A stretch of 64,000 nucleotides of DNA from Macrostomum lignano (GCA_002269645.1 NIVC01004022.1:79-64078); one strand, 5' to 3'. Positions 1-64,000 are shown, counted from the stretch's first letter. Translations and numbers: made by a program. The notes: a model not told the origin generated them from the letters alone.

Positions 1-213
1 TCTCATTCTGACCCCTGATTTGTTACTTTTTCACTATTTTTAGTGATTTATGACGTTCTAGCTGTCACTTTTGGCTCCAGCCTGTCTGGGTCAAAGAGGT
101 CTTTCCAGCTTTCTCCTCACTCGCTCTGTTACCTTCTCCTTTGATTTATGGGCGTTTGCAGTCACTTTTGGCGCCAGGATGTCTAGCCAAGTGACTTTTA
201 TTATGCTTTGCAC

Positions 214-1761
214 ATGATTTATTTGACCGCACCTGTCAACTTCCTCTGGGTCTAAAGGCCACCTGGTGGGGTGGTTTTGGGGTCTTGAAGCTCAGCCAAT
301 CAGAGACGACCTGACTGCCCCGGCTCGACCAATCGGAAAATTCGGCGCCTATTTTAACAAAGCTCTCAGCCAATCAGAAAATTCGGCGCGCGTTATAACA
401 AATCGGCCGCATGAGAGCTATAGAAGGCGGCAAATCGACCCGCGCTCGAAAAGGCCTGCTTGGACCTCCCTTCTTGCACGGTCCTAACCCGTCTTAGACG
501 GCCCTTTCGGCATCTGCTGCGTTTCTTCGACGTCTGGTCCCCCTTCCCCCGGCAGTTTCGGCTTCAGCTGCTAAGCTCCCCTTTGTGAGGCATCACCAGT
601 TCCCGGCCGTGAACAAAGAGCTGCAACAGCAACCGGAAAGTGAAGAGTAACGGCGGCACTCGTCAGTTAAGATCAGCAGCAGCATCCCATCCGAGCGTTT
701 TGGTCTCTGCGGATCCCTTGGCTACCGGCAGTTAGGTCCTCTGATTGGTTTGGTGAGAGGCTATCTTAACCTGCTAAACTAGGTGTGCCCTTTGTCTGAC
801 CCCTTCCTAGGTAGTCTGATAGGATTTGCACTTTTGCTTGCTTGCTTTTTGTGTGTCAAACTCGAGGCAAAAGTTTCATTATAATACTAAAAGTAGCCAT
901 TTGCTCTGACTCAATCTAAGGTGTTTAGGATTGCGGATTAAGTGAGAAAGTTAAATCTGGAAGTTAAAGACTTGGCGTTTTCTTTCTTTTTCGCAGTTCC
1001 AGCTGAGATGAGTGGCTAGATCTAGAGGCAGAGGTCACAGTGGACCGGAAGCGGCACAGTTCTCAGTCAATCAGTCGATCTCGGAAATCACGATAAGAAT
1101 GCAAATTAAGTGCCAGACTGGCACTTTCGTGCAGTCTCAGGCAGCTAAGCGGCTAAACAAAGTTAAATATTAGTCTAACGGTCTTCAAAAGTAACAATGC
1201 ATCTACATCAACGCAATCTGTCGACGTGTTAACACATTTAGTGCCAAAAGCGTGCAGTTACGTGTATTTGTACATGTACTTCTGGGAATTTGGTAATGAA
1301 ATAGTACATTTAGTAGTGTATAAAGGCTCGCCAGCGCAAGAACCCCCTGCAAAAGTCCTCTCTGTCCCTGCATGGCCAATGCGATCTTAGTCCCAGCAGC
1401 GTCCCTTCTATTCGGCTATGACTTCGAGATTTAGACAGCTAAAAGACACTAGATGGCAGGTAAGTGCAGTGCCCCTCTGAAGTCGGAAGTCCGATTTCGA
1501 TAGCTCCGGTTTGGTGAGCCGGGGCGCACGGACTGGTGGCAGCGGGTTAGTTAATCTGCAGATTAGCTAATCTCTACCTTTCAAATTCTCCCTGCTTGTC
1601 TCTCGCTGTCTTCTCCTAGCTATAGGACCTTGTTGCTCGCCCACAATCTAGCTACCATGGGGCTGACCATCTGACGGGAGTGAGAGGCCAGAGCTTTAGG
1701 TGATTCATTTCTGAGTTCTGAGGCCCGAAGCTATAGGCTTAAAAAGGCCGAACCCATCAAT
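214..1761 (+). mobile_element. Non-coding 1.5 kb repeat unit A (family unknown); diverged inverted homologue of 4033-5543
   Basis: Collinear blocks shared with the reverse complement of 4033-5543, e.g. tgatttat..gaccgcacctgtca, agccaatcagaaaattcggcgc, ctgattggtt.ggtgagaggcta, catggccaatgcgatct, tggcaggtaagtgca, gctaccatggggctgaccatctgac, aacccatcaat. No long ORF is conserved between the copies. Confidence 0.75.
293..425 (+). promoter_or_regulatory. Pol II-type promoter motifs: three CCAAT boxes followed by a TATA-like element
   Basis: agccaatcaga (about 294), gaccaatcgga (about 327), agccaatcaga (about 368), tatagaa (419-425). Equivalent motifs occur in unit B on the minus strand (attgg at 5406 and 5448; tttaaatag at 5351-5359). 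Confidence 0.5.
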
Positions 1762-1764
1762 GGC
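1701..1764 (+). ncRNA. Hammerhead-ribozyme-like motif (atypical core) at the 3' end of unit A
   Basis: ctga-gttc-tgag-gcc...ggcc-gaac resembles the canonical CUGAUGAGGCC...GGCCGAAAC, with an insertion in the core and one A missing. A homologous motif ends unit B. Confidence 0.35.
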
Positions 1765-1770
1765 GCGGGG

Positions 1771-3005
1771 GTTGTAGCGGTGGATCCCAGGAGGGATGAT
1801 GAAGTTAACGGAGTTGAAGAGCAAGCTAGGTGCAGAGCTGATGAAGATCACTGCGGGTGTTTCTTTCTAGCAGGTCTGGCCGATTTGAAAGGTGGCATGG
1901 CACGACTGATCGTGGTCCTGCATGCAGTGCAGAGCCAGAACTGAGCGGCCTGCAGGAGCTCCCAGTGCTGTTTAACTGGAAAGGCCAAGAGGCATTCCTG
2001 GTGCATGCAAGATTGGCAGCCGGTAATGACACGAAGACTCAAAATGCCGCTAAGAAAAGTTAGTGTCGGACCTGTCAATGGCCTTGTAGTGGTGGCCAGC
2101 AGAGTTTCCTTATCTTGGCCCCACGAGCTGCCATGAGAGAGCCTTGAGGACGCTGTTGCTGGCTCGGATTGTGTTGGCCGCATGCTTATGGAATTTTAGC
2201 TCGTAGCAGCGGTCGAAGACAATGGCCAAAATTATCGGATTGGTGACGTACGGGATGGCGCTGCCAAGAAAAAAAGAGGCAAAGCTTGGCGGAACTCGTG
2301 AGTCGTCGAGGTAAAAACAGTGGCGGGGTCGATTTGCCTGCGACAGCTGCAGGTGTTTGTTGCCCGGATATAAGCAGGGCATGTCCAGCTCAGGTACAGT
2401 AGGGCTGTAAAAGCAATGGAAATGCTGGTTATGACGGATGAGCGCGCGAAGATGGTAATGTCGTCCGCGTACTGGATGAGCTTGACCAGAGGCGGAGGAG
2501 GGAGGTCAGGTCAGACAGGTAGAACGCGAAAAGAAGCGGAGAGATGACGCCTCCCTGTGGAACTCCGGCACGAAGCAGGCGAGCGTTGGAAAGCGCGCCA
2601 CGGAATTCAACCCCGGTGTGGCGCCCTCTGAGGTAGCCATGCAGCCAGTGGACGTCAGAGTGCGAGGAAGGCTACTATAGCCACCTGCAGCTTCGGACCC
2701 GGTCGAAAGCTTTTTGAAGATCGAGTGCTACCGGAGACTGCGTTTGGTGGGTTTACGGCAGTTTTGCCCGTTGCTGATGAACTGAACCAGATTATGATTG
2801 GAGCAGTGGTGGAGTGCCTTGGTCTAAGCGATGCTGCCAGTCTGGAAAGAGAGCGATGATTGAAGACGAGGAAGAAGGACTTTCTCTAAAATTTTGATCA
2901 CCGGAGAAAGAATGGAGACCGAATGATAGAAGTTGCCAAGGCGGGGTCTTTAATTGCCAGCCTTGGGAAGATCGAGAGGCATAACTTCGGCCGGCGTCCA
3001 TGAAT
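1771..3005 (-). pseudogene. 5'-truncated non-LTR retrotransposon (LINE) reverse transcriptase, frameshifted
   Basis: Minus-strand translation gives SYHSVSILSPVIKILEKVLLP, HRLRPRHST, VALDLQKAFDRV, GVPQGGVISPLLFAFYL, LIQYADDITI and GSSWGQDKETLLAT. There are several frameshifts, and the 3' end has a ctacaac tail remnant near 1771. Confidence 0.9.
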
Positions 3006-3280
3006 TATACTTGTAGAAGGTGAAATGCAGGAGATAATTTCGTCAGATTAAAAAAAGGCATCGCCGACTTCCTCAATTGGGCCTCTTTACTTGATGGAGA
3101 CAAGGGAGACTGCATGTACGTCGTTCCCCGTCCTTCTACATGTATAACTTGACGAGGCCTAGTCGACCCTGGAGCCGTCTGTGGAAGTTTAATTGGTGTT
3201 AAAAAATCTAGCTTATATATAGTTATGTACGAGTACGTTGAACTATAAGTGCGCACCGGCCTTCCAGGCCTCTGTCACTT

Positions 3281-3354
3281 ATTCTACCGGCCTGCAATCA
3301 CTTTTCGCAACTTGATTTGGCCCACGCGTTGCCTCACGGCACAGCCAAGAAGCC
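3281..3354 (+). repeat. Dispersed 75 bp repeat, copy 1 (copy 2 at 6235-6318)
   Basis: attctaccggcctgcaatcactt.tcgcaacttgattt...ggcccacgcgttgcctcac.gcacagcca...agaagcc occurs at both sites. Confidence 0.85.
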
Positions 3355-3454
3355 CTGTTGCATTTTTTATTGGTCTTGAGGTAAGGTAGCACGCTTTAGA
3401 AGGCAAAGGAAAATAAAAGGCAAAGGAAAATAAAAGTGAAAATCAACATAGATT

Positions 3455-3512
3455 AAATTAACTTCTTTCGACGCGTTTCGGTCCAACAAGGGCCATCTTT
3501 CAGGGTCTGATG
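3455..3512 (-). ncRNA. Degenerate Penelope-type minimal hammerhead ribozyme
   Basis: Minus strand reads ctgaaaga-tggcccttgttggacc-gaaa-cgcgtc, with the palindromic ACGCGT stem III typical of PLE hammerheads. The core has an extra A and stems I and II are imperfect. Confidence 0.6.
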
Positions 3513-3690
3513 TATTTTTTACTCACACAACAGCTTTTATAAGAGATAAAAAGAACAAACGTTTACTGTACAGTCCAAAGTGCGTATCAGGGTCAGAGTT
3601 TTTCAAAAGTAAATGAGCAAAGATTATGAGTACACTGATCATGAACTAGTGCCTTCACTTTGAACACCTTGAGCAAATGGCCCGCAACCA

Positions 3691-3969
3691 CTATTGGGAA
3701 AGCTGAATATTGAGACTTGGTTTTTGGTTTTTAATGTACATGGATTCGAGTATATTGAGCCTAAAGTCAGTCCTAGACCGATCAGTAATTTTGAACTGCT
3801 GAGTTTGCTCAATTTCGCAACAGCTGTTGCAACAGAGCAGGTGGTCTTGGATAGCCGACCTTTTCAACCAATGCTCCGCAACTCTGGTGTACAAGTGCCT
3901 TTTAGTTTTACCTACATAGGAAATGTTCTGGTCAACAGAATAAGAGAACTCGTACACAACACCTGCCAC
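3691..3969 (-). pseudogene. GIY-YIG endonuclease domain of a Penelope-like element (RT part absent)
   Basis: GVVYEF...SYVGKTKRHLYTRVAEH...SAIQDHL...ILESMYIKNQKPSLNIQ matches the Penelope GIY-YIG pattern. Confidence 0.88.
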
Positions 3970-4028
3970 AAGAGCAAGAGGATCACATGAGATTTCAGTA
4001 AATCTCAGTTTGGATTAGAGATGAATCT

Positions 4029-4105
4029 TTTGATTGATGGGTTTCGACCTTCGGGCTCCTTGTTAGGGAAGCCTTCGGGCCTCAGGCTCAGAAATAAATC
4101 AATTA
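4029..4105 (-). ncRNA. Hammerhead-ribozyme-like motif (atypical core) at the 3' end of unit B
   Basis: Minus strand reads ttgatttattt-ctga-gcc-tgag-gcc...ggtc-gaaa-cccatc-aatcaa. Stem II is GGCC/GGUC, and the flanking ttgatt and aatcaa are complementary. Confidence 0.4.
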
Positions 4106-5543
4106 GAGACCTGGCCCCCCACTCCTGTCAGATGGTCAGCCCCATGGTAGCTTGATCGTGTGGCGAGCAGTCTAGGTCCTATAGCTAAGAGAGGGACAGC
4201 GAGAGACGAGCAGGGAGAATTTTAAAAGTAGAAATTAGCTAATCCGCAGATCAACTAACTTGCTGCCACCAGCCCGTGCGCCCTGGCTCACCACACCGGG
4301 ACTCTCGAAATCGGGCTTCCGGCTAGAAGGGGCTTTGCACTTACCTGCCAACTAGTGTCTTTTTGCTGTCAATCTCGAAGTCATAGCCGATGATAAGGGA
4401 CACTGCTGGGACTAGATCGCATTGGCCATGCAGGTACAGAGGGGACTTGTGCAGGGGATTCTTGCGGTGGCGAGTCTATGGGGTAGCTGCATGTACTATT
4501 ACATTCATATTACATATTACATATTACATATTACATTACACTATTACATTGCTAAATACGAAGATATGTACTTTTGGCCTTCAACGCGCCAACTAGCCTC
4601 TCATAGCGCTGATGATAGACTAACTCGAACTTCAGAGACCGCATGATTCATTTACCCGAGCCGCTTGGCTACCCTAGAGTGCACAAAGTACATCTCTGGC
4701 GCCGATTCTGCACTTCTGGCAGTTTTGCTCACTGATTTGATAGATTGGTCGACTGAGAACTGCCTTGCCATTGGTCCACTGTGACCGGCGCCTACTAGCT
4801 TAGCTACTCATCTGAGCCATCGGCGAATAAAGAAATAAAACCGATAAAAATAACTGTTAGATTTAACCTTCTCCTTAGTTCACTTCACACTTCAGATTGA
4901 ATTGGAGTTTAAGACTACTAGCAGTATTATTGAATGACTTCTGCCTCAGCAACAGCACTACTGAACAAAATGAGCAAAAGTGTGCGCCTAATTCAGCTAC
5001 TGCAACAGGGGACAGATAAGGGATCACCCAATCAAGCAAGTCTAGGTAGCCTCTCACCCAACCAATCAGAAACTCAACAGCCGGAGACCAGGTAATCCAC
5101 AGTGACCGAATCGGCTCGATGCTTCGCAGCTGTAGACTCGGGATGATGCTGTCACAATCTTCGCTGTTAGCTAGCAGGTGATGCTCTTTACTTGATGTTC
5201 GCTGCTGATGACCGGGGGACTCGTCCTTGATGATGATGGGGGGAGGTCGCAATCCGGGGATCAAGAAACGACGGTCAGTTCCGGGCCGGTGGAGTAAGAA
5301 CCAGGCCAGAGTCGGAACAGGTTGAAGTCCGAGCGGGCCAAAAACACCGGTTTAAATAGCCGCCAACTGGACCGCAGTTTGTTATAATGGAACACGTCGA
5401 TTCTGATTGGCTGAGCCGTTTTGTTAAAATGAGCGCCGAATTTTCTGATTGGCTAAGCTTGTTGCTACCCAGAATCACGTGACCGAGAGATCCTATCAGT
5501 TCCCACAGGGTCGTAAAAAGATGACAGGTGCGGCCATAAATCA
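4033..5543 (-). mobile_element. Non-coding 1.5 kb repeat unit B; diverged inverted homologue of 214-1761
   Basis: Same collinear blocks as unit A, on the minus strand. Both copies stop at the same motif (aacccatcaat). Confidence 0.75.
4497..4550. repeat. Imperfect heptanucleotide microsatellite (ATATTAC)n
   Basis: catattacatattacatattacatattacattacactattacatt is read directly. Confidence 0.85.
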
Positions 5544-6234
5544 CTCAAAATCGCAACAAAATGATTTATGACTTTTCGCGTAGGATTGACGGAAATTAAT
5601 GAAAAAATATACATTAGAAAGCTCTTATTAAATAGAAAGTGAAGATAATGAAGAGAAATCGCTAATCGCTAATCCCAAAGTACTTTTAGGGGTAAAACGC
5701 ATAGCTGTCAAAGCTGTCACACGCTTGAGTGAACCCGAACAATAGGCTCTGATGAGAAATGATGAGAAAAAAGCTACCGCCCGCATCCTCTCAGACCATG
5801 CATCTGGCGCCCGCCTCAACACTGAGTGAGGCGCAGGTGGCTGTCAGACCAGCTTCGAAAGCGATGATTTATGACCCAAAAAGCTGCGCCTATGTTATTA
5901 TGACTACTAGTATGACCAGACATTATATCTAGTATACATTTTATGAAAATTCGCAGAAAAAGGATAAAAATGCCCACTGCCCACTTTTAGTAGGCAAGAA
6001 CGTTCAGAGCCCATGTGCTAGCGCGGGATTTGGGAAAAAGTGCGTCCTCATTATGATTTCACTGCTAATGACATTCCTGGGAAATAAATTGATTCATTCT
6101 GATCAGAATTTCGGTGAGATTGTTAACTTCAATGTTGAAATTGGTCCAGAGCTGCAAACCGTGTAGGCCCTGTGCAACAAACAACGAATCAGGCCAACTT
6201 TCCACTGTCTCGCTTGATTCTTTGAATGTAATTA

Positions 6235-6318
6235 ATTCTACCGGCCTGCAATCACTTCTCGCAACTTGATTTAATTTGGCCCACGCGTTGCCTCACAGCA
6301 CAGCCAATTCAAGAAGCC
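6235..6318 (+). repeat. Dispersed 75 bp repeat, copy 2 (with small AT-rich insertions)
   Basis: Matches 3281-3354. Confidence 0.85.
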
Positions 6319-6370
6319 ATGCGCACACAAAGCTGTTGTTGAGAAGCGGGAGTGTGGCTGTGAATTAATT

Positions 6371-6420
6371 CCTTGTTGGACCGAAACGCGTCGAAAGAAG
6401 TTAATTTAATTGATTTTCAC
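6371..6420 (+). mobile_element. Penelope pseudo-LTR fragment (3' half of the hammerhead)
   Basis: ccttgttggaccgaaacgcgtcgaaagaagttaatttaat...tgattttcac is near-identical to the reverse complement of about 3437-3491. Confidence 0.75.
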
Positions 6421-7581
6421 AATTCCTTTGGTCTGGCAGAACAGATTTGGCCGGTTCATTGCATGATTGTCGCAGGGGATGTAAAGGGTTGATAGCCTTC
6501 ATACAAAGTCAACCTGATCAACTGGACTACAGGGCGCTCGATCGTACATGTATGTTTAGTTTAGTAATTTTTAGTATAATTTTTAGTATATAAGCTTACT
6601 CCGACAATGGGATTTCTTAACGGATATTACGCTTTATCTGAAAAATTTACAGTAGTTCACACAAGTCCGAAGCAAGCCTTTGATGAATATGTAATTTAGC
6701 TTAAAACAAGAAGTTGTTTAAAAAAACATTTTTTCGATTCCTGTCCATGAAATTTACCATGATTCCTGAGCGAAATTCCGTACCATATAGATGCTCCCGA
6801 CGCCTGACAGACATATCGACGTGTCGTGTGATGAACGATTGCAATTTACATAACCTGTAAATGTAGTTATTAACAGCTCGTACATGCATTACAAATATTT
6901 GTATTAAGGTTGAGCTTAAGCAGATTCAGCATGATTTTATTGATTTTTAACCTTAAATTTTAAGGCTTATTTTGTTGTACACAGTTGATACAATTTTATC
7001 GAATTTTAAAATGGCGCAGTAAAATTATATATTTATAAAATTAAATCAATCATCGTCATCAATTGCTAGCTAGCGATAGCCGATAGTGCATGACTAGAGT
7101 GATAATTTTGTGTCTAGCGCAGAAAATTTCAATTCAGATTAAATATTGTATTGTATTAACTGTTGCAATTGAAAATTGCAAAAAGAATGTTAGACCTAAT
7201 TGGAATAATCTGAGAGTGAGACTGAGTCCGAGTCGCGTCTTATAAGTTATATAGTATTATATTTATTTAAGAAATTAAAACTAGGCCTAAATTGCTTTAT
7301 TTAAATCAATGCCACTGATTTCATTTTAGTAGGGACTACTTGTCTTAGGCCTAAGTAAGATTTTGATTTAATTTTAAAAGTTAGGCCTCTAGAGGCTAGG
7401 CCCTATTTTTAGTAGGCCTAGGCCCTTTTTAATAGGCTTTATAAAGCATTTATCAAAATCTTGCTTGAGAGAGACAAATAAAAAAACTTCAAACACATTG
7501 TTTTTTCAAATTAGTAAACTTAAAAGTTATTTACAAACTTTTTTTACATTTTTAACACTACATTTATAGACGTCTATACTC

Positions 7582-7617
7582 CCAGTACCAGAACCAGTAC
7601 CAGAAGCAGTACCAAAA
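7582..7617 (+). repeat. 12 bp tandem repeat x3 (ccagtaccagaa)
   Basis: Read directly. Confidence 0.8.
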
Positions 7618-7945
7618 AATAAAATACAAAATACAAGTAAAAAACGAAAATGTCTAAAATAGTACAAAATCAACTCTAGCAATTATTATAACCGTTACCA
7701 CAGCGTTCAACATATTTCGTTTTAGCGAATTACATTACAGCATAACTTAATGCCTATTAAAATGCTTATTTGAAAACGAAAAGTAAAACACCGAAATTTA
7801 ACATTCTAGCTAAAAAACCTTAAAACAAATACATATAAAACTAAAAAACCTATCAACAATTGTTGGTGATGCCATAGATACAATATAAATATACCAACAA
7901 ACTGTACATGTAATATGTTCAATTCCTGTAATTTTTCACCAAAAT

Positions 7946-10900
7946 TACTTTAGTGTACTTCGGCAGGAACCATTGTGAGTACGAAGCTGAAAACTGAGAT
8001 CTGGAAGGAAACATTATCAATCTAGAAGCCTGCAAGACGCCAACGCTCCATCTGTTCCCTACTCGAACTTACAGACTCCCAAGTCCCCCCTGCTCAGTAC
8101 ATTAATATGCAGAAAGTACTTTAGTGTACTTCGACAGGAACCATTGTGAGTACGAAGCTGAAAACTGAGATCTGGAAGGAAACATTATCAATCTAGAAGC
8201 CTACAAGACGCCAAGGCTCCATCTGTTCCCTACTCGAACTTACAGACTCCCAAGTCCCCCCTGCTCAGTACACTCAGCTGCAGAAAGTACTTTGGTGTAC
8301 TTCGGCAGGAACCATTGTGAGTACGAAGCTGAAAACTGAGATCTGGAAGGAAACATTATCAATCTAGAAGCCTACAAGACGCCAAGGCTCCATCTGTTCC
8401 CTACTCGAACTTACAGACTCCCAAGTCGCCCCTGCTCGGTACAATAATATGCAGAAAGTACTTTAGTGTACTTCGACAGGAACCATTGTGAGTACGAAGC
8501 TGAAAACTGAGATCTGGAAGGAAACATTATCAATCTAGAAGCCTACAAGACGCCAAGGCTCCATCTGTTCCCTACTCGAACTTACAGACTCCCAAGTCCC
8601 CCCTGCTCAGTACACTCAGCTGCAGAAAGTACTTTGGTGTACTTCGGCAGGAACCATTGTAAATACGAAGCTGAAAACTGAGATCTGGAAGGAAACATTA
8701 TCAATCTAGAAGCCTGAGAGACGCCAAGGCTCCATCTGTTCCCTACTCGAACTTACAGACTCCCAAGTCCCCCCTGCTCAGTACACTCAGCTGCAGAAAG
8801 TACTTTAGTGTACTTCGACAGGAACCATTGTAGTACGAAGCTGAAAACTGAGATCTGGAAGGAAACATTATCAATCTAGAAGCCTGAGAGACGCCAAGGC
8901 TCCATCTGTTCCCTACTCGAACTTACAGACTCCCAAGTCCCCCTGCTCAGTACATTAATATGCAGAAAGTACTTTAGTGTACTTCGACAGGAACCATTGT
9001 GAGTACGAAGCTGAAAACTGAGATCTGGAAGGAAACATTATCAATCTAGAAGCCTGCAAGACGCCAAGGCTCCATCTGTTCCCTACTCGAACTTACAGAC
9101 TCCCAAGTCCCCCCTGCTCGGTACAATAATATGCAGAAAGTACTTTAGTGTACTTCGACAGGAACCATTGTGAGTACGAAGCTGAAAACTGAGATCTGGA
9201 AGGAAACATTATCAATCTAGAAGCCTGAGAGACGCCAAGGCTCCATCTGTTCCCTACTCGAACTTACAGACTCCCAAGTCCCCCCGCTCAGTACATTAAT
9301 ATGCAGAAAGTACTTTAGTGTACTTCGCAGGAACCATTGTGAGTACGAAGCTGAAAACTGAGATCTGGAAGGAAACATTATCAATCTAGAAGCCTACAAG
9401 ACGCCAAGGCTCCATCTGTTCCCTACTCGAACTTACAGACTCCCAAGTCCCCCCTGCTCAGTACATTAATATGCAGAAAGTACTTTAGTGTACTTCGACA
9501 GGAACCATTGTGAGTACGAAGCTGAAAACTGAGATCTGGAAGGAAACATTATCAATCTAGAAGCCTACAAGACGCCAAGGCTCCATCTGTTCCCTACTCG
9601 AACTTACAGACTCCCAAGTCCCCCCTGCTCAGTACACTCAGCTGCAGAAAGTACTTTAGTGTACTTCGACAGGAACCATTGTGAGTACGAAGCTGAAAAC
9701 TGAGATCTGGAAGGAAACATTATCAATCTAGAAGCCTACAAGACGCCAAGGCTCCATCTGTTCCCTACTCGAACTTACAGACTCCCAAGTCCCCCTGCTC
9801 AGTACATTAATATGCAGAAAGTACTTTAGTGTACTTCGACAGGAACCATTGTGAGTACGAAGCTGAAAACTGAGATCTGGAAGGAAACATTATCAATCTA
9901 GAAGCCTACAAGACGCCAAGGCTCCATCTGTTCCCTACTCGAACTTACAGACTCCCAAGTCCCCCTGCTCAGTACATCAGCTGCAGAAAGTACTTTAGTG
10001 TACTTCGACAGGAACCATTGTGAGTACGAAGCTGAAAACTGAGATCTGGAAGGAAACATTATCAATCTAGAAGCCTACAAGACGCCAAGGCTCCATCTGT
10101 TCCCTACTCGAACTTACAGACTCCCAAGTCCCCCCTGCTCAGTACATCAGCTGCAGAAAGTACTTTAGTGTACTTCGACAGGAACCATTGTGAGTACGAA
10201 GCTGAAAACTGAGATCTGGAAGGAAACATTATCAATCTAGAAGCCTACAAGACGCCAAGGCTCCATCTGTTCCCTACTCGAACTTACAGACTCCCAAGTC
10301 CCCCCGCTCAGTACATTAATATGCAGAAAGTACTTTAGTGTACTTCGACAGGAACCATTGTGAGTACGAAGCTGAAAACTGAGATCTGGAAGGAAACATT
10401 ATCAATCTAGAAGCCTACAAGACGCCAAGGCTCCATCTGTTCCCTACTCGAACTTACAGACTCCCAAGTCCCCCCTGCTCAGTACATTAATATGCAGAAA
10501 GTACTTTAGTGTACTTCGACAGGAACCATTGTGAGTACGAAGCTGAAAACTGAGATCTGGAAGGAAACATTATCAATCTAGAAGCCTACAAGACGCCAAG
10601 GCTCCATCTGTTCCCTACTCGAACTTACAGACTCCCAAGTCCCCCCTGCTCAGTACATCAATGCAGAAAGTACTTTAGTGTACTTCGACAGGAACCATTG
10701 TGAGTACGAAGCTGAAAACTGAGATCTGGAAGGAAACATTATCAATCTAGAAGCCTACAAGACGCCAAGGCTCCATCTGTTCCCTACTCGAACTTACAGA
10801 CTCCCAAGTCCCCCTGCTCAGTACATTAATATGCAGAAAGTACTTTAGTGTACTTCGACAGGAACCATTGTGAGTACGAAGCTGAAAACTGAGATCTGGA

Positions 10901-13900
10901 AGGAAACATTATCAATCTAGAAGCCTACAAGACGCCAAGGCTCCATCTGTTCCCTACTCGAACTTACAGACTCCCAAGTCCCCCTGCTCAGTACATCAGC
11001 TGCAGAAAGTACTTTAGTGTACTTCGACAGGAACCATTGTGAGTACGAAGCTGAAAACTGAGATCTGGAAGGAAACATTATCAATCTAGAAGCCTACAAG
11101 ACGCCAAGGCTCCATCTGTTCCCTACTCGAACTTACAGACTCCCAAGTCCCCCTGCTCAGTACATTAATGCAGAAAGTACTTTAGTGTACTTCGACAGGA
11201 ACCATTGTGAGTACGAAGCTGAAAACTGAGATCTGGAAGGAAACATTATCAATCTAGAAGCCTACAAGACGCCAAGGCTCCATCTGTTCCCTACTCGAAC
11301 TTACAGACTCCCAAGTCCCCCCTGCTCAGTACATTAATATGCAGAAAGTACTTTAGTGTACTTCGACAGGAACCATTGTGAGTACGAAGCTGAAAACTGA
11401 GATCTGGAAGGAAACATTATCAATCTAGAAGCCTACAAGACGCCAAGGCTCCATCTGTTCCCTACTCGAACTTACAGACTCCCAAGTCCCCCCTGCTCAG
11501 TACATTAATATGCAGAAAGTACTTTAGTGTACTTCGACAGGAACCATTGTGAGTACGAAGCTGAAAACTGAGATCTGGAAGGAAACATTATCAATCTAGA
11601 AGCCTACAAGACGCCAAGGCTCCATCTGTTCCCTACTCGAACTTACAGACTCCCAAGTCCCCCCTGCTCAGTACATTAATATGCAGAAAGTACTTTAGTG
11701 TACTTCGACAGGAACCATTGTGAGTACGAAGCTGAAAACTGAGATCTGGAAGGAAACATTATCAATCTAGAAGCCTACAAGACGCCAAGGCTCCATCTGT
11801 TCCCTACTCGAACTTACAGACTCCCAAGTCCCCCTGCTCAGTACATTAATATGCAGAAAGTACTTTAGTGTACTTCGACAGGAACCATTGTGAGTACGAA
11901 GCTGAAAACTGAGATCTGGAAGGAAACATTATCAATCTAGAAGCCTACAAGACGCCAAGGCTCCATCTGTTCCCTACTCGAACTTACAGACTCCCAAGTC
12001 CCCCCTGCTCAGTACATTAATATGCAGAAAGTACTTTAGTGTACTTCGACAGGAACCATTGTGAGTACGAAGCTGAAAACTGAGATCTGGAAGGAAACAT
12101 TATCAATCTAGAAGCCTACAAGACGCCAAGGCTCCATCTGTTCCCTACTCGAACTTACAGACTCCCAAGTCCCCCCTGCTCAGTACATTAATATGCAGAA
12201 AGTACTTTAGTGTACTTCGACAGGAACCATTGTGAGTACGAAGCTGAAAACTGAGATCTGGAAGGAAACATTATCAATCTAGAAGCCTACAAGACGCCAA
12301 GGCTCCATCTGTTCCCTACTCGAACTTACAGACTCCCAAGTCCCCCCTGCTCAGTACATTAATATGCAGAAAGTACTTTAGTGTACTTCGACAGGAACCA
12401 TTGTGAGTACGAAGCTGAAAACTGAGATCTGGAAGGAAACATTATCAATCTAGAAGCCTACAAGACGCCAAGGCTCCATCTGTTCCCTACTCGAACTTAC
12501 AGACTCCCAAGTCCCCCTGCTCAGTACATTAATGCAGAAAGTACTTTAGTGTACTTCGACAGGAACCATTGTGAGTACGAAGCTGAAAACTGAGATCTGG
12601 AAGGAAACATTATCAATCTAGAAGCCTACAAGACGCCAAGGCTCCATCTGTTCCCTACTCGAACTTACAGACTCCCAAGTCCCCCTGCTCAGTACATTAA
12701 TATGCAGAAAGTACTTTAGTGTACTTCGACAGGAACCATTGTGAGTACGAAGCTGAAAACTGAGATCTGGAAGGAAACATTATCAATCTAGAAGCCTACA
12801 AGACGCCAAGGCTCCATCTGTTCCCTACTCGAACTTACAGACTCCCAAGTCCCCCCTGCTCAGTACATTAATATGCAGAAAGTACTTTAGTGTACTTCGA
12901 CAGGAACCATTGTGAGTACGAAGCTGAAAACTGAGATCTGGAAGGAAACATTATCAATCTAGAAGCCTACAAGACGCCAAGGCTCCATCTGTTCCCTACT
13001 CGAACTTACAGACTCCCAAGTCCCCCCTGCTCAGTACATTAATATGCAGAAAGTACTTTAGTGTACTTCGACAGGAACCATTGTGAGTACGAAGCTGAAA
13101 ACTGAGATCTGGAAGGAAACATTATCAATCTAGAAGCCTACAAGACGCCAAGGCTCCATCTGTTCCCTACTCGAACTTACAGACTCCCAAGTCCCCCTGC
13201 TCAGTACATTAATATGCAGAAAGTACTTTAGTGTACTTCGACAGGAACCATTGTGAGTACGAAGCTGAAAACTGAGATCTGGAAGGAAACATTATCAATC
13301 TAGAAGCCTACAAGACGCCAAGGCTCCATCTGTTCCCTACTCGAACTTACAGACTCCCAAGTCCCCCTGCTCAGTACATTAATATGCAGAAAGTACTTTA
13401 GTGTACTTCGACAGGAACCATTGTGAGTACGAAGCTGAAAACTGAGATCTGGAAGGAAACATTATCAATCTAGAAGCCTACAAGACGCCAAGGCTCCATC
13501 TGTTCCCTACTCGAACTTACAGACTCCCAAGTCCCCCCTGCTCAGTACATTAATATGCAGAAAGTACTTTAGTGTACTTCGACAGGAACCATTGTGAGTA
13601 CGAAGCTGAAAACTGAGATCTGGAAGGAAACATTATCAATCTAGAAGCCTACAAGACGCCAAGGCTCCATCTGTTCCCTACTCGAACTTACAGACTCCCA
13701 AGTCCCCCTGCTCAGTACATTAATATGCAGAAAGTACTTTAGTGTACTTCGACAGGAACCATTGTGAGTACGAAGCTGAAAACTGAGATCTGGAAGGAAA
13801 CATTATCAATCTAGAAGCCTACAAGACGCCAAGGCTCCATCTGTTCCCTACTCGAACTTACAGACTCCCAAGTCCCCCCTGCTCAGTACATTAATATGCA

Positions 13901-16900
13901 GAAAGTACTTTAGTGTACTTCGACAGGAACCATTGTGAGTACGAAGCTGAAAACTGAGATCTGGAAGGAAACATTATCAATCTAGAAGCCTACAAGACGC
14001 CAAGGCTCCATCTGTTCCCTACTCGAACTTACAGACTCCCAAGTCCCCCCTGCTCAGTACATTAATATGCAGAAAGTACTTTAGTGTACTTCGACAGAAC
14101 CATTGTGAGTACGAAGCTGAAAACTGAGATCTGGAAGGAAACATTATCAATCTAGAAGCCTACAAGACGCCAAGGCTCCATCTGTTCCCTACTCGAACTT
14201 ACAGACTCCCAAGTCCCCCCTGCTCAGTACATTAATATGCAGAAAGTACTTTAGTGTACTTCGACAGAACCATTGTGAGTACGAAGCTGAAAACTGAGAT
14301 CTGGAAGGAAACATTATCAATCTAGAAGCCTACAAGACGCCAAGGCTCCATCTGTTCCCTACTCGAACTTACAGACTCCCAAGTCCCCCCTGCTCAGTAC
14401 ATTAATATGCAGAAAGTACTTTAGTGTACTTCGACAGAACCATTGTGAGTACGAAGCTGAAAACTGAGATCTGGAAGGAAACATTATCAATCTAGAAGCC
14501 TACAAGACGCCAAGGCTCCATCTGTTCCCTACTCGAACTTACAGACTCCCAAGTCCCCCCTGCTCAGTACATTAATGCAGAAAGTACTTTAGTGTACTTC
14601 GACAGGAACCATTGTGAGTACGAAGCTGAAAACTGAGATCTGGAAGGAAACATTATCAATCTAGAAGCCTACAAGACGCCAAGGCTCCATCTGTTCCCTA
14701 CTCGAACTTACAGACTCCCAAGTCCCCCCTGCTCAGTACATTAATATGCAGAAAGTACTTTAGTGTACTTCGACAGAACCATTGTGAGTACGAAGCTGAA
14801 AACTGAGATCTGGAAGGAAACATTATCAATCTAGAAGCCTACAAGACGCCAAGGCTCCATCTGTTCCCTACTCGAACTTACAGACTCCCAAGTCCCCCCT
14901 GCTCAGTACATTAATATGCAGAAAGTACTTTAGTGTACTTCGACAGAACCATTGTGAGTACGAAGCTGAAAACTGAGATCTGGAAGGAAACATTATCAAT
15001 CTAGAAGCCTACAAGACGCCAAGGCTCCATCTGTTCCCTACTCGAACTTACAGACTCCCAAGTCCCCCCTGCTCAGTACATTAATATGCAGAAAGTACTT
15101 TAGTGTACTTCGACAGAACCATTGTGAGTACGAAGCTGAAAACTGAGATCTGGAAGGAAACATTATCAATCTAGAAGCCTACAAGACGCCAAGGCTCCAT
15201 CTGTTCCCTACTCGAACTTACAGACTCCCAAGTCCCCCCTGCTCAGTACATTAATATGCAGAAAGTACTTTAGTGTACTTCGACAGAACCATTGTGAGTA
15301 CGAAGCTGAAAACTGAGATCTGGAAGGAAACATTATCAATCTAGAAGCCTACAAGACGCCAAGGCTCCATCTGTTCCCTACTCGAACTTACAGACTCCCA
15401 AGTCCCCCCTGCTCAGTACATTAATATGCAGAAAGTACTTTAGTGTACTTCGACAGAACCATTGTGAGTACGAAGCTGAAAACTGAGATCTGGAAGGAAA
15501 CATTATCAATCTAGAAGCCTACAAGACGCCAAGGCTCCATCTGTTCCCTACTCGAACTTACAGACTCCCAAGTCCCCCCTGCTCAGTACATTAATATGCA
15601 GAAAGTACTTTAGTGTACTTCGACAGAACCATTGTGAGTACGAAGCTGAAAACTGAGATCTGGAAGGAAACATTATCAATCTAGAAGCCTACAAGACGCC
15701 AAGGCTCCATCTGTTCCCTACTCGAACTTACAGACTCCCAAGTCCCCCCTGCTCAGTACATTAATATGCAGAAAGTACTTTAGTGTACTTCGACAGAACC
15801 ATTGTGAGTACGAAGCTGAAAACTGAGATCTGGAAGGAAACATTATCAATCTAGAAGCCTACAAGACGCCAAGGCTCCATCTGTTCCCTACTCGAACTTA
15901 CAGACTCCCAAGTCCCCCCTGCTCAGTACATTAATATGCAGAAAGTACTTTAGTGTACTTCGACAGAACCATTGTGAGTACGAAGCTGAAAACTGAGATC
16001 TGGAAGGAAACATTATCAATCTAGAAGCCTACAAGACGCCAAGGCTCCATCTGTTCCCTACTCGAACTTACAGACTCCCAAGTCCCCCTGCTCAGTACAT
16101 TAATATGCAGAAAGTACTTTAGTGTACTTCGACAGAACCATTGTGAGTACGAAGCTGAAAACTGAGATCTGGAAGGAAACATTATCAATCTAGAAGCCTA
16201 CAAGACGCCAAGGCTCCATCTGTTCCCTACTCGAACTTACAGACTCCCAAGTCCCCCTGCTCAGTACATTAATATGCAGAAAGTACTTTAGTGTACTTCG
16301 ACAGAACCATTGTGAGTACGAAGCTGAAAACTGAGATCTGGAAGGAAACATTATCAATCTAGAAGCCTACAAGACGCCAAGGCTCCATCTGTTCCCTACT
16401 CGAACTTACAGACTCCCAAGTCCCCCCTGCTCAGTACATTAATATGCAGAAAGTACTTTAGTGTACTTCGACAGAACCATTGTGAGTACGAAGCTGAAAA
16501 CTGAGATCTGGAAGGAAACATTATCAATCTAGAAGCCTACAAGACGCCAAGGCTCCATCTGTTCCCTACTCGAACTTACAGACTCCCAAGTCCCCCCTGC
16601 TCAGTACATTAATATGCAGAAAGTACTTTAGTGTACTTCGACAGAACCATTGTGAGTACGAAGCTGAAAACTGAGATCTGGAAGGAAACATTATCAATCT
16701 AGAAGCCTACAAGACGCCAAGGCTCCATCTGTTCCCTACTCGAACTTACAGACTCCCAAGTCCCCCCTGCTCAGTACATTAATATGCAGAAAGTACTTTA
16801 GTGTACTTCGACAGAACCATTGTGAGTACGAAGCTGAAAACTGAGATCTGGAAGGAAACATTATCAATCTAGAAGCCTACAAGACGCCAAGGCTCCATCT

Positions 16901-19900
16901 GTTCCCTACTCGAACTTACAGACTCCCAAGTCCCCCCTGCTCAGTACATTAATATGCAGAAAGTACTTTAGTGTACTTCGACAGAACCATTGTGAGTACG
17001 AAGCTGAAAACTGAGATCTGGAAGGAAACATTATCAATCTAGAAGCCTACAAGACGCCAAGGCTCCATCTGTTCCCTACTCGAACTTACAGACTCCCAAG
17101 TCCCCCCTGCTCAGTACATTAATATGCAGAAAGTACTTTAGTGTACTTCGACAGAACCATTGTGAGTACGAAGCTGAAAACTGAGATCTGGAAGGAAACA
17201 TTATCAATCTAGAAGCCTACAAGACGCCAAGGCTCCATCTGTTCCCTACTCGAACTTACAGACTCCCAAGTCCCCCCTGCTCAGTACATTAATATGCAGA
17301 AAGTACTTTAGTGTACTTCGACAGAACCATTGTGAGTACGAAGCTGAAAACTGAGATCTGGAAGGAAACATTATCAATCTAGAAGCCTACAAGACGCCAA
17401 GGCTCCATCTGTTCCCTACTCGAACTTACAGACTCCCAAGTCCCCCCTGCTCAGTACATTAATATGCAGAAAGTACTTTAGTGTACTTCGACAGAACCAT
17501 TGTGAGTACGAAGCTGAAAACTGAGATCTGGAAGGAAACATTATCAATCTAGAAGCCTACAAGACGCCAAGGCTCCATCTGTTCCCTACTCGAACTTACA
17601 GACTCCCAAGTCCCCCTGCTCAGTACATTAATATGCAGAAAGTACTTTAGTGTACTTCGACAGAACCATTGTGAGTACGAAGCTGAAAACTGAGATCTGG
17701 AAGGAAACATTATCAATCTAGAAGCCTACAAGACGCCAAGGCTCCATCTGTTCCCTACTCGAACTTACAGACTCCCAAGTCCCCCCTGCTCAGTACATTA
17801 ATATGCAGAAAGTACTTTAGTGTACTTCGACAGAACCATTGTGAGTACGAAGCTGAAAACTGAGATCTGGAAGGAAACATTATCAATCTAGAAGCCTACA
17901 AGACGCCAAGGCTCCATCTGTTCCCTACTCGAACTTACAGACTCCCAAGTCCCCCCTGCTCAGTACATTAATATGCAGAAAGTACTTTAGTGTACTTCGA
18001 CAGAACCATTGTGAGTACGAAGCTGAAAACTGAGATCTGGAAGGAAACATTATCAATCTAGAAGCCTACAAGACGCCAAGGCTCCATCTGTTCCCTACTC
18101 GAACTTACAGACTCCCAAGTCCCCCCTGCTCAGTACATTAATATGCAGAAAGTACTTTAGTGTACTTCGACAGAACCATTGTGAGTACGAAGCTGAAAAC
18201 TGAGATCTGGAAGGAAACATTATCAATCTAGAAGCCTACAAGACGCCAAGGCTCCATCTGTTCCCTACTCGAACTTACAGACTCCCAAGTCCCCCCTGCT
18301 CAGTACATTAATATGCAGAAAGTACTTTAGTGTACTTCGACAGAACCATTGTGAGTACGAAGCTGAAAACTGAGATCTGGAAGGAAACATTATCAATCTA
18401 GAAGCCTACAAGACGCCAAGGCTCCATCTGTTCCCTACTCGAACTTACAGACTCCCAAGTCCCCCCTGCTCAGTACATTAATATGCAGAAAGTACTTTAG
18501 TGTACTTCGACAGAACCATTGTGAGTACGAAGCTGAAAACTGAGATCTGGAAGGAAACATTATCAATCTAGAAGCCTACAAGACGCCAAGGCTCCATCTG
18601 TTCCCTACTCGAACTTACAGACTCCCAAGTCCCCCCTGCTCAGTACATTAATATGCAGAAAGTACTTTAGTGTACTTCGACAGAACCATTGTGAGTACGA
18701 AGCTGAAAACTGAGATCTGGAAGGAAACATTATCAATCTAGAAGCCTACAAGACGCCAAGGCTCCATCTGTTCCCTACTCGAACTTACAGACTCCCAAGT
18801 CCCCCCTGCTCAGTACATTAATATGCAGAAAGTACTTTAGTGTACTTCGACAGAACCATTGTGAGTACGAAGCTGAAAACTGAGATCTGGAAGGAAACAT
18901 TATCAATCTAGAAGCCTACAAGACGCCAAGGCTCCATCTGTTCCCTACTCGAACTTACAGACTCCCAAGTCCCCCCTGCTCAGTACATTAATATGCAGAA
19001 AGTACTTTAGTGTACTTCGACAGAACCATTGTGAGTACGAAGCTGAAAACTGAGATCTGGAAGGAAACATTATCAATCTAGAAGCCTACAAGACGCCAAG
19101 GCTCCATCTGTTCCCTACTCGAACTTACAGACTCCCAAGTCCCCCCTGCTCAGTACATTAATATGCAGAAAGTACTTTAGTGTACTTCGACAGAACCATT
19201 GTGAGTACGAAGCTGAAAACTGAGATCTGGAAGGAAACATTATCAATCTAGAAGCCTACAAGACGCCAAGGCTCCATCTGTTCCCTACTCGAACTTACAG
19301 ACTCCCAAGTCCCCCCTGCTCAGTACATTAATATGCAGAAAGTACTTTAGTGTACTTCGACAGAACCATTGTGAGTACGAAGCTGAAAACTGAGATCTGG
19401 AAGGAAACATTATCAATCTAGAAGCCTACAAGACGCCAAGGCTCCATCTGTTCCCTACTCGAACTTACAGACTCCCAAGTCCCCCCTGCTCAGTACATTA
19501 ATATGCAGAAAGTACTTTAGTGTACTTCGACAGAACCATTGTGAGTACGAAGCTGAAAACTGAGATCTGGAAGGAAACATTATCAATCTAGAAGCCTACA
19601 AGACGCCAAGGCTCCATCTGTTCCCTACTCGAACTTACAGACTCCCAAGTCCCCCCTGCTCAGTACATTAATATGCAGAAAGTACTTTAGTGTACTTCGA
19701 CAGAACCATTGTGAGTACGAAGCTGAAAACTGAGATCTGGAAGGAAACATTATCAATCTAGAAGCCTACAAGACGCCAAGGCTCCATCTGTTCCCTACTC
19801 GAACTTACAGACTCCCAAGTCCCCCCTGCTCAGTACATTAATATGCAGAAAGTACTTTAGTGTACTTCGACAGAACCATTGTGAGTACGAAGCTGAAAAC

Positions 19901-22900
19901 TGAGATCTGGAAGGAAACATTATCAATCTAGAAGCCTACAAGACGCCAAGGCTCCATCTGTTCCCTACTCGAACTTACAGACTCCCAAGTCCCCCCTGCT
20001 CAGTACATTAATATGCAGAAAGTACTTTAGTGTACTTCGACAGAACCATTGTGAGTACGAAGCTGAAAACTGAGATCTGGAAGGAAACATTATCAATCTA
20101 GAAGCCTACAAGACGCCAAGGCTCCATCTGTTCCCTACTCGAACTTACAGACTCCCAAGTCCCCCCTGCTCAGTACATTAATATGCAGAAAGTACTTTAG
20201 TGTACTTCGACAGAACCATTGTGAGTACGAAGCTGAAAACTGAGATCTGGAAGGAAACATTATCAATCTAGAAGCCTACAAGACGCCAAGGCTCCATCTG
20301 TTCCCTACTCGAACTTACAGACTCCCAAGTCCCCCCTGCTCAGTACATTAATATGCAGAAAGTACTTTAGTGTACTTCGACAGAACCATTGTGAGTACGA
20401 AGCTGAAAACTGAGATCTGGAAGGAAACATTATCAATCTAGAAGCCTACAAGACGCCAAGGCTCCATCTGTTCCCTACTCGAACTTACAGACTCCCAAGT
20501 CCCCCCTGCTCAGTACATTAATATGCAGAAAGTACTTTAGTGTACTTCGACAGAACCATTGTGAGTACGAAGCTGAAAACTGAGATCTGGAAGGAAACAT
20601 TATCAATCTAGAAGCCTACAAGACGCCAAGGCTCCATCTGTTCCCTACTCGAACTTACAGACTCCCAAGTCCCCCCTGCTCAGTACATTAATATGCAGAA
20701 AGTACTTTAGTGTACTTCGACAAACCATTGTGAGTACGAAGCTGAAAACTGAGATCTGGAAGGAAACATTATCAATCTAGAAGCCTACAAGACGCCAAGG
20801 CTCCATCTGTTCCCTACTCGAACTTACAGACTCCCAAGTCCCCCCTGCTCAGTACATTAATATGCAGAAAGTACTTTAGTGTACTTCGACAGAACCATTG
20901 TGAGTACGAAGCTGAAAACTGAGATCTGGAAGGAAACATTATCAATCTAGAAGCCTACAAGACGCCAAGGCTCCATCTGTTCCCTACTCGAACTTACAGA
21001 CTCCCAAGTCCCCCCTGCTCAGTACATTAATATGCAGAAAGTACTTTAGTGTACTTCGACAGAACCATTGTGAGTACGAAGCTGAAAACTGAGATCTGGA
21101 AGGAAACATTATCAATCTAGAAGCCTACAAGACGCCAAGGCTCCATCTGTTCCCTACTCGAACTTACAGACTCCCAAGTCCCCCCTGCTCAGTACATTAA
21201 TATGCAGAAAGTACTTTAGTGTACTTCGACAGAACCATTGTGAGTACGAAGCTGAAAACTGAGATCTGGAAGGAAACATTATCAATCTAGAAGCCTACAA
21301 GACGCCAAGGCTCCATCTGTTCCCTACTCGAACTTACAGACTCCCAAGTCCCCCCTGCTCAGTACATTAATATGCAGAAAGTACTTTAGTGTACTTCGAC
21401 AGAACCATTGTGAGTACGAAGCTGAAAACTGAGATCTGGAAGGAAACATTATCAATCTAGAAGCCTACAAGACGCCAAGGCTCCATCTGTTCCCTACTCG
21501 AACTTACAGACTCCCAAGTCCCCCCTGCTCAGTACATTAATATGCAGAAAGTACTTTAGTGTACTTCGACAGAACCATTGTGAGTACGAAGCTGAAAACT
21601 GAGATCTGGAAGGAAACATTATCAATCTAGAAGCCTACAAGACGCCAAGGCTCCATCTGTTCCCTACTCGAACTTACAGACTCCCAAGTCCCCCCTGCTC
21701 AGTACATTAATATGCAGAAAGTACTTTAGTGTACTTCGACAGAACCATTGTGAGTACGAAGCTGAAAACTGAGATCTGGAAGGAAACATTATCAATCTAG
21801 AAGCCTACAAGACGCCAAGGCTCCATCTGTTCCCTACTCGAACTTACAGACTCCCAAGTCCCCCCTGCTCAGTACATTAATATGCAGAAAGTACTTTAGT
21901 GTACTTCGACAGAACCATTGTGAGTACGAAGCTGAAAACTGAGATCTGGAAGGAAACATTATCAATCTAGAAGCCTACAAGACGCCAAGGCTCCATCTGT
22001 TCCCTACTCGAACTTACAGACTCCCAAGTCCCCCCTGCTCAGTACATTAATATGCAGAAAGTACTTTAGTGTACTTCGACAGAACCATTGTGAGTACGAA
22101 GCTGAAAACTGAGATCTGGAAGGAAACATTATCAATCTAGAAGCCTACAAGACGCCAAGGCTCCATCTGTTCCCTACTCGAACTTACAGACTCCCAAGTC
22201 CCCCCTGCTCAGTACATTAATATGCAGAAAGTACTTTAGTGTACTTCGACAGAACCATTGTGAGTACGAAGCTGAAAACTGAGATCTGGAAGGAAACATT
22301 ATCAATCTAGAAGCCTACAAGACGCCAAGGCTCCATCTGTTCCCTACTCGAACTTACAGACTCCCAAGTCCCCCCTGCTCAGTACATTAATATGCAGAAA
22401 GTACTTTAGTGTACTTCGACAGAACCATTGTGAGTACGAAGCTGAAAACTGAGATCTGGAAGGAAACATTATCAATCTAGAAGCCTACAAGACGCCAAGG
22501 CTCCATCTGTTCCCTACTCGAACTTACAGACTCCCAAGTCCCCCCTGCTCAGTACATTAATATGCAGAAAGTACTTTAGTGTACTTCGACAGAACCATTG
22601 TGAGTACGAAGCTGAAAACTGAGATCTGGAAGGAAACATTATCAATCTAGAAGCCTACAAGACGCCAAGGCTCCATCTGTTCCCTACTCGAACTTACAGA
22701 CTCCCAAGTCCCCCCTGCTCAGTACATTAATATGCAGAAAGTACTTTAGTGTACTTCGACAGAACCATTGTGAGTACGAAGCTGAAAACTGAGATCTGGA
22801 AGGAAACATTATCAATCTAGAAGCCTACAAGACGCCAAGGCTCCATCTGTTCCCTACTCGAACTTACAGACTCCCAAGTCCCCCCTGCTCAGTACATTAA

Positions 22901-25900
22901 TATGCAGAAAGTACTTTAGTGTACTTCGACAGAACCATTGTGAGTACGAAGCTGAAAACTGAGATCTGGAAGGAAACATTATCAATCTAGAAGCCTACAA
23001 GACGCCAAGGCTCCATCTGTTCCCTACTCGAACTTACAGACTCCCAAGTCCCCCCTGCTCAGTACATTAATATGCAGAAAGTACTTTAGTGTACTTCGAC
23101 AGAACCATTGTGAGTACGAAGCTGAAAACTGAGATCTGGAAGGAAACATTATCAATCTAGAAGCCTACAAGACGCCAAGGCTCCATCTGTTCCCTACTCG
23201 AACTTACAGACTCCCAAGTCCCCCCTGCTCAGTACATTAATATGCAGAAAGTACTTTAGTGTACTTCGACAAGAACCATTGTGAGTACGAAGCTGAAAAC
23301 TGAGATCTGGAAGGAAACATTATCAATCTAGAAGCCTACAAGACGCCAAGGCTCCATCTGTTCCCTACTCGAACTTACAGACTCCCAAGTCCCCCCTGCT
23401 CAGTACATTAATATGCAGAAAGTACTTTAGTGTACTTCGACAGAACCATTGTGAGTACGAAGCTGAAAACTGAGATCTGGAAGGAAACATTATCAATCTA
23501 GAAGCCTACAAGACGCCAAGGCTCCATCTGTTCCCTACTCGAACTTACAGACTCCCAAGTCCCCCCTGCTCAGTACATTAATATGCAGAAAGTACTTTAG
23601 TGTACTTCGACAGAACCATTGTGAGTACGAAGCTGAAAACTGAGATCTGGAAGGAAACATTATCAATCTAGAAGCCTACAAGACGCCAAGGCTCCATCTG
23701 TTCCCTACTCGAACTTACAGACTCCCAAGTCCCCCCTGCTCAGTACATTAATATGCAGAAAGTACTTTAGTGTACTTCGACAGAACCATTGTGAGTACGA
23801 AGCTGAAAACTGAGATCTGGAAGGAAACATTATCAATCTAGAAGCCTACAAGACGCCAAGGCTCCATCTGTTCCCTACTCGAACTTACAGACTCCCAAGT
23901 CCCCCCTGCTCAGTACATTAATATGCAGAAAGTACTTTAGTGTACTTCGACAGAACCATTGTGAGTACGAAGCTGAAAACTGAGATCTGGAAGGAAACAT
24001 TATCAATCTAGAAGCCTACAAGACGCCAAGGCTCCATCTGTTCCCTACTCGAACTTACAGACTCCCAAGTCCCCCCTGCTCAGTACATTAATATGCAGAA
24101 AGTACTTTAGTGTACTTCGACAGAACCATTGTGAGTACGAAGCTGAAAACTGAGATCTGGAAGGAAACATTATCAATCTAGAAGCCTACAAGACGCCAAG
24201 GCTCCATCTGTTCCCTACTCGAACTTACAGACTCCCAAGTCCCCCCTGCTCAGTACATTAATATGCAGAAAGTACTTTAGTGTACTTCGACAGAACCATT
24301 GTGAGTACGAAGCTGAAAACTGAGATCTGGAAGGAAACATTATCAATCTAGAAGCCTACAAGACGCCAAGGCTCCATCTGTTCCCTACTCGAACTTACAG
24401 ACTCCCAAGTCCCCCCTGCTCAGTACATTAATATGCAGAAAGTACTTTAGTGTACTTCGACAGAACCATTGTGAGTACGAAGCTGAAAACTGAGATCTGG
24501 AAGGAAACATTATCAATCTAGAAGCCTACAAGACGCCAAGGCTCCATCTGTTCCCTACTCGAACTTACAGACTCCCAAGTCCCCCCTGCTCAGTACATTA
24601 ATATGCAGAAAGTACTTTAGTGTACTTCGACAGAACCATTGTGAGTACGAAGCTGAAAACTGAGATCTGGAAGGAAACATTATCAATCTAGAAGCCTACA
24701 AGACGCCAAGGCTCCATCTGTTCCCTACTCGAACTTACAGACTCCCAAGTCCCCCCTGCTCAGTACATTAATATGCAGAAAGTACTTTAGTGTACTTCGA
24801 CAGAACCATTGTGAGTACGAAGCTGAAAACTGAGATCTGGAAGGAAACATTATCAATCTAGAAGCCTACAAGACGCCAAGGCTCCATCTGTTCCCTACTC
24901 GAACTTACAGACTCCCAAGTCCCCCTGCTCAGTACATTAATATGCAGAAAGTACTTTAGTGTACTTCGACAGAACCATTGTGAGTACGAAGCTGAAAACT
25001 GAGATCTGGAAGGAAACATTATCAATCTAGAAGCCTACAAGACGCCAAGGCTCCATCTGTTCCCTACTCGAACTTACAGACTCCCAAGTCCCCCCTGCTC
25101 AGTACATTAATATGCAGAAAGTACTTTAGTGTACTTCGACAGAACCATTGTGAGTACGAAGCTGAAAACTGAGATCTGGAAGGAAACATTATCAATCTAG
25201 AAGCCTACAAGACGCCAAGGCTCCATCTGTTCCCTACTCGAACTTACAGACTCCCAAGTCCCCCCTGCTCAGTACATTAATATGCAGAAAGTACTTTAGT
25301 GTACTTCGACAGAACCATTGTGAGTACGAAGCTGAAAACTGAGATCTGGAAGGAAACATTATCAATCTAGAAGCCTACAAGACGCCAAGGCTCCATCTGT
25401 TCCCTACTCGAACTTACAGACTCCCAAGTCCCCCCTGCTCAGTACATTAATATGCAGAAAGTACTTTAGTGTACTTCGACAGAACCATTGTGAGTACGAA
25501 GCTGAAAACTGAGATCTGGAAGGAAACATTATCAATCTAGAAGCCTACAAGACGCCAAGGCTCCATCTGTTCCCTACTCGAACTTACAGACTCCCAAGTC
25601 CCCCCTGCTCAGTACATTAATATGCAGAAAGTACTTTAGTGTACTTCGACAGAACCATTGTGAGTACGAAGCTGAAAACTGAGATCTGGAAGGAAACATT
25701 ATCAATCTAGAAGCCTACAAGACGCCAAGGCTCCATCTGTTCCCTACTCGAACTTACAGACTCCCAAGTCCCCCCTGCTCAGTACATTAATATGCAGAAA
25801 GTACTTTAGTGTACTTCGACAGAACCATTGTGAGTACGAAGCTGAAAACTGAGATCTGGAAGGAAACATTATCAATCTAGAAGCCTACAAGACGCCAAGG

Positions 25901-28900
25901 CTCCATCTGTTCCCTACTCGAACTTACAGACTCCCAAGTCCCCCTGCTCAGTACATTAATATGCAGAAAGTACTTTAGTGTACTTCGACAGAACCATTGT
26001 GAGTACGAAGCTGAAAACTGAGATCTGGAAGGAAACATTATCAATCTAGAAGCCTACAAGACGCCAAGGCTCCATCTGTTCCCTACTCGAACTTACAGAC
26101 TCCCAAGTCCCCCCTGCTCAGTACATTAATATGCAGAAAGTACTTTAGTGTACTTCGACAGAACCATTGTGAGTACGAAGCTGAAAACTGAGATCTGGAA
26201 GGAAACATTATCAATCTAGAAGCCTACAAGACGCCAAGGCTCCATCTGTTCCCTACTCGAACTTACAGACTCCCAAGTCCCCCCTGCTCAGTACATTAAT
26301 ATGCAGAAAGTACTTTAGTGTACTTCGACAGAACCATTGTGAGTACGAAGCTGAAAACTGAGATCTGGAAGGAAACATTATCAATCTAGAAGCCTACAAG
26401 ACGCCAAGGCTCCATCTGTTCCCTACTCGAACTTACAGACTCCCAAGTCCCCCTGCTCAGTACATTAATATGCAGAAAGTACTTTAGTGTACTTCGACAG
26501 AACCATTGTGAGTACGAAGCTGAAAACTGAGATCTGGAAGGAAACATTATCAATCTAGAAGCCTACAAGACGCCAAGGCTCCATCTGTTCCCTACTCGAA
26601 CTTACAGACTCCCAAGTCCCCCCTGCTCAGTACATTAATATGCAGAAAGTACTTTAGTGTACTTCGACAGAACCATTGTGAGTACGAAGCTGAAAACTGA
26701 GATCTGGAAGGAAACATTATCAATCTAGAAGCCTACAAGACGCCAAGGCTCCATCTGTTCCCTACTCGAACTTACAGACTCCCAAGTCCCCCCTGCTCAG
26801 TACATTAATATGCAGAAAGTACTTTAGTGTACTTCGACAGAACCATTGTGAGTACGAAGCTGAAAACTGAGATCTGGAAGGAAACATTATCAATCTAGAA
26901 GCCTACAAGACGCCAAGGCTCCATCTGTTCCCTACTCGAACTTACAGACTCCCAAGTCCCCCCTGCTCAGTACATTAATATGCAGAAAGTACTTTAGTGT
27001 ACTTCGACAGAACCATTGTGAGTACGAAGCTGAAAACTGAGATCTGGAAGGAAACATTATCAATCTAGAAGCCTACAAGACGCCAAGGCTCCATCTGTTC
27101 CCTACTCGAACTTACAGACTCCCAAGTCCCCCCTGCTCAGTACATTAATATGCAGAAAGTACTTTAGTGTACTTCGACAGAACCATTGTGAGTACGAAGC
27201 TGAAAACTGAGATCTGGAAGGAAACATTATCAATCTAGAAGCCTACAAGACGCCAAGGCTCCATCTGTTCCCTACTCGAACTTACAGACTCCCAAGTCCC
27301 CCCTGCTCAGTACATTAATATGCAGAAAGTACTTTAGTGTACTTCGACAGAACCATTGTGAGTACGAAGCTGAAAACTGAGATCTGGAAGGAAACATTAT
27401 CAATCTAGAAGCCTACAAGACGCCAAGGCTCCATCTGTTCCCTACTCGAACTTACAGACTCCCAAGTCCCCCCTGCTCAGTACATTAATATGCAGAAAGT
27501 ACTTTAGTGTACTTCGACAGAACCATTGTGAGTACGAAGCTGAAAACTGAGATCTGGAAGGAAACATTATCAATCTAGAAGCCTACAAGACGCCAAGGCT
27601 CCATCTGTTCCCTACTCGAACTTACAGACTCCCAAGTCCCCCCTGCTCAGTACATTAATATGCAGAAAGTACTTTAGTGTACTTCGACAGAACCATTGTG
27701 AGTACGAAGCTGAAAACTGAGATCTGGAAGGAAACATTATCAATCTAGAAGCCTACAAGACGCCAAGGCTCCATCTGTTCCCTACTCGAACTTACAGACT
27801 CCCAAGTCCCCCCTGCTCAGTACATTAATATGCAGAAAGTACTTTAGTGTACTTCGACAGAACCATTGTGAGTACGAAGCTGAAAACTGAGATCTGGAAG
27901 GAAACATTATCAATCTAGAAGCCTACAAGACGCCAAGGCTCCATCTGTTCCCTACTCGAACTTACAGACTCCCAAGTCCCCCCTGCTCAGTACATTAATA
28001 TGCAGAAAGTACTTTAGTGTACTTCGACAGAACCATTGTGAGTACGAAGCTGAAAACTGAGATCTGGAAGGAAACATTATCAATCTAGAAGCCTACAAGA
28101 CGCCAAGGCTCCATCTGTTCCCTACTCGAACTTACAGACTCCCAAGTCCCCCTGCTCAGTACATTAATATGCAGAAAGTACTTTAGTGTACTTCGACAGA
28201 ACCATTGTGAGTACGAAGCTGAAAACTGTGAGTACGAAGCTGAAAACTGAGATCTGGAAGGAAACATTATCAATCTAGAAGCCTACAAGACGCCAAGGCT
28301 CCATCTGTTCCCTACTCGAACTTACAGACTCCCAAGTCCCCCTGCTCAGTACATTGCAGAAAGTACTTTAGTGTACTTCGACAGGAACCATTGTGAGTAC
28401 GAAGCTGAAAACTGAGATCTGGAAGGAAACATTATCAATCTAGAAGCCTACAAGACGCCAAGGCTCCATCTGTTCCCTACTCGAACTTACAGACTCCCAA
28501 GTCCCCCCTGCTCAGTACATCAATGCAGAAAGTACTTTAGTGTACTTCGACAGGAACCATTGTGAGTACGAAGCTGAAAACTGAGATCTGGAAGGAAACA
28601 TTATCAATCTAGAAGCCTACAAGACGCCAAGGCTCCATCTGTTCCCTACTCGAACTTACAGACTCCCAAGTCCCCCTGCTCAGTACATAATATGCAGAAA
28701 GTACTTTAGTGTACTTCGACAGGAACCATTGTGAGTACGAAGCTGAAAACTGAGATCTGGAAGGAAACATTATCAATCTAGAAGCCTACAAGACGCCAAG
28801 GCTCCATCTGTTCCCTACTCGAACTTACAGACTCCCAAGTCCCCCCTGCTCAGTACATTAATATGCAGAAAGTACTTTAGTGTACTTCGACAGGAACCAT

Positions 28901-29880
28901 TGTGAGTACGAAGCTGAAAACTGAGATCTGGAAGGAAACATTATCAATCTAGAAGCCTACAAGACGCCAAGGCTCCATCTGTTCCCTACTCGAACTTACA
29001 GACTCCCAAGTCCCCCTGCTCAGTACACTCAGCTGCAGAAAGTACTTTAGTGTACTTCGACAGGAACCATTGTGAGTACGAAGCTGAAAACTGAGATCTG
29101 GAAGGAAACATTATCAATCTAGAAGCCTACAAGACGCCAAGGCTCCATCTGTTCCCTACTCGAACTTACAGACTCCCAAGGCCCCCCCCCCTGCTCAGTA
29201 CATTAATATGCAGAAAGTACTTTAGTGTACTTCGACAGGAACCATTGTGAGTACGAAGCTGAAAACTGAGATCTGGAAGGAAACATTATCAATCTAGAAG
29301 CCTACAAGACGCCAAGGCTCCATCTGTTCCCTACTCGAACTTACAGACTCCCAAGTCCCCCCTGCTCAGTACATTAATATGCAGAAAGTACTTTAGTGTA
29401 CTTCGACAGGAACCATTGTGAGTACGAAGCTGAAAACTGAGATCTGGAAGGAAACATTATCAATCTAGAAGCCTGAGAGACGCCAAGGCTCCATCTGTTC
29501 CCTACTCGAACTTACAGACTCCCAAGTCCCCCCTGCTCAGTACACTCAGCTGCAGAAAGTACTTTAGTGTACTTCGACAGGAACCATTGTGAGTACGAAG
29601 CTGAAAACTGAGATCTGGAAGGAAACATTATCAATCTAGAAGCCTGCAAGACGCCAAGGCTCCATCCGTTCCCTACTCGAACTTACAGACTCCCAAGTCC
29701 CCCCTGCTCAGTACATTAATATGCAGAAAGTACTTTAGTGTACTTCGACAGGAACCATTGTGAGTACGAAGCTTAAAACTGAGATCTGGAAGGAAACATT
29801 ATCAATCTAGAAGCCTACAAGACGCCAAGGCTCCATCTGTTCGAACTTACAGACTCTTTAATGCCCCCCTCAGTCCATTA
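7946..29880 (+). repeat. Satellite array 1, 170-171 bp monomer, about 129 copies
   Basis: 171 bp monomer: aaagtactttagtgtacttcgacaggaaccattgtgagtacgaagctgaaaactgagatctggaaggaaacattatcaatctagaagcctacaagacgccaaggctccatctgttccctactcgaacttacagactcccaagtcccccctgctcagtacattaatatgcag. The core has a 170 bp period (register recurs at 17821 and 18841, 6 x 170). Confidence 0.98.
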
Positions 29881-30373
29881 TCCCCTCTCAGACGGCAGGG
29901 CGCTGTGTGTTGCTTCTGTTGCGGCACTGCCATTTGCGACGTTAATTGTTAAAGCCTGGAATTACTTGTGGTACTAATAGATAATAGGTCTTTGTTGGAA
30001 GTTGTCGCTTTTGTTTATTTTGTTTGATGTGCCTTTTGTCAGACGTTTTCGGTGTCTTTTTTGTAATACTTTTATCTTTCGTCTGATGCTGTCAATGTGC
30101 TCTGTGGTGTCTTCTGTCTGTTGTTATTCCCTCTTAGTTCCTGTTCGCCGCACTAAACCCCGTCTGTAAGCCCCCAATTCTTATGTTGTTAGTCTCATGG
30201 TATGAAAGAGCTTTACGCTTAGATCTGCCCGATTGAATGGATCGTCTAATAAGGATGCTTCTGCTTAATTCCATGGACGACGATTCCCCATTGCTCACTC
30301 CATATATGCAGCTGCTTTCATTGTTGTCCAACTTAAACTCGCCATCATAGCTTTCTGTCTTGTCTTTCAAATC

Positions 30374-32029
30374 ATGAGTCTCTTCATTCGCATTTGCCTA
30401 CTGGCTGCTCTTGTGTTGCTTTGTGACGGAACGCACAATCGGCGCATATCGTTTCTGGATTTGTCCAAAAATTTGTTTCAAGAGTACAGTGACGAAAGTC
30501 TTAGAAAGTCCTTTCGCTGCCCATATGGTGCTTGCGGGCAAATACTTGCAAAAATCTCAGCAAAAAATAGTTTAGAAAATCGTCGAATTGTATGGCTATT
30601 CTACCAAAGGAAGCTCGTTGGAGGTAAGTCAACTATACCGACTAAATCTAGTAACATATTTTCCATTCCAAATGATAGGAGGAAAGCTTCTTTTGTTGCT
30701 GGTAGGAGTGCTGCTGGTGCTGCTGGTGTTGCTTTGAGAGGTGCTGCTGGTGTTGCTTTGAGAGGTGCTGCTGGTGTTGCTTTGAGAGGTGCTGCTGGTG
30801 TTGCTTTGAGAGGTGCTGCTGGTGTTGCTTTGAGAGGTGCTGCTGGTGTTGCTTTGAGAGGTGCTGCTGGTGTTGCTTTGAGAGGTGCTGCTGGTGTTGC
30901 TTTGAGAGGTGCTGCTGGTGTTGCCGCGAGGAGTGCTGCTTCTGTTGCTGGGAGGAGTGCTGCTGGTGTTGCTGGGAGGAGTGCTGCTGGTGCTGCTGGG
31001 AGGAGTGCTGCTGGTGCTGCTGGGAGGAGTGCTGCTGGTGCTGCTGGTGTTGCTTTGAGAGGTGCTGCTGGTGTTGCTTTGAGAGGTGCTGCTGGTGTTG
31101 CTTTGAGAGGTGCTGCTGGTGTTGCTTTGAGGGGTGCTGCTGGTGTTGCCGCGAGGAGTGCTGCTGGTGCTGCTGGGAGGAGTGCTGCTGGTGCTGCTGG
31201 TGTTGCTTTGAGAGGTGCTGCTGGTGTTGCTTTGAGAGGTGCTGCTGGTGTTGCTTTGAGAGGTGCTGCTGGTGTTGCTTTGAGAGGTGCTGCTGGTGTT
31301 GCCGCGAGGAGTGCTGCTTCTGTTGCTGGGAGGAGTGCTGCTGGTGTTGCTGGGAGGAGTGCTGCTGGTGCTGCTGGGAGGAGTGCTGCTGGTGCTGCTG
31401 GGAGGAGTGCTGCTGGTGCTGCTGGTGTTGCTTTGAGAGGTGCTGCTGGTGTTGCTTTGAGAGGTGCTGCTGGTGTTGCTTTGAGAGGTGCTGCTGGTGT
31501 TGCTTTGAGGGGTGCTGCTGGTGTTGCCGCGAGGAGTGCTGCTGGTGCTGCTGGGAGGAGTGCTGCTGGTGCTGCTGGTGTTGCTTTGAGAGGTGCTGCT
31601 GGTGTTGCTTTGAGAGGTGCTGCTGGTGTTGCTTTGAGAGGTGCTGCTGGTGTTGCTTTGAGAGGTGCTGCTGGTGTTGCTTTGAGAGGTGCTGCTGGTG
31701 TTGCTTTGAGAGGTGCTGCTGGTGTTGCTTTGAGAGGTGCTGCTGGTGTTGCTTTGAGAGGTGCTGCTGGTGTTGCTTTGAGAGGTGCTGCTGGTGTTGC
31801 TTTGAGAGGTGCTGCTGGTGTTGCTTTGAGAGGTGCTGCTGGTGTTGCTTTGAGAGGTGCTGCTGGTGTTGCTTTGAGAGGTGCTGCTGGTGTTGCTTTG
31901 AGGGGTGCTGCTGGTGTTGCCGCGAGGAGTGCTGCTTCTGTTGCTGGGAGGAGTGCTGCTGGTGTTGCTGGGAGGAGTGCTGCTGGTGCTGCTGGAGGAG
32001 TGCTGCTGGTGCTGCTGGTGTTGCTTTGA
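30374..32029 (+). CDS. ORF with a 105 aa unique N-terminus running into (GAAGVALR/SAAGVAGR)n; probable 5' part of the transposase gene
   Basis: Open frame. It ends only because one G is missing from a GGG run at 31994-31995 (gctggaggag versus gctgggaggag elsewhere). The true start is uncertain. Confidence 0.45.
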   Translation: MSLFIRICLLAALVLLCDGTHNRRISFLDLSKNLFQEYSDESLRKSFRCPYGACGQILAKISAKNSLENRRIVWLFYQRKLVGGKSTIPTKSSNIFSIPNDRRKASFVAGRSAAGAAGVALRGAAGVALRGAAGVALRGAAGVALRGAAGVALRGAAGVALRGAAGVALRGAAGVALRGAAGVAARSAASVAGRSAAGVAGRSAAGAAGRSAAGAAGRSAAGAAGVALRGAAGVALRGAAGVALRGAAGVALRGAAGVAARSAAGAAGRSAAGAAGVALRGAAGVALRGAAGVALRGAAGVALRGAAGVAARSAASVAGRSAAGVAGRSAAGAAGRSAAGAAGRSAAGAAGVALRGAAGVALRGAAGVALRGAAGVALRGAAGVAARSAAGAAGRSAAGAAGVALRGAAGVALRGAAGVALRGAAGVALRGAAGVALRGAAGVALRGAAGVALRGAAGVALRGAAGVALRGAAGVALRGAAGVALRGAAGVALRGAAGVALRGAAGVALRGAAGVAARSAASVAGRSAAGVAGRSAAGAAGGVLLVLLVLL

Positions 32030-33680
32030 GAGGTGCTGCTGGTGTTGCTTTGAGAGGTGCTGCTGGTGTTGCTTTGAGAGGTGCTGCTGGTGTTGCTTTG
32101 AGAGGTGCTGCTGGTGTTGCTTTGAGAGGTGCTGCTGGTGTTGCTTTGAGAGGTGCTGCTGGTGTTGCTTTGAGAGGTGCTGCTGGTGTTGCTTTGAGAG
32201 GTGCTGCTGGTGTTGCTTTGAGAGGTGCTGCTGGTGTTGCCGCGAGGGGTGCTGCTGGTGTTGCCGCGAGGAGTGCTGCTTCTGTTGCTGGGAGGAGTGC
32301 TGCTGGTGTTGCTGGGAGGAGTGCTGCTGGTGCTGCTGGGAGGAGTGCTGCTGGTGCTGCTGGTGTTGCTTTGAGAGGTGCTGCTGGTGTTGCTTTGAGA
32401 GGTGCTGCTGGTGTTGCTTTGAGAGGTGCTGCTGGTGTTGCTTTGAGAGGTGCTGCTGGTGTTGCTTTGAGAGGTGCTGCTGGTGTTGCTTTGAGAGGTG
32501 CTGCTGGTGTTGCTTTGAGAGGTGCTGCTGGTGTTGCCGCGAGGGGTGCTGCTGGTGTTGCCGCGAGGAGTGCTGCTTCTGTTGCTGGGAGGAGTGCTGC
32601 TGGTGTTGCTGGGAGGAGTGCTGCTGGTGCTGCTGGGAGGAGTGCTGCTGGTGCTGCTGGTGTTGCTTTGAGAAGTGCTGCTGGTGTTGCTTTGAGGGGT
32701 GCTGCTGGTGTTGCTGGGAGGAGTGCTGCTTGTGCTGCTGGGAGGAGTGCTGCTGGTGTTGCTTTGAGAGGTGCTGCTGGTGTTGCTGGGAGGAGTGCTG
32801 CTGGTGCTGCTGGTGTTGCTTTGAGAGGTGCTGCTGGTGTTGCTTTGAGAGGTGCTGCTGGTGTTGCTTTGAGAGGTGCTGCTGGTGTTGCTTTGAGAGG
32901 TGCTGCTGGTGTTGCCGCGAGGGGTGCTGCTGGTGTTGCCGCGAGGAGTGCTGCTTCTGTTGCTGGGAGGAGTGCTGCTGGTGTTGCTGGGAGGAGTGCT
33001 GCTGGTGCTGCTGGGAGGAGTGCTGCTGGTGCTGCTGGTGTTGCTTTGAGAAGTGCTGCTGGTGTTGCTTTGAGGGGTGCTGCTGGTGTTGCTGGGAGGA
33101 GTGCTGCTTGTGCTGCTGGGAGGAGTGCTGCTGGTGTTGCTTTGAGAGGTGCTGCTGGTGTTGCTGGGAGGAGTGCTGCTGGTGCTGCTGGTGTTGCTGG
33201 GAGGAGTGCTGCTGGTGTTGCTGGGAGGAGTGCTGTCGGTGTTGCTGGGAGGAGTGCTGCTGGTGCTGCTGGTGTTGCTGGGAGGAGTGCTGTCGGTGTT
33301 GCTGGGAGGAGTGCTGCTGGTGCTGCTGGTGTTGCTGGGAGGAGTGCTGCTGGTGTTGCTGGGAGGAGTGCTGTCGGTGTTGCTGGGAGGAGTGCTGCTG
33401 GTGTTGCTGGGAGGAGTGCTGTCGGTGTTGCTGGGAGGAGTGCTGCTGGTGCGGCTGGTGTTGCTGGGAGGAGTGCTGCTGGTGTTGCTGGGAGGAGTGC
33501 TGCTTCTGTTGCTGGGAGGAGTGCTGCTTCTGTTGCTGGGAGGAGTGCTGCTTCTGTTGCTGGGAGGAGTGCTTCTGGTGTTGCTGGGAGGAGTGCTGCT
33601 GGTGCTGCTGGTGTTGCTGGTGTTGCTGGTGTTGCCTGTGTTGCTGGGAGGAGTGCTGCCGGTGTTGTTGGTGCTGCTAG
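30693..33680 (+). repeat. 24 bp tandem repeat with higher-order blocks (ggtgctgctggtgttgctttgaga / agtgctgctggtgttgctgggagg)
   Basis: Read directly. Blocks of (GAAGVALR)n-GAAGVAAR-SAASVAGR-SAAGVAGR-SAAGAAGR recur. Confidence 0.95.
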
Positions 33681-34164
33681 GAGGGCTGGTGCTGGGAGTG
33701 ATGATGTTGGGAGTGATGCTGCTGGGAGTGATGATGTTGTGAGTGATGCTGCTGGGAGTGATGATGTTGGGAGTGATGATGCTGGGAGTGATGATGTTGG
33801 GAGTGATGCTGCTGGGAGTGATGCTGGTCGGAGTGATGCTGCTGGGAGTGATGATGTTGTGAGTGATGCTGCTGGGAGTGATGATGTTGGGAGTGATGCT
33901 GCTGGGAGTGATGCTGCTGGGAGTGATGATGTTGGGAGTGATGATGCTGGGAGTGATGATGCTGGGAGTGATGATGTTGGGAGTGATGATGCTGGGAGTG
34001 ATGCTGCTGGGAGTGATGCTGCTGGAAGTGATGATGTTGGGAGTGATGATGCTGGGAGTGATGATGCTGGGAGTGATGATGTTGGGAGTGATGCTGCTGG
34101 GAGTGATGATGTTGTGAGTGATGCTGCTGGGAGTGATGATGTTGGAGTGATGATGCTGGGATGA
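32026..34164 (+). CDS. Continuation of the repeat ORF: Gly/Ala/Arg repeats, then acidic GSDDV/GSDAA repeats
   Basis: Same peptide repeat as 30374-32029 after a 1-base shift. The acidic frame resumes at about 34292 and runs into transposase-like sequence. Confidence 0.45.
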   Translation: MRGAAGVALRGAAGVALRGAAGVALRGAAGVALRGAAGVALRGAAGVALRGAAGVALRGAAGVALRGAAGVAARGAAGVAARSAASVAGRSAAGVAGRSAAGAAGRSAAGAAGVALRGAAGVALRGAAGVALRGAAGVALRGAAGVALRGAAGVALRGAAGVALRGAAGVAARGAAGVAARSAASVAGRSAAGVAGRSAAGAAGRSAAGAAGVALRSAAGVALRGAAGVAGRSAACAAGRSAAGVALRGAAGVAGRSAAGAAGVALRGAAGVALRGAAGVALRGAAGVALRGAAGVAARGAAGVAARSAASVAGRSAAGVAGRSAAGAAGRSAAGAAGVALRSAAGVALRGAAGVAGRSAACAAGRSAAGVALRGAAGVAGRSAAGAAGVAGRSAAGVAGRSAVGVAGRSAAGAAGVAGRSAVGVAGRSAAGAAGVAGRSAAGVAGRSAVGVAGRSAAGVAGRSAVGVAGRSAAGAAGVAGRSAAGVAGRSAASVAGRSAASVAGRSAASVAGRSASGVAGRSAAGAAGVAGVAGVACVAGRSAAGVVGAARRAGAGSDDVGSDAAGSDDVVSDAAGSDDVGSDDAGSDDVGSDAAGSDAGRSDAAGSDDVVSDAAGSDDVGSDAAGSDAAGSDDVGSDDAGSDDAGSDDVGSDDAGSDAAGSDAAGSDDVGSDDAGSDDAGSDDVGSDAAGSDDVVSDAAGSDDVGVMMLG

Positions 34165-34365
34165 TGCTGGGTGATGTGATGCTGAGTGATGAGTGATGAT
34201 GCTGGGAGTGATGCTGGAGTGATGCTGGAGTGATGCTGCTGGGAGTGATGATGTTGTGAGTGAGTGATGCTGGGAGTGATGCTGCTAGTGAAGTGATGAT
34301 GCTGTGAGTGATGATGATTGGAGTGATGCTGGTCGGAGTGATGATGCGGAGAGCAGTGATGCTGT
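33681..34365 (+). repeat. 15 bp tandem repeat (gggagtgatgatgtt / gggagtgatgctgct), degenerate after 34140
   Basis: Read directly. Confidence 0.92.
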
Positions 34366-34413
34366 GAAGCAATTTCATTATTCTAATTTTATTATTAAGT
34401 TGTCTTTTGATGT

Positions 34414-35688
34414 GTGGCAAGAAATATGAAAATTAGGCAGAGTCAGAAGAATTATGCTGCACTCACGCGGAGTGCAGCATCATGGTGGCTAGATACGTTG
34501 AGGGAAAACTATCGAAGCTATTGCTCTGCTAGTGAACAGGGAAGTAATTGTGTGTTAAAATTCAAAAATCGCTATGTGAACTTTCCGTGTTCCAAAAGGC
34601 AAAACCCAAAATATTTTTTAAAACAAGTCGCTTTTTGTCAGCACGCTGGTTGCGAGATTGTTCACGATTTCAGAATTTCCAACGTACCCACCTCAAATCA
34701 GCCAGTGGAGGTAGTGGTACATAGCAGGGGCAGAAAATGTCACCAAAAAGCTACGATTTCGAGAATGACCCCTGCGGAGGCGCAAAAGATAACGAAGCTG
34801 CTTGAAGCCGATGCACCAACAGAGGTTCACGATAGGCTTCTTTCCGAAATGTCTAAGAGAGACACAGACGAGTACAACTTCTCAAGAGCAAAGAATTTAG
34901 ATGCCATTCGGCGCGTCAATGCAAAGCGCATTGTCTCTGCTGAAGATCGTCTCCACAATAATGTTGAAGTCGAACTCTCTGTGCAGCAGCAAATTTTGCA
35001 CGATACAGATGTGGAGAGTAAGTACGTGCTAGGCTACATTCAAGCCACATCACGTCGCCCTTTTCACATTCATTTGTATCTGGAAAAGCAACTTGAATTA
35101 ATAGTCAACAGGCCTCAGTGTGTATTGCATCTTGACGCGACTGGCGGCATTTTCAAAAAGATCCAGCGCCTAGGCAAAAAGATGATGCTGTACTCCCTAG
35201 TACTTCCCTCCGCCAACCAGGAAACACGCAGTGTACCAGTGGCTGAGATGGTTACAAGCGATCATAAAACAAAATCAATTCAACATTTCCTATTCTCTGT
35301 GCGAGCTGATTTAGGAGCACTCGCTTCCGGCACACTGATGTCATACGAGTTTATGCCGGCTGTAATTGTCACCGACTTTTCATGGGCGATGTTGCATTCA
35401 GTTTGTCGGTCATTTGGAAACAGCTTAGAGGAATACCTGGTCGATTCATTCGAGGCAGTTCACAGTGGGAGGTCCATATCGTACACGATTCCGTTTATTT
35501 GCACCAATCATGCAATTCATGCATTTGCCCGAGGCATCAAAGCAAAAGGAACTGTCGAAAAAGCCGTTCGAGAACTTTTTATAAATTCATTTGTTCTGCT
35601 TATTCATCAGGAAACCTTTGAGGCGTTCGAGTTCACATTGAATATCGTAACAGAAACATTCCTAGGGCAGCGCCATCCTCGGACTTAA
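34414..35688 (+). CDS. Mutator-superfamily (NOF/Foldback-type) DDE transposase, catalytic core
   Basis: LHLDATGG (D at 35134), LYSLV, PVAEMVTSDH, IVTDFSWAML (D at 35374), CTNH (CxxH, 35500-35511). An upstream frame (34382-34426) gives SNFIIKLSFDVWQE, which joins this ORF if one A is added to the run at 34422-34424. Confidence 0.8.
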   Translation: MARNMKIRQSQKNYAALTRSAASWWLDTLRENYRSYCSASEQGSNCVLKFKNRYVNFPCSKRQNPKYFLKQVAFCQHAGCEIVHDFRISNVPTSNQPVEVVVHSRGRKCHQKATISRMTPAEAQKITKLLEADAPTEVHDRLLSEMSKRDTDEYNFSRAKNLDAIRRVNAKRIVSAEDRLHNNVEVELSVQQQILHDTDVESKYVLGYIQATSRRPFHIHLYLEKQLELIVNRPQCVLHLDATGGIFKKIQRLGKKMMLYSLVLPSANQETRSVPVAEMVTSDHKTKSIQHFLFSVRADLGALASGTLMSYEFMPAVIVTDFSWAMLHSVCRSFGNSLEEYLVDSFEAVHSGRSISYTIPFICTNHAIHAFARGIKAKGTVEKAVRELFINSFVLLIHQETFEAFEFTLNIVTETFLGQRHPRT

Positions 35689-35741
35689 TAAATCAAATCA
35701 ATCAATGGGAAACGACTCACACCACAACCGATGAAAACATT

Positions 35742-37199
35742 TTGCTAGACATAAACGAAAAAGTAAAAAAACCCAAACCTTATGATGATAAATCACATGC
35801 TATTCGAATTAAATCGCTCCGAGAAAACTCGCCATTCTTTAGCCTGTTTCTGGCAAGGCAGAAAATAATTGACAGCACTGAGCCTTCTAACACGCCTTTC
35901 GAAAAATATTATTCTCCGCAGCTGCTGATTTACCTTCTAAAAAACTGGTGCAGCCTGGCGCCTCTCTTTTGTCATTTTATAGCTGCTCTAAAAAGATTTG
36001 AGAAGAAAAAGAGCTGGTTTTCAAATTCATACGTTGAATCATACTTTGCCGACGAGAAATCACGCATATCAAAGAGAGGAAAGAGAACTTTTTATAAATT
36101 CATTTTGCAACCAGGCTTGGGACTGGCTTGCTTCAAGGAAAGCACGACATGCTTTGTTGAGATGCAGTTGAAGTACTTGAAAGCTCGCATATCTGCATTC
36201 AATATATTTAACAAGTGTGGAAAAGCTACATTGTCAGGACGAAAGAGAAAGCGTGAGGACATTTCATCATGCCAGGAGGAGTGGAAAAAACGTGAATCAA
36301 ATACGCGCTTGAAATATAAACGGCAGAAAACAAGTCAAAGAGCCCACCGTACAAACCCAATGACATCTGGTCCATCAGGCACGCACGACCAAGAGCACTC
36401 AGAGGTTTGGTACACTCGGGCGGGAGACTTCCTGAGCAGGTACGACAAAGATTCGTTAGCACCAGGGCAGTGGCTGTCCATCGGCATCGTGAATGCTTTT
36501 TTCCATCTTCTCTGCGTTAGCAACCCGGATCGTGAAGTTGGTCACTTGCCGTCCAGCTTCTTCAACTGCATCCGAAACGTAGATTCGAATGATGCGCTGA
36601 GGATGCTACAGAACACTGTTTCAACCGGTTGCAAGCGCCTACTGAGTCCCATTTTAGAAAACGACCACTTTCACTTAGTCTATATTGATTTGAACACAAA
36701 GCAACTTGCAGTCTTAGACACAAGGCCAATTAGGAACAGCGACATAACAAATCGATACATTGAGCTTTGGCACAGGTTCATCAACACGGCCCAAGTAAAG
36801 ATGTGCGTTCCTAGTGTTCAAGGAAAATATAGGAATAAATCGATGCTAAGATCCATTCAAGCAGATGGCTACAACTGTGGAGTCTTTGTGTGCTTGTACG
36901 CAAAAGTATTGATCACATCTAACGATAATGAATTCAGGTCTTTGTGCTTTCCAACTTCGAGGCAATTTTTTAACAAAGCAAGAACCCATATTTGGGAATA
37001 TTTAGAAGGCACAGCCTATTCGAATAATGGAAACGCAAACTCGTGCATACTCTGCAACGAAGCAGAAGCCAGAGAGAGTGGTACTTGGCTACAATGCGAC
37101 CTCTGTGACTCATGGATGCACATTGAATGCGCCTCTCCAGAGATGCTCCAGCGCCACAGCGCTCATAGCTATGTGTGCTGCTGCGTGCCATACAACTAA
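35742..37199 (+). CDS. Transposase C-terminal half: catalytic E, Ulp1/C48 cysteine protease, PHD finger
   Basis: NSYVESYF (E at 36036). GQWLSIGIVNAF, NDHFHLVYID (H 36666), VLDT (D 36717), QADGYNCGVFVC (C 36876). CILC...WLQCDLCDSWMHIEC...YVCCC. This frame is open from 35622 and overlaps the previous ORF, so one extra G at 35665-35667 fuses them. Confidence 0.85.
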   Translation: MLDINEKVKKPKPYDDKSHAIRIKSLRENSPFFSLFLARQKIIDSTEPSNTPFEKYYSPQLLIYLLKNWCSLAPLFCHFIAALKRFEKKKSWFSNSYVESYFADEKSRISKRGKRTFYKFILQPGLGLACFKESTTCFVEMQLKYLKARISAFNIFNKCGKATLSGRKRKREDISSCQEEWKKRESNTRLKYKRQKTSQRAHRTNPMTSGPSGTHDQEHSEVWYTRAGDFLSRYDKDSLAPGQWLSIGIVNAFFHLLCVSNPDREVGHLPSSFFNCIRNVDSNDALRMLQNTVSTGCKRLLSPILENDHFHLVYIDLNTKQLAVLDTRPIRNSDITNRYIELWHRFINTAQVKMCVPSVQGKYRNKSMLRSIQADGYNCGVFVCLYAKVLITSNDNEFRSLCFPTSRQFFNKARTHIWEYLEGTAYSNNGNANSCILCNEAEARESGTWLQCDLCDSWMHIECASPEMLQRHSAHSYVCCCVPYN

Positions 37200-37240
37200 A
37201 GTTTTTCTTTGACTTTCACCGGCTTTGTGCGAACACATTG

Positions 37241-37314
37241 TTGTAAATACTCGTCTGCGTATTTTGCATATAGTATCTGAAATTGTAAATACTCGTCTGC
37301 GTATTTTGCATATA
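37241..37314 (+). repeat. 32 bp direct duplication in the AT-rich 3' region
   Basis: ttgtaaatactcgtctgcgtattttgcatata at 37241-37272 and 37283-37314. Confidence 0.9.
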
Positions 37315-37989
37315 CGCTCGTAGTATCTGATTTCTTAAATTGAAAATATTATATTTGTAATACATAATATCGAAGATCTTCCGTATATTATATAATATTC
37401 GACATACATAATATCTTAAATTTTCTATATAATATCCAAATATTTATTATCTATATCTTCATAATATCCAATATCTTCTGTATAAAAACATGACATTAAC
37501 TAGAAAACATAAACATTTAGCATAACAAAGCTAATACCTTATACAGTAAAAACTTGTACATGCTAAATATCATACGCATGAGAGAGCCAATAGCTCAGCA
37601 AAGAATACAATGCGGAAAATGCTCAAACAACATTTCTTTGTGCATTTAACGAATTTTCTGCAAATCACAAAAACTTTGTGAGAAACTCTGCCAAAGCCAG
37701 TCCCAAGCCTGGTTGCAAAAAGAGGAGGGTAGCAAAGTTAACGAATTCACAAGCATGGCAAAAACATGTTATAAAAAATTGCAATGAACAGGTGACCAAG
37801 AAAAAAACCTTTAGCCAACCGGACCGAAAGGAACAAGAAGACGCAGGGGTCGCGGCGAAAAGTCGGGCGAAACGAGCCCAGCGAGAGCGAGTGTATTTGA
37901 CGCGAAATTGAAGTACGAGTATTACAAGCAATGAGATAAATGAAGAGGGATAAAAAGAGGGGAAAGGCAGAGGGAAAAGGCAAGCGCAC

Positions 37990-38135
37990 AAGAAAAAAAA
38001 TTTAGCCAAGCATGCCAACGCTGAGGCACAGAGTACGCGAATAAAAAGGGCAACGCGACCCCAACCCCCACCACCCCACACCACGCGCACAACACACCGC
38101 ACCCACACCCCCACCCAGCACAGAGGCAGAGGCTC
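37990..38135 (-). repeat. Direct repeat copy 2 of the Ngaro-like element
   Basis: aaaaaaatttagccaagcatgccaacgctgaggcacagagtacgcgaataaaaaggg...cacacccccacccagc matches 39970-40100. Confidence 0.8.
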
Positions 38136-38139
38136 GGTT

Positions 38140-38880
38140 GCACTCAGCTTCTGTCCTCGCCATGACAAGAAAATCATCTATGAAGACAATGGTGGCCAGG
38201 AAGCCTTTGCGGCATATCATACGCCGAACCGCTTGAGTGAGACGATGGAAGATGCTGACAGAGGCACGACTGCCGAATGTTAGCCGCGTGTTCACTAAGT
38301 AAGCCGAGCGCCCGTCACCGAAGTCCCAGTGAATCCCGGTGGCTTGGTAGCACTGCGGAGAAATAGGCACAGCACGGTAGGCGGACGCGATGTCAACCAT
38401 GAATCAGCCCGGCTGCATCAAATTAACGGCCTCATCGACAGAAGTGAAGCGGAGCTTGCGCTGCTGGGCGTAGTGGTCGTTCAGGCTTTGGCGGTGAGGA
38501 ACGGAGCAGTCGTGGATCAGCCGGATGCTGGCACTGTCCCTAGGAATCGCGCCGAGTTTGCAGACCATCGCGGGCTTGTCCGCCACCGGGATGTATAATC
38601 TGCCCAGACGGATTTCTTCTTCTAGGGCTGCTTGGACTTGGTCGCGTTTTTGGTAGGAGGATTTGTAGTTGCGTAGAAAACAGGGCGTAAAATCAAGGTC
38701 ATCAGCGATAGGGAAGCCATGCTTGATGCTGTCAAGAATAAAATCAGCGTCGTGGTCACCGGCGAGCTCCTGGCGCCAGGCGTCGATTCGAAGATGACCA
38801 GACGGCCGCGTCAGAGCAGAGATTTGAGTAAGCGGCCTGAGGAGGCCTGCCGCTAGGGCAGGCTGCGTCGGGTTGTTAAA
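38140..38880 (-). pseudogene. Ngaro/DIRS-type reverse transcriptase, truncated just after the catalytic DD
   Basis: LRIDAWRQELAGDHDADFILDSIKHGFPI, KLGAIPRD...IRLIHDCSVP..SLND, G*FMVDIASAYRAVPI, TRLTFGSRASVSIFHRLT, VFIDDFLV (DD at 38173-38178). In-frame stop at 38404-38406. Confidence 0.88.
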
Positions 38881-38927
38881 ATCAGAAGGCGTAAAATCGG
38901 CTGTGCGCGCGCAATCGGCGACCTTTC

Positions 38928-39940
38928 TTAGTTTTTTGAGTGATTCTGCTCAGAGTGGTTGCCCTCGCAAACTCGGCAGGCATGCAGATAGTGGCAGTTC
39001 GTTCTTGAGCATCCATTGGTGCTGTTGAAAGACAGACAAAGCTCACGACCCGAGGATGTTCGCGGCCCAACGATGCGGTTCTTGTTAGGCTGGGGACGCC
39101 TGGCTGTCTGGTTTTGCTGGTCAGTCTTGGTGCTGAGCAGGTGCCTGATAGACATCTGGGAGCAGTCTTTGCTCCAGCGGAGACTGTTGGCGGCGCGGTG
39201 CTGGCGGGAGTCGTGGTCGAATCGGACCACCCGGTGCACTGGGAGTCGGTCGAAAAGCTCGGCCACTTGGATGTTGTACCGAGCGTAGTCCTTGGCTTGT
39301 TCTACCGGGGTGTACGGCTGGCCCTTGCTAGTTACCTGATGCGACGTCTCGCCGAGCATCTGCAGCAGGATCCTCATGCTGCCTGATAGCCACTGTCCGA
39401 CTGTCATGCCGTCTAATTTAGTTGTCGACTTCTTGATTGAACACCAGTCCGCCTGAGCTGCCCCGGGTGAGCAGCTCGTCTGCTTGGCCCGAAAGGTCGT
39501 CGACGAAGTCTTTGACGAGCAGACACGGCATCTCAGTCGGTCGGGGACTGGCATTCGGCCAGACGGTGCCTGTTTGGTTCGGGATTTCAGCGAAAATGTT
39601 TTGATGCTCACCTGATTCCGTACCTGATGTTGCACTGGCTCGGTCTCGCAACTCCCGCTCCCGCGTTTGTAGCTCCACGAGCTGCAGCCGCTTCTGGGCC
39701 CGCCGGATCTCACCGTCCAGGTCCGCCTCCTGCGTGTCCCGGCCTCGCAGCTCCGTCCGCTCGCCCCGTGATGCCATTCGATCTGAGTGCTGTGCTGCAT
39801 CCGCTTGGATCTCTGTCTGATCGATGTGCTGGCACAGACTGGCTAGTAAGGCTGCTTTGTTGCCTGCCGTTCATAGCCCCTGGCTACCAAGCTCATTCTT
39901 GAGTTGTTTGGCTGTTAGCTTGTCAGCAATATCTTGTCAG
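38928..39940 (-). pseudogene. Ngaro-type gag with an N-terminal SAP-like motif and C-terminal zinc fingers
   Basis: LTAKQLKNELGSQGL*TAGNKAALLASL (about 39835-39925), LDGMTVGQWLSGSMRIL, DYARYNIQVAEL...VVRFDHDSRQHRA, CLSFNSTNGCSRTNCHYLHACRVCEGNHSEQNH. One stop and one frameshift near 39430. Confidence 0.75.
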
Positions 39941-39969
39941 TGATTGGCAGTGCGATATCGATATCTTAG

Positions 39970-40100
39970 GTAGCCAAAAAAATTTTAGCCAAGCACGCCA
40001 ACGCTAAAGGGCAGAGTACATGAATAAAAGGGCCAACCCACACCTCAACCCTAACGGCAAACCCAACCCTCACCACCCACACCCCACCCAGCGGGAAAAG
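39970..40100 (-). repeat. Direct repeat copy 1 of the Ngaro-like element
   Basis: aaaaaaattttagccaagcacgccaacgctaaagggcagagtacatgaataaaaggg...cacaccccacccagc. Confidence 0.8.
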
Positions 40101-40193
40101 GCACCGGACCCGCTCAGCTAAAATCGATTATAGAGCAAGTAAAACCGGCCATGAAATCAAAACATTGTTTCGGGAAATTCTCATCCAGCTGAC

Positions 40194-43100
40194 AAAGTAC
40201 TTTCTGCAGCTGAGTGTACTGAGCACTTGGGAGTCTGTAAGTTCGAGTAGGGAACAGATGGAGCCTTGGCGTCTCTCAGGCTTCTAGATTGATAATGTTT
40301 CCTTCCAGATCTCAGTTTTCAGCTTCGTACTCACAATGGTTCCTCGAAGTACACTAGTACTTTCTGCAGCTGAGTGTACTGAGCAGGGGGACTTGGGAGT
40401 CTGTAAGTTCGAGTAGGGAACAGATGGAGCCTTGGCGTCTTGTAGGCTTCTAGATTGATAATGTTTCCTTCCAGATCTCAGTTTTCAGCTTCGTACTCAC
40501 AATGGTTCCTGTCGAAGTACACTAAAGTACTTTCTGCATATTAATGTACTGAGCAGGGGGGACTTGGGAGTCTGTAAGTTCGAGCACAGATGGAGCCTTG
40601 GCGTCTTGTAGGCTTCTAGATTGATAATGTTTCCTTCCAGATCTCAGTTTTCAGCTTCGTACTCACAATGGTTCCTGTCGAAGTACACTAAAGTACTTTC
40701 TGCATATTAATGTACTGAGCGGGGGGGGGGACTTGGGAGTCTGTAAGTTCGAGTAGGGAACAGATGGAGCCTTGGCGTCTTGTAGGCTTCTAGATTGATA
40801 ATGTTTCCTTCCAGATCTCAGTTTTCAGCTTCGTACTCACAATGGTTCCTGTCGAAGTACACTAAAGTACTTTCTGCATATTAATGTACTGAGCAGGGGG
40901 GACTTGGGAGTCTGTAAGTTCGAGCAGGGAACAGATGGAGCCTTGGCGTCTTGCAGGCTTCTAGATTGATAATGTTTCCTTCCAGATCTCAGTTTTCAGC
41001 TTCGTACTCACAATGGTTCCTGTCGAAGTACACTAAAGTACTTTCTGCATATTAATGTACTGAGCAGGGGGGACTTGGGAGTCTGTAAGTTCGAGTAGGG
41101 AACAGATGGAGCCTTGGCGTCTTGCAGGCTTCTAGATTGATAATGTTTCCTTCCAGATCTCAGTTTTCAGCTTCGTACTCACAATGGTTCCTGTCGAAGT
41201 ACACTAAAGTACTTTCTGCAGCTGAGTGTACTGAGCAGGGGGGACTTGGGAGTCTGTAAGTTCGAGTAGGGAACAGATGGAGCCTTGGCGTCTTGCAGGC
41301 TTCTAGATTGATAATGTTTCCTTCCAGATCTCAGTTTTCAGCTTCGTACTCACAATGGTTCCTGTCGAAGTACACTAAAGTACTTTCTGCATATGTACTG
41401 AGCAGGGGGGACTTGGGAGTCTGTAAGTTCGAGTAGGGAACAGATGGAGCCTTGGCGTCTTGTAGGCTTCTAGATTGATAATGTTTCCTTCCAGATCTCA
41501 GTTTTCAGCTTCGTACTCACAATGGTTCCTGTCGAAGTACACTAAAGTACTTTCTGCATGAGTGTACTGAGCAGGGGGACTTGGGAGTCTGTAAGTTCGA
41601 GTAGGGAACAGATGGAGCCTTGGCGTCTTGTAGGCTTCTAGATTGATAATGTTTCCTTCCAGATCTCAGTTTTCAGCTTCGTACTCACAATGGTTCCTGT
41701 CGAAGTACACTAAAGTACTTTCTGCATATTAATGTACTGAGCAGGGGGGACTTGGGAGTCTGTAAGTTCGAGTAGGGAACAGATGGAGCCTTGGCGTCTT
41801 GTAGGCTTCTAGATTGATAATGTTTCCTTCCAGATCTCAGTTTTCAGCTTCGTACTCACAATGGTTCCTGTCGAAGTACACTAAAGTACTTTCTGCATAT
41901 TAATGTACTGAGCAGGGGGACTTGGGAGTCTGTAAGTTCGAGTAGGGAACAGATGGAGCCTTGGCGTCTTGTAGGCTTCTAGATTGATAATGTTTCCTTC
42001 CAGATCTCAGTTTTCAGCTTCGTACTCACAATGGTTCCTGTCGAAGTACACTAAAGTACTTTCTGCATATTAATGTACTGAGCAGGGGGGACTTGGGAGT
42101 CTGTAAGTTCGAGTAGGGAACAGATGGAGCCTTGGCGTCTTGTAGGCTTCTAGATTGATAATGTTTCCTTCCAGATCTCAGTTTTCAGCTTCGTACTCAC
42201 AATGGTTCCTGTCGAAGTACACTAAAGTACTTTCTGCATATTAATGTACTGAGCAGGGGGGACTTGGGAGTCTGTAAGTTCGAGTAGGGAACAGATGGAG
42301 CCTTGGCGTCTTGTAGGCTTCTAGATTGATAATGTTTCCTTCCAGATCTCAGTTTTCAGCTTCGTACTCACAATGGTTCCTGTCGAAGTACACTAAAGTA
42401 CTTTCTGCATATTAATGTACTGAGCAGGGGGGACTTGGGAGTCTGTAAGTTCGAGTAGGGAACAGATGGAGCCTTGGCGTCTTGTAGGCTTCTAGATTGA
42501 TAATGTTTCCTTCCAGATCTCAGTTTTCAGCTTCGTACTCACAATGGTTCCTGTCGAAGTACACTAAAGTACTTTCTGCATATTAATGTACTGAGCAGGG
42601 GGACTTGGGAGTCTGTAAGTTCGAGTAGGGAACAGATGGAGCCTTGGCGTCTTGTAGGCTTCTAGATTGATAATGTTTCCTTCCAGATCTCAGTTTTCAG
42701 CTTCGTACTCACAATGGTTCCTGTCGAAGTACACTAAAGTACTTTCTGCATATTAATGTACTGAGCAGGGGGGACTTGGGAGTCTGTAAGTTCGAGTAGG
42801 GAACAGATGGAGCCTTGGCGTCTTGTAGGCTTCTAGATTGATAATGTTTCCTTCCAGATCTCAGTTTTCAGCTTCGTACTCACAATGGTTCCTGTCGAAG
42901 TACACTAAAGTACTTTCTGCATATTAATGTACTGAGCAGGGGGGACTTGGGAGTCTGTAAGTTCGAGTAGGGAACAGATGGAGCCTTGGCGTCTTGTAGG
43001 CTTCTAGATTGATAATGTTTCCTTCCAGATCTCAGTTTTCAGCTTCGTACTCACAATGGTTCCTGTCGAAGTACACTAAAGTACTTTCTGCATATTAATG

Positions 43101-46100
43101 TACTGAGCAGGGGGGACTTGGGAGTCTGTAAGTTCGAGTAGGGAACAGATGGAGCCTTGGCGTCTTGTAGGCTTCTAGATTGATAATGTTTCCTTCCAGA
43201 TCTCAGTTTTCAGCTTCGTACTCACAATGGTTCCTGTCGAAGTACACTAAAGTACTTTCTGCATATTAATGTACTGAGCAGGGGGGACTTGGGAGTCTGT
43301 AAGTTCGAGTAGGGAACAGATGGAGCCTTGGCGTCTTGTAGGCTTCTAGATTGATAATGTTTCCTTCCAGATCTCAGTTTTCAGCTTCGTACTCACAATG
43401 GTTCCTGTCGAAGTACACTAAAGTACTTTCTGCATATTAATGTACTGAGCAGGGGGGACTTGGGAGTCTGTAAGTTCGAGTAGGGAACAGATGGAGCCTT
43501 GGCGTCTTGTAGGCTTCTAGATTGATAATGTTTCCTTCCAGATCTCAGTTTTCAGCTTCGTACTCACAATGGTTCCTGTCGAAGTACACTAAAGTACTTT
43601 CTGCATATTAATGTACTGAGCAGGGGGGACTTGGGAGTCTGTAAGTTCGAGTAGGGAACAGATGGAGCCTTGGCGTCTTGTAGGCTTCTAGATTGATAAT
43701 GTTTCCTTCCAGATCTCAGTTTTCAGCTTCGTACTCACAATGGTTCTGTCGAAGTACACTAAAGTACTTTCTGCATATTAATGTACTGAGCAGGGGGACT
43801 TGGGAGTCTGTAAGTTCGAGTAGGGAACAGATGGAGCCTTGGCGTCTTGTAGGCTTCTAGATTGATAATGTTTCCTTCCAGATCTCAGTTTTCAGCTTCG
43901 TACTCACAATGGTTCCTGTCGAAGTACACTAAAGTACTTTCTGCATATTAATGTACTGAGCAGGGGGGACTTGGGAGTCTGTAAGTTCGAGTAGGGAACA
44001 GATGGAGCCTTGGCGTCTTGTAGGCTTCTAGATTGATAATGTTTCCTTCCAGATCTCAGTTTTCAGCTTCGTACTCACAATGGTTCCTGTCGAAGTACAC
44101 TAAAGTACTTTCTGCATATTAATGTACTGAGCAGGGGGACTTGGGAGTCTGTAAGTTCGAGTAGGGAACAGATGGAGCCTTGGCGTCTTGTAGGCTTCTA
44201 GATTGATAATGTTTCCTTCCAGATCTCAGTTTTCAGCTTCGTACTCACAATGGTTCCTGTCGAAGTACACTAAAGTACTTTCTGCATATGTACTGAGCAG
44301 GGGGGACTTGGGAGTCTGTAAGTTCGAGTAGGGAACAGATGGAGCCTTGGCGTCTTGTAGGCTTCTAGATTGATAATGTTTCCTTCCAGATCTCAGTTTT
44401 CAGCTTCGTACTCACAATGGTTCCTGTCGAAGTACACTAAAGTACTTTCTGCATATTAATGTACTGAGCAGGGGGACTTGGGAGTCTGTAAGTTCGAGTA
44501 GGGAACAGATGGAGCCTTGGCGTCTTGTAGGCTTCTAGATTGATAATGTTTCCTTCCAGATCTCAGTTTTCAGCTTCGTACTCACAATGGTTCCTGTCGA
44601 AGTACACTAAAGTACTTTCTGCATATTAATGTACTGAGCAGGGGGGACTTGGGAGTCTGTAAGTTCGAGTAGGGAACAGATGGAGCCTTGGCGTCTTGTA
44701 GGCTTCTAGATTGATAATGTTTCCTTCCAGATCTCAGTTTTCAGCTTCGTACTCACAATGGTTCCTGTCGAAGTACACTAAAGTACTTTCTGCATATTAA
44801 TGTACTGAGCAGGGGGACTTGGGAGTCTGTAAGTTCGAGTAGGGAACAGATGGAGCCTTGGCGTCTTGTAGGCTTCTAGATTGATAATGTTTCCTTCCAG
44901 ATCTCAGTTTTCAGCTTCGTACTCACAATGGTTCCTGTCGAAGTACACTAAAGTACTTTCTGCATATTAATGTACTGAGCAGGGGGGACTTGGGAGTCTG
45001 TAAGTTCGAGTAGGGAACAGATGGAGCCTTGGCGTCTTGTAGGCTTCTAGATTGATAATGTTTCCTTCCAGATCTCAGTTTTCAGCTTCGTACTCACAAT
45101 GGTTCCTGTCGAAGTACACTAAAGTACTTTCTGCATATTAATGTACTGAGCAGGGGGACTTGGGAGTCTGTAAGTTCGAGTAGGGAACAGATGGAGCCTT
45201 GGCGTCTTGTAGGCTTCTAGATTGATAATGTTTCCTTCCAGATCTCAGTTTTCAGCTTCGTACTCACAATGGTTCCTGTCGAAGTACACTAAAGTACTTT
45301 CTGCATATTAATGTACTGAGCAGGGGGACTTGGGAGTCTGTAAGTTCGAGTAGGGAACAGATGGAGCCTTGGCGTCTTGTAGGCTTCTAGATTGATAATG
45401 TTTCCTTCCAGATCTCAGTTTTCAGCTTCGTACTCACAATGGTTCCTGTCGAAGTACACTAAAGTACTTTCTGCATATTAATGTACTGAGCAGGGGGGAC
45501 TTGGGAGTCTGTAAGTTCGAGTAGGGAACAGATGGAGCCTTGGCGTCTTGTAGGCTTCTAGATTGATAATGTTTCCTTCCAGATCTCAGTTTTCAGCTTC
45601 GTACTCACAATGGTTCCTGTCGAAGTACACTAAAGTACTTTCTGCATATTAATGTACTGAGCAGGGGGGACTTGGGAGTCTGTAAGTTCGAGTAGGGAAC
45701 AGATGGAGCCTTGGCGTCTTGTAGGCTTCTAGATTGATAATGTTTCCTTCCAGATCTCAGTTTTCAGCTTCGTACTCACAATGGTTCCTGTCGAAGTACA
45801 CTAAAGTACTTTCTGCATATTAATGTACTGAGCAGGGGGACTTGGGAGTCTGTAAGTTCGAGTAGGGAACAGATGGAGCCTTGGCGTCTTGTAGGCTTCT
45901 AGATTGATAATGTTTCCTTCCAGATCTCAGTTTTCAGCTTCGTACTCACAATGGTTCCTGTCGAAGTACACTAAAGTACTTTCTGCATATTAATGTACTG
46001 AGCAGGGGGGACTTGGGAGTCTGTAAGTTCGAGTAGGGAACAGATGGAGCCTTGGCGTCTTGTAGGCTTCTAGATTGATAATGTTTCCTTCCAGATCTCA

Positions 46101-49100
46101 GTTTTCAGCTTCGTACTCACAATGGTTCCTGTCGAAGTACACTAAAGTACTTTCTGCATATTAATGTACTGAGCAGGGGGACTTGGGAGTCTGTAAGTTC
46201 GAGTAGGGAACAGATGGAGCCTTGGCGTCTTGTAGGCTTCTAGATTGATAATGTTTCCTTCCAGATCTCAGTTTTCAGCTTCGTACTCACAATGGTTCCT
46301 GTCGAAGTACACTAAAGTACTTTCTGCATATTAATGTACTGAGCAGGGGGGACTTGGGAGTCTGTAAGTTCGAGTAGGGAACAGATGGAGCCTTGGCGTC
46401 TTGTAGGCTTCTAGATTGATAATGTTTCCTTCCAGATCTCAGTTTTCAGCTTCGTACTCACAATGGTTCCTGTCGAAGTACACTAAAGTACTTTCTGCAT
46501 ATTAATGTACTGAGCAGGGGGACTTGGGAGTCTGTAAGTTCGAGTAGGGAACAGATGGAGCCTTGGCGTCTTGTAGGCTTCTAGATTGATAATGTTTCCT
46601 TCCAGATCTCAGTTTTCAGCTTCGTACTCACAATGGTTCCTGTCGAAGTACACTAAAGTACTTTCTGCATATTAATGTACTGAGCAGGGGGGACTTGGGA
46701 GTCTGTAAGTTCGAGTAGGGAACAGATGGAGCCTTGGCGTCTTGTAGGCTTCTAGATTGATAATGTTTCCTTCCAGATCTCAGTTTTCAGCTTCGTACTC
46801 ACAATGGTTCCTGTCGAAGTACACTAAAGTACTTTCTGCATATTAATGTACTGAGCAGGGGGGACTTGGGAGTCTGTAAGTTCGAGTAGGGAACAGATGG
46901 AGCCTTGGCGTCTTGTAGGCTTCTAGATTGATAATGTTTCCTTCCAGATCTCAGTTTTCAGCTTCGTACTCACAATGGTTCCTGTCGAAGTACACTAAAG
47001 TACTTTCTGCATATGTACTGAGCAGGGGGACTTGGGAGTCTGTAAGTTCGAGTAGGGAACAGATGGAGCCTTGGCGTCTTGTAGGCTTCTAGATTGATAA
47101 TGTTTCCTTCCAGATCTCAGTTTTCAGCTTCGTACTCACAATGGTTCCTGTCGAAGTACACTAAAGTACTTTCTGCATATTAATGTACTGAGCAGGGGGG
47201 ACTTGGGAGTCTGTAAGTTCGAGTAGGGAACAGATGGAGCCTTGGCGTCTTGTAGGCTTCTAGATTGATAATGTTTCCTTCCAGATCTCAGTTTTCAGCT
47301 TCGTACTCACAATGGTTCCTGTCGAAGTACACTAAAGTACTTTCTGCATATTAATGTACTGAGCAGGGGGGACTTGGGAGTCTGTAAGTTCGAGTAGGGA
47401 ACAGATGGAGCCTTGGCGTCTTGTAGGCTTCTAGATTGATAATGTTTCCTTCCAGATCTCAGTTTTCAGCTTCGTACTCACAATGGTTCCTGTCGAAGTA
47501 CACTAAAGTACTTTCTGCATATGTACTGAGCAGGGGGGACTTGGGAGTCTGTAAGTTCGAGTAGGGAACAGATGGAGCCTTGGCGTCTTGTAGGCTTCTA
47601 GATTGATAATGTTTCCTTCCAGATCTCAGTTTTCAGCTTCGTACTCACAATGGTTCCTGTCGAAGTACACTAAAGTACTTTCTGCATATTAATGTACTGA
47701 GCAGGGGGGACTTGGGAGTCTGTAAGTTCGAGTAGGGAACAGATGGAGCCTTGGCGTCTTGTAGGCTTCTAGATTGATAATGTTTCCTTCCAGATCTCAG
47801 TTTTCAGCTTCGTACTCACAATGGTTCCTGTCGAAGTACACTAAAGTACTTTCTGCATATTAATGTACTGAGCAGGGGGGACTTGGGAGTCTGTAAGTTC
47901 GAGTAGGGAACAGATGGAGCCTTGGCGTCTTGTAGGCTTCTAGATTGATAATGTTTCCTTCCAGATCTCAGTTTTCAGCTTCGTACTCACAATGGTTCCT
48001 GTCGAAGTACACTAAAGTACTTTCTGCATATTAATGTACTGAGCAGGGGGGACTTGGGAGTCTGTAAGTTCGAGTAGGGAACAGATGGAGCCTTGGCGTC
48101 TTGTAGGCTTCTAGATTGATAATGTTTCCTTCCAGATCTCAGTTTTCAGCTTCGTACTCACAATGGTTCCTGTCGAAGTACACTAAAGTACTTTCTGCAT
48201 ATTAATGTACTGAGCAGGGGGGACTTGGGAGTCTGTAAGTTCGAGTAGGGAACAGATGGAGCCTTGGCGTCTTGTAGGCTTCTAGATTGATAATGTTTCC
48301 TTCCAGATCTCAGTTTTCAGCTTCGTACTCACAATGGTTCTGTCGAAGTACACTAAAGTACTTTCTGCATATTAATGTACTGAGCAGGGGGGACTTGGGA
48401 GTCTGTAAGTTCGAGTAGGGAACAGATGGAGCCTTGGCGTCTTGTAGGCTTCTAGATTGATAATGTTTCCTTCCAGATCTCAGTTTTCAGCTTCGTACTC
48501 ACAATGGTTCTGTCGAAGTACACTAAAGTACTTTCTGCATATTAATGTACTGAGCAGGGGGACTTGGGAGTCTGTAAGTTCGAGTAGGGAACAGATGGAG
48601 CCTTGGCGTCTTGTAGGCTTCTAGATTGATAATGTTTCCTTCCAGATCTCAGTTTTCAGCTTCGTACTCACAATGGTTCCTGTCGAAGTACACTAAAGTA
48701 CTTTCTGCATATTAATGTACTGAGCAGGGGGGACTTGGGAGTCTGTAAGTTCGAGTAGGGAACAGATGGAGCCTTGGCGTCTTGTAGGCTTCTAGATTGA
48801 TAATGTTTCCTTCCAGATCTCAGTTTTCAGCTTCGTACTCACAATGGTTCTGTCGAAGTACACTAAAGTACTTTCTGCATATTAATGTACTGAGCAGGGG
48901 GACTTGGGAGTCTGTAAGTTCGAGTAGGGAACAGATGGAGCCTTGGCGTCTTGTAGGCTTCTAGATTGATAATGTTTCCTTCCAGATCTCAGTTTTCAGC
49001 TTCGTACTCACAATGGTTCTGTCGAAGTACACTAAAGTACTTTCTGCATATTAATGTACTGAGCAGGGGGGACTTGGGAGTCTGTAAGTTCGAGTAGGGA

Positions 49101-52100
49101 ACAGATGGAGCCTTGGCGTCTTGTAGGCTTCTAGATTGATAATGTTTCCTTCCAGATCTCAGTTTTCAGCTTCGTACTCACAATGGTTCTGTCGAAGTAC
49201 ACTAAAGTACTTTCTGCATATTAATGTACTGAGCAGGGGGGACTTGGGAGTCTGTAAGTTCGAGTAGGGAACAGATGGAGCCTTGGCGTCTTGTAGGCTT
49301 CTAGATTGATAATGTTTCCTTCCAGATCTCAGTTTTCAGCTTCGTACTCACAATGGTTCTGTCGAAGTACACTAAAGTACTTTCTGCATATTAATGTACT
49401 GAGCAGGGGGACTTGGGAGTCTGTAAGTTCGAGTAGGGAACAGATGGAGCCTTGGCGTCTTGTAGGCTTCTAGATTGATAATGTTTCCTTCCAGATCTCA
49501 GTTTTCAGCTTCGTACTCACAATGGTTCTGTCGAAGTACACTAAAGTACTTTCTGCATATTAATGTACTGAGCAGGGGGGACTTGGGAGTCTGTAAGTTC
49601 GAGTAGGGAACAGATGGAGCCTTGGCGTCTTGTAGGCTTCTAGATTGATAATGTTTCCTTCCAGATCTCAGTTTTCAGCTTCGTACTCACAATGGTTCTG
49701 TCGAAGTACACTAAAGTACTTTCTGCATATTAATGTACTGAGCAGGGGGGACTTGGGAGTCTGTAAGTTCGAGTAGGGAACAGATGGAGCCTTGGCGTCT
49801 TGTAGGCTTCTAGATTGATAATGTTTCCTTCCAGATCTCAGTTTTCAGCTTCGTACTCACAATGGTTCTGTCGAAGTACACTAAAGTACTTTCTGCATAT
49901 TAATGTACTGAGCAGGGGGGACTTGGGAGTCTGTAAGTTCGAGTAGGGAACAGATGGAGCCTTGGCGTCTTGTAGGCTTCTAGATTGATAATGTTTCCTT
50001 CCAGATCTCAGTTTTCAGCTTCGTACTCACAATGGTTCTGTCGAAGTACACTAAAGTACTTTCTGCATATTAATGTACTGAGCAGGGGGGACTTGGGAGT
50101 CTGTAAGTTCGAGTAGGGAACAGATGGAGCCTTGGCGTCTTGTAGGCTTCTAGATTGATAATGTTTCCTTCCAGATCTCAGTTTTCAGCTTCGTACTCAC
50201 AATGGTTCTGTCGAAGTACACTAAAGTACTTTCTGCATATTAATGTACTGAGCAGGGGGGACTTGGGAGTCTGTAAGTTCGAGTAGGGAACAGATGGAGC
50301 CTTGGCGTCTTGTAGGCTTCTAGATTGATAATGTTTCCTTCCAGATCTCAGTTTTCAGCTTCGTACTCACAATGGTTCTGTCGAAGTACACTAAAGTACT
50401 TTCTGCATATTAATGTACTGAGCAGGGGGGACTTGGGAGTCTGTAAGTTCGAGTAGGGAACAGATGGAGCCTTGGCGTCTTGTAGGCTTCTAGATTGATA
50501 ATGTTTCCTTCCAGATCTCAGTTTTCAGCTTCGTACTCACAATGGTTCTTGTCGAAGTACACTAAAGTACTTTCTGCATATTAATGTACTGAGCAGGGGG
50601 GACTTGGGAGTCTGTAAGTTCGAGTAGGGAACAGATGGAGCCTTGGCGTCTTGTAGGCTTCTAGATTGATAATGTTTCCTTCCAGATCTCAGTTTTCAGC
50701 TTCGTACTCACAATGGTTCTGTCGAAGTACACTAAAGTACTTTCTGCATATTAATGTACTGAGCAGGGGGGACTTGGGAGTCTGTAAGTTCGAGTAGGGA
50801 ACAGATGGAGCCTTGGCGTCTTGTAGGCTTCTAGATTGATAATGTTTCCTTCCAGATCTCAGTTTTCAGCTTCGTACTCACAATGGTTCTGTCGAAGTAC
50901 ACTAAAGTACTTTCTGCATATTAATGTACTGAGCAGGGGGGACTTGGGAGTCTGTAAGTTCGAGTAGGGAACAGATGGAGCCTTGGCGTCTTGTAGGCTT
51001 CTAGATTGATAATGTTTCCTTCCAGATCTCAGTTTTCAGCTTCGTACTCACAATGGTTCTTGTCGAAGTACACTAAAGTACTTTCTGCATATTAATGTAC
51101 TGAGCAGGGGGGACTTGGGAGTCTGTAAGTTCGAGTAGGGAACAGATGGAGCCTTGGCGTCTTGTAGGCTTCTAGATTGATAATGTTTCCTTCCAGATCT
51201 CAGTTTTCAGCTTCGTACTCACAATGGTTCTGTCGAAGTACACTAAAGTACTTTCTGCATATTAATGTACTGAGCAGGGGGGACTTGGGAGTCTGTAAGT
51301 TCGAGTAGGGAACAGATGGAGCCTTGGCGTCTTGTAGGCTTCTAGATTGATAATGTTTCCTTCCAGATCTCAGTTTTCAGCTTCGTACTCACAATGGTTC
51401 TGTCGAAGTACACTAAAGTACTTTCTGCATATTAATGTACTGAGCAGGGGGGACTTGGGAGTCTGTAAGTTCGAGTAGGGAACAGATGGAGCCTTGGCGT
51501 CTTGTAGGCTTCTAGATTGATAATGTTTCCTTCCAGATCTCAGTTTTCAGCTTCGTACTCACAATGGTTCTGTCGAAGTACACTAAAGTACTTTCTGCAT
51601 ATTAATGTACTGAGCAGGGGGGACTTGGGAGTCTGTAAGTTCGAGTAGGGAACAGATGGAGCCTTGGCGTCTTGTAGGCTTCTAGATTGATAATGTTTCC
51701 TTCCAGATCTCAGTTTTCAGCTTCGTACTCACAATGGTTCTGTCGAAGTACACTAAAGTACTTTCTGCATATTAATGTACTGAGCAGGGGGGACTTGGGA
51801 GTCTGTAAGTTCGAGTAGGGAACAGATGGAGCCTTGGCGTCTTGTAGGCTTCTAGATTGATAATGTTTCCTTCCAGATCTCAGTTTTCAGCTTCGTACTC
51901 ACAATGGTTCTGTCGAAGTACACTAAAGTACTTTCTGCATATTAATGTACTGAGCAGGGGGGACTTGGGAGTCTGTAAGTTCGAGTAGGGAACAGATGGA
52001 GCCTTGGCGTCTTGTAGGCTTCTAGATTGATAATGTTTCCTTCCAGATCTCAGTTTTCAGCTTCGTACTCACAATGGTTCTGTCGAAGTACACTAAAGTA

Positions 52101-55100
52101 CTTTCTGCATATTAATGTACTGAGCAGGGGGGACTTGGGAGTCTGTAAGTTCGAGTAGGGAACAGATGGAGCCTTGGCGTCTTGTAGGCTTCTAGATTGA
52201 TAATGTTTCCTTCCAGATCTCAGTTTTCAGCTTCGTACTCACAATGGTTCTTGTCGAAGTACACTAAAGTACTTTCTGCATATTAATGTACTGAGCAGGG
52301 GGGACTTGGGAGTCTGTAAGTTCGAGTAGGGAACAGATGGAGCCTTGGCGTCTTGTAGGCTTCTAGATTGATAATGTTTCCTTCCAGATCTCAGTTTTCA
52401 GCTTCGTACTCACAATGGTTCTTGTCGAAGTACACTAAAGTACTTTCTGCATATTAATGTACTGAGCAGGGGGGACTTGGGAGTCTGTAAGTTCGAGTAG
52501 GGAACAGATGGAGCCTTGGCGTCTTGTAGGCTTCTAGATTGATAATGTTTCCTTCCAGATCTCAGTTTTCAGCTTCGTACTCACAATGGTTCTTGTCGAA
52601 GTACACTAAAGTACTTTCTGCATATTAATGTACTGAGCAGGGGGGACTTGGGAGTCTGTAAGTTCGAGTAGGGAACAGATGGAGCCTTGGCGTCTTGTAG
52701 GCTTCTAGATTGATAATGTTTCCTTCCAGATCTCAGTTTTCAGCTTCGTACTCACAATGGTTCTTGTCGAAGTACACTAAAGTACTTTCTGCATATTAAT
52801 GTACTGAGCAGGGGGGACTTGGGAGTCTGTAAGTTCGAGTAGGGAACAGATGGAGCCTTGGCGTCTTGTAGGCTTCTAGATTGATAATGTTTCCTTCCAG
52901 ATCTCAGTTTTCAGCTTCGTACTCACAATGGTTCTTGTCGAAGTACACTAAAGTACTTTCTGCATATTAATGTACTGAGCAGGGGGGACTTGGGAGTCTG
53001 TAAGTTCGAGTAGGGAACAGATGGAGCCTTGGCGTCTTGTAGGCTTCTAGATTGATAATGTTTCCTTCCAGATCTCAGTTTTCAGCTTCGTACTCACAAT
53101 GGTTCTGTCGAAGTACACTAAAGTACTTTCTGCATATTAATGTACTGAGCAGGGGGGACTTGGGAGTCTGTAAGTTCGAGTAGGGAACAGATGGAGCCTT
53201 GGCGTCTTGTAGGCTTCTAGATTGATAATGTTTCCTTCCAGATCTCAGTTTTCAGCTTCGTACTCACAATGGTTCTGTCGAAGTACACTAAAGTACTTTC
53301 TGCATATTAATGTACTGAGCAGGGGGGACTTGGGAGTCTGTAAGTTCGAGTAGGGAACAGATGGAGCCTTGGCGTCTTGTAGGCTTCTAGATTGATAATG
53401 TTTCCTTCCAGATCTCAGTTTTCAGCTTCGTACTCACAATGGTTCTGTCGAAGTACACTAAAGTACTTTCTGCATATTAATGTACTGAGCAGGGGGGACT
53501 TGGGAGTCTGTAAGTTCGAGTAGGGAACAGATGGAGCCTTGGCGTCTTGTAGGCTTCTAGATTGATAATGTTTCCTTCCAGATCTCAGTTTTCAGCTTCG
53601 TACTCACAATGGTTCTGTCGAAGTACACTAAAGTACTTTCTGCATATTAATGTACTGAGCAGGGGGGACTTGGGAGTCTGTAAGTTCGAGTAGGGAACAG
53701 ATGGAGCCTTGGCGTCTTGTAGGCTTCTAGATTGATAATGTTTCCTTCCAGATCTCAGTTTTCAGCTTCGTACTCACAATGGTTCTGTCGAAGTACACTA
53801 AAGTACTTTCTGCATATTAATGTACTGAGCAGGGGGGACTTGGGAGTCTGTAAGTTCGAGTAGGGAACAGATGGAGCCTTGGCGTCTTGTAGGCTTCTAG
53901 ATTGATAATGTTTCCTTCCAGATCTCAGTTTTCAGCTTCGTACTCACAATGGTTCTGTCGAAGTACACTAAAGTACTTTCTGCATATTAATGTACTGAGC
54001 AGGGGGGACTTGGGAGTCTGTAAGTTCGAGTAGGGAACAGATGGAGCCTTGGCGTCTTGTAGGCTTCTAGATTGATAATGTTTCCTTCCAGATCTCAGTT
54101 TTCAGCTTCGTACTCACAATGGTTCTGTCGAAGTACACTAAAGTACTTTCTGCATATTAATGTACTGAGCAGGGGGGACTTGGGAGTCTGTAAGTTCGAG
54201 TAGGGAACAGATGGAGCCTTGGCGTCTTGTAGGCTTCTAGATTGATAATGTTTCCTTCCAGATCTCAGTTTTCAGCTTCGTACTCACAATGGTTCTGTCG
54301 AAGTACACTAAAGTACTTTCTGCATATTAATGTACTGAGCAGGGGGGACTTGGGAGTCTGTAAGTTCGAGTAGGGAACAGATGGAGCCTTGGCGTCTTGT
54401 AGGCTTCTAGATTGATAATGTTTCCTTCCAGATCTCAGTTTTCAGCTTCGTACTCACAATGGTTCTGTCGAAGTACACTAAAGTACTTTCTGCATATTAA
54501 TGTACTGAGCAGGGGGACTTGGGAGTCTGTAAGTTCGAGTAGGGAACAGATGGAGCCTTGGCGTCTTGTAGGCTTCTAGATTGATAATGTTTCCTTCCAG
54601 ATCTCAGTTTTCAGCTTCGTACTCACAATGGTTCTGTCGAAGTACACTAAAGTACTTTCTGCATATTAATGTACTGAGCAGGGGGGACTTGGGAGTCTGT
54701 AAGTTCGAGTAGGGAACAGATGGAGCCTTGGCGTCTTGTAGGCTTCTAGATTGATAATGTTTCCTTCCAGATCTCAGTTTTCAGCTTCGTACTCACAATG
54801 GTTCTGTCGAAGTACACTAAAGTACTTTCTGCATATTAATGTACTGAGCAGGGGGGACTTGGGAGTCTGTAAGTTCGAGTAGGGAACAGATGGAGCCTTG
54901 GCGTCTTGTAGGCTTCTAGATTGATAATGTTTCCTTCCAGATCTCAGTTTTCAGCTTCGTACTCACAATGGTTCTTGTCGAAGTACACTAAAGTACTTTC
55001 TGCATATTAATGTACTGAGCAGGGGGACTTGGGAGTCTGTAAGTTCGAGTAGGGAACAGATGGAGCCTTGGCGTCTTGTAGGCTTCTAGATTGATAATGT

Positions 55101-58100
55101 TTCCTTCCAGATCTCAGTTTTCAGCTTCGTACTCACAATGGTTCTGTCGAAGTACACTAAAGTACTTTCTGCATATTAATGTACTGAGCAGGGGGGACTT
55201 GGGAGTCTGTAAGTTCGAGTAGGGAACAGATGGAGCCTTGGCGTCTTGTAGGCTTCTAGATTGATAATGTTTCCTTCCAGATCTCAGTTTTCAGCTTCGT
55301 ACTCACAATGGTTCTTGTCGAAGTACACTAAAGTACTTTCTGCATATTAATGTACTGAGCAGGGGGGACTTGGGAGTCTGTAAGTTCGAGTAGGGAACAG
55401 ATGGAGCCTTGGCGTCTTGTAGGCTTCTAGATTGATAATGTTTCCTTCCAGATCTCAGTTTTCAGCTTCGTACTCACAATGGTTCTGTCGAAGTACACTA
55501 AAGTACTTTCTGCATATTAATGTACTGAGCAGGGGGGACTTGGGAGTCTGTAAGTTCGAGTAGGGAACAGATGGAGCCTTGGCGTCTTGTAGGCTTCTAG
55601 ATTGATAATGTTTCCTTCCAGATCTCAGTTTTCAGCTTCGTACTCACAATGGTTCTGTCGAAGTACACTAAAGTACTTTCTGCATATTAATGTACTGAGC
55701 AGGGGGGACTTGGGAGTCTGTAAGTTCGAGTAGGGAACAGATGGAGCCTTGGCGTCTTGTAGGCTTCTAGATTGATAATGTTTCCTTCCAGATCTCAGTT
55801 TTCAGCTTCGTACTCACAATGGTTCTGTCGAAGTACACTAAAGTACTTTCTGCATATTAATGTACTGAGCAGGGGGACTTGGGAGTCTGTAAGTTCGAGT
55901 AGGGAACAGATGGAGCCTTGGCGTCTTGTAGGCTTCTAGATTGATAATGTTTCCTTCCAGATCTCAGTTTTCAGCTTCGTACTCACAATGGTTCTGTCGA
56001 AGTACACTAAAGTACTTTCTGCATATTAATGTACTGAGCAGGGGGGACTTGGGAGTCTGTAAGTTCGAGTAGGGAACAGATGGAGCCTTGGCGTCTTGTA
56101 GGCTTCTAGATTGATAATGTTTCCTTCCAGATCTCAGTTTTCAGCTTCGTACTCACAATGGTTCTGTCGAAGTACACTAAAGTACTTTCTGCATATTAAT
56201 GTACTGAGCAGGGGGGACTTGGGAGTCTGTAAGTTCGAGTAGGGAACAGATGGAGCCTTGGCGTCTTGTAGGCTTCTAGATTGATAATGTTTCCTTCCAG
56301 ATCTCAGTTTTCAGCTTCGTACTCACAATGGTTCTGTCGAAGTACACTAAAGTACTTTCTGCATATTAATGTACTGAGCAGGGGGGACTTGGGAGTCTGT
56401 AAGTTCGAGTAGGGAACAGATGGAGCCTTGGCGTCTTGTAGGCTTCTAGATTGATAATGTTTCCTTCCAGATCTCAGTTTTCAGCTTCGTACTCACAATG
56501 GTTCTGTCGAAGTACACTAAAGTACTTTCTGCATATTAATGTACTGAGCAGGGGGGACTTGGGAGTCTGTAAGTTCGAGTAGGGAACAGATGGAGCCTTG
56601 GCGTCTTGTAGGCTTCTAGATTGATAATGTTTCCTTCCAGATCTCAGTTTTCAGCTTCGTACTCACAATGGTTCTTGTCGAAGTACACTAAAGTACTTTC
56701 TGCATATTAATGTACTGAGCAGGGGGGACTTGGGAGTCTGTAAGTTCGAGTAGGGAACAGATGGAGCCTTGGCGTCTTGTAGGCTTCTAGATTGATAATG
56801 TTTCCTTCCAGATCTCAGTTTTCAGCTTCGTACTCACAATGGTTCTGTCGAAGTACACTAAAGTACTTTCTGCATATTAATGTACTGAGCAGGGGGACTT
56901 GGGAGTCTGTAAGTTCGAGTAGGGAACAGATGGAGCCTTGGCGTCTTGTAGGCTTCTAGATTGATAATGTTTCCTTCCAGATCTCAGTTTTCAGCTTCGT
57001 ACTCACAATGGTTCTTCGAAGTACACTAAAGTACTTTCTGCATATTAATGTACTGAGCAGGGGGGACTTGGGAGTCTGTAAGTTCGAGTAGGGAACAGAT
57101 GGAGCCTTGGCGTCTTGTAGGCTTCTAGATTGATAATGTTTCCTTCCAGATCTCAGTTTTCAGCTTCGTACTCACAATGGTTCTGTCGAAGTACACTAAA
57201 GTACTTTCTGCATATTAATGTACTGAGCAGGGGGGACTTGGGAGTCTGTAAGTTCGAGTAGGGAACAGATGGAGCCTTGGCGTCTTGTAGGCTTCTAGAT
57301 TGATAATGTTTCCTTCCAGATCTCAGTTTTCAGCTTCGTACTCACAATGGTTCTTGTCGAAGTACACTAAAGTACTTTCTGCATATTAATGTACTGAGCA
57401 GGGGGGACTTGGGAGTCTGTAAGTTCGAGTAGGGAACAGATGGAGCCTTGGCGTCTTGTAGGCTTCTAGATTGATAATGTTTCCTTCCAGATCTCAGTTT
57501 TCAGCTTCGTACTCACAATGGTTCTGTCGAAGTACACTAAAGTACTTTCTGCATATTAATGTACTGAGCAGGGGGGACTTGGGAGTCTGTAAGTTCGAGT
57601 AGGGAACAGATGGAGCCTTGGCGTCTTGTAGGCTTCTAGATTGATAATGTTTCCTTCCAGATCTCAGTTTTCAGCTTCGTACTCACAATGGTTCTTGTCG
57701 AAGTACACTAAAGTACTTTCTGCATATTAATGTACTGAGCAGGGGGGACTTGGGAGTCTGTAAGTTCGAGTAGGGAACAGATGGAGCCTTGGCGTCTTGT
57801 AGGCTTCTAGATTGATAATGTTTCCTTCCAGATCTCAGTTTTCAGCTTCGTACTCACAATGGTTCTTGTCGAAGTACACTAAAGTACTTTCTGCATATTA
57901 ATGTACTGAGCAGGGGGGACTTGGGAGTCTGTAAGTTCGAGTAGGGAACAGATGGAGCCTTGGCGTCTTGTAGGCTTCTAGATTGATAATGTTTCCTTCC
58001 AGATCTCAGTTTTCAGCTTCGTACTCACAATGGTTCTGTCGAAGTACACTAAAGTACTTTCTGCATATTAATGTACTGAGCAGGGGGGACTTGGGAGTCT

Positions 58101-61100
58101 GTAAGTTCGAGTAGGGAACAGATGGAGCCTTGGCGTCTTGTAGGCTTCTAGATTGATAATGTTTCCTTCCAGATCTCAGTTTTCAGCTTCGTACTCACAA
58201 TGGTTCTGTCGAAGTACACTAAAGTACTTTCTGCATATTAATGTACTGAGCAGGGGGGACTTGGGAGTCTGTAAGTTCGAGTAGGGAACAGATGGAGCCT
58301 TGGCGTCTTGTAGGCTTCTAGATTGATAATGTTTCCTTCCAGATCTCAGTTTTCAGCTTCGTACTCACAATGGTTCTGTCGAAGTACACTAAAGTACTTT
58401 CTGCATATTAATGTACTGAGCAGGGGGGACTTGGGAGTCTGTAAGTTCGAGTAGGGAACAGATGGAGCCTTGGCGTCTTGTAGGCTTCTAGATTGATAAT
58501 GTTTCCTTCCAGATCTCAGTTTTCAGCTTCGTACTCACAATGGTTCTGTCGAAGTACACTAAAGTACTTTCTGCATATTAATGTACTGAGCAGGGGGGAC
58601 TTGGGAGTCTGTAAGTTCGAGTAGGGAACAGATGGAGCCTTGGCGTCTTGTAGGCTTCTAGATTGATAATGTTTCCTTCCAGATCTCAGTTTTCAGCTTC
58701 GTACTCACAATGGTTCTGTCGAAGTACACTAAAGTACTTTCTGCATATTAATGTACTGAGCAGGGGGGACTTGGGAGTCTGTAAGTTCGAGTAGGGAACA
58801 GATGGAGCCTTGGCGTCTTGTAGGCTTCTAGATTGATAATGTTTCCTTCCAGATCTCAGTTTTCAGCTTCGTACTCACAATGGTTCTGTCGAAGTACACT
58901 AAAGTACTTTCTGCATATTAATGTACTGAGCAGGGGGGACTTGGGAGTCTGTAAGTTCGAGTAGGGAACAGATGGAGCCTTGGCGTCTTGTAGGCTTCTA
59001 GATTGATAATGTTTCCTTCCAGATCTCAGTTTTCAGCTTCGTACTCACAATGGTTCTGTCGAAGTACACTAAAGTACTTTCTGCATATTAATGTACTGAG
59101 CAGGGGGGACTTGGGAGTCTGTAAGTTCGAGTAGGGAACAGATGGAGCCTTGGCGTCTTGTAGGCTTCTAGATTGATAATGTTTCCTTCCAGATCTCAGT
59201 TTTCAGCTTCGTACTCACAATGGTTCTGTCGAAGTACACTAAAGTACTTTCTGCATATTAATGTACTGAGCAGGGGGACTTGGGAGTCTGTAAGTTCGAG
59301 TAGGGAACAGATGGAGCCTTGGCGTCTTGTAGGCTTCTAGATTGATAATGTTTCCTTCCAGATCTCAGTTTTCAGCTTCGTACTCACAATGGTTCTGTCG
59401 AAGTACACTAAAGTACTTTCTGCATATTAATGTACTGAGCAGGGGGGACTTGGGAGTCTGTAAGTTCGAGTAGGGAACAGATGGAGCCTTGGCGTCTTGT
59501 AGGCTTCTAGATTGATAATGTTTCCTTCCAGATCTCAGTTTTCAGCTTCGTACTCACAATGGTTCTGTCGAAGTACACTAAAGTACTTTCTGCATATTAA
59601 TGTACTGAGCAGGGGGACTTGGGAGTCTGTAAGTTCGAGTAGGGAACAGATGGAGCCTTGGCGTCTTGTAGGCTTCTAGATTGATAATGTTTCCTTCCAG
59701 ATCTCAGTTTTCAGCTTCGTACTCACAATGGTTCTGTCGAAGTACACTAAAGTACTTTCTGCATATGTACTGAGCAGGGGGGACTTGGGAGTCTGTAAGT
59801 TCGAGTAGGGAACAGATGGAGCCTTGGCGTCTTGTAGGCTTCTAGATTGATAATGTTTCCTTCCAGATCTCAGTTTTCAGCTTCGTACTCACAATGGTTC
59901 CTGTCGAAGTACACTAAAGTACTTTCTGCATATGTACTGAGCAGGGGGGACTTGGGAGTCTGTAAGTTCGAGTAGGGAACAGATGGAGCCTTGGCGTCTT
60001 GTAGGCTTCTAGATTGATAATGTTTCCTTCCAGATCTCAGTTTTCAGCTTCGTACTCACAATGGTTCTTGTCGAAGTACACTAAAGTACTTTCTGCATAT
60101 TAATGTACTGAGCAGGGGGGACTTGGGAGTCTGTAAGTTCGAGTAGGGAACAGATGGAGCCTTGGCGTCTTGTAGGCTTCTAGATTGATAATGTTTCCTT
60201 CCAGATCTCAGTTTTCAGCTTCGTACTCACAATGGTTCTTGTCGAAGTACACTAAAGTACTTTCTGCATATTAATGTACTGAGCAGGGGGACTTGGGAGT
60301 CTGTAAGTTCGAGTAGGGAACAGATGGAGCCTTGGCGTCTTGTAGGCTTCTAGATTGATAATGTTTCCTTCCAGATCTCAGTTTTCAGCTTCGTACTCAC
60401 AATGGTTCTGTCGAAGTACACTAAAGTACTTTCTGCATATTAATGTACTGAGCAGGGGGGACTTGGGAGTCTGTAAGTTCGAGTAGGGAACAGATGGAGC
60501 CTTGGCGTCTTGTAGGCTTCTAGATTGATAATGTTTCCTTCCAGATCTCAGTTTTCAGCTTCGTACTCACAATGGTTCTTGTCGAAGTACACTAAAGTAC
60601 TTTCTGCATATTAATGTACTGAGCAGGGGGACTTGGGAGTCTGTAAGTTCGAGTAGGGAACAGATGGAGCCTTGGCGTCTTGTAGGCTTCTAGATTGATA
60701 ATGTTTCCTTCCAGATCTCAGTTTTCAGCTTCGTACTCACAATGGTTCTGTCGAAGTACACTAAAGTACTTTCTGCATATTAATGTACTGAGCAGGGGGG
60801 ACTTGGGAGTCTGTAAGTTCGAGTAGGGAACAGATGGAGCCTTGGCGTCTTGTAGGCTTCTAGATTGATAATGTTTCCTTCCAGATCTCAGTTTTCAGCT
60901 TCGTACTCACAATGGTTCCTGTCGAAGTACACTAAAGTACTTTCTGCATATTAATGTACTGAGCAGGGGGGACTTGGGAGTCTGTAAGTTCGAGTAGGGA
61001 ACAGATGGAGCCTTGGCGTCTTGTAGGCTTCTAGATTGATAATGTTTCCTTCCAGATCTCAGTTTTCAGCTTCGTACTCACAATGGTTCTGTCGAAGTAC

Positions 61101-64000
61101 ACTAAAGTACTTTCTGCATATTAATGTACTGAGCAGGGGGGACTTGGGAGTCTGTAAGTTCGAGTAGGGAACAGATGGAGCCTTGGCGTCTTGTAGGCTT
61201 CTAGATTGATAATGTTTCCTTCCAGATCTCAGTTTTCAGCTTCGTACTCACAATGGTTCCTGTCGAAGTACACTAAAGTACTTTCTGCATATGTACTGAG
61301 CAGGGGGGACTTGGGAGTCTGTAAGTTCGAGTAGGGAACAGATGGAGCCTTGGCGTCTTGTAGGCTTCTAGATTGATAATGTTTCCTTCCAGATCTCAGT
61401 TTTCAGCTTCGTACTCACAATGGTTCTGTCGAAGTACACTAAAGTACTTTCTGCATATGTACTGAGCAGGGGGGACTTGGGAGTCTGTAAGTTCGAGTAG
61501 GGAACAGATGGAGCCTTGGCGTCTTGTAGGCTTCTAGATTGATAATGTTTCCTTCCAGATCTCAGTTTTCAGCTTCGTACTCACAATGGTTCCTGTCGAA
61601 GTACACTAAAGTACTTTCTGCATATTAATGTACTGAGCAGGGGGGACTTGGGAGTCTGTAAGTTCGAGTAGGGAACAGATGGAGCCTTGGCGTCTTGTAG
61701 GCTTCTAGATTGATAATGTTTCCTTCCAGATCTCAGTTTTCAGCTTCGTACTCACAATGGTTCTTGTCGAAGTACACTAAAGTACTTTCTGCATATTAAT
61801 GTACTGAGCAGGGGGACTTGGGAGTCTGTAAGTTCGAGTAGGGAACAGATGGAGCCTTGGCGTCTTGTAGGCTTCTAGATTGATAATGTTTCCTTCCAGA
61901 TCTCAGTTTTCAGCTTCGTACTCACAATGGTTCTGTCGAAGTACACTAAAGTACTTTCTGCATATTAATGTACTGAGCAGGGGGGACTTGGGAGTCTGTA
62001 AGTTCGAGTAGGGAACAGATGGAGCCTTGGCGTCTTGTAGGCTTCTAGATTGATAATGTTTCCTTCCAGATCTCAGTTTTCAGCTTCGTACTCACAATGG
62101 TTCTTGTCGAAGTACACTAAAGTACTTTCTGCATATGTACTGAGCAGGGGGGACTTGGGAGTCTGTAAGTTCGAGTAGGGAACAGATGGAGCCTTGGCGT
62201 CTTGTAGGCTTCTAGATTGATAATGTTTCCTTCCAGATCTCAGTTTTCAGCTTCGTACTCACAATGGTTCTGTCGAAGTACACTAAAGTACTTTCTGCAT
62301 ATTAATGTACTGAGCAGGGGGACTTGGGAGTCTGTAAGTTCGAGTAGGGAACAGATGGAGCCTTGGCGTCTTGTAGGCTTCTAGATTGATAATGTTTCCT
62401 TCCAGATCTCAGTTTTCAGCTTCGTACTCACAATGGTTCTTGTCGAAGTACACTAAAGTACTTTCTGCATATTAATGTACTGAGCAGGGGGACTTGGGAG
62501 TCTGTAAGTTCGAGTAGGGAACAGATGGAGCCTTGGCGTCTTGTAGGCTTCTAGATTGATAATGTTTCCTTCCAGATCTCAGTTTTCAGCTTCGTACTCA
62601 CAATGGTTCTTGTCGAAGTACACTAAAGTACTTTCTGCATATTAATGTACTGAGCAGGGGGGACTTGGGAGTCTGTAAGTTCGAGTAGGGAACAGATGGA
62701 GCCTTGGCGTCTTGTAGGCTTCTAGATTGATAATGTTTCCTTCCAGATCTCAGTTTTCAGCTTCGTACTCACAATGGTTCTTGCGAAGTACACTAAAGTA
62801 CTTTCTGCATATTAATGTACTGAGCAGGGGGGACTTGGGAGTCTGTAAGTTCGAGTAGGGAACAGATGGAGCCTTGGCGTCTTGTAGGCTTCTAGATTGA
62901 TAATGTTTCCTTCCAGATCTCAGTTTTCAGCTTCGTACTCACAATGGTTCTGCGAAGTACACTAAAGTACTTTCTGCATATTAATGTACTGAGCAGGGGG
63001 GACTTGGGAGTCTGTAAGTTCGAGTAGGGAACAGATGGAGCCTTGGCGTCTTGTAGGCTTCTAGATTGATAATGTTTCCTTCCAGATCTCAGTTTTCAGC
63101 TTCGTACTCACAATGGTTCTTGTCGAAGTACACTAAAGTACTTTCTGCATGAGTTGTACTGAGCAGGGGGACTTGGGAGTCTGTAAGTTCGAGTAGGGAA
63201 CAGATGGAGCCTTGGCGTCTTGTAGGCTTCTAGATTGATAATGTTTCCTTCCAGATCTCAGTTTTCAGCTTCGTACTCACAATGGTTCTGCGAAGTACAC
63301 TAAAGTACTTTCTGCATATTAATGTACTGAGCAGGGGGACTTGGGAGTCTGTAAGTTCGAGTAGGGAACAGATGGAGCCTTGGCGTCTTGTAGGCTTCTA
63401 GATTGATAATGTTTCCTTCCAGATCTCAGTTTTCAGCTTCGTACTCACAATGGTTCTTGTCGAAGTACACTAAAGTACTTTCTGCATATTAATGTACTGA
63501 GCAGGGGGGACTTGGGAGTCTGTAAGTTCGAGTAGGGAACAGATGGAGCCTTGGCGTCTTGTAGGCTTCTAGATTGATAATGTTTCCTTCCAGATCTCAG
63601 TTTTCAGCTTCGTACTCACAATGGTTCTGTCGAAGTACACTAAAGTACTTTCTGCATATTAATGTACTGAGCAGGGGGGACTTGGGAGTCTGTAAGTTCG
63701 AGTAGGGAACAGATGGAGCCTTGGCGTCTTGTAGGCTTCTAGATTGATAATGTTTCCTTCCAGATCTCAGTTTTCAGCTTCGTACTCACAATGGTTCTTG
63801 TCGAAGTACACTAAAGTACTTTCTGCATATTAATGTACTGAGCAGGGGGGACTTGGGAGTCTGTAAGTTCGAGTAGGGAACAGATGGAGCCTTGGCGTCT
63901 TGTAGGCTTCTAGATTGATAATGTTTCCTTCCAGATCTCAGTTTTCAGCTTCGTACTCACAATGGTTCCTGCGAAGTACACTAAAGTACTTTCTGCATAT
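40194..64000 (-). repeat. Satellite array 2: same monomer as array 1 in reverse orientation, at least about 140 copies, truncated by the window
   Basis: Reverse complement of the array 1 monomer throughout. It begins abruptly at aaagtacttt (40194). Confidence 0.98.

What the first reader, a model, noticed from the sequence alone, without database searches (positions are those of the whole stretch)
7946..64000. Candidate giant Foldback (FB-NOF-like) transposon whose inverted arms are satellite arrays over 20 kb long
Seen: two arrays of one 170-171 bp monomer in opposite orientation, of similar length (21.9 kb and at least 23.8 kb), enclose a cassette with a NOF-type Mutator transposase. Known: Drosophila FB-NOF and complex-TIR Phantom/Mutator elements have inverted arms built of tandem repeats around this transposase family, but those arms are far shorter. 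Inference: this is an element of at least 56 kb whose terminal-repeat modules have expanded to satellite scale, so a transposon could be seeding or moving satellite blocks. Monomer variation rises again after about 59700, suggesting the right outer end is close.
Basis: partly seen in the sequence, partly recalled or inferred. Interest (0 to 1): 0.88.

Follow-up and report, generated by a model that had tools for sequence, protein, structure and literature searches.

The report
Transposase flanked by inverted satellite arrays
Two blocks of a 170-bp satellite, each over 20 kb and pointing in opposite directions, flank a nearly intact Mutator-like transposase gene; this most likely is an overgrown foldback transposon of a kind already described in flour beetles, which shows how a transposon can breed satellite DNA, but nothing here proves it still moves.

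Summary
Array 1 (7942-29891, 129 monomers) and array 2 (40194-64000+, 140 monomers, inverted) are built from one 170/171-bp monomer. They enclose a 10.3-kb cassette.

The cassette holds a transposase gene of about 930 codons, broken by one frameshift. It has a WRKY-like zinc finger, a DDE core with a CxxH motif, an Ulp1 protease domain and a PHD finger. It also holds a 3.6-kb GC-rich minisatellite and a nested retroelement remnant.

The transposase resembles the Mutator superfamily. It fits the PHD-bearing Rehavkus group better than NOF/Phantom, because no FLYWCH or MULE Pfam hit was found.

Published work on Tribolium already describes Rehavkus foldback elements whose inverted ends are ~164-bp satellite arrays, some longer than 11 kb.

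Distant relatives of this transposase carry 175-186-bp tandem arrays just 3' of the gene. One is a true TIR/TSD element, and its array varies from 2.4 to 16 copies between paralogues.

So a link between transposon and satellite is likely. Mobility of the 56-kb unit is not shown. The right end lies outside the window, the variant layering of the arms is not mirrored, and no second copy could be searched.

Verdict: partly supported; a new, very large member of a known kind.

The parts
6430..7941 (.). AT-rich (about 34% GC) unique flank left of array 1. It is a candidate site for an outer terminal domain, TIR and TSD. This is untested.
   Evidence: Composition; sequence read. It shares no 12-mer or longer, direct or inverted, with the non-repeat parts of the cassette compared (29892-30720, 34340-34420, 37200-40193). 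The monomer profile finds no relic here.
7942..29891 (+). Array 1: 129 monomers of 170/171 bp, a whole number of units in the phase AAAGTACTTT...GCAG. Layering from the outer side: a diverged edge of about 10 monomers, then a zone of the ancestral 'B' type (GACAGGAACC, to about monomer 40), then a homogeneous core of the derived 'A' type (GACAGAACC, about 80 monomers), then a diverged B-type inner edge of about 10 monomers.
   Evidence: junctions read
29892..30373 (.). Unique spacer between array 1 and the first ORF. No similarity to anything else in the window.
30374..34347 (+). An ORF with a hydrophobic, signal-peptide-like start (30374-30715) runs into a GC-rich minisatellite. The minisatellite has 24-bp units (GGTGCTGCTGGTGTTGCTTTGAGA, 30716 to about 33600) and then 15-bp units (33675-34347). 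Whether it codes for anything is doubtful; Rehavkus-group elements are described as carrying a minisatellite.
   Evidence: no Pfam hit; PMC6446971
34414..35688 (+). Transposase, N-terminal part (424 codons). It has a WRKY-like zinc-finger fold and an RNase-H-like DDE core: DATGG at 35134, TDFSW at 35371, CTNH (the CxxH motif) at 35500.
   Evidence: 947 relatives; AF2 mean pLDDT 86.9
35685..37199 (+). Transposase, C-terminal part, in another reading frame. A single frameshift lies between 35661 and 35685. This part carries the catalytic-E motif YVESYF (36030), an Ulp1/C48 protease domain (His about 36666, Cys in GYNCG at 36867) and a C-terminal PHD finger (37044-37196).
   Evidence: Pfam; tblastn of full-length relatives P0002 and P0152 across both ORFs; frame analysis; motif coordinates
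37200..37992 (.). AT-rich 3' spacer with short local repeats.
37993..40051 (-). Nested retroelement remnant: a reverse-transcriptase fragment (38002-38400) and a gag-like ORF (38928-39800). It is bounded by 75-bp direct repeats (37993-38067 and 39976-40051, 82% identical). With it removed, array 2 would start about 0.95 kb after the transposase stop codon.
   Evidence: (RVT_1, 30.1 bits)
40052..40193 (.). Short unique spacer before array 2.
40194..64000 (-). Array 2: 140 monomers in inverted orientation, running off the window. Layering from the cassette outward: a diverged edge of about 8 monomers, then a B-type zone (to about monomer 46), then an A-type core mixed with the 'C' type (GACAAGAACC), then from about 59766 a mixed zone (A, B, C, F and the A21-loss variants).

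Best explanation
The locus is a foldback-type DNA transposon, or the relic of one, from a Mutator-related, PHD-finger-bearing (Rehavkus-like) family.

The proposed mechanism is as follows; the steps are inferred unless marked as shown.
1. The ancestral element carried a short run of ~170-bp repeats just inside its end(s), as its relatives do. (Shown for relatives.)
2. Those repeats would carry binding sites for the transposase's WRKY-like DNA-binding domain.
3. Unequal exchange or replication slippage expanded the repeats from inside the arrays. The oldest monomer variants were left at the array edges and a young variant came to fill the cores. (The edge-versus-core layering is shown.)
4. Exchange between the two inverted arms, or with other arrays of the same satellite, spread the same young variant into both cores.
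5. Each arm is now at least 22 kb. The transposase has a frameshift and a retroelement has inserted next to it. This copy is therefore probably an immobile, satellite-generating relic rather than an active 56-kb transposon.
For: 1. Two arrays of one monomer in opposite orientation flank the transposase. All monomer 3' ends face the cassette, and the top variant is the identical 170-mer in both arrays.

2. Simple insertion of a transposon into a uniform array is excluded. The flanking arrays are inverted, not co-oriented and phase-continuous.

3. All three visible array ends lie at the same monomer phase, at or next to the palindrome AAAGTACTTT. Array 1 is a whole number of units. All ends show graded divergence, as native array ends do and random breakpoints do not.

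4. The cassette contains no other TIR/TSD pair for the transposase. The longest inverted match that spans the cassette is the satellite itself; the only longer one (30 nt, 36100-36129 / 37694-37723) has one arm inside the gene and so cannot be its TIR.

5. The transposase belongs to a large family (947 relatives at E<=1e-3). The family shares conserved motifs (consensus DATGS / TDFSWA / CxxH / TNxxVENWF), a WRKY-like N-terminal fold, frequent PHD fingers and sometimes Ulp1.

6. Relatives carry nucleosome-sized tandem arrays directly 3' of the gene.
- L010/L013: 186 bp x 15-16, starting 570 bp after the stop codon.
- Paralogue L014: the same array x 2.4.
- L001: about 175 bp x 3.
- In L010 the element is bounded by a 13-14-bp TIR and an 8-bp (or 6-bp) target duplication. 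Its 3' end is confirmed independently by where the paralogues stop aligning, and the array sits 205 bp inside that end.

7. Literature. Rehavkus elements have a PHD finger and a minisatellite and are the sister group of MULEs (PMC6446971). In Tribolium they are 'foldback DNA transposons' with TIRs plus subterminal tandem repeats (164-bp unit). Their inverted termini can exceed 11 kb, and termini-born repeats have expanded to arrays of 80.5 kb (PMC12581902, PMC10218199).

8. Three rare monomer states are shared only between equivalent edges: two between the inner edges and one between the outer zones.
Against: - The right end is outside the window, so no mirror terminal sequence, TIR or TSD is seen.
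- No second copy or empty site could be looked for.
- The large-scale layering is not mirrored. The B-type zone is outer in array 1 and inner in array 2.
- The mirror-like sharing of rare variants is weak: 3 of 3, chance about 0.125. Two of the three are changes that can easily recur, namely overlapping but non-identical deletions and a C-run expansion.
- No unique inverted sequence accompanies the arms at their inner ends.
- The best-characterised relative has its array on one side only, with no inverted copy in the 9.5 kb of the element upstream of the gene.
- Repeat units of relatives share no sequence with this monomer.
- Assignment to Rehavkus rests on domain content and the literature, not on sequence comparison with a named Rehavkus transposase.
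- The transposase is frameshifted.
Confidence: 0.52

Rival explanations
1. This is an ordinary satellite block, for example pericentromeric, with a change of array orientation at an island of transposon debris. On this view the transposase, the minisatellite and the retroelement accumulated between two arrays, or an inversion with one breakpoint in the array flipped one part. The satellite has no genetic link to the transposase.
For: - Orientation switches ('macro-dyad symmetries') and inversions are common in satellite arrays of Tribolium and mouse, and transposon-derived islands sit between inverted satellite arrays in cichlid centromeres (PMC12581902, PMC13652916).
- The cassette is a mosaic of at least three unrelated repeats.
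- The arm layering is not mirrored.
- The same old variants (G111, GAG, the CTCAGCTGCAG-type 3' end) sit at all edges, including both edges of array 1, as in any array that grows from the middle.
- The transposase is frameshifted.
Against: - An inversion breakpoint or an insertion inside an array should fall at a random monomer phase within homogeneous monomers. Here both inner ends lie at the native unit boundary and have graded, old-looking edges.
- No TIR or TSD of an independently inserted transposon is found.
- It would be a coincidence that a transposase family whose members carry 175-186-bp subterminal arrays 3' of the gene sits here with a 170-bp array 3' of the gene, about 0.95 kb away once the nested retroelement is discounted.
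- The two arms are of similar size.
Confidence: 0.33
2. A non-transpositional inverted duplication (palindrome formation by fold-back repair or template switching) copied one array edge in mirror image around a pre-existing unique segment. Arm-to-arm gene conversion has since kept the arms alike.
For: - Rare variants are shared only between the two inner edges, and one only between the outer zones.
- Both arrays have the same top variant.
- The array ends sit at a 10-bp palindrome.
Against: - The cassette has no palindromic unique sequence next to the arms.
- The junction hairpin is not more stable than shuffled sequence (z = -0.97).
- The mirror signal is statistically weak.
- This reading does not explain why this transposase family carries subterminal arrays elsewhere.
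Confidence: 0.08
3. Assembly artefact: a chimeric join or fold-back read artefact placed two parts of one satellite array in opposite orientation around unrelated sequence.
For: Long satellite arrays are error-prone in assembly, and no reads are available to check. The B/D and A/E variant pairs differ only by the length of a C run, which could reflect read error.
Against: Both inner junctions show progressive monomer decay over 8-10 units and end at the unit boundary. That is what old biological array ends look like; a chimeric join would be abrupt. The two arrays also have different variant content: the C and F types are almost confined to array 2.
Confidence: 0.05

Closest known systems
Rehavkus foldback transposons of Tribolium (Rehavkus-1_TC with TCsat23/TfSat15; TfSat06 elements of T. 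freemani; TfSat25/TCsat12)
   Same: - A Mutator-related transposase with a PHD finger.
- A minisatellite in the element.
- Inverted termini made of tandem repeats of about 164-170 bp.
- Termini that can reach more than 11 kb.
- Termini-born repeats that expand into satellite arrays (up to 80.5 kb).
Sources: PMC12581902, PMC10218199, PMC6446971.
   Different: - The arms here are at least 22-24 kb, about twice the longest reported.
- The minisatellite lies 5' of the gene, not before the 3' TIR.
- The protein also carries an Ulp1 protease domain.
- The named relatives are from a sea cucumber and a mussel, with others from marine metagenomes, not from insects or annelids.
- Outer TIRs and the 9-bp TSD are unseen.
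- No sequence comparison with a Repbase Rehavkus was possible.
Tetris (Drosophila virilis foldback element) and its TIR-220 satellite
   Same: The terminal inverted repeats contain ~220-bp tandem repeats that were amplified inside the element into kb-scale satellite-like arrays. The authors propose that over-expansion disables transposition (PMC4079207).
   Different: Tetris is non-autonomous, and no transposase is known for it. Its arrays reach 66 copies. It has an outermost terminal domain that shares 37 bp with the repeat; here the flank outside array 1 shows no similarity to the monomer.
FB-NOF of Drosophila melanogaster; Phantom elements; Tm1 of root-knot nematodes
   Same: A Mutator-superfamily transposase lies inside composite inverted arms built of tandem repeats, and the N-terminal DNA-binding domain has a WRKY/FLYWCH-type fold (PMC3169594).
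   Different: Phantom/Tm1 transposases are recognised by Pfam FLYWCH (PF04500) and MULE (PF10551), are about 400-500 aa long and have no PHD or Ulp1 domain. The window protein hits neither model and is about 930 aa with Ulp1 and PHD. FB arm repeats are tens of bp and the arms are kb-scale (my own knowledge).
Galileo (P-superfamily foldback-like element of Drosophila)
   Same: Long, internally repetitive TIRs. Their repeats carry extra transposase-binding sites, which gives a mechanistic model for why such repeats are kept (PMC3688188, PMC3573991).
   Different: A different transposase superfamily (P element, THAP domain), and arms of about 1 kb.
Macro-dyad satellite organisation and 'centroid' elements of centromeres (Tribolium freemani; haplochromine cichlids)
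   Same: Multi-kb satellite sub-arrays in inverted orientation; in cichlids, transposon-derived sequence sits next to the arrays (PMC12581902, PMC13652916).
   Different: Those structures recur in nearly every centromere. They involve degraded transposase remnants (piggyBac-like in cichlids) rather than a nearly intact gene centred between the arms.

Membership tests
Foldback-type DNA transposons (structural class: FB, Tetris, Rehavkus, Galileo-like) | Long inverted termini composed largely of tandem repeats | tested here: met
   129 plus-strand and 140 minus-strand monomers flank the cassette, with no orientation switches inside either array.
Foldback-type DNA transposons (structural class: FB, Tetris, Rehavkus, Galileo-like) | Matching outermost terminal sequences (TIR) at both ends, flanked by a target-site duplication | not testable with these tools
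   Array 2 runs off the window at 64000, and the source genome is in none of the searchable collections.
Foldback-type DNA transposons (structural class: FB, Tetris, Rehavkus, Galileo-like) | Several dispersed copies, or polymorphic empty sites (evidence of mobility) | not testable with these tools
   No exact copies of the window's ORFs are on record. The satellite 20-mer gave only chance hits in JGI metagenomes.
Rehavkus group (sister group of MULEs) | PHD finger in the transposase | tested here: met
   PF00628 at residues 435-479 of ORF2, E = 5e-5, 23.7 bits against a cut-off of 24 (borderline). PHD is also found in 8 of 40 relatives, best E = 3e-8.
Rehavkus group (sister group of MULEs) | Minisatellite or subterminal tandem repeats within the element's termini | tested here: met
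   A 24/15-bp minisatellite at 30716-34347 and 170-bp arrays on both sides. Relatives carry 175-186-bp subterminal arrays. One difference: the minisatellite is 5' of the gene here.
Rehavkus group (sister group of MULEs) | 9-bp target-site duplication and TIRs of 26-400 bp | tested here: inconclusive
   Not visible in the window. The relative in L010 has a 13-14-bp TIR with an 8-bp (GCAATATC) or 6-bp duplication, from one instance only.
Rehavkus group (sister group of MULEs) | Sequence similarity of the transposase to named Rehavkus transposases (Repbase) | not testable with these tools
   Repbase is not available, and none of the 20 hits looked up carried such a name.
Mutator superfamily (MULE) | MULE transposase domain (Pfam PF10551) | tested here: not met
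   No hit for the window protein at E <= 0.1. Only 2 of 40 family members hit weakly (best E = 0.034).
Mutator superfamily (MULE) | DDE core with a C/DxxH motif and an NxxxE(S/N) motif; N-terminal WRKY/FLYWCH-type zinc finger | tested here: met
   DATGG, TDFSW, CTNH and YVESYF in the window; family consensus TNxxVENWF. The AF2 model (mean pLDDT 86.9) matches WRKY domains (probability 0.91-0.92) and RNase-H-fold transposases IstA and Hermes, weakly. The motifs are shared with hAT, P and Kolobok, so this supports membership but is not exclusive to MULEs.
FB-NOF / Phantom subclass | FLYWCH (PF04500) plus MULE (PF10551) domain architecture; protein of about 400-500 aa (PMC3169594) | tested here: not met
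   Neither Pfam model hits. The repaired protein is about 930 aa with Ulp1 and PHD.
FB-NOF / Phantom subclass | Direct similarity to the NOF protein | not tested
   No NOF sequence was at hand. The best BFVD structural match is an uncharacterised Chelonus inanitus bracovirus protein, O92526 (E = 1.1e-8). Whether that is one of the viral Phantom proteins is only a recollection and was not checked.

The most novel reading that the evidence does not exclude
This may be an autonomous foldback transposon that is still mobile or was recently mobile. Its 20-kb arms would be bona fide satellite arrays, so a single transposition or aberrant-transposition event could move or seed satellite blocks of tens of kb, possibly blocks able to act as centromeres, in a marine invertebrate genome. 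The near-intact transposase would carry its own SUMO-protease and chromatin-reader (PHD) modules, which could let it act within heterochromatin.
Probability: 0.1. Interest if true: 0.8.

Novelty: new member of a known kind. Interest (0 to 1): 0.5.

Why it matters
How satellite DNA is born and how it spreads to new chromosomal sites is a long-standing question. Foldback transposons with repeat-bearing ends are one of the few concrete sources proposed (Tetris, Rehavkus).

This locus would be the largest such structure so far that still has a nearly intact transposase at its centre. It appears to lie outside insects, which would extend the Rehavkus-satellite link seen in Tribolium to other phyla.

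It also offers a clean test system. One 170-bp unit, one WRKY-like DNA-binding domain and one gene are enough to ask three things: whether the transposase binds the satellite monomer, how many repeats still allow excision, and at what arm length an element turns from transposon into satellite.

Tried and rejected
- **Simple insertion into one array.** Rejected: the flanking arrays are inverted and are not phase-continuous.
- **A discrete TIR/TSD element inside the cassette.** An exhaustive scan required at least 11 of 14 TIR matches and an 8-11-bp TSD with at most one mismatch; a blastn-short search for inverted matches was also run. Both found nothing but the satellite.
- **Relics of the monomer in the flank or cassette** (nhmmer profile). 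None found.
- **A terminal motif shared between the left flank and the cassette.** No shared 12-mer or longer.
- **Hairpin or cruciform at the monomer junction.** Not more stable than shuffled sequence (z = -0.97).
- **Mirror symmetry of the arms.** The zone order is opposite in the two arms, and only three rare states fit a mirror.
- **Finding the source genome or other copies.** Four exact-protein look-ups found nothing. The single metagenome scan with a satellite 20-mer gave five chance hits. A full-text search for monomer 20-mers found no paper.
- **Pfam, PDB-sequence and Rfam identification.** The transposase core hits no Pfam family. The PDB profile search was empty. There are no Rfam families or tRNAs in the window.
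- **Sequence similarity between the repeat units of relatives and this monomer.** None.
- **Inverted second arrays in relatives** L001, L002, L004, L010, L011 and L012. None seen in the available flanks.
- **Taxon of origin via the retroelement RT.** One uninformative hit.
- **Marquez & Pritham 2010 (Phantom).** The paper could not be opened.

Full report
**1. Observation**

Tandem Repeats Finder finds two period-170 arrays: 7942-29842 (128.7 copies, 98% matches) and 40225-64000 (139.9 copies, 98%). Their consensus units are reverse complements of each other. GC and AT skews are equal and opposite in the two blocks.

BLAST of one monomer gives 129 plus-strand copies confined to 7942-29877 and 140 minus-strand copies confined to 40204-63992. 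There is no orientation switch inside an array and no copy anywhere else. Reading the junctions refines the limits:
- Array 1 starts at 7942 with AAATTACTTT.
- Array 1 ends with a decayed monomer at about 29891.
- Array 2 starts at 40194 with the palindrome AAAGTACTTT and runs off the window.

So is the remark that variation rises after about 59700; the first minority variants reappear at about 59766.

**2. Inside the arrays**

The 269 monomers were segmented into 268 units; the decayed innermost monomer of array 2 stayed joined to its neighbour. These fall into 43 exact variants. Apart from the length of a C run, which may be read error, three types matter. They differ at one site: B (GACAGGAACC), A (GACAGAACC) and C (GACAAGAACC).
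- B is found at every array edge, together with other old states (G111, GAG, a CTCAGCTGCAG-type 3' end). It is therefore the ancestral type.
- A fills the cores of both arrays. The same exact 170-mer occurs 72 times in array 1 and 49 times in array 2.
- Reading outer to inner, array 1 is: edge, B zone (to about monomer 40), A core (about 80 monomers), B-type edge.
- Reading outer to inner, array 2 is: mixed zone, A/C core, B zone (about 47 monomers), edge.

The coarse layering is therefore not mirror-symmetric.

A few rare states are shared only between equivalent edges:
- Overlapping deletions at columns 135-141: array 1 innermost monomer and array 2 monomer 2.
- A C-run expansion: array 1 monomer 125 and array 2 monomer 3.
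- Loss of A21: array 1 monomer 9 and array 2 monomers 132-139.

This is 3 of 3 in the mirror direction, but the chance probability is about 0.125, and two of the three are changes that recur easily. I treat it as a hint only.

A firmer point concerns the array ends. Array 1 is a whole number of units, and all three visible ends lie at the same unit boundary. All three show 8-10 progressively diverged monomers. Native array ends look like this; random breakpoints inside a homogeneous array do not.

**3. The cassette (29892-40193)**

It contains, in order:
- (a) A 480-bp unique spacer.
- (b) An ORF with a hydrophobic start that runs into a 3.6-kb GC-rich minisatellite (24-bp, then 15-bp units).
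- (c) Two ORFs on the plus strand, 34414-35688 and 35742-37199.
- (d) An AT-rich spacer.
- (e) A minus-strand retroelement remnant (RVT_1 fragment at 38002-38400, gag-like ORF at 38928-39800) bounded by 75-bp direct repeats.
- (f) A 140-bp spacer.

Full-length relatives (P0002, 1010 aa; P0152, 1019 aa) align across both ORFs of (c), with a jump from one frame to another between 35661 and 35685 and no room for an intron. It is therefore one gene of about 930 codons with a single frameshift.

**4. What the gene is**

ORF2 carries an Ulp1/C48 protease domain (23.0 bits, above the cut-off of 20.7) and a C-terminal PHD finger (23.7 bits against a cut-off of 24).

ORF1 hits no Pfam family. It does have 947 relatives at E<=1e-3 among 1.84 billion representative proteins; the best is 35% identical. 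Named relatives come from the sea cucumber Holothuria leucospilota and the mussel Mytilus coruscus. Others come from a Tara metagenome scaffold (possibly coral-associated; that is my guess from the record name), and one is filed under a bacterial MAG, probably host contamination.

The family alignment shows conserved DATG(S), TDFSWA, CxxH and TNxxVENWF motifs and an N-terminal Cys/His pattern.

An AlphaFold model built with that alignment is confident (mean pLDDT 86.9). Its N-terminal domain matches WRKY DNA-binding domains (probability 0.91-0.92). Its core weakly matches RNase-H-fold transposases (IstA, Hermes). The best match among viral proteins is an uncharacterised bracovirus protein (E = 1.1e-8).

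Of 40 family members, 8 have PHD fingers and 2 give weak MULE hits (E = 0.034). None hits FLYWCH or the KDZ/Zisupton models.

A WRKY-type finger plus this motif set is the Mutator-superfamily pattern. The added PHD finger and minisatellite match the published description of the Rehavkus group, the sister group of MULEs (PMC6446971). 'NOF-type' (Phantom: FLYWCH plus MULE, about 400-500 aa; PMC3169594) is not supported by the domain test.

**5. Is the satellite tied to the transposon?**

Three lines of evidence say probably yes.

First, the cassette holds no other TIR/TSD pair for the gene. A simple insertion into a uniform array is also excluded by the inverted orientation.

Second, relatives carry nucleosome-sized tandem arrays right after the gene:
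- L001 has about 175 bp x 3.
- L010 and its allele L013 have 186 bp x 15-16, starting 570 bp after the stop codon.
- The paralogous copy L014 (94-96% identical) has the same array with only 2.4 units.
- L010 and L014 stop aligning 205 bp beyond the array, at ...GAAAATAGGACGTG. The terminal 14 nt recur inverted 9.5 kb upstream of the gene. The two ends are flanked by the direct repeat GCAATATC (8 bp, or 6 bp if the terminal C/G belongs to the TIR).

So at least one relative is a true TIR/TSD cut-and-paste element of 16.9 kb, with a subterminal, copy-number-variable 186-bp array.

In the window, array 2 sits on the same (3') side of the gene. Once the nested retroelement is discounted, it lies about 0.95 kb from the stop codon.

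Third, the literature describes exactly this combination in flour beetles:
- Rehavkus-1_TC (9.5 kb) has 5-8 copies of a 164-bp unit in its inverted termini.
- TfSat06 arrays of T. freemani form inverted termini 'sometimes >11 kb long'.
- TCsat12 grew from such termini to arrays of 80.5 kb.

These points come from PMC12581902 and PMC10218199. Tetris of D. virilis is a parallel case (PMC4079207).

**6. What argues against, or remains open**

- The right end is not in the window, so there is no mirror terminal sequence, TIR or TSD.
- The genome of origin is in none of the collections I could search. The satellite is absent from JGI metagenomes. Copy number, empty sites and the genome-wide distribution of the satellite are therefore unknown.
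- The arm layering is not mirrored.
- No unique inverted sequence accompanies the arms.
- The analysable relative is one-sided, with no inverted 186-bp unit in the 9.5 kb of the element upstream of the gene.
- Repeat units of relatives are unrelated in sequence to this monomer.
- Orientation switches at transposon-rich islands are common in satellite DNA (PMC12581902, PMC13652916). An unrelated satellite block with a transposon island therefore remains a serious rival, at about one third.
- Misassembly is unlikely, given the graded, phase-exact junctions and the different variant content of the two arrays. It cannot be excluded without reads.

**7. Mechanism proposed**

Shown:
- Inverted arrays around a near-intact Mutator-like transposase.
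- Old variants at the array edges and one young variant in both cores.
- Relatives with subterminal arrays of variable copy number.

Inferred:
- The 170-bp unit began as a subterminal repeat bound by the transposase's WRKY-like domain.
- It expanded from within by unequal exchange.
- Arm-to-arm or inter-locus exchange spread the A variant.
- With arms over 20 kb, a frameshift and a nested retroelement, this copy is now probably a satellite-generating relic rather than an active element.

**8. Verdict**

This is not a new kind of thing, because Rehavkus, Tetris and FB set the precedent. It is a new and unusually large member, apparently from outside the insects, with an Ulp1-PHD transposase. 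Interest is moderate (0.5).

Noticed in passing
window 1-5560: A second, unrelated inverted-repeat structure. The arms are about 692-1730 and 4073-5118 (72% identical over about 1.05 kb), with further matching pieces out to 27-52 / 5535-5560. They enclose about 2.4 kb that includes a GIY-YIG endonuclease-like ORF (3691-3969, minus strand, E = 5.5e-4). This may be a Penelope-like element remnant with inverted terminal repeats.
   Followed up: partly
window 3273-3491 and 6227-6429: Short segments repeated between the interior of that left-hand structure and the region just before the AT-rich flank. Two pieces are direct (88-95% identical) and one is inverted (89-94%).
   Followed up: no
window 30374-34347: An ORF with a signal-peptide-like start (MSLFIRICLLAALVLLCDG...) continues in frame into a (GAAGVALR)n repeat encoded by the 24-bp minisatellite. 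All three forward frames stay open for long stretches. It could be a captured or decayed host gene fragment, or simply non-coding minisatellite.
   Followed up: partly
window 37993-40051: A retroelement remnant on the minus strand (RT fragment with an F-IDD motif, and a gag-like ORF ending in a Cys/His-rich segment) lies between 75-bp direct repeats (37993-38067 and 39976-40051, 82% identical). It is nested between the transposase gene and array 2.
   Followed up: partly
window 36100-36129 / 37694-37723 and 35570-35592 / 36083-36105: A 30-nt inverted repeat (97% complementary) has one arm inside the transposase coding region and the other 500 bp past the stop codon. Next to it is a perfect 23-nt direct repeat within the gene. 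Unexplained.
   Followed up: no
window 7942, about 29891, 40194: All three visible array boundaries fall at the same monomer phase, at or next to the 10-bp palindrome AAAGTACTTT. In the ancestral variant the flanking 8-mers AGTACACT / AGTGTACT form a small dyad around it, but the predicted hairpin is no more stable than shuffled sequence (z = -0.97).
   Followed up: partly
window 28175-28359: One monomer (array 1, number 120), at the transition from the A core to the inner edge, carries a 21-nt internal duplication (AGTACGAAGCTGAAAACTGTG).
   Followed up: no
L010 478-17348 (JGI 3300056999), L013, L014: A 16.9-kb relative of the window's transposon has its boundaries defined here: a 13-14-bp TIR (CACGTCCTATTTTC), an 8-bp (GCAATATC) or 6-bp target duplication, a 1212-aa transposase with a C-terminal PHD finger, and a 186-bp subterminal array with 15-16 copies (2.4 in paralogue L014). 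L010 also has two insertions that its allele L013 lacks (about 7738-8403 and about 17497-17856).
   Followed up: yes
L010 4813-6192 versus L014 7264-8742: A 1.5-kb segment, 69% identical, lies upstream of the transposase gene in L010 and downstream in opposite orientation in L014. In L014 it overlaps a degenerate repeat region with periods of about 158-196 bp. It could be a second repeat family, or a diverged inverted arm of that element. Not resolved.
   Followed up: partly
P0026 (MES9880808.1): A 1067-aa member of this eukaryotic transposase family is deposited as a protein of a Sedimenticola sp. metagenome-assembled genome. This is probably host (invertebrate) contamination of the MAG.
   Followed up: no
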